From contig OY969561.1 in NCBI GenBank assembly GCA_963701085.1, forward strand, positions 992,001 through 1,056,000: a stretch of DNA of 64,000 bases, in the 5' to 3' direction. Of the stretch, positions 1 to 64,000 are shown piece by piece; position 1 is the stretch's first letter, and every line of letters begins with the position of its first letter. A program made the translations under genes and the position numbers. Under the pieces are notes generated by a model that worked only from the letters and a program-made list of their open reading frames with translations, was not told where the DNA came from and made no database searches. The stretch is from an uncultured bacterium. Lineage in GTDB: Bacteria > Babelota > Babeliae > Babelales > Vermiphilaceae.

Positions 1-104
1 AATTTTTAATCTTAGTAAAAAATTCATCTGTTGGTATACTTGACAACGATAAGACAAGAGCGTTATTGTGAAAAAAGTAAAAAAAATAATGCAAGGAATT
101 CTCA

Positions 105-1211
105 ATGAAACATCCATTTTGGATTATAAATCTTGGACTACTTTCTCTGGTCCTGGCTGTCTTTGCATTTGTTTATATATCGAATATCAAAATTCCTCAA
201 CGAGAAGATATTGAGCCTGCGCAAGTATCACCAAGAAAAGAGCTAAAAGTTGCTATCAATATAAAAAAAATCTACGAAGATGATCTTTTTGGAACATACA
301 CCCAAGAACTTCCACGCTTAAAACAACTTGAATCAACCATTCCTTTTCCAGAACCTCCTGCTCAACAAAAAATCACCATACCGGCAATCATTGAGCCTGA
401 ATTTCTTGATCCCTTACAAGTAACCCTTAAAGGTATTATCGTGGTAAGTTCTAATGATTCAAAAAACAGAGCAATGATTCAGGATAATAAAACAATGCAA
501 GAAGGTACGTATAAAGTAGGTGATCTTATCCAAGATGCTCAATTAATACGAATTTTTAAAAATAAAATAATCTTCTTACGTCTCAATGGGCAACAAGAAG
601 TTCTTTACTTACGTGAACAAGATGCAAAAGTTGATCCAGCATATTCACTATCACATGAATGGGATACGGTCGTTAAAAAAACAGGAAATAATAATTATCT
701 GATCAATCCAAAAGCATTCGTTGAACATGTTAAAAATTTAACTGAATGTATTGATCTCCTCAATGCAACAACTGCATACCAACAAGGAAAAAGTTTAGGA
801 CTGCGCGTAGGAAATCTTTCAAAATCACCATTTGGTGGCCTTATTGGATTGCAAAATGGCGACATTGTACTATCAATAAATAATATCCCTGCTCAAACAA
901 CACAGGAACGTCTTGCTATCTACAAAAATATTACCTCATTAAAAGCAGGTAACACGATAACCATAAAACTCATTCGTAAAAATAAAGAAATGGATATTAT
1001 CTATACATTAGAAGATTTCACTACTGGAGTAGAAAAAGAAAAAAATAGCCCAGACATACAACAAGAAACAGCCTTTTTTCCACCTAAAAAAAATGATGCT
1101 TCCATTAAACAACAACATTATGCATTTACCCCTACAATTGATAAAATAAAAAAAGCGGATCATCAAATGATGTTTCAAAAAGGCAGCTCTTTAATGCATA
1201 GTAGCAGTTGA
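105..1211 (+). CDS. gspC: Type II secretion system protein C-like (N-terminal TM, HR domain, PDZ domain)
   Basis: N-terminal TM helix; LKGII...AMIQD...YKVGD...IRIFKNKIIF HR-type motif; GLQNGDIVLSINN PDZ-like motif; directly upstream of a secretin. Confidence 0.8.
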   Translation: MKHPFWIINLGLLSLVLAVFAFVYISNIKIPQREDIEPAQVSPRKELKVAINIKKIYEDDLFGTYTQELPRLKQLESTIPFPEPPAQQKITIPAIIEPEFLDPLQVTLKGIIVVSSNDSKNRAMIQDNKTMQEGTYKVGDLIQDAQLIRIFKNKIIFLRLNGQQEVLYLREQDAKVDPAYSLSHEWDTVVKKTGNNNYLINPKAFVEHVKNLTECIDLLNATTAYQQGKSLGLRVGNLSKSPFGGLIGLQNGDIVLSINNIPAQTTQERLAIYKNITSLKAGNTITIKLIRKNKEMDIIYTLEDFTTGVEKEKNSPDIQQETAFFPPKKNDASIKQQHYAFTPTIDKIKKADHQMMFQKGSSLMHSSS

Positions 1212-1225
1212 ACTGAGTAAAAATT

Positions 1226-3770
1226 ATGAATAAATATAGCGTTAATTTTTGTTTTGTTTTTATGCTTGCCTCCGTTATGTGCACAACAGAAACGGGAAGC
1301 AGAAAACGTTATCGCAATAAAAAACAGGCTTCAACTAAAAATGTTAACACGCATATGAATGTTGAAGCTTATCAACCTCAAACCAACAACACTCCCTCCT
1401 TCGCCACTGCGCCAGGCACGGCATCCCTGAAAACAAAAGCTCCAGCAGGTACTACTGGTATGCCTCAAATTCAACAAAAAATAGAAAAATCTGCTCATCA
1501 ATACAGTGATCCTCTTGTTGAGCCTCAAATCCCAGCCACTGAAAATAAAGCGACCAAGCCAGTAGAAATGCCTATTTCTGTTAATGAAGATGAAGATGAA
1601 GACAGTATAGAACTTAATTTTGAAAATGCCGGTCTTGAGAATTTTGCTAAACAGATCGAAGACATATTTGAAATAACCTTAATTAGCGATGATGCTCTTT
1701 CTCCACTACCACAAGGTAAGAAGGCTATAAAAAGCAATAAAATATCATTTAAAACAAATCAGCCTCTTTCCAAAAAAGAAACGTGGAATCTTTTTGTTAC
1801 ATTTCTTGATATAGCTGGTTTTGCTGTTATTCCTCAAGCCGATCCAAAAGTTTTCCATATCACCACCATAGAAGCTGCACGCAAATCACCACTACCTACA
1901 TTTATTGGTGTTGATCCAACAACATTGCCTGATACCGATGAACTAATTCGCTATGTTTATTTCTTGGAAAATGCATCCACAGAAACTATCATGGGAATTG
2001 TCGGACCGCTCAGAAGCAGTAGTTCACAAGGCCTTATTGAACTAAAAGAGCATAAAGGATTTATCCTTACCGATAAGTCTTATAACATCAAAATGCTTAT
2101 GTCTATTGTTAAAGAACTTGATAAGGTGAGCATTCCTGAATCAATGTCCATTCTTAAATTGCGTAATGCTGATGCAAAACAAGTACAAGACCTCTACAAA
2201 GAATTACTCCCTAAAGAAGAGCAAACATCACGATTCTTTACAAAAAAACAACCAACATCTCTCTTTTTCCCTGAAAACACTCGCATTATTGCTGACCCTC
2301 GCACTAACACACTTATTTTACTCGGGCCTACAAATTCAATTCAAAAAATTGAACAGTTCATTATGAAATATATTGATGTTGAACTTGATCAAGCATACTC
2401 TCCGTTGTATACCTATCAACTTAAATATGCTGATGCAGCAACAATTGCCGATATCATGACCAAGGTAACATCATTCGGTCAAGAGACAGATGCAGGCAAA
2501 TATGGTGGTGTTCGTGGCACTGATCAATACATGAGGCCAATGGTATTCATTCCAGAAAAAGAAACCAATCGGCTTATCATCAAAGGACATTACGAAGATT
2601 ATCTCAAAGCACAAAAAGTGATTGCTCAACTTGATGAAAAGCAACCGCAAGCTGCGATTGAAGTTCTGATTGTCACTGTTGATCTTACTGATACAAAAAG
2701 TCTTGGTGCTCAAATCAGAAGCAAACAACCAGGACCAAACGGGCTCCTTGGTAACAATATTAAATTCCAGACATCAGGACTTTATGGAACTCCAGGATAG
2801 TCACCAATCCTAACCCTTCAACGGGAACGGAAAGATTGCTCGGTAATCTTGTCAACCTTGTTACCGGCGCTATTCCTGGAACATCATTATTAACACTTGG
2901 TCAAGATGCTTTTGGTGTATGGGGCATTTTCGAAGCACTGCAAACCATTACTGATGCTGAAGTTGTATCAAATCCATTTATTCTTGCAACTAACAATGCC
3001 AAAGCAACCGTTGCAATTGGTGAAGAACGCCGTATCGCAACATCTCTTGTTGTTGCAGGACGGCACCAACCAAAAGGGATTTGATGCCGATGATGCAAAA
3101 CTGGAAGTTACCATCACTCCTCAAATTAATTCTGATGGCATGATTGGTCTTGCTATAAATATTACCATCAATGAATTCACCACGTCTGCTACTACCAATC
3201 CAAATGATGCTACCCAAAACACCAGAATCATCAACACGAATGCTATTGTTGCTAACAAAGAAGTTCTTGCTCTTGGCGGTCTCATTAGAGATAATATACA
3301 AAACATAGAAAGCAAGGTACCTATACTCGGTGATATTCCTATTCTTGGCTGGTTCTTTAAAAATAAACAAAAAACAGTTATCAAACAAAGCCTTCTTGTT
3401 CTTATCTCAACACGCATCATAGAATCTCATAAAGGCGAAGAAATGAAATCATTCACCCGTGACCATATTGATGATTACCAAAACACTATCAATGATATGG
3501 AATACGTATTCTGCAAACGTGATCCTATTGATCATGCATTCTTCAAAGATAAAAATTTACGTGCAGAAGGAGCTGTTGAAGGTCTTATTTTTGAACGTCA
3601 TCAAAAGAGAACAGGAACCTGAAAAAATATTCAGCCAGACACAATTCAGCCAGAGCCCGACACAACAGATGAGAAACCAGAGCGCTACGCAATCAGCACA
3701 TAATAGCCTCATAGAGACTATACAAAGCAAAAAACGAACTCAGCTATCGCTGTCAGATTTTTTGACATGA
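1226..3770 (+). CDS. gspD: Secretin (GspD-like) copy 1, split by 2-3 frameshifts (ORFs 1226-2800, 2836-3084, 2897-3622, probable tail in 3459-3770)
   Basis: LNFENA N0 motif; LKYADA / DPRTNTLI N-domain repeats; SNPFILATNNAKA, LEVTITPQIN, LALGGLI and KVPILGDIPILGWFFK secretin motifs. End point 3622 vs 3770 is uncertain. Confidence 0.85.
1394..1450 (+). repeat. Repeat family B, in-frame in gspD1
   Basis: CCCTCCTTCGCCACT...AAAGCTCCAGCAGG; first 15 nt identical to the pfkB copy. Confidence 0.55.
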
Positions 3771-3785
3771 TAAGGAGGCACACAC

Positions 3786-5422
3786 ATGAGCCAATTTATT
3801 AAGGACATATTTTTACCAGAAAAAATAAATTCGTATTACCTTTTTTCAAAAACTGTTGTTGGTATTGAAATTAATAAAACAAATATTATCGCAACAAAAA
3901 CTCGTATACAAGGCAATACGAGCACCATAGAACTCATTATTGAAGAAAAAATATCAGAAGAAGTATCAGAAGAAGATTTTCAACGAACAACACCAACATT
4001 AACATCTATTTTTTCTAAAATTGGTAACTATGATGAAATACACACAACACTGCCTAGTTCTGTTGTTGTATTTAAAGAACTAAAACTCCCCTTTGTATCA
4101 CGTGAAAAAATCAGCATGGTGATAGGGTTTGAAATTGAACCACTTTTACCATTTTCATTACGTGATGCTGCTATTGATTTTATTATTACCAGAGAAATTC
4201 CCGAGGAAAAAAGCTCAGAAATTTTAGTCACTGCCGTGCAAAAACAACAACATTATTCATCATCTAGAGATGTTTGCAGCTGCAGGATTAAAACCAGATG
4301 TTATCACTGTTGATATAATTGCTCTCTATGGCCTTTACCGACAAATCGATGCGTATAAACAACTCCAAGGAGGCACGGTACTCATTAACATCACTTCCCA
4401 TACAACCAGTATTGCTCTCATAATTAATGGACAGTTAAAAACAGTGCGAACATTGCCAAGAGGTGTTATTGCACTCACCAAGCAAATTGCTCAAGAAATT
4501 AATAAAACACCTCAAGAAATGTTGGATCATTTACTCCGCTTTGGCCTTGAAGCAACTGACATTCCTGCGCATTCACCTGCGATAGAAAAAGCAGTTACCG
4601 AATGGTGGAATTCTATTAATTTTACCTTGAACTCATTTTCTACACAGCTACTCAACAATCAACCAATAACAAAAATTATTTTTCTTGGCAGAGGATCACT
4701 TATTAAAGGACTCATTCCCTTTATTGGTCAAAAAAGTGGCATAGCTTGTGAGTTATTTAATTCTGAAAGCGTTAGTCAAGATCCAACGTGCATTATTAAA
4801 AATAGTACCTCCATAACTCCTATCAATGTTATTAGTGCAAGTGCCACATTGCCTCTTTCTACAACTATTGATTATAATCTTGCACAAAAAGAGTTCAAAA
4901 CACCGGATAACTCATTACTACTCAAACAATCAATTGTTCTTATTGTTCTTACATTAGGGCTATTTGCTGCACTCATTACCCATTACTCTTTACAAACAAA
5001 TAAGCTAAAAAAAGAATTTCAAGCATCTGAACTTGAGGCTCTCACCGCACTTACCTCGACGTTTAAATCATTAGAAGATGAAAAAAACTTACATGATGCT
5101 ATTGAGGAAGCAGAAAAAGAAGTAGAAGAACAAAAAAAGAGATGGTTTGCTTTTTCAGCATCAATCTCGTGCTTCTTCCTTACAATATTTACTTGAACTC
5201 TCTAAAAGAATTGATAAAAAAAGCATTGATTTTAAAGTTGAACAAGTAACTATAGCAGAAGGCTTTTTAACACTCAAAGCAGAAGTGAGAGATCACGATG
5301 CACTTAAAATTCTGAGCCGCGAACTTGCACAATCAGAACTATTTGGACCATTTGAATCACCAGAAACTCCACAATTTACCATGAAAATACCGCTCGCAAC
5401 CAGCAATGAGGAACTCTTATGA
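3786..5422 (+). CDS. PilM/GspL-like actin-fold protein fused to TM and periplasmic PilN/GspL-like domain, split by 2 frameshifts (3786-4313, 4270-5196, 5147-5422)
   Basis: VVGIEI start; LKLPF...IGFEIEPLLPF; KIIFLGRGSLIKGL; TM near C-terminus; AAGGAGG RBS; context between secretin and GspM-like gene. Confidence 0.7.
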
Positions 5423-5982
5423 TGCTCCTTGAACCAATTAAAACTTTTTTTAATAAAACTGATTCAAAAACATTTTCCTATTATATTATAGGCTATCTTG
5501 CTGCATGCTTACTCCTTTTTATACTTATTATTTTTTATTATTATAGCTCAACAAATGCCTTACAAAAAAAGATAAAAAATCTCAACAGTACACGAGAAGA
5601 AGTGCTTGTTATACTAGAAAATGCAGCACTTGTTCAACAACAACGCCTCATGGTAGAAGAAACACTTGCAAAGGATACTGATTTTAAAATTGGTGGCTAC
5701 TTTAAAAATCTTTTAATAAAACTTAATCTCAAAGATAAAGAAGTTGCTGAGGAAACATCCACCTCAGATCTTGAAGAAAATTATCGTAAAAGTGAACTGA
5801 GTGCTAAGTTTGAAGATCTGAGTATGAAAGAATTCACTGAACTGTTACAAGAAATTGAACAAAATTCTCGTATTGCTACCAACCGTATTGAAATAACAAA
5901 ATCAAAAAAGAAACCAAAAACAATTGAAGCGAGCCTCACTATTTCAACATTGTTACCAAAAATAGAAATCACCGCCACCTAA
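5419..5982 (+). CDS. GspM/PilO-like inner-membrane platform protein
   Basis: Single N-terminal TM, coiled coil, C-terminal ferredoxin-like pattern (FEDLSMKEFTELLQEIEQ...IEITK); operon context. Confidence 0.6.
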   Translation: MMLLEPIKTFFNKTDSKTFSYYIIGYLAACLLLFILIIFYYYSSTNALQKKIKNLNSTREEVLVILENAALVQQQRLMVEETLAKDTDFKIGGYFKNLLIKLNLKDKEVAEETSTSDLEENYRKSELSAKFEDLSMKEFTELLQEIEQNSRIATNRIEITKSKKKPKTIEASLTISTLLPKIEITAT

Positions 5983-5994
5983 GGGACAAGGTAA

Positions 5995-8473
5995 ATGAAA
6001 ATAATAAAAAATTATAAAACCTAAAAACTTTCTTTTTCTTTTCTCATAGCCTACCCTTCAACTAGTTGTGCACCGCATCAATACATGCTATCATGCAGCA
6101 TGAATGCAACAAACTGTAAACATTGTAACTTGAACAAGAATTTCCTGATTTCAGTTTTAACTATGAAAATGAAGATATTGTTACTATTATTAATCAGTTA
6201 GCTGCATTAAAAGATCTTAATGTCATTTTGCCACAAGGCGATATTCTTAATGCAAAAGTAACACTGCATATTGAAAAAAAAATCACTCTTACTCAAGCTT
6301 GGGATCTTCTTAATACACTGTTAGATATTGCTGGTTTTTTCATTATTCCACAAGGCTCCACTATCAGAATAGTCAGATCAGGCAAGGAAATATCACGTGA
6401 GCCAATGCCAACCTATATAGGGGTTCATCCTAATGATTTACCAAATAATGATCAACCAATTCGCTATCTTTACTATCTTGCTAATATAAAAATTTCTGAT
6501 CAACCAGAAAATGAATTGAATGGTATCTTAAAAGATATTTTACCTGAAAATGCTTTTTATAAGGGTGATTCGGTCACTAATGGTTTATTAATAATAGCAA
6601 AAGCAAATGACATTCGTGCTGCTATGAAAATTATTATAGAACTTGATCAAGTAAATTTTCAGGAAAAAATTGATATCATTACATTACGTCACACCTCTGC
6701 AAGTATTGTAGCTCAACTCATTAATGAACAACTCATTAAAACAGAAGCCACCAATCCGTATCGCCTTGATACAAAAAAAGCAAAAGAAATACCATATTTT
6801 TCTGGTTTCACCAAAATAATTCCTGAAGTTCGTCTCAACAAACTTATCATTCTTGGACGGCCTCAAGCGGTAGAACGATTAAAAGATTTTATTAAAAAAT
6901 ATATCGATGTTGCACCAGATTCAGGTAAATCAATTCTACACGTCTATCGATTACAATATCTCGATGCAAAAACACTTGCTCCTGTTCTTGAAAAAATAGT
7001 ACAAGGAGGTGGCAATGGCGGACCAAGCCAAGCAAGTGCAGGAGAAACAAAAACTGGCGGTATTGAACGTTTCTTTGATAAAGTAATCATTTATACTGAT
7101 AGCCCTCAAGACAGCGGTGCAGATAGTGCAAACACCTCTGACAAACAACAACAATATTTTACTATTATGGTGGCAATAATTTAGTTATTGCTGCCCGTAA
7201 TGATGACTGGAAACAGATAAAAAAACTGATTGAAGAATTAGACACTCCACAAAGACAGGTACTTATTGAAGTGTTAGTAGCAGATTTAACGGTTGAAGAC
7301 TCACGCTTGCTCGGCTCTATGACACGTGTTCCTGACAAAGTACCTCTTCCTGATGATATTCAATTTCAGTCAGCAATGCTTGCTCCAGCACTACCAATTC
7401 CACTACCAGCTGCTCCACCTGCCCCTGGACCTACAACAACTATTCAATCTGATCTTTTAGCAAATGCTTATACTAACTCCAACGGCTCACCCGTTCTTGC
7501 TAATCCAACGAGTAGTGGCACAAACAACATCGCTGACTTTGCATCTACTGGTACTACATTGCTCTCATTAAATGATAATGATGGTAATACTTGGAGTATC
7601 TGGGAACTTCTGCAATTGTTTACGAGCACAAAAATACTATCGCATCCTCATGTTATGGCACGAAACAATAAAGAAGCGGTTGTTTCTATCGGTCAAACAC
7701 GGTGGCTTGTGGATAAAGTAAAAGATATCTCTAGCGTTAACTATGGTGGTGCAACAACAATTCAATATAAACCAATTGCTGCTAACCTTACCGTAAAAAT
7801 TACACCACGCATTAGCAGCGCAAGCACCGTTAATCTGCAAGTCCTTGTTGAAATTGATGAATTTATCTCAAATACTACCAATACGACTAATAATACTAAA
7901 AACATCAGAAGACTAGAAACCAACGCAAACATAAAAAGTGGTGGTATTTTTGCTCTTGGAGGACTGATCAGAACAACAAGTACATCTAGTGTTAAAGAAA
8001 CTCCATTCTTAGGAAAAATTCCGATAATTGGATGGTTCTTTAAAAGCAAAAGTAATGATGTTCTCAAAAATAACTTAACCGTTTTTATCTCTCCAACTAT
8101 TATTGAACCTCGACTCCGCGATGGAGCAAATGAATATACGCAAGATTATATTAATATTGCAAAGAATGAATCTCGTGGAAACCTCTTTGATTCCCTCACG
8201 GATCCTATTACACGCTGGTTCTTTGCTGGAGAAGAAGTTGATGCGGAAAAAGCGATAGATAAATTTGTTGCAAAGGATGAAACACTGCCACAAAATGATA
8301 TTACCCGTAAAAAAAATAATCCCCCGAAATCAAAATCTCGGCAAAATCGTGAGGACAGCACGGATATACTAACCCATACAGCTGAAGGCTTTGTTGCAGA
8401 AAATAGCAATTATCACCTGCCAGATTTAAAAAAAATAATCGCCGATGATCCAAATCCCTTCTTAAAAGCGTAG
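5995..8473 (+). CDS. gspD: Secretin (GspD-like) copy 2, frameshifted (damaged 5' end; ORFs 6228-7184 and 7271-8473)
   Basis: FNYENEDI N0-like start upstream of 6228; LQYLDA repeat; SHPHVMARNNKEA, KITPRIS, FALGGLI and TPFLGKIPIIGWFFK secretin motifs. Confidence 0.85.
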
Positions 8474-8483
8474 TTTTTATTAA

Positions 8484-8532
8484 AAAAGCCCTTCTTTTTG
8501 ATGCCTAAAAAGCCTCATCAGAAGGGATTTTT
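8484..8532 (+). terminator. Probable intrinsic terminator after the T2SS cluster
   Basis: CCCTTCT..TGATG / CATCAGAAGGG inverted repeat followed by T tract. Confidence 0.5.
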
Positions 8533-8632
8533 GTTTGCAATACTATGAAAATATTGCAAACTGCAATATCAAACTGATAGAATAATGGAGTATACGTAAA
8601 AACCATTATTTTAAAAAAAAGGGGAGATCTTC

Positions 8633-9150
8633 ATGAAAAACACAAAAAATATAGTACTATCGCTCGCATCAATCGTAGTATTAATGAGTGCACAAGTCAT
8701 CAAGTGTGCACGGCAAATGGCTGAAAATCTGCACTATTAACTGCACAACAAACACAAAACCCTGGCTTTGAAGTTTTTAATAAAGCAGCAAACCCAATAA
8801 CCATTACAATCTTCCTGGATGATAAATTTGATCAACATGCTAATATCCCTGCTGGTCAAAAATTTTCAACAAAACATTGATGTAAATAAGTCTATACAGC
8901 TTGGCATTTACAGTAAACAAACATGCAATTGTCAATCGGTGCTTTTTCAAAGAATAACTCCTAAACCGGATTATCTCTATAATCTTAACGCTTCAGGAAA
9001 AACAAAATATTTAACATGGAATCCTGACGATAAAAATCTAATCCTTTATATCCGCAAACAGGACCAAAAATGGGATTAACAGGAAAATCAGAATCTGGCT
9101 ATCCATTTTGGGCGACTAATATTCAACAATCAGAAATAACACCAAAATAA
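8633..9150 (+). pseudogene. Secreted small protein, tandem paralog 1 (frameshifted or error-prone)
   Basis: ATGAAAAACACAAAA start; encodes NPGFEVFNK, YNLNASGKTKYLTWNPDDK and GKSESGYP pieces in shifting frames, homologous to the next two ORFs. Confidence 0.7.
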
Positions 9151-9201
9151 ATAATTAAAAATCTATTATTATCATAAACCTAAAACGCGAAAGAAAGTAT
9201 C

Positions 9202-9696
9202 ATGAAAAACACAAAAAATATGTTCATATCGATCGCATCAGTCGTAATATTGTTTGCTTTACACACATCAACTATCGTAGCTGCAGTTACTCCTAATCCT
9301 GGCTTTGAAGTTTTTAATAAATCAGCAAAGCCAATTCTGATTACAATCTCCCTGGATAACATCCTTATGGAGAGAGCTCCTCGTATTGATGCTGGTAAAA
9401 CATATTCATGCGCCATAGCACTGGATCAAACTGTGCAGCTTGGCATTTACACCGGAGAAGTAAAAGAATTACACAAGGATAGGTCAGGTAACATAATAAA
9501 TAAACCGGATTATTCCTATGAACTTAATGCTCCAAGAAAAACAAAATATGTATCTTGGAACCCTGACGATAAAAGTCATGCTGCTAATCCTTTATATCCT
9601 CAAACAGGTCCATGGATGGGATTATTACGTAGAACAGAAACTGGCTTTCCATTGGGTAAGAACAATATTACACAGGAACAAATTATAAAAAAATAA
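9202..9696 (+). CDS. Secreted hypothetical protein, tandem paralog 2
   Basis: Signal peptide; shares PGFEVFNKSA and KTKYVSWNPDDKSHAANPLYPQTGPWMGLL with paralog 3. Confidence 0.85.
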   Translation: MKNTKNMFISIASVVILFALHTSTIVAAVTPNPGFEVFNKSAKPILITISLDNILMERAPRIDAGKTYSCAIALDQTVQLGIYTGEVKELHKDRSGNIINKPDYSYELNAPRKTKYVSWNPDDKSHAANPLYPQTGPWMGLLRRTETGFPLGKNNITQEQIIKK

Positions 9697-9746
9697 GCAT
9701 AAAAACCTCATTATTATCATAAACCTAAAATGCTAAAGAAAGTATC

Positions 9747-10235
9747 ATGAAAAACACAAAATATATATTCATATCGCTCGCATCAGCCGTAATATTGTTG
9801 AGTTCACATATATCAACTATTGTAGCTGGAGTTACTCATGATCCTGGTTTTGAAGTTTTTAATAAATCAGCAACCCCAATTCAGATTATAATCTCTCTGG
9901 ATAAACAACCTCTAAAACCTGTTGTTATCTCTGCTGGTAAAAAGTATTCATGCGCCATTGAACTGACTCGATCTGTGCAGCTTACAATTAACACTCAACC
10001 TGCGCAGCTCATTGACGTCCGAACAAAAGATAAGTCTAAGTCTATGCACTATGTCTATGATCTCAATGCTCCAGGAAAAACAAAATATGTATCTTGGAAC
10101 CCCGATGATAAAAGTCATGCTGCTAATCCTTTATATCCTCAAACAGGTCCATGGATGGGATTATTAGGTAAAACAGAATCTGGTTTTCCATTGGGAAATA
10201 ATGTTACACAATCGGAAATAACATACGTGAGATAA
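9747..10235 (+). CDS. Secreted hypothetical protein, tandem paralog 3
   Basis: Signal peptide; same conserved motifs as paralog 2. Confidence 0.85.
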   Translation: MKNTKYIFISLASAVILLSSHISTIVAGVTHDPGFEVFNKSATPIQIIISLDKQPLKPVVISAGKKYSCAIELTRSVQLTINTQPAQLIDVRTKDKSKSMHYVYDLNAPGKTKYVSWNPDDKSHAANPLYPQTGPWMGLLGKTESGFPLGNNVTQSEITYVR

Positions 10236-10304
10236 CTACGCAAGCTAAAAAAAGATCTCTCGGTATTTATCAAAAAATACAGAGAGATTTTTAATTTTAA
10301 TTTT

Positions 10305-11543
10305 TTATATTGCCATCAAATTTTCTTCTATACTCAGCAACCGATTATATTTTGCCATACGTTCACCACGGGAACAACCTCCCGCTTTAATATGCGCAGC
10401 ACTGGTACCAACAGCAAAATCGGCTATAAATGAATCATTGGTTTCTCCCGATCGATGAGAAACAATAACATCCCATTCATTATCTTTGCATAATTGAATA
10501 GCTTGTAATGTTTCAGTTACTGTGCCAATTTGATTTGGTTTGATAAGTGCAGCTGTTGCACAACTATTTTCTATGCCATACCAAATGCGTTCTGGGTCAG
10601 TAGTAAATAAATCATCACCAACTATTTTAACGCGAGAACCTAATTCTTTCTTTAAATCACGCCATCCATTCCAGTCTGATTCACCCAACCCATCTTCTAT
10701 TGAATACATTGGATAACGTGATATAAGATTTTCATACCACTCAATAAGTTCATGAGCTGAAACTTCAGTGCCGTTCCACAAGTACATTCCTGTTGCACTG
10801 TTATATAAATGAGAAGCTGCAACATCAAGCGCTAACATGACATTGCTTCCATTGCCAGATTTCTCAATTGCTTCCATCAACAAATCAAACGGTTCATATT
10901 CATTACTAAAAGAAGGAATAAATTCTCCTTCATACCCAACAGAAATGATCTTTCCTTTTGCGCATAAAATCTCTTTTAACGCATGATAAATAGTAACGCC
11001 AGTATCCATAGCGTCATGAAAAGAAAATTCTTTTGTAGGAACAATGAGAAGCTCTTGAATCTGAAAATTATTATATGCATGCAACCCACCTCCGAACATA
11101 TTAAACATTGGGCACGGCAAAGCTACGGTAGAATATTCAGAAATATGAGCAATAAATTCATATAGTTCAGCCCCTTCGATATACGCTTGGGCCTTGCATA
11201 CAGCCATGCTCACCGCAAGAAGAGAATTTGCACCAAGACGAGACTTATTTTCTGTTCCATCTAAATGTAACAACTCAAGATCAAACGTAATGACATCAGG
11301 TGCTCTATCAACCAATGTTGGAGCAATGATCTCTTCAATAACCTGCACGGCCTTTTGAACACCAAGCCCCATTAAACGATTTCCCCCATCACGCAACTCA
11401 ACTGCCTCATGCGTACCACGTGAAATGCCTGCAGGTACCGATGCGGTAACCGTCACACCATCACTCAAAGAAACAGCACATTCAACGGTGGGAACTCCTC
11501 GCGAATCAAAAATTTCACGTGCATGAATAGCATGTATCTTCAT
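10305..11543 (-). CDS. eno: Enolase (divergent)
   Basis: AREIFDSRG.PTVE, EAVELRDG, VGDDLF, LIKPNQIGT, SHRSGET, RMAKYNRLL. Confidence 0.95.
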   Translation of the reverse strand: MKIHAIHAREIFDSRGVPTVECAVSLSDGVTVTASVPAGISRGTHEAVELRDGGNRLMGLGVQKAVQVIEEIIAPTLVDRAPDVITFDLELLHLDGTENKSRLGANSLLAVSMAVCKAQAYIEGAELYEFIAHISEYSTVALPCPMFNMFGGGLHAYNNFQIQELLIVPTKEFSFHDAMDTGVTIYHALKEILCAKGKIISVGYEGEFIPSFSNEYEPFDLLMEAIEKSGNGSNVMLALDVAASHLYNSATGMYLWNGTEVSAHELIEWYENLISRYPMYSIEDGLGESDWNGWRDLKKELGSRVKIVGDDLFTTDPERIWYGIENSCATAALIKPNQIGTVTETLQAIQLCKDNEWDVIVSHRSGETNDSFIADFAVGTSAAHIKAGGCSRGERMAKYNRLLSIEENLMAI

Positions 11544-11568
11544 TTTCTAAACTCCTTTTTTAGCATAA

Positions 11569-11598
11569 AAAAACACCTGGAATTACCCAGGTGTTTTT
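11569..11598. terminator. Hairpin terminator between aspS and eno
   Basis: AAAAACACCTGG-AATTAC-CCAGGTGTTTTT perfect stem. Confidence 0.7.
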
Positions 11599-11606
11599 AT
11601 CATCAT

Positions 11607-13413
11607 TTATTCCTTTGTGGCAGTCAACCCTTCTTCATTAAAACTTCGAAGGGCTGGCAGTAACTGCAGACCATAATCTTTAAGTTGTTTGTTTTCCACG
11701 GAAGTTGGTGATTCCATCATTGGATCACATCCACGCGCAGTTTTTGGAAACGCAATTACTTCACGAATGGATGCTGTATTAGTTAACAACATAATAAAAC
11801 GATCAAGACCAAGTGCAATACCACCATGCGGAGGGAATCCAAGTTCTTGTGCTTCAAGCAAGAATCCAAATTTTGATTCCACTTCTTCTTTACTTAATCC
11901 AAGAAGGTTAAATACTTTTTCCTGTACAGTACGATCATGAATACGAATTGATCCACCACCAAGTTCAATACCATTCAACACAACATCATATGCACGCGCT
12001 TTTATAACGCCCAGTTCTTGATTTTCCCAACCTTTGGCTGGTGAAGTAAATGGATGATGTTTTGCATTCCAACATTTATCTTTTTTATCATATTCAAGCA
12101 ATGGAAAATCAGTAACCCATGAAAAATTAAGTTCGTCTATCAGGAATAATATTCAACTCTTTTGCAAGTTCTTGACGTAAGCGTCCTAATATTTCCCATG
12201 CAGTTTCATATTCCCCTGCAACAATAAAAAGAACACTCCCATTAACAATTGCTTCACATGCATTAACTGCACGTGTAAAAAAATCTGCTGGTAAAAATTT
12301 TGAAACAGGAGAACTAATTTTATCAGGGCTTTCAAGATCAATCCATAACAAACCCTTTGCTCCTAATTTTTGGGCTTTATCCACCCAACGATTAAGTTCA
12401 GAATGCGTAAATGCATGGCCAGAAACATGAATGCCACCAATTTTTTCACCTCTATTAATTGCATCACGTAAAAATTTAAGTTCAGTATCAGCAAACAATG
12501 ACGTAAAATCATTAATTTTTAAATCATACCGCAAATCTGGCTTATCAGAACCATATGCTGCAAATGCTTCATCATACGTTAAACGCTTAAATGGTATTTT
12601 TAAATTTTTGCCGAGCACTTTTGTAAAAATATGTTTTAGCAAACGTTCAATCAGATCCTGTATAACATTTTCTCCAATAAATGACATTTCAACATCAAGC
12701 TGCGTAAATTCTGGCTGACGATCTGCACGTAAATCTTCATCACGGAAACAGCGCGCCACCTGAAAATACTTTTCCATGCCACCGCACATTAAAATCTGCT
12801 TATATAACTGAGGAGACTGTGGTAATGCATAAAAAGAACCTGGATGAATTCGTGAAGGAACCAAAAATTCACGTGCTCCTTCGGGCGTATTTTTGGTTAA
12901 AATAGGAGTTTCAATTTCATAAAACTGTTCACCATTTAAAAATTCACGCATCGCAAAAATAACTTTGTGACGCAATGCAAAATTGTTATGCATCTCAGGA
13001 CGACGCAAATCAAGATATCTATATTTTAAACGGAGCTCTTCATCAATAACATCAGTGCTTTCTATAGAAAATGGCAACATTTTTGCGGTGTTTAAAATGG
13101 TAATTTTTTCAACATGCAATTCCCATTTACCTGTTGCCAACTCTTTATTGATTGTTTCAGGAGCTCGTTCTACTACCTTGCCACAAACCGTTATGACATA
13201 CTCAGAACGTACCTTGTGAGCAATTTCATGAACTTCTTGTGAAAATTCAGGATTACAAACAAGCTGCATCAACCCACTACGATCACGCAAATCAATAAAA
13301 ATTAATCCACCATGATCACGACGCCTATGAACCCATCCAGAAAGACATATCTGTTTATTTAAATATTGTTCATTAACTAATCCACACCCTGTTGTGCGTT
13401 CAGATATTTCCAT
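11607..13413 (-). CDS. aspS: Aspartate--tRNA ligase, split by one frameshift near 12130
   Basis: GWVHRRRDHGGLIFIDLRD, PQSPQLYKQ, CFRDEDLRADRQPEFTQ, HHPFT, GGGSIRIH, PPHGGIALGLDR. Confidence 0.95.
11628..11660 (+). repeat. Repeat family B, in-frame in the aspS C-terminus
   Basis: CCCTTCTTCATTAAAACTTCGAAGGGCTGGCAG (encodes LPALRSFNEEG). Confidence 0.6.
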
Positions 13414-13483
13414 ATATATTTCCTTAAAAAATCTTAATCCAATAATTAGAAAGTAAAATAATAGTAATAATTATATCACAACA

Positions 13484-13520
13484 AAAAAAAGGGTAACACG
13501 CGTATTTATCGTGTTACCCC
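13484..13520 (-). terminator. Terminator of the OMP gene
   Basis: GGGTAACACG...CGTGTTACCC stem with A tract on the + strand (U tract on -). Confidence 0.65.
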
Positions 13521-13537
13521 ATGTTTTTACTCATTCA

Positions 13538-15472
13538 TTAAAAGCAATAAATCAATCCCAAATTAAAGGTATATGCAACATTATTGCCTAAACCAGGAAT
13601 ACGATCTGGTTTACCTGTTGGATCTTCACTATCATAAAACGCTTCTTCTTCATCAGTAAAAACTCGCGTTCCCATGCGATCTTTATAATGTGATCCAGGG
13701 AAAAACATTGAAGACACCCAGAAAATTTTCAAATCTTTAAGCAAACTATAGTTAATAAACAATCCTGTTTCAACACCAAGGAATGTTCGTGCCTTACCAA
13801 TTTGCTTTTCTTGCCATAAAGCGAGAACGTTAGGATTTATCTCAAACGGCTTTTTCCATGATTTTGGTTTCCATTTTAATGATGTACCACAGTAAATCAA
13901 GTTGGTAAATCCAGAAACTGCTTGTGCTTTAGTCGTTGGTGCTTGAACATCTCCTGAGGCTGGTGTTGAAAATAATCGTTTTAATTTTCCCGCACCACCA
14001 AGTAAGAATACACTTCGCACACGCTTTCCAGAATATGTTTCTTGTAATCCTATAAACCCTTCATACGTACCATCTTTGCTTTCAAAATTAGGATTATCAT
14101 CTCCTGAAGCAACCCCTGCAGCTACCGCTAAAAGTAGATCTTTATCACAGAATGAATATCCAGCATCAGTCACAAACATCCAACCTCTGTACGTATTAGT
14201 GTAATGTTTGCCAAATCGCCCTTTGCTATTTATTAAAGCAATCTGAGTACCCGGTTTATTCACTAAATACCCTAGTGATGATACTTTACCAATTTCTTGA
14301 CCATTCCAGTTTTCACTTTGTTTTGTAGGATCATTAATAAATTTTTGAGCGTCACTACCAGGAACATACGGCGCAGGTTCAACAACTGGCTGACCGAGTA
14401 AATCGATATAACTTGCATTAACGTTGTCATTAACCAAAACAACAACACCTTTGTTATTATTTTCTTTAATAATATTACGATCCCAGCCTTTTACGCGCTG
14501 CTGACCAAAGTTAACCGCATAATCAAAACCACACTCAAAGCGATTACCATAAAATTCACTTGCTAATCCTGCAGTTCCAAGCTTGCTGGATGCATCAGCA
14601 GGAAATTCAATTTTTTGTTCAGGATCATTGTTATATAATCCGTAAGGCTCAACTGTCAATCTACCAAGCCATGAATTATCAAACACATTCCAATTAAAGC
14701 GCCCTGCCATTATATAATTTACTTTACCAAAACCACGTTTAGTATCCTTATCAACCGCTCCAATATGCTGAGCAAAAATAACTTTTTCAGTATCAGCTAT
14801 GCCGGTACTATTGTTTTGTAAAATAGCGGTATATAAATCATATGATAAAATTTTTGGAAAAATATCTCCTGAAAATTTTGCACCAAATGCATACTGATCA
14901 ACAACACTATCAGACCAAAAACCAAGAACTTCAGGACCACTTGCATAAGCATCGCCAAGAGCAATACCACGACCCAACTGAAACGGAAATGCCCCAATAG
15001 TAAATGTATGAATGTTTTTAAAGGGCAGATTAACTGCTTGGTTAATATTAAATTGTAACCATAACTGTCTAATCCAAAATACATGGCGAGGGAATCCGTG
15101 TTTATGAGTTCCTCTAATAGCATCAAGAATTTTTATATCCGCAAATGTTGTACTTGCTATACTTTCAGGATTTCCCCATATCCCTTTGTTACGAACCTGG
15201 AAAAGAAATTCTGCTATTTTTTCTCCATATGTCTGTGCGCCATACAACAAATCAACAGAGAGATCTAAAACATGCTTAGAAACATATGATTTATCAAAAT
15301 CATTATCATTATTCAGCCAATTAACATTTTTACCATAAAATGTTTCTGGCTTAAATACACCAGAAAAAACATATTCAAAATCACCGGATGTTGATCGTAG
15401 TTCAGCCCGTAACAAGCCAACCGATAAAAATTGTAATATAATAACTGTTAACAAATATCCCTTAATGCGCAT
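13538..15472 (-). CDS. Probable outer-membrane beta-barrel protein
   Basis: Signal peptide (MRIKGYLL...LRA); aromatic/Gly-rich alternating strands; C-terminal YTFNLGLIYCF beta-signal ending in Phe. Confidence 0.65.
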   Translation of the reverse strand: MRIKGYLLTVIILQFLSVGLLRAELRSTSGDFEYVFSGVFKPETFYGKNVNWLNNDNDFDKSYVSKHVLDLSVDLLYGAQTYGEKIAEFLFQVRNKGIWGNPESIASTTFADIKILDAIRGTHKHGFPRHVFWIRQLWLQFNINQAVNLPFKNIHTFTIGAFPFQLGRGIALGDAYASGPEVLGFWSDSVVDQYAFGAKFSGDIFPKILSYDLYTAILQNNSTGIADTEKVIFAQHIGAVDKDTKRGFGKVNYIMAGRFNWNVFDNSWLGRLTVEPYGLYNNDPEQKIEFPADASSKLGTAGLASEFYGNRFECGFDYAVNFGQQRVKGWDRNIIKENNNKGVVVLVNDNVNASYIDLLGQPVVEPAPYVPGSDAQKFINDPTKQSENWNGQEIGKVSSLGYLVNKPGTQIALINSKGRFGKHYTNTYRGWMFVTDAGYSFCDKDLLLAVAAGVASGDDNPNFESKDGTYEGFIGLQETYSGKRVRSVFLLGGAGKLKRLFSTPASGDVQAPTTKAQAVSGFTNLIYCGTSLKWKPKSWKKPFEINPNVLALWQEKQIGKARTFLGVETGLFINYSLLKDLKIFWVSSMFFPGSHYKDRMGTRVFTDEEEAFYDSEDPTGKPDRIPGLGNNVAYTFNLGLIYCF

Positions 15473-15631
15473 GTCTTCCTTTGAATCCTGTATAACCACA
15501 AAATAGATTGAATAGAAATGTGTAAAAAATTCGAATTTTAATCTGAATAGATTACTCTAAAATAATCGTACTCTATTGGGTTAATTTGTCAACTCAAAAA
15601 GCTGTTTTAACCTATCTACAAAAGGATTTTA

Positions 15632-16531
15632 ATGCGTAAAGAACATTCACTTTTACTCGGTGCCCACATGTCCATAGCAGGCGGAATACAACTTGCCATA
15701 GAACGAGGAGAATCAATTGGGTGCACGGCAATTCAAATATTTACCAAAAGCAATCGTCAATGGCATGCAAAGCCTATCACTGATGAAGAAGCAATAGCTT
15801 TTAAAAATGCATGGAAAAACTCATCCATTCAATCAGTTATTGCCCATGCTTCCTATCTTATTAACATTGGATCATCAAACCATGAAATTGAAAAAAAGTC
15901 AGTCAACGCTCTTGAGCTGGAAATCAAAAGATGTACTGAACTGGATATACCCTATCTTGTTTTACATCCTGGATCGCGCACAGATGCCGATGAAGAATCA
16001 TGTCTTGCCAAAATCAGCGATAATCTTAACAAACTTCTGGCTAAAACCTCCGATTGCACAATTTTATTAGAAACAATGGCTGGCCAGGGAACTAATGTAG
16101 GCTATTCCTTTGAACACCTTGCACAAATAATTAAGAATATCGACCATAAAAATCGTGTTGGTGTCTGTTTGGATACCTGTCATGCATTTGCTGCAGGCTA
16201 TGACTTTAGAACAGAAAAAACATATAATCTTATGTGGGAACAATTTGATAAGATAATCGGGATTAATAAACTCAAAGCAGTTCACATCAATGATTCACAA
16301 CAAGATCTTGGATCCCGTGTGGATCGTCATACTGATATCGGCAAGGGAAAGATAGGATTAAGAGCCTTTGAATTGTTGTTTAATGATCCAAGATTTTTTG
16401 ATATCCCCAAGGTTTTAGAAACCCCAAAAGATGATCTATCTGATGATAAAAGAAATATGGAAAAATTAATAGATTTGCTGACTCATAAAACGCGAACGCT
16501 CTTACACGTTGCTACAAAAAAAGAAAATTAG
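15632..16531 (+). CDS. nfo: Endonuclease IV (AP endonuclease)
   Basis: GAHMSIAGG, HASYLIN, VLHPGS, LLETMAGQG, CLDTCHAFAAG, HINDS, DRH, LETP. Confidence 0.95.
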   Translation: MRKEHSLLLGAHMSIAGGIQLAIERGESIGCTAIQIFTKSNRQWHAKPITDEEAIAFKNAWKNSSIQSVIAHASYLINIGSSNHEIEKKSVNALELEIKRCTELDIPYLVLHPGSRTDADEESCLAKISDNLNKLLAKTSDCTILLETMAGQGTNVGYSFEHLAQIIKNIDHKNRVGVCLDTCHAFAAGYDFRTEKTYNLMWEQFDKIIGINKLKAVHINDSQQDLGSRVDRHTDIGKGKIGLRAFELLFNDPRFFDIPKVLETPKDDLSDDKRNMEKLIDLLTHKTRTLLHVATKKEN

Positions 16532-16847
16532 AAACTGAGATAATAGATTATATCTTTGAAAGTGAGCTAAGAAGAAATTGTAGTAAATAAATCAAAGAAA
16601 ATATAATCCATTATCTCGTCACTAAAACAGTGCTTTCAACCATCCTTTTTAACTAACCACTAATAAAAAAGGAATTAAAATACTTAAAAGCATTATTAAG
16701 TTTGAACATGATCATCTAAAAAACAATTTTTTTTTTATTTAAATTTGTGCAACAACAAAAAAAGCTATAAACAAAGACTATTTTAAGAAATTTATGTTGT
16801 TTTATTAAAAAAACAACATAAAACAACAAAAAAACATAACCCCTCTA

Positions 16848-18527
16848 TTATTGACTGTTTTTTTGGGCAACAGCCTCAATAAAGCTTTTAAATAAAGGAT
16901 GTACTTTAATCGGTGAGGATTGAAATTCTGGATGAAATTGTACTCCTACCATAAATGTATGATCTTTTACTTCTGCTATTTCAATTAAATCCATAGCAAC
17001 GCACATACCAGAAAAGACAATTCCTGCTTTCTCAAGTTGTTGTTTATATTCTTTATTTACTTCATAGCGATGTCTATGACGTTCAAGAACAGAATCTGAT
17101 TCATAAGCCTTATATGCATGAGTTCCTTTAATAAGTGTACACAAATAAGAACCCAGTCGCATATTAGCCCCTTTAGTAGTTATATTCTTCTGCTCACTCA
17201 TCATATACACAACAGGATCCTTGGTGTGCACATCAAATTCTGTACTATTTGCTGTATCAAGACCCAACAAAGAACGAGCTGCTTCTATAATCATAACCTG
17301 CATACCAAGACAAAGACCTAAATAAGGAATATCATTTTCACGAGCCCATTGACATGCTAAAATCTTACCTTCAACGCCCCTTGAATCAAAACCACCCGGA
17401 ACAACAATACCGTCGACAGATTTAAGATCTTTCCATGCTTGACTGTTGTCTTGATTATTATAATCCTTCTCAAGTCTCTCCGCTTCGATCGTAACAATGT
17501 TAACGCAATAATTAATATTATATGCAGCAGATTTTATTGCCTCAAATACACTAATATAGGGATCATTACTCCCAACATATTTTGCAACAAGACCAACTGT
17601 TAACGTTTTTTTGCTCTCAGCTATCTTATCAATAAATTGACGCCATAATGATATATCGATTTTTTTAATAGATGGAAGTTTAAAAAAATCTTGAATTTTT
17701 TCACCTACCCCTTGTTTTTCCAACTCAATAAATATTCTATAAACAGGATTAAATGTTAATACCTGAAAAATATACTCTTTTTTTACTTCGCACATAACTG
17801 AAAGCTTATCAATTGAGTGATTCTCAATTTCTCTATCTGCACGCAAGAATAAACAATCTGGTGTTAATCCTGCACGTTTTAACTCTATCACACTATGTTG
17901 TGTTGGCTTTGTTTTTACTTCATTCGCCCAATTAAGAAAAGGCACCAAGCTTAAATGTGCATGCATGACGTGTTTTGGGCCCAAATCCATTTTCAATTGA
18001 CGAACTGCTTCCAAAAAAAGCTCACCTTCAATATCACCAACAGTGCCACCAATCTCAAGTAAAACAAAATCGACATTATGTTTTAATGCAAATTCCAAAA
18101 GACGCTTTTTAGCAACATCAACAACATGCGGCACAAGCTGAATGCATTTGCCCAAAAAACGCCCTTCTCTTTCTCCATCAAGAACTTCCTTATAAATCTG
18201 CCCTGATGAAACAGAAGAATCTCTTTCTAAATTGAGACCTACCAATCGTTCATAATGACCCAAATCCAAATCAGTTTCAGCTCCATCAGATGTAACAAAA
18301 ACTTCACCATGAACAAGAGGTGACATCGTTCCTGGATCAACATTAAGATAAGGATCCCACTTAAGAATTGAAACTGAATATCCCGCTCCTTTTAAAAGTA
18401 CGCCAAGGGATGCAATCAAAATTCCTTTACCAATAGATGAACAAACACCACCGGTAACAACAATAAATTTCACGGGAGAAGTACGAACTTTTTCAAGCAA
18501 AACAGAAACTTCAGAAGCTATTTTCAT
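16848..18527 (-). CDS. pyrG: CTP synthase
   Basis: VTGGVCSSIGKG, DPYLNVDPGTMSP, KTKPTQHSV, GLCLGMQ, RHRHRYE, QFHPEF. Confidence 0.97.
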   Translation of the reverse strand: MKIASEVSVLLEKVRTSPVKFIVVTGGVCSSIGKGILIASLGVLLKGAGYSVSILKWDPYLNVDPGTMSPLVHGEVFVTSDGAETDLDLGHYERLVGLNLERDSSVSSGQIYKEVLDGEREGRFLGKCIQLVPHVVDVAKKRLLEFALKHNVDFVLLEIGGTVGDIEGELFLEAVRQLKMDLGPKHVMHAHLSLVPFLNWANEVKTKPTQHSVIELKRAGLTPDCLFLRADREIENHSIDKLSVMCEVKKEYIFQVLTFNPVYRIFIELEKQGVGEKIQDFFKLPSIKKIDISLWRQFIDKIAESKKTLTVGLVAKYVGSNDPYISVFEAIKSAAYNINYCVNIVTIEAERLEKDYNNQDNSQAWKDLKSVDGIVVPGGFDSRGVEGKILACQWARENDIPYLGLCLGMQVMIIEAARSLLGLDTANSTEFDVHTKDPVVYMMSEQKNITTKGANMRLGSYLCTLIKGTHAYKAYESDSVLERHRHRYEVNKEYKQQLEKAGIVFSGMCVAMDLIEIAEVKDHTFMVGVQFHPEFQSSPIKVHPLFKSFIEAVAQKNSQ

Positions 18528-18569
18528 GGAGACAGTACCTTTTTTTACACAATTTTATCATTGCTATTA

Positions 18570-18600
18570 AAAAAGACGCCGTACTAATACGGCGTCAAAA
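18570..18600 (-). terminator. Hairpin after infB
   Basis: GACGCCGTA-CTAA-TACGGCGTC stem with adjacent A tract. Confidence 0.6.
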
Positions 18601-18631
18601 TTGTTTTTTTTAATCAAAAAATCAACATTTC

Positions 18632-20683
18632 TTATTTTTTTGGAACATCAATGAAACATTCAACGCGATCATCTTCAGCCCATTCAGAAAAACCATTTAC
18701 CATAAATGCGCATTCAAAACCACTAAATACTTCTTTTACTGATTTTTTATCACGCTGCAAGCTTGAAATTTTTCCTTCACCAACTTTTGTTTTACCACGC
18801 CAAATCACAACATATCCATCGCGAGTAAAACGACCATCCCGCATAATTGCACCAGCAATAACACCAATTTTCTTAATATCAAATACACGAAGAACAACAG
18901 CTTCACCAATTTTAGTGCGAACCATTTCAATATCTTTTGCTGCTTCAGCAATGGTATCCAATTCTTCAAGTAATTTGTAAATAATACCATAGTAAGCAAT
19001 TGATACTTTTCTGCGATCAGCAAGATCTTGCGCATTTGATTCAGTTTTTACGTTGAAACAAATAATACGCGCTCCCGTATTAAAGGCAAATTCAATATCA
19101 CCTTCATTTACGTTGCCAACTTCTTGGCGTAGAATATTAAAACCTTTTTTTAATTTTTTAGAAAGACGATCAATTCCTTCAACAATTGCTTCAAGAGATG
19201 AATGGTTATCAGTCTTAACGATAAGATTAATACCTTTTTCATACATAAAACGCTTACCTGCTAGAGAAACTTTACCTTCTCCCGCTGATCTTATTTTTAA
19301 GTATTCATCTTTTGATACAACTCTAAAAAAATCTCCTGCCTCTGGTCTACTATCAAACCCAGCTGCCTGAGCGGGAATTGATGGATAAACTTCTTTAATT
19401 CTTTTGCCATATGAATCAAACAAAGAACTGATGTGACCTGATGTATTACCGCACAACAGATAGTCACCAACTTTTAAAACTCCATTTTGAGCAATAACCG
19501 TTGCAACAGCTCCACGCCCTGTTTCCACAGATGATTCTAAAATATATCCATTAGCTGGAACATTAATTTCTGCACGCAATTCCATTACTTCTGCTTGTAA
19601 ATTAATCATTTCAAGCAAATGATCAACCCCTGTTCCTGTTTTTGCTGAAATAGGAACGCATATAACATCTCCACCCCAATCTTCTACCGTAATACCATGT
19701 TGGTTAAGTTGTCTTTTTATTACATCAAGACGGGATGAATCGACCTTATCCATTTTATTTATTGCAACAATTATTGGCACTTTCATAGAAAGAGCATATT
19801 TTATTGCTTCAACTGTTTGAGGCATAACACCATCATCAGCCGCAACAATAAGAATTACAATATCCGCAACTTTTATACCACGCTGCCTAATTTTAACAAA
19901 AGCTTCATGTCCTGGAGTATCAAGAAAGACAATATTACCATGAGGAGTTGTTGCTTCATAAGCACCTAAATGCTGCGTTATTCCGCCCTTTTCTTTAAAG
20001 GCAACACGTGTTTTTCTAATATAATCAAGAAGAGTTGTTTTTCCATGATCAACGTGTCCAACAATAACAATAACTGGTGGTCTTTCTTTTAATGCAGAAC
20101 CGCTCGGCATTTTTTTAGCCGCTTCAACCACTTCTTGCTTTTCAGCAGTTTTTATAACGGGAATCTCATAGTGTCCAGCGAGCCGCTGTACCACCGTTTC
20201 AGGAATAATTTGGTTTTTGGTTGCTACTATTCCCCATTTAAGGAGAGTAATAATAACATCAGTAACTGGTTTTTTAGTTTTTTCCGCAAACTCAACCACA
20301 CTCATTTGGTGAACTAACAGTCCAACATTTGGAGCAAGAGCAGGTTGTTCTTTTTTACTTGGAGTAATAACTGGTTGCTCTTTTTTTGCAGAAATAGATT
20401 GTTGTTTTTTTTCTTCAGAAACTTTTGGAGACTTCTGAGCTGTTGCAGATGATAATTCAGGCACTTTGTTTTCAATCAGGCTAGAAGGTTTTGATTCTGT
20501 TAATGATTCAACATTTTTATGAGAGTTTTTGTCAGCCTTTGTTGATAACTTATTTAAAAAAGAAAGAGCTTTTTCATCCAAAATGGACATGTGACTTTTG
20601 ACATCAAAGCCATTTTTTTGCAATTTTTCTATAATATCTTTACTTGAAACATTGTTTAATTGGGCAAATTCATATATTCGCAT
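18632..20683 (-). CDS. infB: Translation initiation factor IF-2
   Basis: [39 protein letters not shown]. Confidence 0.97.
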
Positions 20684-20707
20684 AATAAAAAACTAAACAT
20701 CTTTTTT

Positions 20708-21781
20708 CTAAGCTTCTTCATTGGTTAACACTTCATCATCAACATCTTCTCTGTCTTTTTTAGGCACATCTTCACGAACAAGCTGAATACTTACACCAGT
20801 AATTTGAGAGGCTAACATTATATTTTGCCCGCCTTTTCCAATAGCAAATGGTCTTTGATCTTCATTCAGCCATACACGAGCTATTGTATTATCAGAACTC
20901 ATCTCTACTCGATCAATAGCAGCCGGCTTTAAAGAATTTTTTACAAACAATGGTAAAACATCACTCCAAAGAAAAACATCAATTGTTTCACCACCAAGCT
21001 CTTTTAAGATTGGCTTTATACGACTACCACCAACACCAACACATGTTCCAACAGGATCAATATTTCTATCATGAGAGGAAACAGCCACTTTTGATTTATA
21101 CCCAGAAGAACGGACAATTTTTTTAATTTCAACCAATTTTTCAAACACTTCTGGAATTTCTAACGCAAACAAAGCCTCTAAAAATTCTGACGAAATGCGA
21201 TCTAAAATAAGCTGATAATCACCTTGTGGCTCAACAAGCACTTCTTTCAACAAAGCTCTAACGGTATAACCAACTGCAAATTTTTCACCAGGAATGGAGA
21301 GAGAGTAAGGTAAAAAGGCATAAACATCACCAAACTTAACGGATATACCTCCACGTTCAGCCTTGTGAATGGTTCCAATAATAATTTGACCTTGTTTGTT
21401 TTTAAACTGATCGTAAACAATCTGAGCTTCGATTTGCTTGATACGACTTGCAATAACTTGACGCGCTCTCAGCACTTCAACGCGGCCAATTTTACCTTCA
21501 AACGGAACCCATATTTGATCATCCAAAGCAATATCTTTGTTTATATTGCGAGCTTTTTTTAGACTGATCTGGCTGTATTCATCATCAACAGACGCTACAA
21601 CAGTTTTTTGAACGAGCACAACAAGATTACCCGTAACGGAATCCGCTTCCACTTTGAGTGCAAGATCTGGATATTTACGTTGATAGGCAGCAAGCATACC
21701 TTCGCATACCACGGCACCTAAAGATTCTTTTTCTAATCCACGTTCTTCAACTAATTCGTCTATTACGTCAGCAAGTTTCAC
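20708..21781 (-). CDS. nusA: Transcription factor NusA
   Basis: N-terminal EERGL; S1 domain; EIPEV, DPVGTCVG..GSRI and AIGKGGQN KH motifs; upstream of infB. Confidence 0.95.
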   Translation of the reverse strand: MKLADVIDELVEERGLEKESLGAVVCEGMLAAYQRKYPDLALKVEADSVTGNLVVLVQKTVVASVDDEYSQISLKKARNINKDIALDDQIWVPFEGKIGRVEVLRARQVIASRIKQIEAQIVYDQFKNKQGQIIIGTIHKAERGGISVKFGDVYAFLPYSLSIPGEKFAVGYTVRALLKEVLVEPQGDYQLILDRISSEFLEALFALEIPEVFEKLVEIKKIVRSSGYKSKVAVSSHDRNIDPVGTCVGVGGSRIKPILKELGGETIDVFLWSDVLPLFVKNSLKPAAIDRVEMSSDNTIARVWLNEDQRPFAIGKGGQNIMLASQITGVSIQLVREDVPKKDREDVDDEVLTNEEA

Positions 21782-21999
21782 AAGCTACCTCAAGTGATGA
21801 TAAATAATTAATTTTTTGTAACGATCAATATGGTCGTTGTTTTGACAAGAGATTACGACAGCAAAAAAAAAGTGCTGCAAACGTTTTTTCAAGTCTTATA
21901 CGTAAAGCTTATTACAATTATTTTTTTCTGGCAATAGTAAAGAGCAAATCCCCCCTTTTTCTGTATTTTAAGGTGCAGTTTAAGATTTGCTCTAAAAAA

Positions 22000-22330
22000 A
22001 AATAATCGTGAGCCTATTATTATAGTCTTAAAAAGAATAGATATATTCTCTTAAGATAATAGGTGAAGGGGTTAGTGGTGCATAACTCGCCATTTTTTCT
22101 TCCAATACATCGATTAGATCACTATAATTTTTTTAAAATGGGTGGTGCATAAGTGGTTGATAACTGGTTGATAACTCTGGAAATAGCTATTGGATCGATA
22201 CTTTTAGAGGACAATTGTTGAAAAGTTCTTTTTGATCGCACTATTCATTCGATGAAAAAATGATGAAAAAAAAGTTATGAACAAGTTATGCACCACTTAT
22301 CAACCACTTATGCACCACTTATGCACCACC
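22000..22330. other. Putative chromosomal replication origin (oriC)
   Basis: Nine DnaA-box-like 9-mers (TTATGCACC/TTATCAACC/TTATGAACA), eight of them in two oppositely oriented 11-bp-phased arrays; AT-rich flanks; GC skew reverses here. Confidence 0.75.
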
Positions 22331-22384
22331 CCTGAGCAATTCTGTGTGTAATTTGCATGCTTTGTAGCAGGCGACAGTTTTTTA

Positions 22385-22960
22385 TTATTGTTTGCAAATT
22401 GAATAAGCGGTGTAGATATCCTTGGTCAGTAAATCTGTTTTTTTTGGATTTCTGAGAATATAAGCCGGATGATAGGTCGGAATGACTATAATTGAACCAA
22501 AAAGTAGCTGCGTGCCATGAATTTCGTGCATTTTTACCGGTTTTTCGAGTAAGGCTTCTATAGCGGCTGATCCAAGAGTGCAGATGACTTTGGGTTTGAT
22601 GATGCTAATTTGATTGATGAGCAAGAGGTCTTTGCATGTTTTTGTTTCTTGTGGAGTTGGCTTACGGTTTTGCGGAGGACGACATTTTACGCTGTTGGTG
22701 ATAAATATTTTTTCTCTGTTTATATCGAGCGAGGTTAGTATTTTGGTGAGAAATTTACCTGATCTACCAATAAATGGAATTCCTTGTTCATCTTCATCCT
22801 TTCCAGGCGCTTCTCCAATGATCATTAGTTGCGCATTGGGGTTTCCTTGTCCAAAAACAACAGTTTTTCTTCCCAGTTTTCCCAATGGACAGGAGAGACA
22901 TTTGATATAAGGCTCGTATAGTTGTTGCAAAAGTACTGTTTTTTGATCTTTTTGATTCAT
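22385..22960 (-). CDS. Uracil-DNA glycosylase family 4
   Basis: C..C.L Fe-S ligands, IIGEAPG, PFIGRSG, VKCRPP.NR.P, TYHPAYILRN. Confidence 0.93.
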   Translation of the reverse strand: MNQKDQKTVLLQQLYEPYIKCLSCPLGKLGRKTVVFGQGNPNAQLMIIGEAPGKDEDEQGIPFIGRSGKFLTKILTSLDINREKIFITNSVKCRPPQNRKPTPQETKTCKDLLLINQISIIKPKVICTLGSAAIEALLEKPVKMHEIHGTQLLFGSIIVIPTYHPAYILRNPKKTDLLTKDIYTAYSICKQ

Positions 22961-23051
22961 ATGTTGCTTTCGTTCATTCCGAGTGTATTGAGCGAAAAAA
23001 TAAATAGTGCACCATTAAGTATATACAAAATAGTGCACTATGTTACTTTTT

Positions 23052-24575
23052 TTAACCAAAAATATAGCGCATAAGCAGTGCGCCCCAGGCATTAGATATT
23101 AAAAATACGGCCTCTTGATATGAGTTGTGAATGCCGCGTTCAGGAAAATAAATAGCAATTCCGTGTGCATTTTTTAAATTTTTTCCTACGGTATTTGCGA
23201 TAACAAGTTGCTCAATTAATTGTATGCCCTCATCAAGTTTCATGAGGATATTATTTTTTGTTGCTGGGTTCATTTGATTATTGTCTGCCGTAAATCTTCT
23301 TATATTGTTTGATAAGTTTCTATAAAAGTGATGGAGATCTATATATGTTGGTTCATCAAAGTGCGTGCAGAGTAATTTGTTTCTGCTTTCTTTTATGAGA
23401 GGAGCAAGGATATTTTTTTGTTTATCAAGGCCATCAATCAGTATTTTTGATACATGATCTATATTGCGTTCCAACAGTTCAATGGAATCAAGATTTATTG
23501 CGGATAATGTATAGTCATTAGTGATTGATTGATAGGTTCTGTCATAAGCGGCAACAATATGACGAGCAAAGGTAGGAGTATCCAGTCTATCATTAAGAAA
23601 AGGGTAGAGTACTTCATCATATTTCCATCCCATTCCAAGTTCTACTTCTTCAGAGCTTACCATGACATGAGCATATTTTTTGATGAAACTGCTTACTTCT
23701 ATCATTGACATGAGACATGCATCAAAACCAATTATGCCGAATTTTTTACCACCAAGATAATTTTGACATATTGTTTGGAGAGCTATTTCCATTTTTCTGT
23801 TTGATAAATAGTTTCCTGTGGTATCATCCCAACAAACCCCACGATATTTTGGATCTCCATGTTCAATTGCGTCCATGAATTCAATCGATCTATCAAGATC
23901 AAGCCGATGGGTTGATGGATTAAATACAAAAAGATCCATTGGGTTGATAATTTTGCCATGAGGTGGTTCAAGAATTCCCGTTCCATGATTCCAGAGGATA
24001 AGATCGTATTCATCGGCAGGATAGCTTCTGATAGCCCACTCGCAGAAAGAAATAAGTGTTGCAGGATTGCCACTATCCATTTGTTGTGTCAGAGGATTAT
24101 AAGGATCAATATGAAGCACTTGGTCTTTTTCAATAAGGTAACGGCGAGTTATTTTTTTATTGCCTGATATGCGAATATCCAAATGAACGGCGATCGTGAT
24201 ATTTTGATTAGATCCAATGTTTGCCATTTGTTGAATATTACGAGCTGCGAAAGGGCGCAGATCATTGTCTGCCGCCATATATATCATGATAGTGCGTTTA
24301 GTTTGACCGACTTTATTGGCCTTGTTCTGTTTATGAGGTTTACTGATTTTTTTATTTTTTTTCGTGATGGTGACTTTATTCGTTTTTATTGAACTTGTTT
24401 GACGAATTTCATCACAAAAATCGCAATAACATGATTGATAAGTAACATTCCTATCCGCAGAATGTATTTTGCTGTTGTTATTTATTGTGTGGATCATTCC
24501 GACTGTTAAGCATAAGCCTACAAGAATACATTTGTTTATTATCTTGCTCGTTGTTTTGATAATTTGTGACAACAT
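23052..24575 (-). CDS. Clostripain-family (C11) cysteine peptidase, probably exported
   Basis: IYMAADNDL; LILWNHGTG (His); GFDACLM (Cys); SEE; hydrophobic N-terminus. Confidence 0.85.
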   Translation of the reverse strand: MLSQIIKTTSKIINKCILVGLCLTVGMIHTINNNSKIHSADRNVTYQSCYCDFCDEIRQTSSIKTNKVTITKKNKKISKPHKQNKANKVGQTKRTIMIYMAADNDLRPFAARNIQQMANIGSNQNITIAVHLDIRISGNKKITRRYLIEKDQVLHIDPYNPLTQQMDSGNPATLISFCEWAIRSYPADEYDLILWNHGTGILEPPHGKIINPMDLFVFNPSTHRLDLDRSIEFMDAIEHGDPKYRGVCWDDTTGNYLSNRKMEIALQTICQNYLGGKKFGIIGFDACLMSMIEVSSFIKKYAHVMVSSEEVELGMGWKYDEVLYPFLNDRLDTPTFARHIVAAYDRTYQSITNDYTLSAINLDSIELLERNIDHVSKILIDGLDKQKNILAPLIKESRNKLLCTHFDEPTYIDLHHFYRNLSNNIRRFTADNNQMNPATKNNILMKLDEGIQLIEQLVIANTVGKNLKNAHGIAIYFPERGIHNSYQEAVFLISNAWGALLMRYIFG

Positions 24576-24657
24576 TATAAGTCTCCCTTTTTTTGATTTG
24601 TTGCTCAGTTAATGTTTTTATATTAGGCGATGTGATGCGGGAGAATCAATATTTTGA

Positions 24658-25779
24658 TTATTTGGTTGTATGTTCAGTTGATAATTGGTTAAACCATGTT
24701 AAGGCGAATGTGAGTGCAAAGCTTAGTTGAAAATCAAGAAAAAAGAGATAGAGCGGACAGTAGAGTAAGAAACCAAAGCAGACGAGAGTTAAATAATGCA
24801 ACAAATGAAAAGGAGTTTTGGCGAATAAGCAAAACTTATTTAATATGAATAATGCAAATGATCGGGTAAATGGTGCTGATGTCCACGTTAAGATAAAATA
24901 GATACAACTGAGTAGGGCCATTATGAGTTGTTTTATGATGAGAGGAAGAGGAATAACACAAAAAATGGCCTGCCAGATAAAAATAAAGAGTGCTAGGTGT
25001 AGTCCCGAGCGGGCAAGAAAATGTGAAATTCCCCAGATTTTGAACTGTTCATTGGTCTCTTCTAATTCTGCTTTAATGCATGCGCGATTCCCAAGGAAAA
25101 GTGATGAAAAAAAACGAAATCCGTTTGGAGACAGTTTGTTTGCTAAGCTATCTAAAAGTCTTTTTTTTTGGCTCCATATCCAGTAGCGCAACGACCATGT
25201 TGGATGATTGTTAATGGTGTATGATGGTGCATCATCAAAAATTGTTGCAACAATCTGTTCTTTTATCTGATAGCGCTGAAAAGATTCATTAGATGGCTTT
25301 TTACAACATATATTATAGAAAGTCACGGTATCTCCAACAACAGCGCTATTGTTGCTTTCTGTGTAAATAATCAATGTTTTGTTGCTTGTTTGTGTGCATT
25401 GTGCTGTTGCAACATCGTTAATGGCAAGGGTAATGGCGGTTAATTTTTTGTAATGTTGTATCACTTCACTTTTATCTATGACAGTTCCGGTAATAGTTAT
25501 TTTTTTGTTATGAGCAAATGTATAAAAATCATCATAATCACGCAGCTCTTTTTGATGCAGCCATGCACCTGTACAAACAAAAAAGGAACAAAGAATAAGT
25601 TGTTTTGGAAAGGGTAGCTGTTTTAGGTGTGCAAATAGTGCACAAAAGAGTAATAGCACTAAAATGGCCAAAAAGGGGATAAGTGTTGTGTGCCAGATGA
25701 TGCCAACAATAAAAAACAGTGTTATAATAAAAAGTGGTGGGATGTTGATAAGGTGGAAGTTTTTGGTGAATAAGTACAT
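24658..25779 (-). CDS. comEC: ComEC/Rec2-family competence membrane protein (no metallo-beta-lactamase domain)
   Basis: Multiple TMs; OB-like region; SLFLG; GISHFLARSGLH; DFQLSF. Confidence 0.8.
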   Translation of the reverse strand: MYLFTKNFHLINIPPLFIITLFFIVGIIWHTTLIPFLAILVLLLFCALFAHLKQLPFPKQLILCSFFVCTGAWLHQKELRDYDDFYTFAHNKKITITGTVIDKSEVIQHYKKLTAITLAINDVATAQCTQTSNKTLIIYTESNNSAVVGDTVTFYNICCKKPSNESFQRYQIKEQIVATIFDDAPSYTINNHPTWSLRYWIWSQKKRLLDSLANKLSPNGFRFFSSLFLGNRACIKAELEETNEQFKIWGISHFLARSGLHLALFIFIWQAIFCVIPLPLIIKQLIMALLSCIYFILTWTSAPFTRSFALFILNKFCLFAKTPFHLLHYLTLVCFGFLLYCPLYLFFLDFQLSFALTFALTWFNQLSTEHTTK

Positions 25780-25873
25780 GTTTTATGAGTTGTTTAATTC
25801 TATTATAGCATATATTGTTTTTGAAATATTGTTTTTGTATACAATATCATAAATTTTGATAATGAACGAGCTG

Positions 25874-25941
25874 TTTTTAATGACCTTTACAATAACCACT
25901 GTTTCTTGTTATGTTGTTTTTAATTAAAAACAGCCAGAAAA
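25874..25941 (+). repeat. Direct repeat copy 1 (duplicated promoter)
   Basis: About 59/68 identical by hand alignment to 26924-26991. Confidence 0.8.
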
Positions 25942-25961
25942 GCCTTTTAAGGAGAAAAAAA

Positions 25962-26912
25962 ATGAAAAAAGTAATGAGTTATTTGTTTTTTTTATGTATA
26001 TCAATGAATATGCTTGTGGCTATGGAGCCGCAGAGAGATAGACAAATGGTAAATCTCAAATTGATAGATGATAAGAACAAAATTTATTCAATAGCGCGAT
26101 GGAAAGTGGTACAAGAATTATATCTAGATGCTACGATTAACATTCCTGGTATTACCGAACAAGAAATTTCATATTTTGATAAAGAATTAAACACAATTGA
26201 TTTACAAGCGATTCAAGAGAATAAAGAGAATAAAGATGAGTTAAAAAAAGAGATTAAAAAAAAGATTATACTACATCACCTTCCTGCGTATAAAAAAGTT
26301 TTTGATTATCTTCTCGTTTCCATGATTGCAGACAATATTCACAATGATCTCGTGAAATCAGAAAAAGCTTATTCATTTGAGCCAAAATCAGTAAAAAAGT
26401 TATCAATGCAAGATTTATATATACCACCGATAGCTAAATTAGGGACAGATACTTTTAATGGGAAATGTTTCTTAGTTAATGATCATTCAGTCAACCCTGT
26501 AATAACTTATATACCTCTTTCAACAATGATGTGTATGGCTAAAAATCGTACGAATTGTGTGGAAATATACAATCATAATAAACATTTATTTGAACATATG
26601 GGTACAGTGTCATATGATCAAATAAACATCAATGGACTTGGTGTTACTACTGATTTGAGGTATTTAGTAGCCACCTTTGATGATATGCTGGTATCTAAAG
26701 CAGAATTGTATAGCGATAGTGATCTTGATGCATACAAAGACATAACAAATAATATAAAATTAGCCGATATTTATCTGTTATTGCATTTGTATAAAGCAAA
26801 AGAACAAAAACTCCGCGCTGAATTGCATGATAATGAACGCGAGTATATTCGCAATTATTTGACTACAAATGAAAAAGGTAAGGAACTTATACAAAAACAC
26901 TTTTTGTCGTAA
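25962..26912 (+). CDS. Secreted hypothetical protein (signal peptide ending AME)
   Basis: AAGGAG RBS; MKKVMSYLFFLCISMNMLVA-ME. Confidence 0.75.
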   Translation: MKKVMSYLFFLCISMNMLVAMEPQRDRQMVNLKLIDDKNKIYSIARWKVVQELYLDATINIPGITEQEISYFDKELNTIDLQAIQENKENKDELKKEIKKKIILHHLPAYKKVFDYLLVSMIADNIHNDLVKSEKAYSFEPKSVKKLSMQDLYIPPIAKLGTDTFNGKCFLVNDHSVNPVITYIPLSTMMCMAKNRTNCVEIYNHNKHLFEHMGTVSYDQININGLGVTTDLRYLVATFDDMLVSKAELYSDSDLDAYKDITNNIKLADIYLLLHLYKAKEQKLRAELHDNEREYIRNYLTTNEKGKELIQKHFLS

Positions 26913-26923
26913 GTTCCTTACCT

Positions 26924-26991
26924 TTTTTAATGAATTTTGCAATAGCCACCGTTTCTCGTTATGCTGTTTTTAATTAAAAAAAGCGAGAAAA
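26924..26991 (+). promoter_or_regulatory. Sigma70-like promoter of the M16 peptidase; direct repeat copy 2
   Basis: TTGCAA-17 bp-TATGCT; duplicated upstream of the previous gene. Confidence 0.6.
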
Positions 26992-27013
26992 TTCTTTTCT
27001 AGTGAGGTGGTCT

Positions 27014-29794
27014 ATGCGTTCTTATCTTGTTAATTTAGCAGCTCTTGGGTATCATGTAATTCTTATAGGGTTAATCATAATATATGTGCCAATACTCGGC
27101 AATGATGCCATCAAAACAGAATCAGGAATGTACATGTCAGATCAAAAAAATATGATGCAACAGGCGGCATCTGTTTATCCACACGTTGAAAAAAGAATGT
27201 TAGATAATGGACTTACTATTCTTGTGCGTGAATCTCACGAGATACCAAAAGTGTCTTTTCAGATTTGGTATAATGTTGGTTCAAAAGATGAATTAACGGG
27301 TGAAAAGGGCATTGCGCATCTTATTGAGCATATGATTTTTAAAGGTACTGATACATTATCTGAATCAGATATTAATGTTCTTGTGCATAAGCTTTCTGGT
27401 AGTTGTAATGCATTTACTTCATATGATTACACGGGATATTTATTTAATTTTCCTACTCATCACTGGCATGAAGCTTTTCCTGTTGTCGCTGATTGTATGA
27501 CCAACTGCTTATTTGATGATGATATGCTTAATTCTGAAATGAAGGCGGTTATACAAGAGCTAAAATTATATAAAGATCAATATGAACGTTCTTTGATGGA
27601 AGAGATGATTGGTATGATTTTTGCTGATCATCCATATCATTTTCCTATTATTGGGTATAAACAAGATTTGTGGAGTGTTGCGGGTAAAGATTTATTATCG
27701 TTTTACAAAAAACATTATAAGCCTAATAATGCCACGCTGGTGATTGTTGGTGATGTTAATCCTGATGAAGTAGTAGACTTAGCAAATAAATACTTTGGTG
27801 CTATTCCAAAAGATCCAGAATATACAAAAAAAGAAAATTTCTTTCATCGTGACATCGCGTCAAAATCATTAACATTATATCGCGATGTTGCTCAGCCAAC
27901 GTTAGCATATGCATTTGTTGTGCCAGGAGCGGTTGACAAAAGAGATACAGCACTTGATATTTTTGAGTGGATTTTGGGCAAGGGAAAGAGTTCACGTTTG
28001 TATAAAAAATTGGTTAATGAAACTCAATTGGTAACGAGCGTCTCAACCGGTTTTTGGAATCTTTTTGATTATGGTATTTTCTTTATTTTGGCAGAGCCAA
28101 AAAACATAGAAGATGCGTCAGACATTGAACGTATTATTTTGGCAGAGTTAGATGATCTTGCAAAAAACGGCATTAGCCTTGATGAGTTTGAAAGAGGTTA
28201 TAAAAAAACACAAATGTCATTTTATAGTCTTTTAGAAGCGATTGAAGATCAAGCGTATGCAATTGGGCACACTTACTTGGCTACTGGTGATGAAAATTAT
28301 GTGTTTACGTCTTTAGAACAACCAGAAGAAGTTTTAAAAAAACAGATACAAGAAATTGTTAGCTCATACTTCCGCCCGGCAGTTATGCATAAAGGTTTTG
28401 TGCTTGAATTACCGGAATCTGAAAAAGGGGAATGGGCGGTATTGCAAGAAGAATCAGATAAGGAAGATGAGAAAATTCTTGCTGCGCGTATACGTTCAAC
28501 TGAAGTTGGTGGGGCGGTGTATGCAAAAACGGTTGATGTTCAATTGCCAGCACATTTTAATTTTCCTAAGCCAGAGACAATGTCTTTATCAAACGGATTA
28601 AAAGTGTTGTATCACAATAATGATATGACTCCCAAGATTAACATTATTCTTGAATTTAAAGCTCGTTCACATTACGATCCCCAAGATCAGCAAGGACTTT
28701 ACACATTTGTTGCTGATATGATGACCGAAGGTACAAGAAATTACACGAGTGAAGAACTCGCTGATGCAATTGAATCACGAGGGATGTCATTGAATGTATA
28801 CCCTGGTGGCATTTCTATGAAAATGCTCGAGGGTGATTTTGTTTTTGGTCTTGGTATTTTAAAAGAAGTTTTGACCAATGCAACATTTCCTGAAGATGAA
28901 ATAGAAAAAGTGCGCGATCAGTTGTTGACTGATATTAAACAGTATTGGGATGAACCACGTTCTTTTGTCAGTGATTTGGTGCGTAAAACTCTTTATAAAG
29001 ACCATCCTTATAGTAAACAAAGCATTGGAACTGAAAAATCTGTTTCATCAATGACGCGCCAAGATTTGATGGATTTTTATAAAAAATATATTTCTCCTTC
29101 TGGAGCTCGCATAGCAATTGTTGGAGACATAGAACAGTATGATTTACAGAATGTTTTAGAAACAGCTCTTGGCGATTGGCAGGGACCAGTTGTCAAAGAA
29201 TTGGATTATCCTCAACTGTCTCCGGTAGAAAAACAAGATGTAAATTATCCTATTAATCGTGATCAGGTTGTGTTGTGTTTAGCGCAATTATCAATTGCTC
29301 GTACACACCCTGATTTTGATAAATATCTATTATTTGATCAAATATTTGGTGGTGGAGCTCTTGGTTCTATGAGTTCACGTTTGTTTGATTTGCGTGAGCA
29401 AACAGGGTTATTTTATACTATTCGTGGATCATTAACTGCAGGAGCTGATGAGCAACCAGGTATGTTCCAAGTGCGCACTATTGTTTCTTTGGATAGACTT
29501 GTAGAGGCAGAAAAAGTTATCAAGGAAACCATTGATAATGTTGTTGATACGTTAACTGAACAAGATCTTGAAGAAGCAAAGGCTGCGGTGGTCAATACGC
29601 TTGTTGATAATTTTGTATCTAACAGTGATATTGCAAGCACATTCTTATATGTTGATCGTTTTAAATTCCCTGCTGACTATTTTGATAATCGTGCTGCACA
29701 AGTTGAACAAGTTACGCTCGATGAAATGAAGCAAGCGGTTAAGAATATTCTTGCATCAGACAAAATTATTACGGTGCGTGCGGGACGAGTATAA
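27014..29794 (+). CDS. M16 (insulinase/pitrilysin) zinc peptidase, two-module
   Basis: GIAHLIEHMIFKG inverted zinc motif; NAFTSYDYT; second module SRLFDLREQTGLFY; GAGGTG RBS. Confidence 0.92.
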   Translation: MRSYLVNLAALGYHVILIGLIIIYVPILGNDAIKTESGMYMSDQKNMMQQAASVYPHVEKRMLDNGLTILVRESHEIPKVSFQIWYNVGSKDELTGEKGIAHLIEHMIFKGTDTLSESDINVLVHKLSGSCNAFTSYDYTGYLFNFPTHHWHEAFPVVADCMTNCLFDDDMLNSEMKAVIQELKLYKDQYERSLMEEMIGMIFADHPYHFPIIGYKQDLWSVAGKDLLSFYKKHYKPNNATLVIVGDVNPDEVVDLANKYFGAIPKDPEYTKKENFFHRDIASKSLTLYRDVAQPTLAYAFVVPGAVDKRDTALDIFEWILGKGKSSRLYKKLVNETQLVTSVSTGFWNLFDYGIFFILAEPKNIEDASDIERIILAELDDLAKNGISLDEFERGYKKTQMSFYSLLEAIEDQAYAIGHTYLATGDENYVFTSLEQPEEVLKKQIQEIVSSYFRPAVMHKGFVLELPESEKGEWAVLQEESDKEDEKILAARIRSTEVGGAVYAKTVDVQLPAHFNFPKPETMSLSNGLKVLYHNNDMTPKINIILEFKARSHYDPQDQQGLYTFVADMMTEGTRNYTSEELADAIESRGMSLNVYPGGISMKMLEGDFVFGLGILKEVLTNATFPEDEIEKVRDQLLTDIKQYWDEPRSFVSDLVRKTLYKDHPYSKQSIGTEKSVSSMTRQDLMDFYKKYISPSGARIAIVGDIEQYDLQNVLETALGDWQGPVVKELDYPQLSPVEKQDVNYPINRDQVVLCLAQLSIARTHPDFDKYLLFDQIFGGGALGSMSSRLFDLREQTGLFYTIRGSLTAGADEQPGMFQVRTIVSLDRLVEAEKVIKETIDNVVDTLTEQDLEEAKAAVVNTLVDNFVSNSDIASTFLYVDRFKFPADYFDNRAAQVEQVTLDEMKQAVKNILASDKIITVRAGRV

Positions 29795-29819
29795 ATATTT
29801 AATTTTTTATTGTTTATTA

Positions 29820-29858
29820 CGGGGAATTGGAAGTGTTTTTCCAATTCCCCGTTTTTTG
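29820..29858. terminator. Terminator between convergent M16 and WD40 genes
   Basis: CGGGGAATTGGAA...TTCCAATTCCCCG followed by T tract. Confidence 0.75.
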
Positions 29859-29879
29859 ATTTTTAAGTTATTATGCTGA

Positions 29880-30755
29880 TTATTTTATTTCTTGCTTAAC
29901 AAAAATGCGTATTTTGCTATCAAAAGATCCTGTTACTAATATATTTCCCGATGGGCCAAAGTGCATTGAAAGAACTTGTTTATCATGTTCCAGCATTGCA
30001 GTTTTAAGGTATGTTTCCAGATCAAAAATATGAACTTTATTATCACGTGATGCTATTGCAAGAAGTTTTTCAAAAGGGTCAAAGACAAGTGCGCTTACCG
30101 AACTGTTAAGTTCAAAAATTTTGATTTTTTCTTTTCTTTTAATATCAAATAAACATGCCTTGTTATTACCAGATCCTGTTGCAAGAAATTTTCCTGATGG
30201 GGAAACTGCTGTGGTAATAATCCAGCTGTTATGCTTAAAGGAGATGATTTTTTCATTTGTTTTGAGGTTGTTGATGCGCACTTTATTTTGAGATGATTCT
30301 ATCGATTTTACCCCGAGTAGATTATTATTATTATCAAAATGGATTGAGGTAATGGCTCCGTCATGAGCAAAAGAATCGATTCGGTTCAATGTTAATTCGT
30401 TTTCATCTTTTTTGATATCAAAGATACATGTTTCTGGTTTGTGTGATAGTGTTGCAAACTTTGTACCATCATGATTAAAACAAATTGATGTAATACCATG
30501 ATTAAAAGACAAAAAAGCCATTTTTTTACCCGATTGTAGATCAGATATGTATACCAGTTCAGCACAGGGAACAACAGCTAACAATCTTTCAGTAGGATCG
30601 ATGCACACTGAACTAATCCAACGATGGTCTTCAAATATTTTATCTAAATGCCATTGACCTGTTGATTTTACAGGAATAATTTTTTCAGACTCCATGCCGA
30701 TTAGTGTGCTATTTAAATAAAAAATGGTGAGAAAAATAATATTTTTATTGTTCAT
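29880..30755 (-). CDS. WD40-repeat protein with signal peptide
   Basis: Repeats such as H..WI...AVSPSGKFLATGSGNNKACLFD and FGPSGNILVTGSFDSKIRIF; N-terminus ...STLIG-ME. Confidence 0.88.
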   Translation of the reverse strand: MNNKNIIFLTIFYLNSTLIGMESEKIIPVKSTGQWHLDKIFEDHRWISSVCIDPTERLLAVVPCAELVYISDLQSGKKMAFLSFNHGITSICFNHDGTKFATLSHKPETCIFDIKKDENELTLNRIDSFAHDGAITSIHFDNNNNLLGVKSIESSQNKVRINNLKTNEKIISFKHNSWIITTAVSPSGKFLATGSGNNKACLFDIKRKEKIKIFELNSSVSALVFDPFEKLLAIASRDNKVHIFDLETYLKTAMLEHDKQVLSMHFGPSGNILVTGSFDSKIRIFVKQEIK

Positions 30756-30790
30756 GGTTTATTAATTCACGGTTTTTTTTACGAACTATT

Positions 30791-30943
30791 TTACTGCTTT
30801 TTTGATTGTATCAATAATTTATGTAGTTGTTGAGCTGAATTAGTTAATATTTTTTGTTCATCGTTATTCAGTGGGATTGGAAGTGTTTTTTCAATTCCAT
30901 TCTCACCGAGTATAGCAGGTAGGCTGATGCACATGTCATATTT
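30791..30943 (-). pseudogene. Relic 3' end of ldh (diverged duplicate)
   Basis: Translates to DMCISLPAILGENGIEKTLPIPLNNDEQKILTNSAQQLHKLL..., vs ldh DMCISLPAILGENGIEKILPIPLDNDEQKQLIDSAQQLRNL. Confidence 0.85.
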
Positions 30944-31054
30944 GATAATCGTGCTGAACAACTTGAAAAAATTACGCTTGATGATGTAAAAAAAGCAGTT
31001 AAAATATTTCTTAACTCAAAGAATTTGATTCCTGTCCGTGCAGGGTGAGTGTAA
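30939..31054 (+). pseudogene. Relic 3' end of the M16 peptidase gene (diverged duplicate)
   Basis: FDNRAEQLEKITLDDVKKAVKIFLNSKNLIPVRAG* vs FDNRAAQVEQVTLDEMKQAVKNILASDKIITVRAGRV*. Confidence 0.85.
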
Positions 31055-31088
31055 GATTCGATCCAACTGTATTATTAAGATAATAGAT

Positions 31089-31700
31089 CTATAGTTCAAA
31101 GAATTTTGCTACATCAATAGTATCACTCGCCACTTTTGTGGTGACATGGTATCGTTTATATTCATAAACATACTTGAATGTTTCTAGTACTCGTTCATAT
31201 CCATACCACGTGTCTTGAGCATCATGTACTATAAAGATATCGGTATGTGAGCGTAAACGTTCAATATCAACTACGCGACGCAGTCCTGGAGTGTGATCAA
31301 TAAACACAATACTCCAATGCGTATCTGAACCAATAGTATCCCACGCATCTTCTCCAACACTAAACCATACATCGTTCCTCTCGCTGTACTTATCATATGC
31401 AGGTACATAGATAAACGTATGCCAATCACGCTGCATATCAATAAATAATTCGAGCCATACTCTATCTACATCAGTTGAAACAAGCATGCGTTTCATTGGC
31501 GCACATAATGCATGCAACATTGGTGTACTATAATCGCCACAACCCATTTCCAGTATGGGTCCAGTCGTATTGGCTGCTATAGTTGCCAATACAGGAAAAT
31601 GTGTTCCAAAACCATTAATGCCATTACGATACTCTTGCATGGAGTTGAATATAGAATGCGTAAAAAATAAACATACTGTTATTGATAATATTTTTTTCAT
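31089..31700 (-). CDS. Class I SAM methyltransferase-like protein with signal peptide
   Basis: GPILEMGCGDYST glycine loop; VFIDH; IVHD; MKKILSITVCLFFTHSIFNS-MQE. Confidence 0.6.
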   Translation of the reverse strand: MKKILSITVCLFFTHSIFNSMQEYRNGINGFGTHFPVLATIAANTTGPILEMGCGDYSTPMLHALCAPMKRMLVSTDVDRVWLELFIDMQRDWHTFIYVPAYDKYSERNDVWFSVGEDAWDTIGSDTHWSIVFIDHTPGLRRVVDIERLRSHTDIFIVHDAQDTWYGYERVLETFKYVYEYKRYHVTTKVASDTIDVAKFFEL

Positions 31701-31758
31701 GACAGACTTTTCTTTTTTTAATGTGACGTCAGTTTGGTATAATAGTTGAAAATTTCTT

Positions 31759-32697
31759 TCAAATGCTACTACAGTGATCCCTTTTGTCAAACATGAATTT
31801 GAAAAGATTGCGTAATTGCTGCGCTGAGTCAATTAATTGTTTTTGTTCATCGTTATCAAGTGGGATTGGGAGTATTTTTTCAATGCCATTTTCACCTAGT
31901 ATAGCAGGTAGGCTGATGCACATGTCATATTTTTCATTATACACGCTTAACGGCATGACTAATTTTTGATCAAAAATAATCGCTTCACACATGCGTGCTA
32001 CCGCTGTAGCAATACCAAAGTATGTTGATCCTTTGCATGCAATAATTTCATACGCCTTATTTTTAACTGACTCTGCCATTGCATTAAGATCTTTTGATTG
32101 TATGCCAGGATAGTCCGCAATGGGAATACCCGCAATTTGCGCTGATGACCACGCAGCAAACTGTGAATCACCATGTTCACCAAGTATGTATGCATCCACC
32201 GATGAACTGGCAACGCCAGTTTTTTCTGCAATAATACTGTGCAATCGTAATGTATCCAAAAAGGTTCCTGAGCCAAAGACTTGGTTGCGAGGTAGTCCAG
32301 CAAGGGATAGCGCATAATAGGTCATCAGATCAAGAGGGTTGGTGACAATAATAATAATCGCTTGTGGGTTGATTGGCTTAATTGTGATAAAGATTGCATC
32401 AAAGATGGGTTTATTTGCTTGCAATAGCTTGCGACGATCTTCATTAGGCTCTTGGGGTTTACCTGCAGCTATGACGATAATATCCGCTTGTGCGGCATCC
32501 TGAGCATTGCCTAATCTAATCTTGGAAGTCCCATCAAATGATAAGGCATCAGAAAGATCAAGAATTTCCCCCCGGCAGCGGACTTCATTCACGTCCACGA
32601 GGATAATTTCAGCGGCTATATTTTTCAGCAGGAGTGCATAGGCCGTTGTAGATCCGACAAAACCAGCGCCAATAATAGCTATTTTTGAGTGTTTCAT
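31759..32697 (-). CDS. ldh: L-lactate/malate dehydrogenase family
   Basis: IIGAGFVG, VTNPLD, GSGTFLDTLR, ILGEHGDS, KGSTYFGIA. Confidence 0.88.
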   Translation of the reverse strand: MKHSKIAIIGAGFVGSTTAYALLLKNIAAEIILVDVNEVRCRGEILDLSDALSFDGTSKIRLGNAQDAAQADIIVIAAGKPQEPNEDRRKLLQANKPIFDAIFITIKPINPQAIIIIVTNPLDLMTYYALSLAGLPRNQVFGSGTFLDTLRLHSIIAEKTGVASSSVDAYILGEHGDSQFAAWSSAQIAGIPIADYPGIQSKDLNAMAESVKNKAYEIIACKGSTYFGIATAVARMCEAIIFDQKLVMPLSVYNEKYDMCISLPAILGENGIEKILPIPLDNDEQKQLIDSAQQLRNLFKFMFDKRDHCSSI

Positions 32698-32846
32698 GGG
32701 GTTTTTCCTGTTTTGTATGGCTTAATTATATTTGTCAGTAAGCATTTTTGATGGTATTATAATTAAGATAGTTTTTAATTATTATATTTTTCAACCTTTT
32801 TACTCATTTCTCATGACATATGAGAAACGATTGTAGGACCAGCTAA

Positions 32847-34781
32847 ATGGCAAAAGAACTCATAAGACCGGAACAATTCTGTACGGTCAAAATCAAAGCA
32901 AGCTTCGACCCATCTTCCTTACAACTTAATGAAGATCTTCAAAGAGAGCTTGATACTCTTTATAAAGGTGCCGTTGAAACATTTCAATTAGGTAAACTTA
33001 TCACCGGTACTATTATAGCAATAGAAGATAACGGTGTTCTTGTTGATATTAAATATAAATCACGTGGATTAGTGCCTCGCTATGAATTTGGCGAGTATGA
33101 ACTTAAAAAATTACATCCAGGTGATGTTATAGAAGTTATCCTTGATCAACTTGAAGATGCTGATGGCAGAATTGTATTATCATACGAAAAAGCTAAAGAA
33201 ATGCGCGCATGGGATGCTGTCACCAAGCTCTTTGAGAAAGGTGAACCAGCTGAAGGTATTGTTACGCATAAAGTTAAGGGTGGCTTGAACGTTGATATAG
33301 GTATTCCTGCATTCTTGCCGGGATCTCAAATTGATCTACAACGTGTCACTGATTTTGATCAATATGTTGGTCAAACCATTAAAGCTTGTATTCTTAAGTT
33401 AAACAAAAAACGTGGAAACGTTATTATTTCACGTCGTAAATACCTCCATGATCAACGTTCTGAAGATCGTAAGAAGATCTTAGAAACATTGACTGAAGGA
33501 CAAGTAATCCAAGGTGTTGTTAAAAATATTACCAACTATGGTGTATTTATAGACATAGGTGGTGTTGATGGACTTCTTCATATCACTGATATGACATGGG
33601 GCCGCGTTGCACATCCAAGTGAAATGGTACGCATTGGCGAAACTATCGCTGTTAAAGTTCTCAGCTTTGACAAAAACAATGAGAAAATTTCTCTTGGTCT
33701 TAAACAGTTGCAAACAAATCCTTGGGATCAAATTAGCCCAAGTATCGCTGTTGGTAATAAAATCAAAGGTCGTATTTCAAGCATTACCGATTATGGTTTA
33801 TTCATAGAAGTTGCTCCAGAAGTAGAAGGTTTAGTACATATTTCTGAAATTTCATGGACAGATCGTATTACGGATCTTAACCGTCTTTATAAGGTTGGTG
33901 AAGAGATTGAAGTGCTTGTTGTTTCTTTGGATAAAGAAAACCGTCGTATGTCATTGAGCATTAAACAACTTGGTAAAAATCCTTGGGAAATGGTGAACGA
34001 ACAGTTCAAGCCAGGTCAAACAATTAAAGGCAAAATTAGCAACATTACCGATTTTGGTATTTTTGTTCAATTGTTACCAGGCATTGATGGTTTAGTTCAT
34101 ATTTCTGATCTTTCATGGACAGAACATATTGAGCATCCATCAGACCGTTATAAACCAGGCCAAGAAGTTGAAGCAGCTATTTTGGCTATTGATAAAGATA
34201 ACAAAAAAATATCACTTGGCATTAAACAATTAACAATAGATCCATGGGAAAAAGTTGCAGAACAGTATCCTGTAAATTCAATTGTTGATGGTGAAATTAG
34301 CAAAATAACCAATTTTGGTGCATTTGTTAGATTGCCAAATAATATTGAAGGTCTTATGCATAATACAGTTCTTACTCAAGAACAGGGTAAAAAAGCTGAA
34401 GAATTCTTCACAGTAGGACAAAAGGCGCAATTCCGTATTGTTAATATTAACAAGGAAGAACGTAAGCTTGCTTTAAGTACACTTCTTGAAGAAAAGAAAC
34501 AAGAACTGAAAAAAGCTGAGCCTAAAAAAGTTGAACCTAAAAAAGAAAAATCAGAAGGTGCACGCCCGGCTCCACAGCAGCAAGCTCAGCCTAAACCTTC
34601 TTCCGCCAAAGCTTCCTCTTTTGTTGAAGCTTCAAAGGACAGGTCAGACGGCAGACAGCAACCTAAGAAAGAGAAAAAAGAAGAACCTCAACAACAAAAA
34701 GTGCGTGGTTCTTTACAAATTGCTCTTGAGTCTGCAATGCAAAAAACTGATAAAACAAGCAAGAATAATACAGAAGAATAG
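32847..34781 (+). CDS. rpsA: 30S ribosomal protein S1 with low-complexity C-terminal tail
   Basis: Six S1 repeats (NITNYGVFIDIGGVDGLLHITDMTW, etc.). Confidence 0.97.
   Translation: MAKELIRPEQFCTVKIKASFDPSSLQLNEDLQRELDTLYKGAVETFQLGKLITGTIIAIEDNGVLVDIKYKSRGLVPRYEFGEYELKKLHPGDVIEVILDQLEDADGRIVLSYEKAKEMRAWDAVTKLFEKGEPAEGIVTHKVKGGLNVDIGIPAFLPGSQIDLQRVTDFDQYVGQTIKACILKLNKKRGNVIISRRKYLHDQRSEDRKKILETLTEGQVIQGVVKNITNYGVFIDIGGVDGLLHITDMTWGRVAHPSEMVRIGETIAVKVLSFDKNNEKISLGLKQLQTNPWDQISPSIAVGNKIKGRISSITDYGLFIEVAPEVEGLVHISEISWTDRITDLNRLYKVGEEIEVLVVSLDKENRRMSLSIKQLGKNPWEMVNEQFKPGQTIKGKISNITDFGIFVQLLPGIDGLVHISDLSWTEHIEHPSDRYKPGQEVEAAILAIDKDNKKISLGIKQLTIDPWEKVAEQYPVNSIVDGEISKITNFGAFVRLPNNIEGLMHNTVLTQEQGKKAEEFFTVGQKAQFRIVNINKEERKLALSTLLEEKKQELKKAEPKKVEPKKEKSEGARPAPQQQAQPKPSSAKASSFVEASKDRSDGRQQPKKEKKEEPQQQKVRGSLQIALESAMQKTDKTSKNNTEE
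34596..34654 (+). repeat. Repeat family B (nested), in-frame in the rpsA tail
   Basis: CCTTCTTCCGCCAAAGCTTCCTCTTTTGTTGAAGCTTCAAAGGACAGGTCAGACGGCAG. Confidence 0.7.
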
Positions 34782-34799
34782 CACAGGAAGGCATATTCA

Positions 34800-35285
34800 A
34801 TGGAATTGACAAAATTGACCTTTGCGATGATTAAACCTGATGCTGTTGCCGCTAAGCATTGCGGTAAAATTATTGATATTATTGAGCATAATGGTTTTGA
34901 AATTGTTCGTATGCAAAAGGTTGTTATTGCTAAAGATTTAGCAGAAGAATTTTATGCAGTGCATAAAGATAGACCATTTTTTGCAGAACTCGTTGAGTTT
35001 GTTATCTCAGCTCCTGTCATTATTATGGCGCTTCACAAAGAAGATGCTATTAATTCATGGCGTGAATTGATTGGTGCTACTGATCCAGCTAAAGCAGCTG
35101 AAGGTACCATTCGCAATTCATTTGGAACCAGCATTGGTAACAACGCGGTTCATGGTTCAGATTCATCAGCAACTGCAGCAACTGAACTTGAAATGTTCTT
35201 CCCTGATTTATTTGAATATGAATCAGCGGGCGAAAACTGCTCAAAAGACAAATGTTCAGATGATGACGATTGCTGCGATCAATAA
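34800..35285 (+). CDS. ndk: Nucleoside-diphosphate kinase
   Basis: TFAMIKPDAV, FYAVHKDRPFF, GATDP, NAVHGSDS. Confidence 0.97.
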   Translation: MELTKLTFAMIKPDAVAAKHCGKIIDIIEHNGFEIVRMQKVVIAKDLAEEFYAVHKDRPFFAELVEFVISAPVIIMALHKEDAINSWRELIGATDPAKAAEGTIRNSFGTSIGNNAVHGSDSSATAATELEMFFPDLFEYESAGENCSKDKCSDDDDCCDQ

Positions 35286-35312
35286 TCGCACAGCGATAGT
35301 TATTAAAGAATA

Positions 35313-35353
35313 AAAAAAGATCTTGTAGATTAATTTCTGCAGGATCTTTTTTT
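35313..35353 (+). terminator. Terminator after ndk
   Basis: AAAAAAAGATCTTGTAGA...TCTGCAGGATCTTTTTTT. Confidence 0.7.
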
Positions 35354-35434
35354 TGCGTCGAGAGTAATATATAAGGTTAATGTTTTCTGCTATAATATTT
35401 TTAATAAAGCATTCAATAAATACAGAGGTTCTTC

Positions 35435-36220
35435 ATGATAAAGCAGATAGTTATTGTTTTGGTTTTCAGCATCATAATGCAAGCATCTGCTATGGAAATA
35501 CAACCTACAATAGATGATAAAAAATTGTGTTATTTGACCTGCATGCCCGTTGATGTGCAAAATCATATATTATTTTTTGTGAAAGATGATGAAACAGAAG
35601 AAGAGTTTATTGCGCGAATTAAAAATTTAGAAAAATCTTATGCGCATGAGCTGTGTGCAAAATATAATTTGTATGCTAAGCATGGTAGGCACGATTTTCA
35701 TGATATTGCTTTTTGTCTTGATGAATCGAAGTATGTTGTTTATGATTGGACTTCTCGGTTATTAAGATTGGTTGATAGAAAAGAAGATAAAATTTTGCAT
35801 AGTAAAGAGATATGTTGCAATAACAGAATATTTTTGATGCTTGCTCTTTCTCGCCATGCTAATATGATTGCAATGTTCGAACGTTCTAGCCATACAGAGG
35901 AGATTCGTAATGGGGTATTTCATGTAGTCATAGAAAATATTGTTACACACAAAAAATGGGAATTTGAACGATCGCTTCGCTTTGGGGAGACTATAAATGT
36001 ATTTGAATTTAATAAGCAAGGAACTCATCTCATTATAAAAGGAAGTAGTATTTGTTTACAATCGTCCAATGAAATATTGTCTCATTTGATTGTGCCAATT
36101 TTCAATGAAAAGAAAAAGACTGATACGCTACTCAAAATAGAAGATTTTAATCAAAAAACCCCATTTCAGCAGTATTTGATAGAGCGGCGGATTTGTAAGA
36201 GCATTGAATACAAAAAGTAA
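35435..36220 (+). CDS. Secreted hypothetical protein with F-box-like motif and beta-propeller-like remnant
   Basis: Signal peptide ...QASA-ME; LTCMPVDVQNHILFFV; FEFNKQGTHLII. Confidence 0.65.
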   Translation: MIKQIVIVLVFSIIMQASAMEIQPTIDDKKLCYLTCMPVDVQNHILFFVKDDETEEEFIARIKNLEKSYAHELCAKYNLYAKHGRHDFHDIAFCLDESKYVVYDWTSRLLRLVDRKEDKILHSKEICCNNRIFLMLALSRHANMIAMFERSSHTEEIRNGVFHVVIENIVTHKKWEFERSLRFGETINVFEFNKQGTHLIIKGSSICLQSSNEILSHLIVPIFNEKKKTDTLLKIEDFNQKTPFQQYLIERRICKSIEYKK

Positions 36221-36256
36221 TCCTACGGAGATTATCCGTAGGATTACTTTTTTTTA
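36215..36256. terminator. Bidirectional terminator
   Basis: AAAAAGTAATCCTACGGA-GATTA-TCCGTAGGATTACTTTTT. Confidence 0.8.
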
Positions 36257-36270
36257 TTTACATAATTGTT

Positions 36271-37227
36271 TTAGACAACTTTGAGCCAGAGACCTTTTGC
36301 TCTGTCTATTTTGCGTGATAATGAGTCGACTGATTCTGAGACCCTGTCTAACACATGTTGATGCCTTGCAGGAACATTTTTGAGATCTTCCTTGATGTTA
36401 TTTAATTTAGTAAGAAGATCTTTTGCTTGGGTTAACTGATATGCTGTTGAAATTTCCTTTGATAATATCTCTGATTTGCGGAGATTATGCCATGATTTGA
36501 TTGCGGCATGTTGTTTTTTTGTTTCAGCCGAACCACGCATATGCTGTTTTGGCGCGTGATGTTTTTTAGCCGTTCCACTTTCTTGCGTAAGTTTTGCACC
36601 GTGAGTACCAGCGTGCCAATCTATGTCATAGGCAATTCCGTATGAGTTACCTACGATCAAGTTGTGTATAGCGAGCTTGATTGTGTTGCTCCATGGTTGT
36701 CCTAAAATCATTTCTTGGTCGTTCATTGCAGCGCGTATATCTTTAAGCTCTGCATGGAGTCTTCTTTGTTTTTTTTCTGCTTGGCTGCGTACGTCAGCTT
36801 TGCCTGGCTTTGCGGTATCAATGATAAGACCGACATCTGTCATATCGCGTATTTTCAGTCTGTTGCTCTCAAGTTCTATTTTGAGTGAATTTTCACGCAT
36901 GAGTAAATCTGCGAGTGTTAGCGCTGCTTGGCGTCTTTGTGCTGGGTTGTATCCTTTTATGATATTGGTACCAAATGTTTTAAGGTCATTAAGGTTATCG
37001 AGTAATGTTTGTGCAGCTTCACGAGCATTTTTTAAGGATATTTGCTTTTCAGCATCTCCTACAGATGCTTTAAAGACTATATTTGCTGTTTCGACATTTG
37101 CTCCTAATTCTCTAATAACTTGTTGCCCGAGTACCGGTGCTTCGGGTGCTGCAACACTATTGTTAATTATTGTAATGGCGGCTATGACTGTTCCAAGAAC
37201 TATATTCATCATTTTTTTCATAAACAA
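36271..37227 (-). CDS. Secreted helical hypothetical protein
   Basis: Signal peptide ending SVAA; coiled-coil-like composition. Confidence 0.7.
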   Translation of the reverse strand: MFMKKMMNIVLGTVIAAITIINNSVAAPEAPVLGQQVIRELGANVETANIVFKASVGDAEKQISLKNAREAAQTLLDNLNDLKTFGTNIIKGYNPAQRRQAALTLADLLMRENSLKIELESNRLKIRDMTDVGLIIDTAKPGKADVRSQAEKKQRRLHAELKDIRAAMNDQEMILGQPWSNTIKLAIHNLIVGNSYGIAYDIDWHAGTHGAKLTQESGTAKKHHAPKQHMRGSAETKKQHAAIKSWHNLRKSEILSKEISTAYQLTQAKDLLTKLNNIKEDLKNVPARHQHVLDRVSESVDSLSRKIDRAKGLWLKVV

Positions 37228-37460
37228 ATTCCTTTTTTTTGATCTTTTTAACCCATTTTTCTCATGATAGGCTTATCTGTTTCAAATTGTCAACGGCTTA
37301 AAAAAAGAATGATTAAACTTCTATTATATGTGTAAAAAGTATTACGAGTAGTGATATGAACAAATTTTGAATATTTTTTTTAGTACATGCATATAAAAAT
37401 TTGACTGTAAAAATGGTCCGGCTTATGCTAAGTATAGAGCTTTTTTTTAGAAGAGATTGT

Positions 37461-38297
37461 ATGCATATCATCAAAAAGATTCGGACTATTTTTTTTGTTT
37501 TCTTTCTGTCTATGGCGGTTGAAACCAAAGCTCAATCAGTTTTTATACTTATCCATGGAACATGGGGGGCTGATTGTAGTTGGTATACGCCAAGCGGTGA
37601 TTTTTTTGATGCACTAGAAGATACGGTGTGTGAAAAAAACAGTGTTGTCGTTCCTTTCCGTTGGAGTGGTGGTTGTGGCCATGATTCCCGCGTAAAAGCG
37701 GCGCATGTTTTGATAAAACTTATCAAAACATATGATCCTAGTACGGCAATTTTTGTGATTGCTCATAGTCATGGTGGTAATGTGGTAACATTAGCATCGC
37801 ATCTTTTGGCGCAGGAAGAAGACAATAAACACCGTATTCGTGCTTTATTTGCCTTGGGAACACCGGTAATGAGTAACTATTTGCCGAATATGAAAGTTAT
37901 ACAATATGTGTATAATTTGTTTTCTTTTGAAGATATTATCCAGACGGTCTTGGGTATATCAGTGCGTGAATTTCCTGAACATAAACGCATAGCTAATTTA
38001 CGTGTTGTTATTAATGGAAAAGAGCCAGATCATGCAGGGCTTCATCATCCTTTGGTTGGTAAATGGATTGCTTACATTCATCAGCATTTTAAACAATATT
38101 TAGAAGGTAAAGATGTGATTGATCATATATCAGAGCCAAGCGTAGTCTATTTTGACGATAACAAGGCTCCTGAGTATGAGCAAGATATGTATAGAAATGA
38201 TTTGCTTGAGCGTGATCGTCAGCTTTCTGTATTAATACTTAATTCTTTACGGAATTCCTTAGAAACAGGGTCCAATATTCCATTAACAAATCTGTAA
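37461..38297 (+). CDS. Secreted alpha/beta hydrolase
   Basis: ILIHGTW; IAHSHGG nucleophile elbow; LGTP; signal peptide; 3' end overlaps nusB. Confidence 0.8.
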   Translation: MHIIKKIRTIFFVFFLSMAVETKAQSVFILIHGTWGADCSWYTPSGDFFDALEDTVCEKNSVVVPFRWSGGCGHDSRVKAAHVLIKLIKTYDPSTAIFVIAHSHGGNVVTLASHLLAQEEDNKHRIRALFALGTPVMSNYLPNMKVIQYVYNLFSFEDIIQTVLGISVREFPEHKRIANLRVVINGKEPDHAGLHHPLVGKWIAYIHQHFKQYLEGKDVIDHISEPSVVYFDDNKAPEYEQDMYRNDLLERDRQLSVLILNSLRNSLETGSNIPLTNL

Positions 38298-38740
38298 GCA
38301 TCTTCCTCGGCAAAGCATTTTGCAAGTTCAATTGCTTCATTAATGATAATGCGAGCATCAGTTTCGGTGTATTTAAGTTCCCAAATAGCAAACAATAAGA
38401 TCAGCTTTGTGCAAACACTTATGCGTTCAGAGCGCCAGTTTGCAAGATAGGGCTCATAAATTTTTTCAAGCTCATCGCGTTTGGTAATGATTGCGTTAAC
38501 TATGTTAAATAGTTCGCCGTTCAAGGGTACATTAAGATCAAAACCACGATTAAAGTTATCTATAATAGACTGCAGAGACTCCTCGTAATTAAAGGCATCT
38601 GCTGCATAGAGAAAGTGAAAAACAAGAGAGCGAACATCACGCCGAGATAAATCATCATATGATTTAGGCATTATTTGCTCGCCATCTTGTTGAGTAATAT
38701 CTTCTGTTGATGTAAAAGAACACATATTAAATTCCCCCAT
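38219..38740 (-). CDS. nusB: Transcription antitermination factor NusB
   Basis: SRRDVR; NWRSERI; IINEAIELAKCF; FVNGILD. Confidence 0.93.
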   Translation of the reverse strand: MGEFNMCSFTSTEDITQQDGEQIMPKSYDDLSRRDVRSLVFHFLYAADAFNYEESLQSIIDNFNRGFDLNVPLNGELFNIVNAIITKRDELEKIYEPYLANWRSERISVCTKLILLFAIWELKYTETDARIIINEAIELAKCFAEEDAYRFVNGILDPVSKEFRKELSINTES

Positions 38741-38766
38741 AAAATTTAATTTAATCAGATTAAAAA

Positions 38767-38806
38767 CCGCTCGCCCTGAGTGCCCCGTTAGGGGTGTATC
38801 GAAGGA
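38767..38806 (+). repeat. REP-like repeat family A (single unit)
   Basis: CCGCTCGCCCTGAGTGCCCCGTTAGGGGTGTATCGAAGG, near-identical to 50784-50823. Confidence 0.85.
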
Positions 38807-38811
38807 TCAAT

Positions 38812-39378
38812 TTATTTTTTAACACGTTCCATATAATTTCTGTCGCGTGTGTCTATCTTAATGACATCGCCTTCATTAACGAATAAAGGAACTTGGAGAA
38901 CAAGTCCAGATTCAAGAGTTGCTGGTTTTGTTGCACCACCTTGAGCTGTATCACCTCTAACGCCAGGCATTGTTTCTTTAATGGTCATTTCCATGAACAT
39001 TGGTGGAGTTACCGCTATTGGCTTACCTTCAAAATTAAGTACGGTGTAAACTGCTTGTTCTTTTAAGAAATCGAGTACTTCTTCAACTTGATCTTTGTTG
39101 AATGAAACTTGATCGTAGGTATTCTGATCCATGAAGTGGTATAAGCCGTTGTCTGAGTAAAGATATTGCATTTCATTGTATTCCAGGTCTGGTTGTTCAA
39201 ATTTTTCACCAGAGCGGAATGTATCTTCCCAGATAAGTCCAGTTATCATGTTTCTCATTTTTGTTTTAACAAAAGCGCCACCTTTTCCTGGTTTTACGTG
39301 ATGATAGTCAAGAACCATGTAGGGAGCGTTATTATAAAGTATTTTTATACCTTTTTTAAAATCTGTCGTAGCGATCAT
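38812..39378 (-). CDS. efp: Elongation factor P
   Basis: HVKPGKGGAFV, PGVRGDTA, VPLFVNEGD. Confidence 0.97.
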   Translation of the reverse strand: MIATTDFKKGIKILYNNAPYMVLDYHHVKPGKGGAFVKTKMRNMITGLIWEDTFRSGEKFEQPDLEYNEMQYLYSDNGLYHFMDQNTYDQVSFNKDQVEEVLDFLKEQAVYTVLNFEGKPIAVTPPMFMEMTIKETMPGVRGDTAQGGATKPATLESGLVLQVPLFVNEGDVIKIDTRDRNYMERVKK

Positions 39379-39544
39379 TATAATTTCCTTGGGTTGACGC
39401 AATTAGTCCTTCTCTTAGTATAAAAAAACCCTTTAAAAAAGGCAAATGGCGTCATAATAGGCCATTATGGCAAAAATACCTAAATTCGCATAATCTATAT
39501 ATTCATCGATTGGCCTCAAAACTTCTTAACCTTTGGAAATAGTC

Positions 39545-40777
39545 ATGAACTTGAATATAAAAGACCCACACATATTTCAGATGATTGAACGTGAAAAACA
39601 ACGTCAGGATCAGACGATAAATCTTATTGCCTCAGAAAATTATGCCTCAGGAGCGGTTATGGAAGCAACCGGGTCAGTGTTGACTAATAAATATGCCGAA
39701 GGGTATGCAGGTAAACGTTATTATCCTGGTTGTGCGGTGATTGATGAAGTTGAGCTCTTAGCAATAGAGCGTTGTAAAGAACTTTTTCATGCAGAACATG
39801 CAAACGTGCAGCCACATTCCGGTTCACAAGCAAACATGGCGGTTTATTTTTCTCTTTTGCAGCCGGGCGATACCATTTTAGGCATGAGTTTAAGTTCTGG
39901 AGGGCATCTGACGCATGGACATGGTGTTAATTTTTCCGGTACTTTATTTAAAAGCGTGCAGTATACCGTTGACCAGGAATCAGAACTTCTTGATTATAGC
40001 GCCATTGAAGAAATGGCGCATAAATGTCAGCCAAAATTGATTATTTCAGGGGCATCGGCTTATTCACGTACCATTGATTTTGAACGATTAGCTCAAATAG
40101 CACAGAGCGTTAATGCTCTTTTACTTGCCGATATTGCGCATATTGCCGGATTAGTTGCTGCCCGTCTGCATCCAAGTCCTATTAATTACGCTGATTTCAC
40201 CACGAGCACAACACATAAAACATTGCGCGGCCCACGTGGAGGACTTATTATGACGTCTGCTGCTCACGCAGCTAAAATTGATCGCTCTATTATGCCGGGA
40301 ATGCAAGGTGGGCCATTAATGAATACCATTGCTGCAAAAGCGGTAGCATTTCATGAAGCGCTGCAACCATCTTTTGTTGAATATCAAAAACAGATTATTA
40401 ACAATGCCAAAAACATGGCTGATGAGTTAATTAATTTGGGATATCGCATAGTTGCTGGTGGCACCGATAATCATCTTTTTATTGTTGATTTGCGGTCAAA
40501 AAATATTACGGGGTTAAAAGCAGAAACTGCGCTTGAAAAGGCGGGAATTACCGTCACGCGCAGTTGTATTCCCTTTGATCCTGAAAAACCATGGATAACG
40601 AGTGGCATTCGTATTGGCACGCCGGCTATTACCACGCGTGGCATGCAGGTTGAGACTGCCAAAGAGATAGCACATTTGATTGATGATGTTATTCGGCATC
40701 ATGATAATGAAACGGCGTTGAATGCGACAAAAATTAAGGTTCGGGCTTTGTGTGCAGAGTTTCCGATAAACGTTTAA
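39545..40777 (+). CDS. glyA: Serine hydroxymethyltransferase
   Basis: [52 protein letters not shown]. Confidence 0.97.
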
Positions 40778-40837
40778 TAATAATTTTCTTGTTTGATTTA
40801 GGTTTTAATTTTTAGATATTTGCTTTTCATTGATGAC

Positions 40838-40863
40838 AAATGATATCATATATGATATCATTT
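40838..40863. promoter_or_regulatory. Perfect 26-bp palindrome, probable hicAB operator
   Basis: AAATGATATCATATATGATATCATTT about 35 bp upstream of hicA. Confidence 0.7.
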
Positions 40864-40898
40864 TAATTGTGTAAATCTTTCAAAGGAAAAGATATCTT

Positions 40899-41126
40899 AT
40901 GAGTAAAATTGAGAAATTAATTCAGAAGATTTTTGATCATCAGCAAGTATCTTATAGCGATGCAGAAAAGATATTATTAGGTTTAGGGTATGAGTTAAAG
41001 ATTAGAGGATCGCATCATGTTTTTAGAAAAAATGGCTATAAACATGTAACTATTAAAAAGCGACCACAGTTGTTATCATATCAACTTAAAGATTTAGAGG
41101 AGGTTTTAAAAGATCATGGCTATTAA
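40899..41126 (+). CDS. hicA: HicA-family toxin (mRNA interferase)
   Basis: 75 aa; LGY...RGSHHVFRK motif. Confidence 0.88.
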   Translation: MSKIEKLIQKIFDHQQVSYSDAEKILLGLGYELKIRGSHHVFRKNGYKHVTIKKRPQLLSYQLKDLEEVLKDHGY

Positions 41127-41502
41127 AAAACAGTACAAAAAATTAAGTTATTATCTCAATTTGCCATGGACATACACGGTTGAACAAGCAAGAGATGAGA
41201 ATGATAGTAAAATATATGTTGTGTGTGTTAATGAATTGCCGGGAATATGCACGGATGCTTCATCAGTGGATGAGGCGATGAAGTTAATTCAAGAGCCAAT
41301 ATCTGCAGCAATCGAATTTTATATGGAAAATAATCAAGATATTCCAGAGCCGATCAGCCCAGAAGATTTTAAAGGTAATATAGCATACAGGACAACAAGC
41401 AGACGGCACTATCTTATTAGTAAAGAGGCACAGAAAAGAAAATTGTCCTTAAGTCAGTTGATTGATAATTTAGTTGATACGGTATTGATGGATAAGCGGT
41501 AA
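41116..41502 (+). CDS. hicB: HicB-family antitoxin
   Basis: YYLNLPW; ELPGI.T....DEA; IPEP; FKGNIAYR...H RHH-type tail; overlaps hicA. Confidence 0.88.
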   Translation: MAIKKQYKKLSYYLNLPWTYTVEQARDENDSKIYVVCVNELPGICTDASSVDEAMKLIQEPISAAIEFYMENNQDIPEPISPEDFKGNIAYRTTSRRHYLISKEAQKRKLSLSQLIDNLVDTVLMDKR

Positions 41503-41525
41503 TATAAAATTGATGAAATAATGAT

Positions 41526-41554
41526 AAAAACTCCGATTAAATTCGGAGTTTTTT
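41526..41554. terminator. Bidirectional terminator
   Basis: AAAAACTCCGA-TTAAAT-TCGGAGTTTTT. Confidence 0.75.
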
Positions 41555-41689
41555 ATTTTTGTTTTTTACTGTATGGGTTGCAGGAGACTTAAGGATTTCT
41601 ATTATTGTTGAACGTAATTTTATTTTGCCTTCTTTATAGGCAATGATTTCTTTGAGCCCTGTTTTTAAGTCTGTGTAAAATTTACTCAT
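41537..41689 (-). pseudogene. 50-aa ORF resembling the N-terminus of an XRE/HigA-type antitoxin, lacking the HTH
   Basis: MSKFYTDLKTGLKEIIAYKEGKIKLRSTIIEILKSP...; ATGA overlap with the upstream gene. Confidence 0.5.
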
Positions 41690-42798
41690 TTATATTTTCC
41701 CCAATTGAAGTCATATCTGCGTTTGATATCTTCATATGTATCTGTTTCTGGCAAAATGGATTCCATCCTAAAACCACGTCTTTTGAGGGTGTCAATATTA
41801 GTTTCTTTGAAGCTATTTATAGTCTGATCTTTTATATAATCGCCAGCTTTATCGCAATAATTGCCAATAACAACACCGGAGAAATTTAAGGTCGCTGTTC
41901 TGAGTTCGGATATAATTATGGGCAATACTTTTACTGCTATTGGGGGAGATAGTTCTTCTGTTAACATATGACTCCCTAGCCTCACTAGTAATGTTAGTCC
42001 TATAGTAATAGTTGTGGTTAGGGGTGCTAATTCTGAAGCAATTATTCCTGCACCTAAACCAATGTATGTTTCAGGGGATATTATTTGAGCTGCAATAATG
42101 GTGCAAGCTTTTAGGGTGAATCTTGTTATTAGTTTGGCTTTTGAGCCCAGTAGCTCTGCATTTTTTGTTCTTGCAGTGATATTATCTCCCAATAACTTGT
42201 TAATAAATGAAGGTTCTTGGTAATTGGTGTTAATAAAAATATCTTTACCATACAACTGTGCTAGATTTTCTCGTTGTTCCCTTCGTAAGCCTTGAAGCCG
42301 ATTAAACATTCCTTGTGAGAATTTTCTATCTTTACCTTCTATGGTAATAGGTTGATTGTCTTTACGATTTGCGTTAGTAATGAGATATAATATAGCTTCC
42401 AGCTGACCTTTATTAAAGGAGGTTATTTTTGAGTTCGAAAGTATTTTCTTAAGCGATTCGTTAGTAAAAAGTAATTCGTTACAAAAAGGACCAGTTTTTA
42501 AACTTTTGCTATACTGATAAGGCAATTGGATACTCATTGTTACTATTAAATTGGTTACGTCTTTGGGGAAAATTTCTTTATCATTCATTTCCTTTGCCCA
42601 GCGTAATTCATCAATAATAGAACGATCCGCATCAATGTCTTTTTTTATAAAATCACCGTATTTGGCATTAATATCTTCTATTGGTTGATACGAGCTACAG
42701 GTTCTTGCCACAAAATGCCAACTTTTTTGTGTATCCATGCTGTATAATGGAGCTGAGATTATCGATAAACTTGTTAAAAAAACAAGGAGCTTTTTCAT
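41686..42798 (-). CDS. Secreted hypothetical protein with hydrophobic C-terminal region
   Basis: GAGG RBS; MKKLLVFLTSLSIISAPLYS-MD; IFPKDVTNLIV F-box-like motif. Confidence 0.7.
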   Translation of the reverse strand: MKKLLVFLTSLSIISAPLYSMDTQKSWHFVARTCSSYQPIEDINAKYGDFIKKDIDADRSIIDELRWAKEMNDKEIFPKDVTNLIVTMSIQLPYQYSKSLKTGPFCNELLFTNESLKKILSNSKITSFNKGQLEAILYLITNANRKDNQPITIEGKDRKFSQGMFNRLQGLRREQRENLAQLYGKDIFINTNYQEPSFINKLLGDNITARTKNAELLGSKAKLITRFTLKACTIIAAQIISPETYIGLGAGIIASELAPLTTTITIGLTLLVRLGSHMLTEELSPPIAVKVLPIIISELRTATLNFSGVVIGNYCDKAGDYIKDQTINSFKETNIDTLKRRGFRMESILPETDTYEDIKRRYDFNWGKYK

Positions 42799-42809
42799 AT
42801 GCGAGGTAC

Positions 42810-43673
42810 TTAGGATGAACGGGCAAAATGATGCTGCCACCACACGCCAAACATTGCGCTCAGCATACGCACGCCACCGCGCAGTGTTAATTTGCTGCCT
42901 TCGCGATCTTCCCACACCGTTGGAACTTCTATAACGGTGTAGCCAGCTTTTTTGCATAAATATAACAGCTCAGCATCAAAAGCCCATTGCTTAACGGTTA
43001 GTTGTGGATTAATTTTTTCCAGTGTTGCTCGTTTGAACAGTTTTGCACCGCATTGGAAATCATAATATGTTAAGCCAAATAATAACCAGATTAATGGTTC
43101 ATAAATAATGCGACTGCCGTAGCGTTTATACGCAGGGCGTGGCGGTGAAATTTGTGCTCCTGGCATGTAGCGGCTTGCAATGATGCCATCATTACCGTTA
43201 ATTTTTTCAATAAGATCATAGAATGCATTTGGATACGTTGACATATCAGCATCAACAAAGCCGATGAGATCGTTATCACGTGTTAGAGCGTCAGCAAATC
43301 CTGCTTTTATAGCCAGTCCTTTGCCTGCTTGTTGTAAATCAATAATAACAATGGAGCTTGTTGTTAACTCATTGCGCACGCGTTCAACAACACCGATGGT
43401 ATCATCTTTACATCCGTTAAGTACAATAACAAATTCGAATGGCATGTTTTTTTCTGAGAAGAATTGATGATAGGTACGTATTGTTTTTTCAATACGTTTT
43501 TCTTCATTATATGCGGGGAAAATAATACTCAGTTTCATCATACTTACATCTTTTTTTGTAGTGGTTTTACCATTTTCTTTGGTGAAGAATTTGTCTCGTA
43601 CATATTCAAATGTAAAGATAATCAGAAATAGTGAAAGTAATGCAAGACTTATGGTGAAAAAAGGATGTTTCAT
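42810..43673 (-). CDS. GT2 glycosyltransferase, dolichyl-phosphate glucosyltransferase-like, N-terminal membrane anchor
   Basis: IIFPAYNEE, GKGLAI, FVDAD, DFQCGAKLF, WAFDAELL, VPTVW. Confidence 0.9.
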   Translation of the reverse strand: MKHPFFTISLALLSLFLIIFTFEYVRDKFFTKENGKTTTKKDVSMMKLSIIFPAYNEEKRIEKTIRTYHQFFSEKNMPFEFVIVLNGCKDDTIGVVERVRNELTTSSIVIIDLQQAGKGLAIKAGFADALTRDNDLIGFVDADMSTYPNAFYDLIEKINGNDGIIASRYMPGAQISPPRPAYKRYGSRIIYEPLIWLLFGLTYYDFQCGAKLFKRATLEKINPQLTVKQWAFDAELLYLCKKAGYTVIEVPTVWEDREGSKLTLRGGVRMLSAMFGVWWQHHFARSS

Positions 43674-43881
43674 GAGAATTCCTTAGTATCCATTTTTTGT
43701 ATCTGATAAATATTTTTTGTTTAATATACGGCTATTCATTTTTTTTGTATATTGTCTTGCAATTACAGAGTAATCATTTTTTAAAACGGGAAAGGTTAAG
43801 TAAGACATACAGTACAGTAACAAATATCGGGATACGTATACAACAAAAACATATTTTATAGTGCTTTTTAAGGATTTAGTT

Positions 43882-44382
43882 ATGCAAAAAAAATTATCAT
43901 TCATTTTAAGTATCATGTTGCTCACTGGTTTAACCAACTTTGTTAAAGCAGAAGATGAGATAAAGAAGCTTTTGATTATAGGTTCGCTTGCTACTCTTGG
44001 TTATGGAGGACATTGTCTTCAACAGATGAATGATGAGTATTCAAAAAAAAATAAAAAGCCTGATATGCAAATGCGTTTAACAAAAACAGCTCTAGCAGCG
44101 GGTTCTATTTTAGCGGTTGATATTCTTACGGGTGATACAAGTACAACACAACAACATTTAGCAAAAATAGGAGTTGCGGCTATTGCTATGGCGGCTACTA
44201 CGCAGCCAGTAGCTGATGTATTACGACCAATACCATTAATAGGGGGCCTTCTTACAGATCCTGTTGATGAAGATGGTGATGAAAGAAAAGATATCGGAGC
44301 TATTGCTCGTTTTGCATTAGCATATATTCCATTGCGACAATTGGCAGTGAAATGTTTTCCTAGTGTACAAAGCAAGAAATAA
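43882..44382 (+). CDS. Exported/membrane hypothetical protein
   Basis: AAGGA RBS; signal peptide ending VKA; several hydrophobic segments. Confidence 0.7.
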   Translation: MQKKLSFILSIMLLTGLTNFVKAEDEIKKLLIIGSLATLGYGGHCLQQMNDEYSKKNKKPDMQMRLTKTALAAGSILAVDILTGDTSTTQQHLAKIGVAAIAMAATTQPVADVLRPIPLIGGLLTDPVDEDGDERKDIGAIARFALAYIPLRQLAVKCFPSVQSKK

Positions 44383-44395
44383 TTGATTTACGGTG

Positions 44396-44429
44396 AAAAA
44401 AGCTCCCTTCAATTTGAGGGAGCTTTTTT
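44396..44429. terminator. Bidirectional terminator
   Basis: AAAAAAGCTCCCT...AGGGAGCTTTTTT. Confidence 0.8.
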
Positions 44430-44438
44430 TATGAATTA

Positions 44439-45014
44439 TTATTGAGAATTTTTTTGTTGAGTAATCTGTTCCAGCATGTGTTGATGTATGTTGGTCATAT
44501 AATCACAAAAATTTTGAGTGAACATTGTTTTATCACAACGTAAAAATTTAGTTAATTCATCTTGATGATGTTGAACTAACTGGGCTTCTTTTACGTTTAA
44601 TTCTAACTGTTTTTCTCGAGTATTATTGATTTTTTCTTGAGCTATATTGCGTTGCTGTAATATATAAACATTGGAATAATCAGGATGATTTTTGAGGTCA
44701 AGTTCCATTTGTTTTTCTTTTTTTGTAAGAGCTGTCATTTCAGGATCTTCATTCCATTTATTATAGGCATAATTTACGGTTGCACCGGCAACAATTGGCA
44801 GCAGCGTCCAACCAAGTCTATAGTACCCTGAATTTTCTTCTGAAGATGAATCAGTTTTTTGCTGAAATGTGACAATATGTATAGGGTTATCTTTGTCACC
44901 GAGACCCCCCTTTAGAAAATCTTCCATTCCATAACATTGGCTACTAAAAGCGAAAAATAAGATGATTGGTAAAAAAAATGATTTTTTATTTTTGATTTTA
45001 GATAAACTGAACAT
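44439..45014 (-). CDS. Secreted hypothetical protein with TM and coiled coil
   Basis: Signal peptide ...SSQCYG-ME; TM WTLLPIVAGATV. Confidence 0.65.
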   Translation of the reverse strand: MFSLSKIKNKKSFFLPIILFFAFSSQCYGMEDFLKGGLGDKDNPIHIVTFQQKTDSSSEENSGYYRLGWTLLPIVAGATVNYAYNKWNEDPEMTALTKKEKQMELDLKNHPDYSNVYILQQRNIAQEKINNTREKQLELNVKEAQLVQHHQDELTKFLRCDKTMFTQNFCDYMTNIHQHMLEQITQQKNSQ

Positions 45015-45091
45015 AGAAACTCTTTCATTTTTAAAGTTATTTAATGCATTACTATAATCAATAAATAATATTTGATAAAGCAGATAAAACA

Positions 45092-45751
45092 ATGATTATA
45101 TTTAAACCTCATAAAACCGTCGAGGTTCTTAAATCTTTTTTGCCAGATAACCCAATTATTGTGGAAGCTGGTGCATTTGATGGCAATGATACCAATAAGA
45201 TGGCGTTGCAGTGGCCACAGAGCACGATTCACGCTTTTGAGCCAGTGCCTGAAATTTATGAACGCTTATTGAAAAATACGCGTAAGTTCTCCAATATTTG
45301 TTATCATCCATTGGCGCTGAGTGATCATAATGGCACAGCGCATTTTTACATTTCAGAACGCCCCTCAAGGCCTGGAGTTGCTTCTCAAGCTGGATCCATT
45401 CATAAACCAAAAGAGCGATTATCAAAATCTCCGCTTATATTTCCTCGCACAACAACAGTGCCAACCATTACGCTTGATACATGGGCAGATGAAAATGGCG
45501 TTAGTGCGATTGATTTGTTGTGGCTTGATACGCAAGGTCATGAGCTTGCAATCCTCAAGGCAGCGCCAAAAATGCTTAAGCATACCAAGGTTGTTTTGGC
45601 GGAAGTTTCATTTATAGAAAGTTATGAAGGTCAACCGCGTTATGAAGATGTTATTGCGTGGATGACTGATCAAGGCTTTGAGTATGTTGGGCGTGATTTT
45701 ACCGAGACAACAACATGTTTTTTTGGCAATGTACTTTTTGTGAAAAAATAA
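45092..45751 (+). CDS. FkbM-family methyltransferase
   Basis: IVEAGAFDG, HAFEP, ITLD, DLLWLDTQGHEL; no signal peptide. Confidence 0.88.
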   Translation: MIIFKPHKTVEVLKSFLPDNPIIVEAGAFDGNDTNKMALQWPQSTIHAFEPVPEIYERLLKNTRKFSNICYHPLALSDHNGTAHFYISERPSRPGVASQAGSIHKPKERLSKSPLIFPRTTTVPTITLDTWADENGVSAIDLLWLDTQGHELAILKAAPKMLKHTKVVLAEVSFIESYEGQPRYEDVIAWMTDQGFEYVGRDFTETTTCFFGNVLFVKK

Positions 45752-45756
45752 CTTTT

Positions 45757-46707
45757 TTAAGCAATTGTTATCTTTTTTGTTTTCCATTTATCGCTAACTT
45801 GTGCCCGTGTTTTGATATTAATAACGTTAATTACTTTTTTCCCATCACTGTTTTTTTTGATGCTTTCTGGATAAATGACCACTTTATTGTTGCCAAGACG
45901 CTGTACAAAGCGTGAAAAATGAGATCCAGGACGGATAAGGCAATCAAATTCCATCATAGAAAAAAAATCTTCTAGTACATTTGAGCTGTGACTGTTGTCT
46001 TGTTCGCGATAGCCAAAAGTAATACGAGGATTATCGAGGGATTGTTTAAATTTTTGCATGAGCACTGCAGGTTCTTGGTGATCGGTGAATATGTGTACAT
46101 ACAAATTCTGTTCAGGGAACATGTCAGCAAGACGTGCTATTTGTGCAATAAAAAATTCATCGGGAACAAAACGTAATGGGCAGCGTTCTTTTTCTTCTTC
46201 TGTATCAACAATAAATCCACCACCATTGCGTACGTGCACGGCAATTGATATATACCCGTTAGGAATAATAACTTTTTCTAGTTCATATCGTGGGGCAATA
46301 TTTTTTTTGATCTCTTCTACAAAAGCTTGATCATACCAATCAATGGTGATATTGGAGTGCCAAGTGCTCATATAGAGCGTATTATTGTAAGGTAGTAATA
46401 TATATCTTATTGGTATATGTATGATAGTAGCAAACTGTTGTGTAGATTCGGGGGTAAATATATTTTCTTTTTCATGAATCATCAGTTGGTCAGAATATTT
46501 GAAGGGGAGATAAAGGAGTGGAATGTTGTATGTGTATGAAAGCCATTTTGCTCTTGAGTAAGAAAGAAGATTATCACCGAAGCGTCCTCCATTTGGTTCC
46601 CATGTAATGGCACTTGTGTACATTTCTTTGTGGTTCGTTTCCAAACATTGAGCTAAACAATTAAGCGATAGTGCGGCGAGAGTATATAAAAAAAATTCTT
46701 TTTTCAT
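45757..46707 (-). CDS. GT11-like (alpha-1,2-fucosyltransferase-like) protein with signal peptide
   Basis: GGRFGDNL, IAVHVRNG, IFTD, DFFSM, SHFS; MKKEFFLYTLAALSLNCLA. Confidence 0.6.
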   Translation of the reverse strand: MKKEFFLYTLAALSLNCLAQCLETNHKEMYTSAITWEPNGGRFGDNLLSYSRAKWLSYTYNIPLLYLPFKYSDQLMIHEKENIFTPESTQQFATIIHIPIRYILLPYNNTLYMSTWHSNITIDWYDQAFVEEIKKNIAPRYELEKVIIPNGYISIAVHVRNGGGFIVDTEEEKERCPLRFVPDEFFIAQIARLADMFPEQNLYVHIFTDHQEPAVLMQKFKQSLDNPRITFGYREQDNSHSSNVLEDFFSMMEFDCLIRPGSHFSRFVQRLGNNKVVIYPESIKKNSDGKKVINVINIKTRAQVSDKWKTKKITIA

Positions 46708-46799
46708 GAAGGTTCCTTTTTTTGTAACTACTTTTTGTGTTCTTAGTGCTAAAGTAATAAGCGTGATAAAAAAACACAATCATTTAAAAAGGAGTTATT

Positions 46800-47555
46800 G
46801 TGAAAAAATTGTTTGTTATCTCTGCTATTTTCTTATTTTGTTATGCGATAGAATCCTTTCCCCATGAAAAAATAAAGATTTATGCTTTGTATACCCCATC
46901 ACATGAAGTTTTAAAAGATGAATTTTTTTTACCTTCTCTTCACGATGATTTTGATATAGTTTTTGAATTTTGTGATCAAACATGTCCATCAGCAAAGTTT
47001 ATGAGTGAAGGATGGACAGAGACGACAATGCGTAAAGTTGATCTTATTATTCGTGCAATTTGCGAAAATTGGGGTTCAATTTTTATCTTTTCGGATGTAG
47101 ATATTCAGTTCTTTTGCCCTATTCAAGAAGAAATACTGAGGTTAATGCTCGATAAGGATCTGGTAATACAAAGGAATACGCCGAGTGGTGTTTTATGTAC
47201 TGGTTTTTTTGCCTGTCGTGGCAATGAAAAAACATTACAACTGTGGAAAGATGTAAAAAAAAGAATGGAAATCAGTGGATCAAATAGTGATCAAAATTCA
47301 TTAAATCATTGTATAAAAAGAAGCAGTAAAAAGAATCCCTATAATGTTGTGTGGGATTATTTACCCGATACTTTTTTTGGCGGAGGTACACTTACCGGAT
47401 GTGAGTGGCATCCAGGCATGTTTTTGCCAATACCGCATGATATTATGATTCACCATGCTAACTGGACAAAAGGCATAAAAAACAAAATAGCTCAACTTGT
47501 GTACGTGCGCAATGTAGTGTCATCTCGCAAAAAGGCTATCGTGAAATTTCCTTAA
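46800..47555 (+). CDS. Nucleotide-diphospho-sugar transferase (GT77-like) with signal peptide
   Basis: RKV; IFSDVDI DxD; CTGFF; DQ..LN; HHANW; MKKLFVISAIFLFCYA. Confidence 0.7.
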   Translation: MKKLFVISAIFLFCYAIESFPHEKIKIYALYTPSHEVLKDEFFLPSLHDDFDIVFEFCDQTCPSAKFMSEGWTETTMRKVDLIIRAICENWGSIFIFSDVDIQFFCPIQEEILRLMLDKDLVIQRNTPSGVLCTGFFACRGNEKTLQLWKDVKKRMEISGSNSDQNSLNHCIKRSSKKNPYNVVWDYLPDTFFGGGTLTGCEWHPGMFLPIPHDIMIHHANWTKGIKNKIAQLVYVRNVVSSRKKAIVKFP

Positions 47556-49068
47556 CGGATTCATTGGTTAAAAATAGTCCTACGCGTGATGGTAGTAAAA
47601 AAGCAAGATGCATTTCTTTAAAAAGGTTATAGGTATTATAAAAGTTTAAATTTTTAATCTCTTGATAAAGTGTTGCTTTGTTGCACAGAAAAACATCTTC
47701 TCCTATGACTGATCCTTTCCATATATCTGAACCGGCAGGATTTTTCCATGCACATATTTCATCATTGAGGGTAATAAATCGTGGAGCTCCTTTTTTTAAA
47801 GGATGCCTATTAAGGTAAAAACGATAGGCATATGTTTTTTCAAGCCAAAAAATATAATGAGAAATATCTAATGGTTTTGTGATCAAACAGGAATCGGTTG
47901 CCATTAGGATATGATCATTTTTACATAATCCTAAGTACGTTAAAAGTCGGTTTTTCAAACTTTTACTACCATCCACATCATACGGTATGAAAATGACATT
48001 TGGGAAATCTTTCCTCATAAATCGACATATCTTTTTGTTAGCTTCTGTGTTGTGGTAGAAGGTGTGGATTGTTCCTAGGTTAATAGTGTTGTTTTGGATG
48101 TTTTCTAGGATGCTGGCTATATCAGTGAGGTCATAACGACACAATAAAAACATATCGGCATGTGCATTTTTTACTGGAACAAGCCTTTTCTTTTTTGGTT
48201 GAAACTGCACAGGATAGCAACTTTTCTTTCTTATTTCACGTGCTGATGCCGTTTGAATTCGTCGATCAACTTTAAAACCAACAATCTCTGAATATAAATT
48301 TCTTATATATAAAATATCAGAAATGAACTTAATGTGAGTATGGGCCATTTCTACCATGGGGAAATACATAGCAACATCATTACTTGCAGGATAAAAGTCG
48401 CCTTGAAAACCTTCAATGTTATCCGCTATGAGATCTTCAAGTTTTACTAATTTAAATAACCATGATCTAAAGGATCGTGGATGCATATAAACAAAACTGT
48501 AGTAGCGATATGCTCGTTTTCGTTGAACATGTTTAGGAACAGCACGACAATATCCCATTTCTTTGTGTCCCCATTGAATTGCTTGGGAAGCGGGGACATT
48601 TTTATACTGGCCATAAGAAAACCATATATTTTCATCTTTGTAGAGGTTGTTATAGAATTCGAGTACGTGTGAATGTGCTAATGAATCGTCACCATCAACC
48701 ATAACAATAATTTCGTCATCATCACACTCATAGAGGACTTTGTATAAATTAAATAGCTTACGATGACGTTTTTTATTGCGAATAAAGGTAACACGGTTTT
48801 GCAAATTATGATTATCAATATACTGTTGAATAACCTCACAATTGTTATCCGTTGAGCAGTCATCAACAATAATTACTCGAAAATTGTCATATTCTTGTGT
48901 AAATATTGAGTTAAGAGTGTTTTCAGACCACTGATCATTGTTATATGAACAGATAACAACAACAATGGGAAGTTCGATAGAATCCTGTGTTGTTGATATT
49001 GCTCCGTTCGCAAGGTGCCCAAGACATAAAAAGAATGTGGCTAGTATTTTGATATGGTTCATTATCAT
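47536..49068 (-). CDS. GT2 glycosyltransferase with signal peptide
   Basis: VVICSYNN, IIVDDCSTD, VDGDD; N-terminus ...LATFFLCLGHLANG. Confidence 0.85.
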   Translation of the reverse strand: MIMNHIKILATFFLCLGHLANGAISTTQDSIELPIVVVICSYNNDQWSENTLNSIFTQEYDNFRVIIVDDCSTDNNCEVIQQYIDNHNLQNRVTFIRNKKRHRKLFNLYKVLYECDDDEIIVMVDGDDSLAHSHVLEFYNNLYKDENIWFSYGQYKNVPASQAIQWGHKEMGYCRAVPKHVQRKRAYRYYSFVYMHPRSFRSWLFKLVKLEDLIADNIEGFQGDFYPASNDVAMYFPMVEMAHTHIKFISDILYIRNLYSEIVGFKVDRRIQTASAREIRKKSCYPVQFQPKKKRLVPVKNAHADMFLLCRYDLTDIASILENIQNNTINLGTIHTFYHNTEANKKICRFMRKDFPNVIFIPYDVDGSKSLKNRLLTYLGLCKNDHILMATDSCLITKPLDISHYIFWLEKTYAYRFYLNRHPLKKGAPRFITLNDEICAWKNPAGSDIWKGSVIGEDVFLCNKATLYQEIKNLNFYNTYNLFKEMHLAFLLPSRVGLFLTNESVKEISR

Positions 49069-49235
49069 TTCCTTTTTTAAATGATATCGTTAATAGATCA
49101 CAAAAATAGATTACGAAAAATAGTAACAAATTTTATAAAAAAAGCCTAACAGTTGCTGATTATATGGAACAATGTATAGAATAGAAAAAACATATTCTAT
49201 GTTTTAGTTAGAATTTATTAAAAAAGGAGATTCTT

Positions 49236-50735
49236 ATGTTTTTGTCCACTGTGATGAGAAATTTTGTTTTTGGATTACTGGTATTGCCATCTTTGCTTAT
49301 CAATGCTCAAAGTGACAAGATAATAACTATTATTGGTACCGGATATGTTGGTCTTGTTTCAGGGGCCTGTCTTGCAGAAATTGGTAATTCAGTAATTTGT
49401 GCGGATATTGATTCAAGAAAAATAGAGATGTTGCATAATGGAATCATGCCAATTTATGAAAAAGGTCTTGCAGAACTTGTTGAACGTAATGTTGATGCAG
49501 AAAGATTAATGTTTACTGATAATGTTGTAGAAGCAATAGAGCTCGGGGACATTATTTTTATTGCTGTTGGTACACCAATGGGGGATGATGGTAGTGCAAA
49601 TTTATCATATATTGATGGTGTTGTAAGAATGATTGCTGAAAATATTAATTCATACAAAATTATTGTTACCAAAAGTACGGTACCAGTTGGAACAGGAAAA
49701 GGCATACGCGCACAGCTAGAAAATGATTACGGTATAGATCCAAATCTGTTTAGCATTGTTTCTAATCCTGAATTTTTACGCGAAGGACTTGCGGTTAATG
49801 ATTTCCTTTACCCAGACCGTTTAGTTATTGGAACAGATTCTGATAGTGCGCTTATCGAGTTATGTGAAGTATATGAAGCATTAATTGCAGGTGGTACGCC
49901 GTACGTGCTGACTAATGTGCAAACGGCGGAAATGATTAAATATGCAGCTAATGCATTTTTATCAGTCAAAATAAGTTATATCAATGAAGTTGCTAATCTT
50001 TGTGATGCAACTGATGCTGATGTAAAAACAGTTGCGTATGCCATGGGGCTTGATCATCGCATAAGTCCTGCATTCTTAAATCCAGGTCCTGGTTTTGGTG
50101 GTTCTTGTTTTCCAAAAGATTCTCAAGCAATAGTGTATATAGCTCATACACATAATTTACCTTTCTATACCGTGCAGGCGGCATTACATGCAAATACTGT
50201 TCAACAAGGCAAGACTGTTGAAAAATTACAAGCACTTATGCAAATAGAGCGGCAGGAAGATCTTGAGGGGAAAATAGTAGCTGTGCTTGGTCTTGCGTTT
50301 AAAGCTGATACTGATGATGTTCGTTATTCTCCTTCCATTAGAACCATTGAGTTGTTGCAAGAGTTAGGGGCAATTATAAAAGCCTATGATCCAATTGCAA
50401 CTGATAATATGCGGAGAATATTCCCTGATATAATCTATTGTTCATCACCTTACGATGCGGCAACAGATGCTGATGCGGTTGTTATTATGACTGACTGGGA
50501 TGAGATTAAACAACTTGATTTTGCACGGTTAAAAAAGTTTATGCATTACCCAATGATTGTTGATGCGCGCAATGTGGTGAATCCTGAAATTCTCAAACAG
50601 CTTGGTTATGTATGTGATTCGATTGGGCAATCATACTTGTGTAAAAAACGTAATGAATATGTTCGTACATTGATGCCAATACATCTACATAAACGTGTTC
50701 CATTGACTAAGTTTACAACAAGAAAAGGTAAGTAA
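49236..50735 (+). CDS. ugd: UDP-glucose/GDP-mannose 6-dehydrogenase with N-terminal signal-peptide-like extension
   Basis: IIGTGYVGL, FIAVGTP, KSTVPVGT, NPEFLREG, KYAANAFL, GFGGSCFPKD, LGLAFK..TDD.R. Confidence 0.93.
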   Translation: MFLSTVMRNFVFGLLVLPSLLINAQSDKIITIIGTGYVGLVSGACLAEIGNSVICADIDSRKIEMLHNGIMPIYEKGLAELVERNVDAERLMFTDNVVEAIELGDIIFIAVGTPMGDDGSANLSYIDGVVRMIAENINSYKIIVTKSTVPVGTGKGIRAQLENDYGIDPNLFSIVSNPEFLREGLAVNDFLYPDRLVIGTDSDSALIELCEVYEALIAGGTPYVLTNVQTAEMIKYAANAFLSVKISYINEVANLCDATDADVKTVAYAMGLDHRISPAFLNPGPGFGGSCFPKDSQAIVYIAHTHNLPFYTVQAALHANTVQQGKTVEKLQALMQIERQEDLEGKIVAVLGLAFKADTDDVRYSPSIRTIELLQELGAIIKAYDPIATDNMRRIFPDIIYCSSPYDAATDADAVVIMTDWDEIKQLDFARLKKFMHYPMIVDARNVVNPEILKQLGYVCDSIGQSYLCKKRNEYVRTLMPIHLHKRVPLTKFTTRKGK

Positions 50736-50783
50736 CTTTATTAATTAAAAGATGTTTGGATTCATTAACGTGACTTTTACATT

Positions 50784-50914
50784 CCGCTCGCCCTGAGTGC
50801 CCCGTAAGGGGTGTATCGAAGGGTGCAATAAAAAAAAGATTATTTATGTCCGTATTTCTTTTGTGTTGCATCCTTCGATACTTTTTTGCAAGCAAAAAAA
50901 CTCAGGACGAGCGG
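50784..50914. repeat. REP-like family A inverted pair
   Basis: CCGCTCGCCCTGAG...TATCGAAGG (50784-50823) and CCTTCGATA...CTCAGGACGAGCGG (50871-50914). Confidence 0.85.
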
Positions 50915-50976
50915 CGGGTAGATCAAGATAATTTATAGAAGTTTATGTTAATTATTCCAATACTTCGAGCCGTCCG

Positions 50977-51006
50977 GCCTCCTGTTTTGCAGGAGGTTTT
51001 TTTTTG
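50977..51006. terminator. Terminator, duplicated at 51689-51708
   Basis: GCCTCCTGTTTTGCAGGAGG followed by T tract. Confidence 0.7.
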
Positions 51007-51080
51007 TTTATTATAGTTACATATGATATAATACAAATTATTTAATTTTTTCAAATTAACAATATCAAGTGGGTTTTTTT

Positions 51081-51662
51081 ATGAATAACAAAATATTTTT
51101 TTTTCTTATGCTATCTGTTTTTTCTCTTTCAATAGCATCGGAAACAATGGTAAAACAACGCATGGTTGCTCAAATTCAGGTAAATAATGCAGCTGCTGAA
51201 GATTATGAAGTTAGGGATGTTCGAAAACTTGGTAGATATGCAGTAGCAGGGAGTGGTGTTTATGAATATCCAACAAGAATCAAAGAAAAAGATATAGAAT
51301 CTATTGAAAAAAATTTAAAATTGATTGTTATCCAAAATGCGATAGAAATAACGGGGAGTGGTGAAAATCTGTATGATATACAATTTGTTGGTGCTTCTCT
51401 TGCAAATCTAAAAAAAGCATTAGAAAAAGCTAATGAACTGAGGGAGACGAGGCTTGGTGATCAAGACTTTATGATTAGTTTAGTAAATCAAGATGTGACA
51501 AAAGGTGTTTCTTTTTCTTTAACAGAAGAACAATTTGAGTTCATAACTCAGGACTTTCATATGGCAAAAATAGTAACAATGTTTGGTGTTGCTGGATTAA
51601 TTGCTTTGATGTATTATTTTAATCTTCATTCAAAATGCATGGCGTTATTAGGACGTGGATAA
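51081..51662 (+). CDS. Exported hypothetical protein with C-terminal TM
   Basis: Signal peptide ending SIA; C-terminal hydrophobic helix. Confidence 0.7.
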   Translation: MNNKIFFFLMLSVFSLSIASETMVKQRMVAQIQVNNAAAEDYEVRDVRKLGRYAVAGSGVYEYPTRIKEKDIESIEKNLKLIVIQNAIEITGSGENLYDIQFVGASLANLKKALEKANELRETRLGDQDFMISLVNQDVTKGVSFSLTEEQFEFITQDFHMAKIVTMFGVAGLIALMYYFNLHSKCMALLGRG

Positions 51663-51688
51663 ATAATTTTTTGAGATAATGTAAAGAA

Positions 51689-51713
51689 GCCTCCTGTTTT
51701 GCAGGAGGCCTTT
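51689..51713. terminator. Terminator, identical core to 50977
   Basis: GCCTCCTGTTTTGCAGGAGGC. Confidence 0.7.
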
Positions 51714-51716
51714 GTG

Positions 51717-52634
51717 TTAATTATTCCAACTCGCGGCGGATGAATCGTTATTTATATTTTGGAACATAGCCGGGCGGTAATTTTTAGGCATCCAGCTTTT
51801 TGCCCACCAGTGCACCGCATAAGAACCTTGTTGAGTCCAACCACTTCTGTTGCCTTCTGTCTCTCGACAGCCCAGTGGGTAAAAATAAAATGCAGGGAAT
51901 GCTATATCTGTATTACCATCCATGTCAGCGCATGCATAAAATGATTTAGTAAAATGCACAGGACCAGTTTTCTTGGGTGCGCCTTGTAAATGCCAATCAT
52001 TTCTAATGGTTTCTATGCAATGTCGTAGGATTGGATGTCCTGGGCGAGAGCCGAATAATGCAGCTCCCAGTTGAACAAACCAGGTATCGAGTGGTTGAAG
52101 TGCGGTATAAAAATCATAAGTGTAGTGAAAATCATCTAATGCGCGCAAGCACTCGTAATCCATATCAACATAAACGCCGCCATAAAAATATAAGATCTCC
52201 CAGCGTAAAATATCAGATTTTATTCCATAATTATCAGTTGCATCATAAAATTCCTGATTATACAGTTGCATTTGCGCCACATCTTCATCGGTCCATAATT
52301 TATAGAGCCAATCGCGTCCCATGTGGTGTTCAATCCATGACTGCTGTAATGCTATGAATGATTCTGGCACGGGACTGCCCAACCAAATTTGGTGAATTAT
52401 TTTAGGAATTTTAAGTTCGCTGCCGGGGGTAATGTGTGAGAAATTATTTTTTTCATAGAGCATTGCAAAGAAGGCGTACAACATATCACCGTCAAGGCCA
52501 ATAATGCGTTCTGTTGTTGGAATTGCATTTGGATAGCTGTTGCGCTCCATTGCGTCGTCAAAAGGAAGGTAGTGCCATTCATCTGCACTGAGTGAGAATG
52601 ATGATAGTAATAATAACAACATTGGAATAATCAT
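51717..52634 (-). CDS. GT32 (OCH1/DXD-type) glycosyltransferase with signal peptide
   Basis: IPKIIHQIWLG, KSDILRWEILY..GGVYVDMD, TGP, YAVHWW; MIIPMLLLLLSSFSLSA. Confidence 0.88.
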   Translation of the reverse strand: MIIPMLLLLLSSFSLSADEWHYLPFDDAMERNSYPNAIPTTERIIGLDGDMLYAFFAMLYEKNNFSHITPGSELKIPKIIHQIWLGSPVPESFIALQQSWIEHHMGRDWLYKLWTDEDVAQMQLYNQEFYDATDNYGIKSDILRWEILYFYGGVYVDMDYECLRALDDFHYTYDFYTALQPLDTWFVQLGAALFGSRPGHPILRHCIETIRNDWHLQGAPKKTGPVHFTKSFYACADMDGNTDIAFPAFYFYPLGCRETEGNRSGWTQQGSYAVHWWAKSWMPKNYRPAMFQNINNDSSAASWNN

Positions 52635-52653
52635 GAGAACTCCTTTTTATATA

Positions 52654-52720
52654 AGCGCTCATCCTGAACTTGTTGAAGGATTAAGCGCTTTAATTCTTCG
52701 ACAGGCTCAGAATGAGCGCT
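52654..52720. repeat. REP-like family A inverted pair
   Basis: AGCGCTCATCCTGAACTTGTTGAAGGA ... TTCTTCGACAGGCTCAGAATGAGCGCT. Confidence 0.85.
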
Positions 52721-52825
52721 GAGGGGAAAAATTTCTTCCAGCCTACTGCAGTTTTGAAAAAAATAGAAAAGAAAGTTTTTCTGCTGCATAATGAATATAG
52801 GTACCTGTTATAAAGGAAAAAAAAG

Positions 52826-55424
52826 ATGAATTCACGAGATATTAGACATAAATTTATACAATTTTTTGTTAAAAATGGGCATGAGGCAGTAGCAAGCTCA
52901 TCATTAATTCCCGCGCAAGATCCAACGTTACTTTTTGCAAATGCGGGAATGAATCAATTCAAAGACCTTTTTCTTGGTCATGAAACACGGAGTTATAAAC
53001 GAGCGGTCAGCATCCAAAAATGTGTACGCGCTGGTGGTAAGCATAATGATTTAGACAATGTTGGCTTCACCAAGCGTCATCTTACTTTTTTTGAGATGAT
53101 GGGCAATTTTTCTTTTGGTGATTACTTTAAAAAAGAAGCTATTGCTTATGCATGGGATTTTTTAACTCGTGAACTGAATATTGACCCCAACACGCTTCAT
53201 GTATCGATTTTTGAAACGGATGATGAGGCATATGCGATTTGGTCGAATGATATTAAAGTTCCTGCAGATCGTATTTATCGTTTAGGGGCAAAAGACAATT
53301 TTTGGCAAATGGGTGATGTAGGGCCGTGTGGTCCATGCACAGAAATTTATGTGGATCGTGGTGCAGTGTATGGTCATGCTGATATTGCTGAATGCGGTCC
53401 TGGTTGTGATTGCGATCGTTTTTTAGAAATATGGAATCTTGTTTTTATGCAATTTGATCGTCAGCTTGATGGATCATTAAAGCCTCTTAAACAAACCGGC
53501 GTTGATACCGGTATGGGGCTTGAAAGACTCTGCAGCGTTATACAAAACAAAGATTCTGTGTATAACACTGATATTTTTGCGCCAATTTTGGCAAAAATTG
53601 AGGAACTTACCGGATTGCAGTATGAAAAACAAAACGCAGAAAATAAAGCAGCGTTTCATGTGATTGCTGATCATATCCGTTCATCAACAATGATTATTGC
53701 TGATGGTTGTGCGCCAACAAATGAAGGACGCGGATATGTTTTACGTAAAATTATTCGTCGCGCTGCATTGTTTGTACAAAAGTTAACTGATAAAAATATT
53801 TTTCCTGAACTTTCTTATACAGTCGTGCAAGAGTTCGGTGCAATATACCCAGAATTGCAAACAAATAGGGAACTTGTATACACAACACTCAAAAGTGAGG
53901 TTGATAAGTTTGCGGTAAATCTTGTTCGCGGTAAAGTGATTCTTGAACGTTATTTTGATGAAACTAAAAAAAGTAAAATTATCACGGGTGATCAGGCATT
54001 TAAATTATATGATACATACGGTTTTCCGATTGAAATAGTTATTGTTGTTGCGCGTGAAAGAGGCTATACCGTTGATATGGATGGTTTTGATGCTGAAATG
54101 GAAAAACAGCAAAATCAATCAGGCAAAAAAACGATTGATGCGTTATCACAACTTGAAGTTGGCGTAGTTATCAGAATTTACGGGATATGATGAATTAGAA
54201 ACAACATCAGAAGTTGCAGCGCTTGTTGTTGAAGCGCACACTGTTGATACAGTTGCAGCGGGGCAAGCATGTTATGTTATTACAAAAAAATCGCCATTCT
54301 TTATTGTTGGTGGTGGGCAAGTTCCCGATCAAGGTTGGGTGACTATTAATGGCATAGAAACAGCAATTATGCAGGTGCGTTTTATTGGTAATGCAATTGC
54401 TGCTCAAATTACTGCACCAACAAAAATCAGTGTTGGAGATCGTGTAATATCACGCGTAGATAAAGTGTGGCGAACCAATGCAATGAAAAACCACACAGCT
54501 ACGCATTTATTGCAAGCGGCATTGATGCATATTTTTGGTAAGCAAATTCAACAATCTGGATCATTGGTGCATCCTGATTATTTACGTTTTGATTTTACGT
54601 ATCACAGTCAACTTTCTGCTGATGATATTAAACGTGTAGAAGATGTGGTTAATGAAAAAATTCGTGAAAATATTCCGGTAAATATTGAATATTGCAGTTT
54701 AAAAGATGCGCAAAAAAAGGGCGCGCTTGCATTTTTTGGTGAAAAGTACAAACCAGAAAATGTGCGTGTTGTACAAGTTGATGATTTTTCTGTTGAACTG
54801 TGTGGGGGCACGCATGTGCATGCCACTGGTGATATTGGTACTTTTAAAATTACTGAAAGCACCGCGCTTTCTGCAGGGCATCGTCGTATTGTTGCCGTGA
54901 CAGGTCCTGGTGCAATTGAGTTGTTTCAAGAAACATTTTCTGTTGTTAAAACATTATCACAAGATTATAAAGTTAAACGTGAAGAAGTGCTTGATGTTGT
55001 GTGTAAGCAAAAAGAACAGCTTAAATTGGCGCAACAAGAGATTAAGCATCTCACGCACCAGCTTATTACCACTCAAATGCCGATGTGGCTACAGTCAGTT
55101 GAATATATTGGTAGCATGCCATTTTTATGCGTAAATATTCCAACTATTTCTGTTGAGGATATGCGTATGATTGCTACAACGCTTGAACAAAAATTGCCAG
55201 GCTTTTATGTTATTATGAGCTCTGCTGATAACGCTCGTACAAAGTTTTACGCTGTATTATCACCCGCATATGCTGATGCTGTTGATATGAAGGCGTTTTC
55301 GGCATGGTTGAGCAGCGCACAAGGGTTGCGTGGTGGTGTGGCAAAAAATAGCATCCAAGGTGGTGGTGAAAAATATAATCCACAATTGGGTTCTGATATC
55401 AAGAAGTGGCTGCAAGCGAAATAA
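52826..55424 (+). CDS. alaS: Alanine--tRNA ligase, split by a frameshift near 54170
   Basis: DPTLLFANAGMNQFK, HLTFFEMMGNFSFGDYFK, DTGMGLER, KLYDTYGFP, NHTATHLL, ELCGGTHV. Confidence 0.96.
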
Positions 55425-55433
55425 TAAGGATTT

Positions 55434-55943
55434 TTGATGAAAAAATATTTAATTATACTGTTGCTCATGGTAATCGGTTGCGAAAATCAACTGCATGCTA
55501 TGTTTGGGGATTATGAAATAGCACAAGACAATATAAGGATACTCCGACGTCTAGCAGAAATGTTTCATCAGCGATTAATATTTGATTTTGGGGGAATTCC
55601 AGAACGTGAAATGCAAAAAATGCGGAACACAACAGCTAGAATTTTGAAAAAACAGCTAAAACGACGAGAAGAACAATTAGAACAAGTGATGCAACGGTTA
55701 CTACAACAACAGTGGCAAGAAGTACGACGACAACAAGCAGAACCACAGCAGCGACCACAACAGCGATGGCAAGAATGGCGGCGACAAGAATTTATATTAG
55801 AAGGACGGGCAGAAGCACAAGCCATTAAACATCAAAAGAAAACTTATAGCAAATATCATTGTGCGCAGACGCGCACCAATCAACACAATGCTCCTATACA
55901 TCAGCCGCGATCAAATAATTATGCTATAAAAAATAAGAGATAA
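55434..55943 (+). CDS. Secreted Q/R-rich hypothetical protein
   Basis: Signal peptide ...QLHA-MF; QQWQE repeats; PIHQPR motif. Confidence 0.65.
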   Translation: MMKKYLIILLLMVIGCENQLHAMFGDYEIAQDNIRILRRLAEMFHQRLIFDFGGIPEREMQKMRNTTARILKKQLKRREEQLEQVMQRLLQQQWQEVRRQQAEPQQRPQQRWQEWRRQEFILEGRAEAQAIKHQKKTYSKYHCAQTRTNQHNAPIHQPRSNNYAIKNKR

Positions 55944-55973
55944 AAAATTTACGGTTAGATTAAAGGGATTGTA

Positions 55974-56246
55974 ATGAAGTTGATTATGTTTTTTGTGTTG
56001 CTAACAAGTTTTTTTGGAGTTTTATCTGATCGTGCTAATTCTCATTCAATACCACGAAGATATAGAGAAAGAGTACCGGTTTGGTTCGGCGTTCAGGAAA
56101 CATGGTTACAAGAGAAACCAGAGAAGTTATATTTTAAAAACGATAATCGTATTGATCGGCAAAAACATGCTCAGATCAATCAGCCAATTCATCAGCCGAG
56201 AAAGCATAATCATGAGCCGCGCTGCAATAGTCGTCGAAATCAGTAA
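55974..56246 (+). CDS. Small secreted basic hypothetical protein
   Basis: Signal peptide; C-terminal NQPIHQPR shared with the previous ORF. Confidence 0.55.
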   Translation: MKLIMFFVLLTSFFGVLSDRANSHSIPRRYRERVPVWFGVQETWLQEKPEKLYFKNDNRIDRQKHAQINQPIHQPRKHNHEPRCNSRRNQ

Positions 56247-56409
56247 TTACTGATAAGAGCCTATTCTTAAGTTAATTTTTATTTGTGCTTTATAATATAC
56301 ATGATATAATAAAATATATTATTCAGTATGTTAAGCCTTTTGTTGCTTAATTATACAATTAGAAAATACCAAAGTAAGCAATAACAATCCAGAGGATCCA
56401 GGGGGATAC

Positions 56410-56796
56410 ATGAAAAAAAATATAACAATTGCTCTTTTTATCGTTAGTTGCGCTATGCCAATCTTTGGAATGGAAAATAAAGGGTTCGTCCAAAGTAATC
56501 CACAAATTATCACAAGGGAATCCCTAAAGGAAGAGCTAGTGATATTTCATACGATAGAATCATTACCTATTTATAAATTGCCTCCTGTTTATCCTATCTA
56601 TTCTGGTAATAGTCTGCCTCGGATAGAAACTCATTTGACACGCTGTGTATCTGAAGGATGTATGATAAATAAGCACTTTGAAGTAACAAATTCTAATCAA
56701 TCATACGGGTTTCCAATGGTAAGACCTCGCATAAACCCCTGTATTGAAAAAAGAATTGCTTACCATTCAATGAAAAAAGAATTTTTTTCTTTTTAA
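56410..56796 (+). CDS. Secreted hypothetical protein
   Basis: GGGGG RBS; MKKNITIALFIVSCAMPIFG-ME. Confidence 0.65.
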   Translation: MKKNITIALFIVSCAMPIFGMENKGFVQSNPQIITRESLKEELVIFHTIESLPIYKLPPVYPIYSGNSLPRIETHLTRCVSEGCMINKHFEVTNSNQSYGFPMVRPRINPCIEKRIAYHSMKKEFFSF

Positions 56797-57403
56797 AACG
56801 GTTGGGTATACAATCTTTTTTCTTCCGATCATCCTGCCGTGTCCGACGAAGCTTTATGCGAAGTCTGGGAGTATTTTTGCTTTGCAAAAATGTATCGAAG
56901 ATCATTTCAATAGCTTTATCAATCAGTTGTTCAAGCTCATTAAAATTGTCGAAGTTGCTCAAAACATATTGGGCAACTTCTTCTTTATTTTCTGGCCGAC
57001 CAATGCCAAATCGTAGGCGCATAAAATCTGGCCCACAAAACTCCATAATTGAGCGCAATCCATTGTGTCCACGATGACTGCCACCAGTTCTGAATTCAAT
57101 TTTACCAAATGGTTTTTCCAGTTCATCATGCACAACTAATAGATTTTCAGCTTTGATGCCTTGCTTAAGTAATGGTGGAATTACTTTGCCGGAGCTATTC
57201 ATAAAAGTTTGTGGTTTGACGAGGATGATTTTTTCACCATTAACTTCAATGTCTGTAATTTCCATATCGGCCTTTTTTTGCCATGATGCATTATGTTTTT
57301 CTGCAAGTGCATCAAGAACTAAAAAACCAATGTTATGGCGATTGTAGTGGTACTGTTTTCCTGGATTACCTAGGCCTATAATTATTTTTATTTTATTTTG
57401 CAT
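56693..57403 (-). CDS. pth: Peptidyl-tRNA hydrolase (3' end extended by a repeat; true stop uncertain)
   Basis: IIGLGNPG..Y..NRHNIGF, KPQTFMNSSG, VHDELE, GHNGLRS, RLRFGIGRP. Confidence 0.93.
   Translation of the reverse strand: MQNKIKIIIGLGNPGKQYHYNRHNIGFLVLDALAEKHNASWQKKADMEITDIEVNGEKIILVKPQTFMNSSGKVIPPLLKQGIKAENLLVVHDELEKPFGKIEFRTGGSHRGHNGLRSIMEFCGPDFMRLRFGIGRPENKEEVAQYVLSNFDNFNELEQLIDKAIEMIFDTFLQSKNTPRLRIKLRRTRQDDRKKKDCIPNRFKKKKILFSLNGKQFFFQYRGLCEVLPLETRMID
56833..56869 (-). repeat. Repeat family B in the pth C-terminal extension
   Basis: CCTGCCGTGTCCGACGAAGCTTTATGCGAAGTCTGGG. Confidence 0.65.
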
Positions 57404-57431
57404 GAGAATATTTTTCAATTGAGTTCGATAT

Positions 57432-57500
57432 GGTTCGACAGGCTCACCACGAACGGTATTAGAAGTTTATTTTTCCGTTCGTCCTGAGCTTGTCGAAGGA
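57432..57500. repeat. REP-like family A inverted pair
   Basis: GGTTCGACAGGCTCACCACGAACGG ... CCGTTCGTCCTGAGCTTGTCGAAGGA. Confidence 0.85.
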
Positions 57501-57538
57501 AACGAACGTCCAATAAATTATATCAGTAAGATTATTTT

Positions 57539-58196
57539 TTAAAATAGTAATTCTGTATTGAACATAAAAGATATTATGTATTGTATCAGCTCATGCGGCA
57601 TTTGCGAATTATTGATTATGAAATTAAGTAAGCATATTTTTTTTGGATATATTTTTTTGATTGATTCAATTCGTTCCAATCGTTCAACAAGAGCTAATTC
57701 TCTGTCTTCTGGCGTTGGTTCAAAACCAAGATCGCGAAGTATTTGTATAAATTTTTGTTTTTCTTCAAAGGTTACTTTTTCTGCCATAGTTGCAGATCCT
57801 AAGGCCGAGTAGTTGTTTATGCGAGTATTTTTTAATATGTCTAAATTCTGGAGGATCTATTAGCCGATGTAGAGATCTTATATTACACCCAACAAAGCAA
57901 TATTTACCATGATCATACTGGAAATTCGTTTCACGAGAGATGTCCCCATATGTTTTTTTATGAAGATCTTGGCGATATGTACATGATAAAAAGTAATGAT
58001 TAGGTTATTGATCCAACCCAATATGGGTCTAAGCCGAATTTCCAAAAATCTTTATTATCATCTAATTTTTGTTTAAATGCATCACGCTTTTTGGTTAGTT
58101 CTTGAATGCAGATTTGTTTTCCATGCATTGTGTTGCATTGGGGAGTAGTAAAAAGAGGGATAATAAAAGTAACTTTGTGTCTTGATAAAAAAACAT
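57539..58196 (-). pseudogene. Secreted hypothetical protein, frameshifted; paralog of the next gene
   Basis: MFFYQDTKLLLLSLFLLLPNATQC-ME start; NNYSALGSATMAEKVTFEEKQKFIQILRDLGFEPTPEDRELAL; C-terminal MPHELIQYII. Confidence 0.6.
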
Positions 58197-58220
58197 TTAA
58201 TTATCCTGTTATATTTAAAG

Positions 58221-58250
58221 AAAGCGGTTGAATTATTCAACCGCTTTTTT
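58221..58250. terminator. Terminator between the paralogs
   Basis: AAAGCGGTTGAA-TTA-TTCAACCGCTTT. Confidence 0.75.
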
Positions 58251-58281
58251 AAGTTCTTTTATGATTTATTTTCATATGATA

Positions 58282-58749
58282 CTAAAAGTCCAAGATCAGT
58301 GCTAGTTCTATATCCTTTTCTGTTGGCCTACAGCCGGCAGCATACAAGTTTTGTATAATTTTATTTTTTTCCTGATCAGATATATCTGTTGGAAGGGTTG
58401 CTACCCCCATGGCAGAATAACCTTTGTAGCGAGCATTTTTTAGCATATTCATTTTTGAAAGAGTTTCTACATTATGGTCAAGTAGAGCACCTTTGTAAAA
58501 CTCATTATCAGTTTCTACGTATCCGTATGTATGTTTAGGGTATCTGCATATTACGAGATATTGTAGAGGATCCTCAAATCGTAGCCCTTTCCAACCTCGA
58601 GCATTCCATAAGGCTTCCTCTAAATGATTTCTCTCACGTGCTATGTTATCAAGGTATTCTTTTCGTTACAGGTTTATGCAACGTACAATTTTCATGCAGT
58701 GTACGGTAGTAGGAATGAGTAAAAGAGATAATAAAAACATTTTTGTCAT
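58282..58749 (-). pseudogene. Secreted hypothetical protein with internal stop and frameshift; paralog of the previous gene
   Basis: MTKMFLLSLLLIPTTVHC-MK start; KGYSAMGVATLPTDISDQEKNKIIQNLYAAGCRPTEKDIELAL. Confidence 0.6.
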
Positions 58750-58783
58750 GAGAATGCCTTTTTTTATTTTTTATAGAGATGTA

Positions 58784-59443
58784 CTACGCACCAATTTTAG
58801 CAGGCTTTGCAGTAGCTGTTTTATTATCAGCAACTTTGAGCGAACTTTCTGTTTTTTTATTTTGAGCAAGTTCAATTTTGTATGTTTTATTCATTTCATT
58901 GATTGCTTTATCAGTAAAATCAAATTTGTCTGAAACGTAGATTGCGCGGCCGGTCATTTTGTCAAAAACAATGTCTATGTTTTCATTTTTAGCGAGTTTA
59001 GTTACGCTTATTTCAAGATCTTGAGCGAGGCTTTCGGTAGCTATTTGCATATCCATTTTGAGCTCTTCTTCTTTTTCTGCAACAAGATTTTTTATATCAC
59101 GTTCCATTTTTAATAATTTTTTTTCTTCTTTTTCACGTGCAGAATCACTCATTGTTGTTGATTTACTGACATAATCATTTTTTGCTTTTTCAAATTTTTT
59201 TGATTCTTCTTGAAGTTCACCAGTTGCTAAATTTCTTTTGCCTTCAATTTCTTTACGTTTTTCCTGACCTTTTTCACTTTCTCCCATCATGGTGAATGAT
59301 TCAACAAATCCAACTGTTGCATTGATAGTAACTTTACTATCGCTAAGAACATCAGCGGTGGAAAGTGATTTTTGTTCAGCATTAATCGAGTTGCTTAATA
59401 AAATTGCGCATAAAGTTGTTGCGGTGATCATACGATTTTTCAT
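58784..59443 (-). CDS. skp: OmpH/Skp-family periplasmic chaperone
   Basis: Signal peptide; VGFVES...SEKGQ; long coiled coil; AKNENIDIVFD...IYVSDKFDFTD. Confidence 0.8.
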   Translation of the reverse strand: MKNRMITATTLCAILLSNSINAEQKSLSTADVLSDSKVTINATVGFVESFTMMGESEKGQEKRKEIEGKRNLATGELQEESKKFEKAKNDYVSKSTTMSDSAREKEEKKLLKMERDIKNLVAEKEEELKMDMQIATESLAQDLEISVTKLAKNENIDIVFDKMTGRAIYVSDKFDFTDKAINEMNKTYKIELAQNKKTESSLKVADNKTATAKPAKIGA

Positions 59444-59475
59444 GAAATTTTCCTCATTTTTAGCGCTCAAAGATA

Positions 59476-59564
59476 CCCTTCAACAAGTTCAGGGCGAGCG
59501 CCTAAGATATAAATATTTTTTCTTCCGTTCATCCTGAGTGCTCCGTTAGGAGTTTATCGAAGGA
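59476..59564. repeat. REP-like family A inverted pair
   Basis: CCCTTCAACAAGTTCAGGGCGAGCG ... CCGTTCATCCTGAGTGCTCCGTTAGGAGTTTATCGAAGGA. Confidence 0.85.
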
Positions 59565-59578
59565 TACTCTTTTTACAT

Positions 59579-62269
59579 TCATGCGTCAATGTGAGAATAC
59601 CATCTGCGCGCAACTGTTTTGCGAATTTCTTCCATGATAATAATGGGTGCGGTGACTGCTATAATAATAATCCAATCAGATCCGGAAAGGGGCACTGTTT
59701 TGAATATATATCGCATAAATGGCACGTAGACGATTGCTGATTGCAGGGCAAGCACAAGCGCCATCACTGCAATAAGACCTTTATTAGTAAATAACCCAAT
59801 TGTAAAAAGGGAGCGTGTTGTTGAGCGGCAGTTCCATGCATTAAACCATTGGTACATTGCCATGGTAATAAGAGTCATGGTACGGGCATATGCTAAATCA
59901 GTTTGGTAATACATAAGAAATAGTGCAAGTGATCCAATACCCATTGGGATTGCCATAAATAACATTTTCAGTAATAGTGCACCATCGATAAGACGTTGTT
60001 TTTTTTCAAGCCAAAATTGTTTGAGTAATCCTGGTTCTTTTGGCTCCATTGCAAGTCCAACATCCAGAAAACCATCAGTTACCAAATTAAGCCATAAAAT
60101 TTGAACGGCAGTAATTGGTAGCGGTAAATCTATGCCGGTTAGTAGTGTTGTGAGAAATGCAAATAAGACGATTAAAATTTCACCCATGTTGGTAGAAAAG
60201 AAATAAAGAACGATACGTTTTAGTGTATAAAAAATATGTCTGCCTTGTTCAATTGCATTAATGATATTGATAAAAGAATCATTGAGTAGCACTAAATCTG
60301 CAGCCTGTTTTGCAACTTCAGTACCGACGCTTCCCATGGCAATACCAAGATCTGCTTTGACCAATGATGGTGCATCGTTAATGCCATCGCCGGTCATGGC
60401 AACAATCTTGCCTGATGTTTGGAGTAATTCAATAATGCGCATCTTGTGATGCGCCGATACACGTGAAAATACGGTGATATGGTTGATGCGCGAAAGAATT
60501 TGTTCGTCAGTTGATTGATCTATTTCAGAACCATCAATAGACTCATCACCTTCACGGAAAATACCAACACGTTTTGCCACGTGTAAAGCGGTGATTTGAT
60601 GATCGCCTGTTGCCATGATAATTGATAATCCTGCGTTGCGCGCATCTTGAATGACTGATGCCACTTCTGGTCTGATGGAATCTTCAATGCCTGCAAAGCC
60701 AAGAAGTTGGATATGAGTATCGAGTAAGGCTTGATATGCTTCAACATTATGTAAACCATCATACGTATGTGGTGGTAACACTTTCATACCAATGGCAACA
60801 ACGCGCAGACCATCAGCAAGAAAACCGGTTAATACTGTTTCAGATTCTTGTGGTTTTTCTGGTGTACGCTTAAATACTGCTTCTGGTGATCCAATAATAA
60901 ATGCTATGCATGTAGTATCTTTTTCGTAAAAACCAGCATGGTAGCGGGTAGTGGAGCTGAATGGGATTTCATATTTTTTGATATAGTGGGATGCTTGTTC
61001 ACTGATAATTGATCCCAGTTTTTGTGAGAAAATGGCAAGTGCAGCTTCAGTTGGATCACCTTTGATATCAAAAATATCAAGCTTGGGCAGATGAATAATT
61101 TCGGCATTGTTAAGCAATTGTGCGGCAATTGCCATCTGCGTGAGAGAGCTTTCTTTATTAAAATCTTTAATGATAGTACCATTTTTGCATATGGTACCTT
61201 CGCAGTGATATCCGCTACCAGTTATTTGCCAGATATTATCAGCAGTCCATACGCGAGAAACAATCATTTCATTACGCGTGAGTGTTCCTGTTTTATCAAT
61301 AACAATAACATTGGTGCGCCCAAGCGCTTCCACTGCTTGCATGTTACGCACAAGAACAAAATGTTTTGCCATGTGTAGTGCTCCTGTAGCAAGTACTAAC
61401 GTTAGTACTACCGGTAATCCTTCCGGTACCACGCAAATAAAGAGTGCGGTGAGCATAACGAGCAGTTCTTTGATTGGTTTGCCGGTAAAAATACCCACAC
61501 CAAATAAAAAGAGACAGGTGATTAAGATAAAGAGGAGAATCCAGTGAGATAAGCGCTCTAATTCCGTGCGCAGCGGAATATCGGTATCAATTTCTTCGGT
61601 GATAACTTGTATTTTTCCTATTTCAGTTGCCGCTCCTATTGCGGTAACAATTGCCTTGCCAGATCCGGCTACAACGTAGGTGCCTTTAAAAAGCATATTG
61701 ATGCGATCTCCGAGTGAAACAGCACGAAAGATGGTATCACTCTGTTTTTCTACTGCATGTGCTTCACCGGTTAATATGGCTTCATCAACACGTAAGTTAT
61801 TTGATGTTATGACGCGCGCATCAGCAGGAACGCGTTGTCCTTCTTGTAAAAAAATAATATCACCAACAACAAGATCTTTATCATCGACAACTGTTTTTGC
61901 TCCATCACGCAGTACAACAGATTCTGCTTTTATGTAACGCTTGAGGTTTTCAATAATATTTTTAGTACGTGCTTCTTGTACGGTGCCTAAAATGGCATTA
62001 AAAAAAAGAACGCCGCTGATGATAAAAGCGTCGAGTTTGTCTTCACCAAAAATAAAGATAATTAATGCGGCAAAAAAGAGGATGTAAACGAGAGGGTCTT
62101 GGAATTGACTGATAAAAATAGAAACAATGCTGCGTTGTTTTACGCCATGCAAAACATTATAGCCATGGCGCTTTTGTCGCTGAGCAACTTCTTTTTCCGA
62201 TAATCCTTTTTCACTGTCCACCGCCAATGTTTGCGTGATACTTTCTATGCTTGTGCGATACGATTCCAT
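59579..62269 (-). CDS. Cation-transporting P-type ATPase (type IIA, Ca2+-ATPase-like)
   Basis: LTGE, VPEGLP, DKTGTLT, GDPTE, TGDH, MTGDGINDAP, QILWLNLVTD. Confidence 0.93.
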   Translation of the reverse strand: MESYRTSIESITQTLAVDSEKGLSEKEVAQRQKRHGYNVLHGVKQRSIVSIFISQFQDPLVYILFFAALIIFIFGEDKLDAFIISGVLFFNAILGTVQEARTKNIIENLKRYIKAESVVLRDGAKTVVDDKDLVVGDIIFLQEGQRVPADARVITSNNLRVDEAILTGEAHAVEKQSDTIFRAVSLGDRINMLFKGTYVVAGSGKAIVTAIGAATEIGKIQVITEEIDTDIPLRTELERLSHWILLFILITCLFLFGVGIFTGKPIKELLVMLTALFICVVPEGLPVVLTLVLATGALHMAKHFVLVRNMQAVEALGRTNVIVIDKTGTLTRNEMIVSRVWTADNIWQITGSGYHCEGTICKNGTIIKDFNKESSLTQMAIAAQLLNNAEIIHLPKLDIFDIKGDPTEAALAIFSQKLGSIISEQASHYIKKYEIPFSSTTRYHAGFYEKDTTCIAFIIGSPEAVFKRTPEKPQESETVLTGFLADGLRVVAIGMKVLPPHTYDGLHNVEAYQALLDTHIQLLGFAGIEDSIRPEVASVIQDARNAGLSIIMATGDHQITALHVAKRVGIFREGDESIDGSEIDQSTDEQILSRINHITVFSRVSAHHKMRIIELLQTSGKIVAMTGDGINDAPSLVKADLGIAMGSVGTEVAKQAADLVLLNDSFINIINAIEQGRHIFYTLKRIVLYFFSTNMGEILIVLFAFLTTLLTGIDLPLPITAVQILWLNLVTDGFLDVGLAMEPKEPGLLKQFWLEKKQRLIDGALLLKMLFMAIPMGIGSLALFLMYYQTDLAYARTMTLITMAMYQWFNAWNCRSTTRSLFTIGLFTNKGLIAVMALVLALQSAIVYVPFMRYIFKTVPLSGSDWIIIIAVTAPIIIMEEIRKTVARRWYSHIDA

Positions 62270-62296
62270 TATTCTTACTCCACATTAAAAAAATAT

Positions 62297-63451
62297 TTAT
62301 GTTAGAGGATATTTTTTAAGTAAATTTTTATCAAGATGCGCGCATGTTTGTTCAAGTTCTTTACTCGTCAGTAATCCCGTTTGTGTGCCAAGATGTTTAA
62401 TAACGGAAGCACTATTGATAATGCCTGCGCGTAAAGCATCATCAATAGATTTGTTATTAAGCAGTTGTGCTACAAAGCATGAGCCGAATGCATCTCCTGC
62501 ACCAATACTGCTCACAATATTGATTTTTATGCTGGGATGGAAGTAGATGTTGTTTTTATCAGAGGCATAGACTCCTTCAGCTCCATTAGTAACAACAATG
62601 ATATCTGGTCCGCATGTATGCACTGCATTAAAAAATTGCTGTAAAGTAAAACAGGTTGTTGCAGACCCAAGCGGTTTTTTAAGCAAATCTGGTAGAGTTT
62701 TATCGTGAGGTGTAGGTATTTCAAGGGGCCTGTCCGCCGTAGCTTTACCTGCGCTTTGAAGCCTTGGCGAAAGAGTGGCGAAGGAGGGTGGTAGCTTGAG
62801 TGATAGGGATGTCATGAGCAGTTCAGCTTCATAGCTGTTTAAAATTAAAATAGTAATGCCTGATAATGCTTCTTTTAAAAATTCAGCACCAGCATGCAGT
62901 TGACTAGTTCCCGGATTGGCTGCAACAGGTTTGTTGTATTTTTTAGCGAGTTGTGTGATGGGAATTAAGAGTGGCGCAGCAGGACCAGTCAGTGAGGTGA
63001 TATAGAGTTGATCAGTATCAGCAATGGCGGATTCAGGCAGTTCTTTGTGCGTGAGGGTAATATTTGCACCGCGATAAACTAAAACTGCACTATTGCCTTG
63101 CGGTCCGGGAATAATAAAAGATTGGCCAGTTGGTGCTGCATCTGTGCGTAGTGCATGAGTGGTAGAAACATGTTCTTGTGCTAATGTTTGTAAAATAAAA
63201 TCACCAGCGTTATCAGTTCCAATTTTGAAAAAGCTTTGCACATCAAAGCCGGCGCGTGCAAATGATACCGCGCTATTTGTTGCACCGCCACCACAATAGT
63301 ACATGATATCTTGCAGTTCTATTTTTCTTCCCGCTCGCATGCATACATACGCAAAATCCTCTTCTTTGGTATGCAGGTGTAATGTTTCTACACCTTCATA
63401 TTGAGTAAAAATATCCTGCATGCCGCTGCCGATTGTTAACACTTTTTTCAT
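62297..63451 (-). CDS. PfkB-family carbohydrate kinase containing an in-frame repeat insertion
   Basis: GGGATNSA, NPG, LNSYEA, VTNGAEG, SSIGAGDAFGS. Confidence 0.9.
   Translation of the reverse strand: MKKVLTIGSGMQDIFTQYEGVETLHLHTKEEDFAYVCMRAGRKIELQDIMYYCGGGATNSAVSFARAGFDVQSFFKIGTDNAGDFILQTLAQEHVSTTHALRTDAAPTGQSFIIPGPQGNSAVLVYRGANITLTHKELPESAIADTDQLYITSLTGPAAPLLIPITQLAKKYNKPVAANPGTSQLHAGAEFLKEALSGITILILNSYEAELLMTSLSLKLPPSFATLSPRLQSAGKATADRPLEIPTPHDKTLPDLLKKPLGSATTCFTLQQFFNAVHTCGPDIIVVTNGAEGVYASDKNNIYFHPSIKINIVSSIGAGDAFGSCFVAQLLNNKSIDDALRAGIINSASVIKHLGTQTGLLTSKELEQTCAHLDKNLLKKYPLT
62729..62788 (-). repeat. Repeat family B (nested), in-frame in pfkB
   Basis: CCTGTCCGCCGTAGCTTTACCTGCGCTTTGAAGCCTTGGCGAAAGAGTGGCGAAGGAGGG. 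Confidence 0.75.
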
Positions 63452-63533
63452 ATTTATCCTTTTGTAATCATATATTTTTTGATAATATAAGTTTATCTCT
63501 ATTGGTTATAACAAACATGAAGGGCGAAATTAT

Positions 63534-64000
63534 ATGAAACGATATATCTTGTTGAGTGCATGGTGCATGTTATTTTTTAGTGCAATGAATTTTGGTATGC
63601 AAGATGAAGCTAAATCGCGTTGTATTGTTAATAAGCCCCTTACTATAGAAGAGATAGTGCAGCAATATATTATTAAAGGGCAATATATTAAAGGACAGTG
63701 TTGTGTTAGTGATGTAGTTATAAATGGAAAAAGATATATTATTAAACAAAAATTGAATAGTAGTGTTAAAACTAGCTTTATGAAAAAGAGACAAGACTTT
63801 TTCAGGGAAATGAATGGTACTTCTGATGTTTCTTCTGCAGTAGGGCAATTAATTGAAGAAATTGAAGTTGCTAAAAATAAACAGCAACCAATTGAGTGTA
63901 TATATGAAGAAGGTGAATTGTTGTTGTTTGAACGTAGCGAGAAAATGCATAAAGCACCACTATTAACATTCAAACCAGGCAAAGCTCTTAAAAAAGCTGC
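63534..64000 (+). CDS. Secreted hypothetical protein (runs off the window end)
   Basis: Open frame from ATG 63534 to the window end; MKRYILLSAWCMLFFSAMNFG-MQ. Confidence 0.65.
   Translation, partial: MKRYILLSAWCMLFFSAMNFGMQDEAKSRCIVNKPLTIEEIVQQYIIKGQYIKGQCCVSDVVINGKRYIIKQKLNSSVKTSFMKKRQDFFREMNGTSDVSSAVGQLIEEIEVAKNKQQPIECIYEEGELLLFERSEKMHKAPLLTFKPGKALKKA

Follow-up and report, generated by a model that had tools for sequence, protein, structure and literature searches.

A Met-Glu preference at the predicted signal peptidase I junction of lineage-specific exported proteins in a Babeliales genome

The window analysed here, a stretch of 64,000 nucleotides, belongs to a Dependentiae/Babeliales (TM6) genome of 1.2 Mb and 37% GC. 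In its region 25962-64000, about 11 exported orphan proteins had been proposed to share a signal peptide followed by Met and, most often, by Glu, Asp or Gln. Is this junction a selected property of the residues left by the signal peptidase, and in which proteins, or does it come from misplaced starts, from gene history or from the enzyme itself? Indeed, the 11 coordinates are gene starts, and in each gene product an MKK-type n-region is followed by a hydrophobic core, a small residue and, about 20 residues in, a Met. These genes, together with two proteins for contrast, are as follows (a hyphen within a junction marks the predicted cut).

25962..26912, plus strand: orphan, 316 aa; leader 25962-26021 (20 aa, ...MLVA), then Met-Glu at 26022-26027, junction LVA-ME; no Pfam match
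29880..30755, minus strand: WD40 beta-propeller protein, 291 aa; leader 30755-30696 (...TLIG), then Met-Glu; WD40 E 9.5e-27
31089..31700, minus strand: conserved Babeliales protein, 203 aa; leader 31700-31641 (...IFNS), then Met-Gln
35435..36220, plus strand: orphan, 261 aa; leader 35435-35491 (19 aa, ...QASA), then Met-Glu
41686..42798, minus strand: orphan, 370 aa; leader 42798-42739 (...PLYS), then Met-Asp
44439..45014, minus strand: orphan, 191 aa; leader 45014-44928 (29 aa, ...QCYG), then Met-Glu
55437..55943 (start 55434/55437), plus strand: orphan, 168 aa; leader 55437-55499 (...QLHA), then Met-Phe, +2 not acidic
56410..56796, plus strand: orphan, 128 aa; leader 56410-56469 (...PIFG), then Met-Glu; no Pfam match
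58095..58196, minus strand: stub, 33 aa; leader ...ATQC, Met-Glu, stop
58666..58749, minus strand: stub, 27 aa; leader ...TVHC, then Met-Lys
63534..64000, plus strand: orphan running past the window end, 167 aa in the genome; leader 63534-63596 (...MNFG), then Met-Gln
58784..59470, minus strand: Skp/OmpH chaperone, for contrast; PF03938 E 5.9e-17; signal peptide junction INA-EQ, without Met
13538-15499, strand not given: 653-aa ORF; LRA-EL, without Met; no Pfam match

Nine of the 11 are full-length genes, whereas 58196- and 58749- are remnants of 33 and 27 aa. In a blastx search of 57400-58800, the DNA 3' of 58196- matches an intact C-ME paralogue (o1058) located elsewhere in the genome (38%, 92 aa), and this stub is interpreted as the 5' remnant of a broken paralogue; 58749-, for which the same search returned no homologue, is probably a gene remnant. 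As had been stated, the mature regions are unrelated (best BLASTP pair among the nine full-length proteins, E 1.2), and the WD40 match of 30755- is their only Pfam domain match. The original prediction also held that envelope proteins lack the Met, which is the case for Skp and for the 653-aa ORF, but the label "OMP" given to the latter has no Pfam match behind it. Among the approximately 17 signal-peptide ORFs that a classifier found in 25962-64000, seven have M[EDQN] and three are other Met cases, while the genome background of [AGSC]M[EDQN] (0.00086 per site) would give about 0.3; in window positions 1-25961, none of five signal-peptide ORFs is a Met case.

Cleavage geometry and translation start

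Signal-peptide ORFs represent 529 of the 1,297 ORFs of the genome. The pattern [AGSC]-M-[EDQN] is present at residues 15-35 in 168 of 27,237 sites, compared with 264 of 305,622 sites downstream (7.1x, P 5e-83). With cleavage sites predicted by a crude in-house heuristic, not SignalP, and picked blind to the +1 residue, Met occupies +1 in 25% of 506 sites against a background of 2%, which agrees with the expected enrichment. After multi-TM ORFs were dropped, the rule is found in 117 of 413. The 237 candidates are distributed over 162 BLAST families, of which 146 are singletons.

Classical Sec/signal peptidase I leaders consist of n-, h- and c-regions and follow the -3/-1 rule, and model bacteria seldom have Met at +1. 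The leaders described here resemble them by (i) a positive n-region, (ii) an uncharged core of at least about 10 residues (11 of the 11 window leaders) and (iii) a small residue at -1 and a small or aliphatic one at -3, but differ by a +1 Met in 25-32% of sites, with Glu at +2. The predicted cut does precede the Met, as originally proposed: in the 117 leaders in which the first Met after the core is followed by Glu or Asp, this Met directly follows a canonical signal peptidase I site of the -3/-1 type, with A/G/S/C/T at -1 in 94% and a permissive residue at -3 in 98% (backgrounds 28% and 51%). Met-acid and non-Met leaders are alike in length (about 22 residues), charge (mean n-region net charge +1.8) and hydrophobicity (8-residue maximum 2.9). 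Furthermore, three other leader classes were compared: (i) for lipoproteins (signal peptidase II), the +1 residue here is Met and not Cys, and a lipobox-like pattern is present in only 17 signal-peptide-like ORFs genome-wide; (ii) for the Tat class, the RRx-hydrophobic-hydrophobic pattern is present in one of 130 Met-acid leaders; (iii) type IV prepilin leaders are short, charged and cut after Gly, with the hydrophobic segment past the cut and Glu at +5, while here the hydrophobic core precedes the cut. True pilin-like ORFs (GFSLIELM...) form a separate class in the genome.

The Met could instead be the real start, preceded by a chance upstream frame in AT-rich DNA, or both starts could be used. 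A few conserved cytoplasmic enzymes indeed have leader-like frames that are probably spurious (GDP-mannose dehydratase, a UDP-glucose pyrophosphorylase homologue), and the sole public homologue of 42798- (98% identity) is annotated from the internal Met, without a leader. However, an SD-like motif is present upstream of 93 of 237 leader ATGs, as it is upstream of 51 of 124 reliable core starts, but of only 5 of 237 internal Mets (313 of 6,185 for other Mets). The n-h-c architecture and the -3/-1 fit also hold, the leaders are conserved as protein among paralogues, and the same pipeline gives 1/43 in G030, an AT-rich genome of the same order. An origin of the pattern in misplaced or dual starts thus appears extremely improbable, and the SD-like motifs indicate that translation starts at the leader ATG, the Met not being the start codon.

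The preference extends beyond the Met. Glu occupies +2 in 32-40% of cases, and acidic residues account for 42% at +2 but 4% at +3; in non-Met signal peptides, they account for 14-15% at both +1 and +2. His is present at -2 in 20 of 130 Met-acid leaders versus 6 of 153 non-Met leaders. The codons of the +2 Glu (GAA:GAG = 74:21) match the genome (79% GAA), which rules out a nucleotide motif as the cause and points to selection on the protein. Small residues are somewhat depleted at +2 (A, T and S 0.4-0.5x; P and C 0/162), none of them significantly on its own except Pro, and this depletion gives no separate support to a MetAP-blocking second residue as the driver.

Distribution of the rule among proteins and relatives

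The relatives sampled comprise 12 genomes, most of them at 50-140 kb, and the comparison with G006, a genome of the same genus, covers one syntenic piece of 120 kb. The Met rule is found in 3 of 63 conserved proteins (reciprocal best hits) and in 107 of 312 proteins without a hit in the relative G028 (Fisher P 2.5e-7). G028 itself goes in the same direction (5/63 conserved versus 47/250 lineage-specific proteins, P 0.04). Among the 117 Met-acid proteins, 17 have Ank_2 and up to 10 have WD40-type models; both are absent from the 25 top-ranking families in the set of 131 non-Met proteins, where PBPs and OmpH are present. The non-Met set also includes three PI3/PI4-kinase-like proteins, themselves plausible effectors in the host cytosol. 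The ankyrin/WD40 signal comes from two expanded families.

Between paralogues (162 pairs), identity reaches 67% at +1 and 53% at +2, versus 20-49% at flanking positions. In strictly aligned pairs with G028 or G006, the Met is kept in 7 of 26, no better than flanking positions in what is an underpowered test, and in three further pairs it is displaced by 2-3 residues, as judged by eye. Individual families of the window are diverse in this respect: (i) M[ED] follows the leader in 5 of 5 same-genus homologues seen of 25962+ (6/6 with its own), whose leaders are mutually dissimilar; (ii) the best G006 homologue of 30755- has VVA-MD; (iii) SA-MEIQ is kept in 3 of 3 public homologues of 35435+ (97, 66 and 49% identity); (iv) the syntenic G006 orthologue of 45014- (27% identity) keeps the leader and has lost the Met from its junction (YS-NP); (v) the Met of 31700- is absent from this position in all 15 of its closest public homologues (69-85% identity), which have V, P, F, T, I, S, N or A instead, and it is therefore probably incidental. 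Some sampled genomes of the same order are near chance (G030 1/43, G020 0/21, G029 0/21), and the rule is therefore dispensable. Taken as predicted junctions, these comparisons indicate a soft rule with turnover between orthologues.

Such turnover, and the concentration in lineage-specific genes, could also be expected if leaders had been added upstream of existing starts, the Met being a fossil start, without present function, in genes that are young or captured. Two cases resemble this situation: a leader-bearing thymidylate-kinase paralogue (SHA-MENHK...) can be aligned to a leaderless kinase of G028, beginning about two residues past the Met, and an HIT-like protein aligns to a leaderless homologue with an offset of about 11 residues. 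However, the commonest second residues at native starts of the genome are K, N, I, L and S, with Glu outside the top eight, and a fossil start would not account for Glu at +2 in about a third of cases or more. In addition, it is at +1 and +2 that diverged paralogues agree most, and a fossil start explains neither the His at -2 nor the strict -3/-1 fit. The leaders are not a shared module either (11.9% identity between non-homologous proteins), and the earlier suggestion of a signal-peptide module repeatedly fused onto captured ORFs finds no support as a general cause, the native starts being MK, MN or MI and not ME. A fossil origin is decidedly unlikely.

The genome encodes one LepB with a TIGR02227 match over the cut-off, in a frame of 340 aa, the match being split by an insertion. 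This single signal peptidase I could prefer Met-Glu at P1'-P2', and fast-evolving, highly expressed exported proteins would then drift towards this optimum; such a preference fits a soft, statistical rule, and the same split form is encoded in G028, which shows the rule. Conserved envelope proteins, however, are cut by the same enzyme and have the Met in only 3/63, while residues that follow a leader are usually under little constraint. The form of LepB does not track the rule in small samples of 47-100 kb from contig starts and was rejected as the cause: G022, with a canonical form, has 5/39, and G021, G024 and G029, with the split form, have 1/15, 0/16 and 0/21. An enzyme optimum is considered very unlikely. 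Other enzymes acting on N-termini were searched for in the genome, and the M24 and GNAT searches gave no candidate linked to the rule. In brief, the two M24 peptidases have no leader, and the two GNATs both have hydrophobic N-termini, one being RimI-like (55.9 bits, below the cut-off of 86.4) with a lipobox-like LAAC. The RimI-like GNAT was rejected as a partner, being present in 27 of 31 relatives including the rule-poor G030, so that no link between GNAT and rule can be drawn.

Possible fates of the new N-terminus

The junctions very probably belong to Sec-type leaders of a Dependentiae intracellular parasite, with a start at the leader ATG and a predicted signal peptidase I cut, under a lineage-specific soft rule that favours Met at +1 and, at +2, Glu more often than Asp, with His frequent at -2 in the genus. 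This rule affects about one third of predicted exported proteins, in approximately 160 unrelated families, and is concentrated in lineage-specific, clustered and fast-evolving ones, including ankyrin and WD40 proteins, conserved envelope proteins being largely without it under the same single LepB, with selection acting on the residues themselves. The sparing of conserved envelope proteins, which the same LepB cuts, and the selection on residues suggest that the junction matters for what happens to the new N-terminus once the leader is cut off, in proteins leaving the bacterium. The rule together with such a role is, on balance, the explanation that we favour.

The closest known case is the Q-rule of Bacteroidetes, in which, according to excerpts of the two papers, Gln at +1 of signal peptidase I substrates is cyclised to pyroglutamate, most such substrates including periplasmic ones are affected, and glutaminyl cyclase is the dedicated enzyme (PMC5837995, PMC10653852). 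As far as these excerpts describe it, the likeness lies in a lineage-restricted P1' preference on canonical Sec/signal peptidase I leaders, visible only genome-wide and thought to bear on what becomes of the newly formed N-terminus. The present rule differs in that (i) Met then Glu is preferred, Gln not being among the six commonest +1 residues listed, (ii) conserved envelope proteins are largely spared, in contrast to lineage-specific ones, and (iii) the M24 and GNAT searches linked no partner enzyme to it.

A second sorting step could also be considered: the Met-Glu end and its junction context would mark proteins for passage of the outer membrane, whether in vesicles or through type II secretion, and residents of the envelope would go unmarked. 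Type II substrates are not known to carry a linear N-terminal signal. Such a second-step tag would fit the presence of the rule in accessory proteins and its absence from housekeeping envelope proteins, the extension of the junction to the His at -2, and the fact that type II secretion is the only secretion system found in Babela massiliensis, as far as the consulted part of the report states (PMC4378268). However, the genome's only two secretin genes, both in the window, are interrupted as assembled (one in-frame stop, one frameshift) when compared with the intact G006 genes; in the sequencing runs searched for window positions 1000-9000, the share of sampled words never exceeded 0.10. Despite the interrupted secretin genes, it is in this genome that the rule is strongest (133/413), and orthologues gain and lose the Met. 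A sorting tag is rather unlikely.

Returning to the favoured role in the fate of the new N-terminus, its destination could be the host. Dependentiae, without an injection system, would send host-directed proteins out via Sec, and the signal-peptidase cut would be shaped to leave a retained Met-Glu terminus on every effector. This end would look like an untouched cytosolic N-terminus and would escape N-end-rule degradation or aminopeptidases, or be accepted by the host N-terminal machinery. That a retained, non-destabilising Met-acid end would pass for a native one in the host cytoplasm is a tentative possibility, and "N-terminal camouflage" as a general principle for Sec-exported effectors is a bolder and more doubtful one. 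The eukaryotic NatB class is composed of Met-Asp, Met-Glu, Met-Asn and Met-Gln N-termini, and NatB modifies chains that are still being made on the ribosome and is not known to act on proteins delivered later. The original prediction had placed the junctions in this class; the predicted mature ends are Met-Glu or Met-Asp, and the acidic half of the grouping is enriched (Glu 5.6x and Asp 1.8x at +2), whereas Gln (1.2x) and Asn (1.0x) are at background, which weakens the NatB version of a host-side role.

In the same phylum, signal peptides are reported in 44% of the CDS of Chromulinavorax destructans (PMC6561590, consulted in part), and ankyrin and other eukaryote-like proteins with signal peptides in both Babela massiliensis and C. 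destructans (PMC4378268, PMC6561590, in the parts consulted). The likeness to the present genome, within those parts, is a large signal-peptide share and ankyrin/WD40 proteins predicted to be secreted into the host. The main texts of these two papers contain the words "methionine" and "cleavage" 0 times, and the parts consulted say nothing on the residue after the cut. A literature search found no description of a Met-Glu rule, which appears from its genomic distribution to be lineage-specific.

If functional, the rule would be a sequence-only marker for the host-directed secretome of an almost uncultured phylum of protist parasites. With the Bacteroidetes Q-rule, it would then make two cases in which a lineage has adjusted the residues that come first once signal peptidase has cut. 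The junction could be used as a feature for effector prediction in Dependentiae MAGs. Furthermore, gene callers can take the internal Met for the start codon and so miss the leader, as in the public homologue of 42798-.

Methionine after signal-peptide-like leaders

The window sits within a single 1,198,634-bp contig (37% GC), and its source organism belongs to the Dependentiae, a phylum whose members live as parasites inside protists. Near 22 kb (~20000-24000; cumulative minimum at 20001-22000) the GC skew turns positive, having been negative before, as would be expected where replication starts or ends. A simple longest-first caller, purpose-made and crude, gave 1,297 ORFs, 529 of which were flagged as signal-peptide-like by a crude charge-plus-hydrophobicity rule, not SignalP; this share is not absurd, since 44% of the CDS of Chromulinavorax are reported to have signal peptides in the accessible text of PMC6561590.

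The 11 positions (25962-64000) listed in the original prediction for unrelated proteins with a Met after the signal peptidase I site are all gene starts. In each encoded protein, an MKK-type n-region leads into an uncharged hydrophobic core and a small residue, and then, ~20 residues in, comes a Met followed by Glu (6), Asp (1), Gln (2), Phe (1) or Lys (1). Nine are full-length ORFs (128-370 aa) with mature regions as unrelated as predicted (no pairwise similarity; best BLASTP E 1.2), and one of these nine has a Pfam domain, a WD40 propeller. The other two are stubs of 33 aa and 27 aa; the DNA downstream of the 33-aa stub still matches an intact paralogue, itself reading C/ME (the slash marks the predicted cut). 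Among the classified leaders of 25962-64000, 7 are Met-acid (Met at +1, Glu or Asp at +2), 3 have another Met junction and 7 are non-Met; the first 26 kb, home to a type II secretion cluster and to housekeeping genes, has 5 classified leaders, 0 of them with Met. Skp, predicted to lack the signature, reads INA/EQ. The ORF at 41686-42798 (-) has as sole public homologue P0061 (98% identical, 350 aa), annotated from the Met after the leader, an example of how gene callers can lose these signal peptides. Two small overlapping ORFs of 75 and 128 aa (40899-41502, +) have a layout typical of a toxin-antitoxin pair.

Met reaches ~7% at residues 20-24 of signal-peptide-like ORFs vs ~2% elsewhere, and [AGSC]-M-[EDQN] occurs at 168 of 27,237 sites at residues 15-35 vs 264 of 305,622 downstream (7.1-fold excess, binomial P 5e-83). 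The claimed enrichment at +1 was borne out by a Met-blind cleavage-site picker, which uses -3, -1 and distance only and never +1: Met was present at 25% of 506 sites vs a 2.0% background, and at 117 of 413 once ORFs with further hydrophobic segments were dropped. The pipeline does not create this signal, since it gave 1 of 43 in G030, an AT-rich relative of the same order.

When the first Met after the hydrophobic core was taken with the preceding residue unconstrained, 117 M[ED] leaders had A/G/S/C/T at -1 in 94% (background 28%), and their -3 residue was permissive in 98% (background 51%), so that the predicted cut does fall before the Met. Shine-Dalgarno sites are in use in this genome: of 124 core starts whose placement is reliable, 51 have a GGAG/GAGG/AGGA motif 4-18 nt upstream. 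This motif precedes 93 of 237 leader starts vs 5 of 237 internal Mets at the junction (other internal Mets, 313 of 6,185), which removes the reading of the Met as the real start codon and makes a second Shine-Dalgarno-led start there unlikely.

Residue preference and conservation at the junction

Paralogy was rejected as the cause of the pattern, the 237 [AGSCT]/M candidates forming 162 BLAST families, 146 of them singletons. A shared signal-peptide module, also proposed, is contradicted by leaders that are only 11.9% identical between non-homologous pairs. In a few tandem families, leaders are much better conserved than mature parts. Four proteins of 155-170 aa (G000:C1, the contig holding the window, at 352167, 827702, 910062 and 910742, all outside the window) have leaders 83-94% identical (…LLLFFATGAAI[AG]/M…) and mature parts whose homology is no longer BLAST-detectable; to judge from these sequences, the leader evolves far more slowly than the cargo.

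Glu codons at +2 (GAA:GAG 74:21) match genome usage (GAA 79%), so a DNA motif was discarded and selection acts on the residue. When each family is counted once, Glu takes 32% and Asp 10% of the +2 positions, and at +3 the two together drop to 4%; in non-Met signal peptides of the same genome, D/E account for only 14-15% at +1 and +2. Over background, Glu is enriched 5.6x (P 3e-25) and Asp 1.8x (P 0.02), and no enrichment is seen for Gln (1.2x) or Asn (1.0x). Both the predicted Glu/Asp/Gln grouping and the NatB class agree with these values only partly. His at -2 is found in 20 of 130 Met-acid leaders vs 6 of 153 others (P 0.0015) and is weak in G028, a relative of the same order and a different family (5 of 68); Met-acid and other leaders of the genome show no difference in length, n-region charge or hydrophobicity.

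In 162 within-genome paralogue pairs, which are not mutually independent (what remained of 485 BLAST pairs once those with >60% identity, reciprocal duplicates and those with homology starting beyond residue 90 had been removed), 67% are identical at +1 and 53% at +2, vs 20-49% at 23 flanking positions. Individual families are mixed: (i) leader/M[ED] is shared by the 25962 protein and each of its five homologues from the same genus, with dissimilar leaders, (ii) SA/MEIQ of 35435 is kept in 3 of 3 public homologues, (iii) Met is at the junction in 0 of the 15 closest homologues of 31700, and (iv) the syntenic orthologue of 45014 in G006, a same-genus relative, reads YS/NP. Under strict alignment with G028 and G006, Met is kept in only 7 of 26 pairs, three more being 2-3 residues off by eye. 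With such gain and loss, the rule is statistical, a preference rather than a requirement.

Proteins and genomes with the signature

Conserved proteins were defined as reciprocal best hits against the G028 main contig. Met at +1 occurs in 3 of 63 conserved vs 107 of 312 no-hit signal-peptide ORFs without further TM segments (Fisher P 2.5e-7), a contrast that can only have been weakened by conserved genes misplaced as no-hit, since the main contig carries all but ~12% of G028, the rest being on a second contig. The looser [AGSCT]/M gives 21 of 101 best-hit (several of the 21 being evident false extensions or membrane proteins), 16 of 44 other-hit and 200 of 384 no-hit ORFs. Within G028 the contrast points the same way but is weaker (5 of 63 vs 47 of 250, P 0.04). 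The domain scan covered 117 of 130 Met-acid ORFs (those inside 40 tiles) and 131 of 153 non-Met ORFs (133 in tiles, two >900 aa dropped). Ank_2 was found in 17 of the Met-acid proteins and WD40-type propeller models in up to 10, their top 25 families being all ankyrin or WD40-type. Both kinds are absent from the top 25 of the 131 non-Met proteins, which list glycosyltransferases, TPR, collagen repeats (4), PI3/PI4-kinase (3), penicillin-binding transpeptidases (2) and OmpH (2). Met-acid genes are clustered on the chromosome (82 adjacent pairs vs 59 +/- 4 on permutation).

Signal-peptide ORFs without further TM segments that contain [AGSCT]M[EDQN] (chance ~2%). Most samples span 47-140 kb from contig starts, so low counts in relatives are provisional.
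Genome holding the window: 133/413
G028: 78/336
G006 (120 kb syntenic piece): 10/40
G022: 5/39
G012: 3/14
G030: 1/43
G023: 1/28
G021: 1/15
G019: 1/10
G020: 0/21
G024: 0/16
G029: 0/21

G030 has many small orphan-like exported ORFs, without the Met. The housekeeping neighbourhoods of CTP synthase, taken from 50 relatives, gave 253 sites, 25 of them with a +1 Met.

Processing, export and origin of the Met junction

The leaders are very probably true Sec/SPase I signal peptides in which a preference specific to the lineage, for Met-Glu at the predicted P1'-P2', is under selection as protein sequence and is concentrated in an accessory, host-directed secretome. In the reading that we favour, the new N-terminus would have a role after the protein leaves the bacterium. 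Ranked next, and unlikely, is a tag for a second export step; its type II sorting version is opposed by the state of the following cluster.

105-8473 (+): type II secretion / type IV pilus cluster with a GspC-like gene, two GspD secretins and a PilM-like gene

Compared with the intact G006 genes, the first secretin has an in-frame stop near 2798-2800, the second a frame shift near 7155-7163, and the PilM-like gene between them is split over three frames (3786-5413). These two are the only secretin matches in the genome; the window's other syntenic core genes are unbroken. Either true decay or a faulty assembly could explain the breaks.

Below the export tag, and improbable, comes a fossil start codon: a capture origin is suggested for some members by a thymidylate-kinase paralogue and a HIT-like protein, whose leaders precede the N-terminus of leaderless homologues, but ME is not a usual native start in this genome. 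Lower still, and very improbable, is an optimum of the enzyme; a single LepB (signal peptidase I) is encoded and must process both Met and non-Met classes, so it does not require Met.

A search of openly available main texts gave no account of a Met following the signal peptides of Dependentiae. The accessible text of PMC6561590 has 0 occurrences of 'methionine' and 'cleavage', that of PMC4378268 0 of 'methionine' and 'cleavage site', that of PMC4776705 0 of 'signal peptide', and that of PMC5837995 0 each of 'methionine', 'TM6' and 'Dependentiae'.

Several enzymes also have exported-looking N-termini. A RimI-like GNAT acetyltransferase encoded outside the window (G000:C1:912729-913289, +; L191:13380-13937; TIGR01575 55.9 bits, below cut-off), with matches in 27 of 31 relatives, has a hydrophobic N-terminus that closes with LAAC, resembling a lipobox, and a second GNAT (539693-540343) also has a signal-peptide-like start; no link between the two and the Met rule was found (31 relatives for the RimI-like GNAT). 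The thymidylate-kinase paralogue (G000:C1:725039, +, outside the window; …FTSHA/MENHK…) is 47% identical to the leaderless G028 kinase and, from its signal peptide, appears to be an exported enzyme of nucleotide metabolism. Leader-like hydrophobic N-termini are present on a UDP-glucose 6-dehydrogenase (49236-50735, +; …INAQS/DKIIT…) and a family-2 glycosyltransferase (47536-49068, -; …HLANG/AIST…), which is unusual for normally cytoplasmic enzymes; the G006 orthologues (81% and 65% identity, respectively) retain both N-termini.
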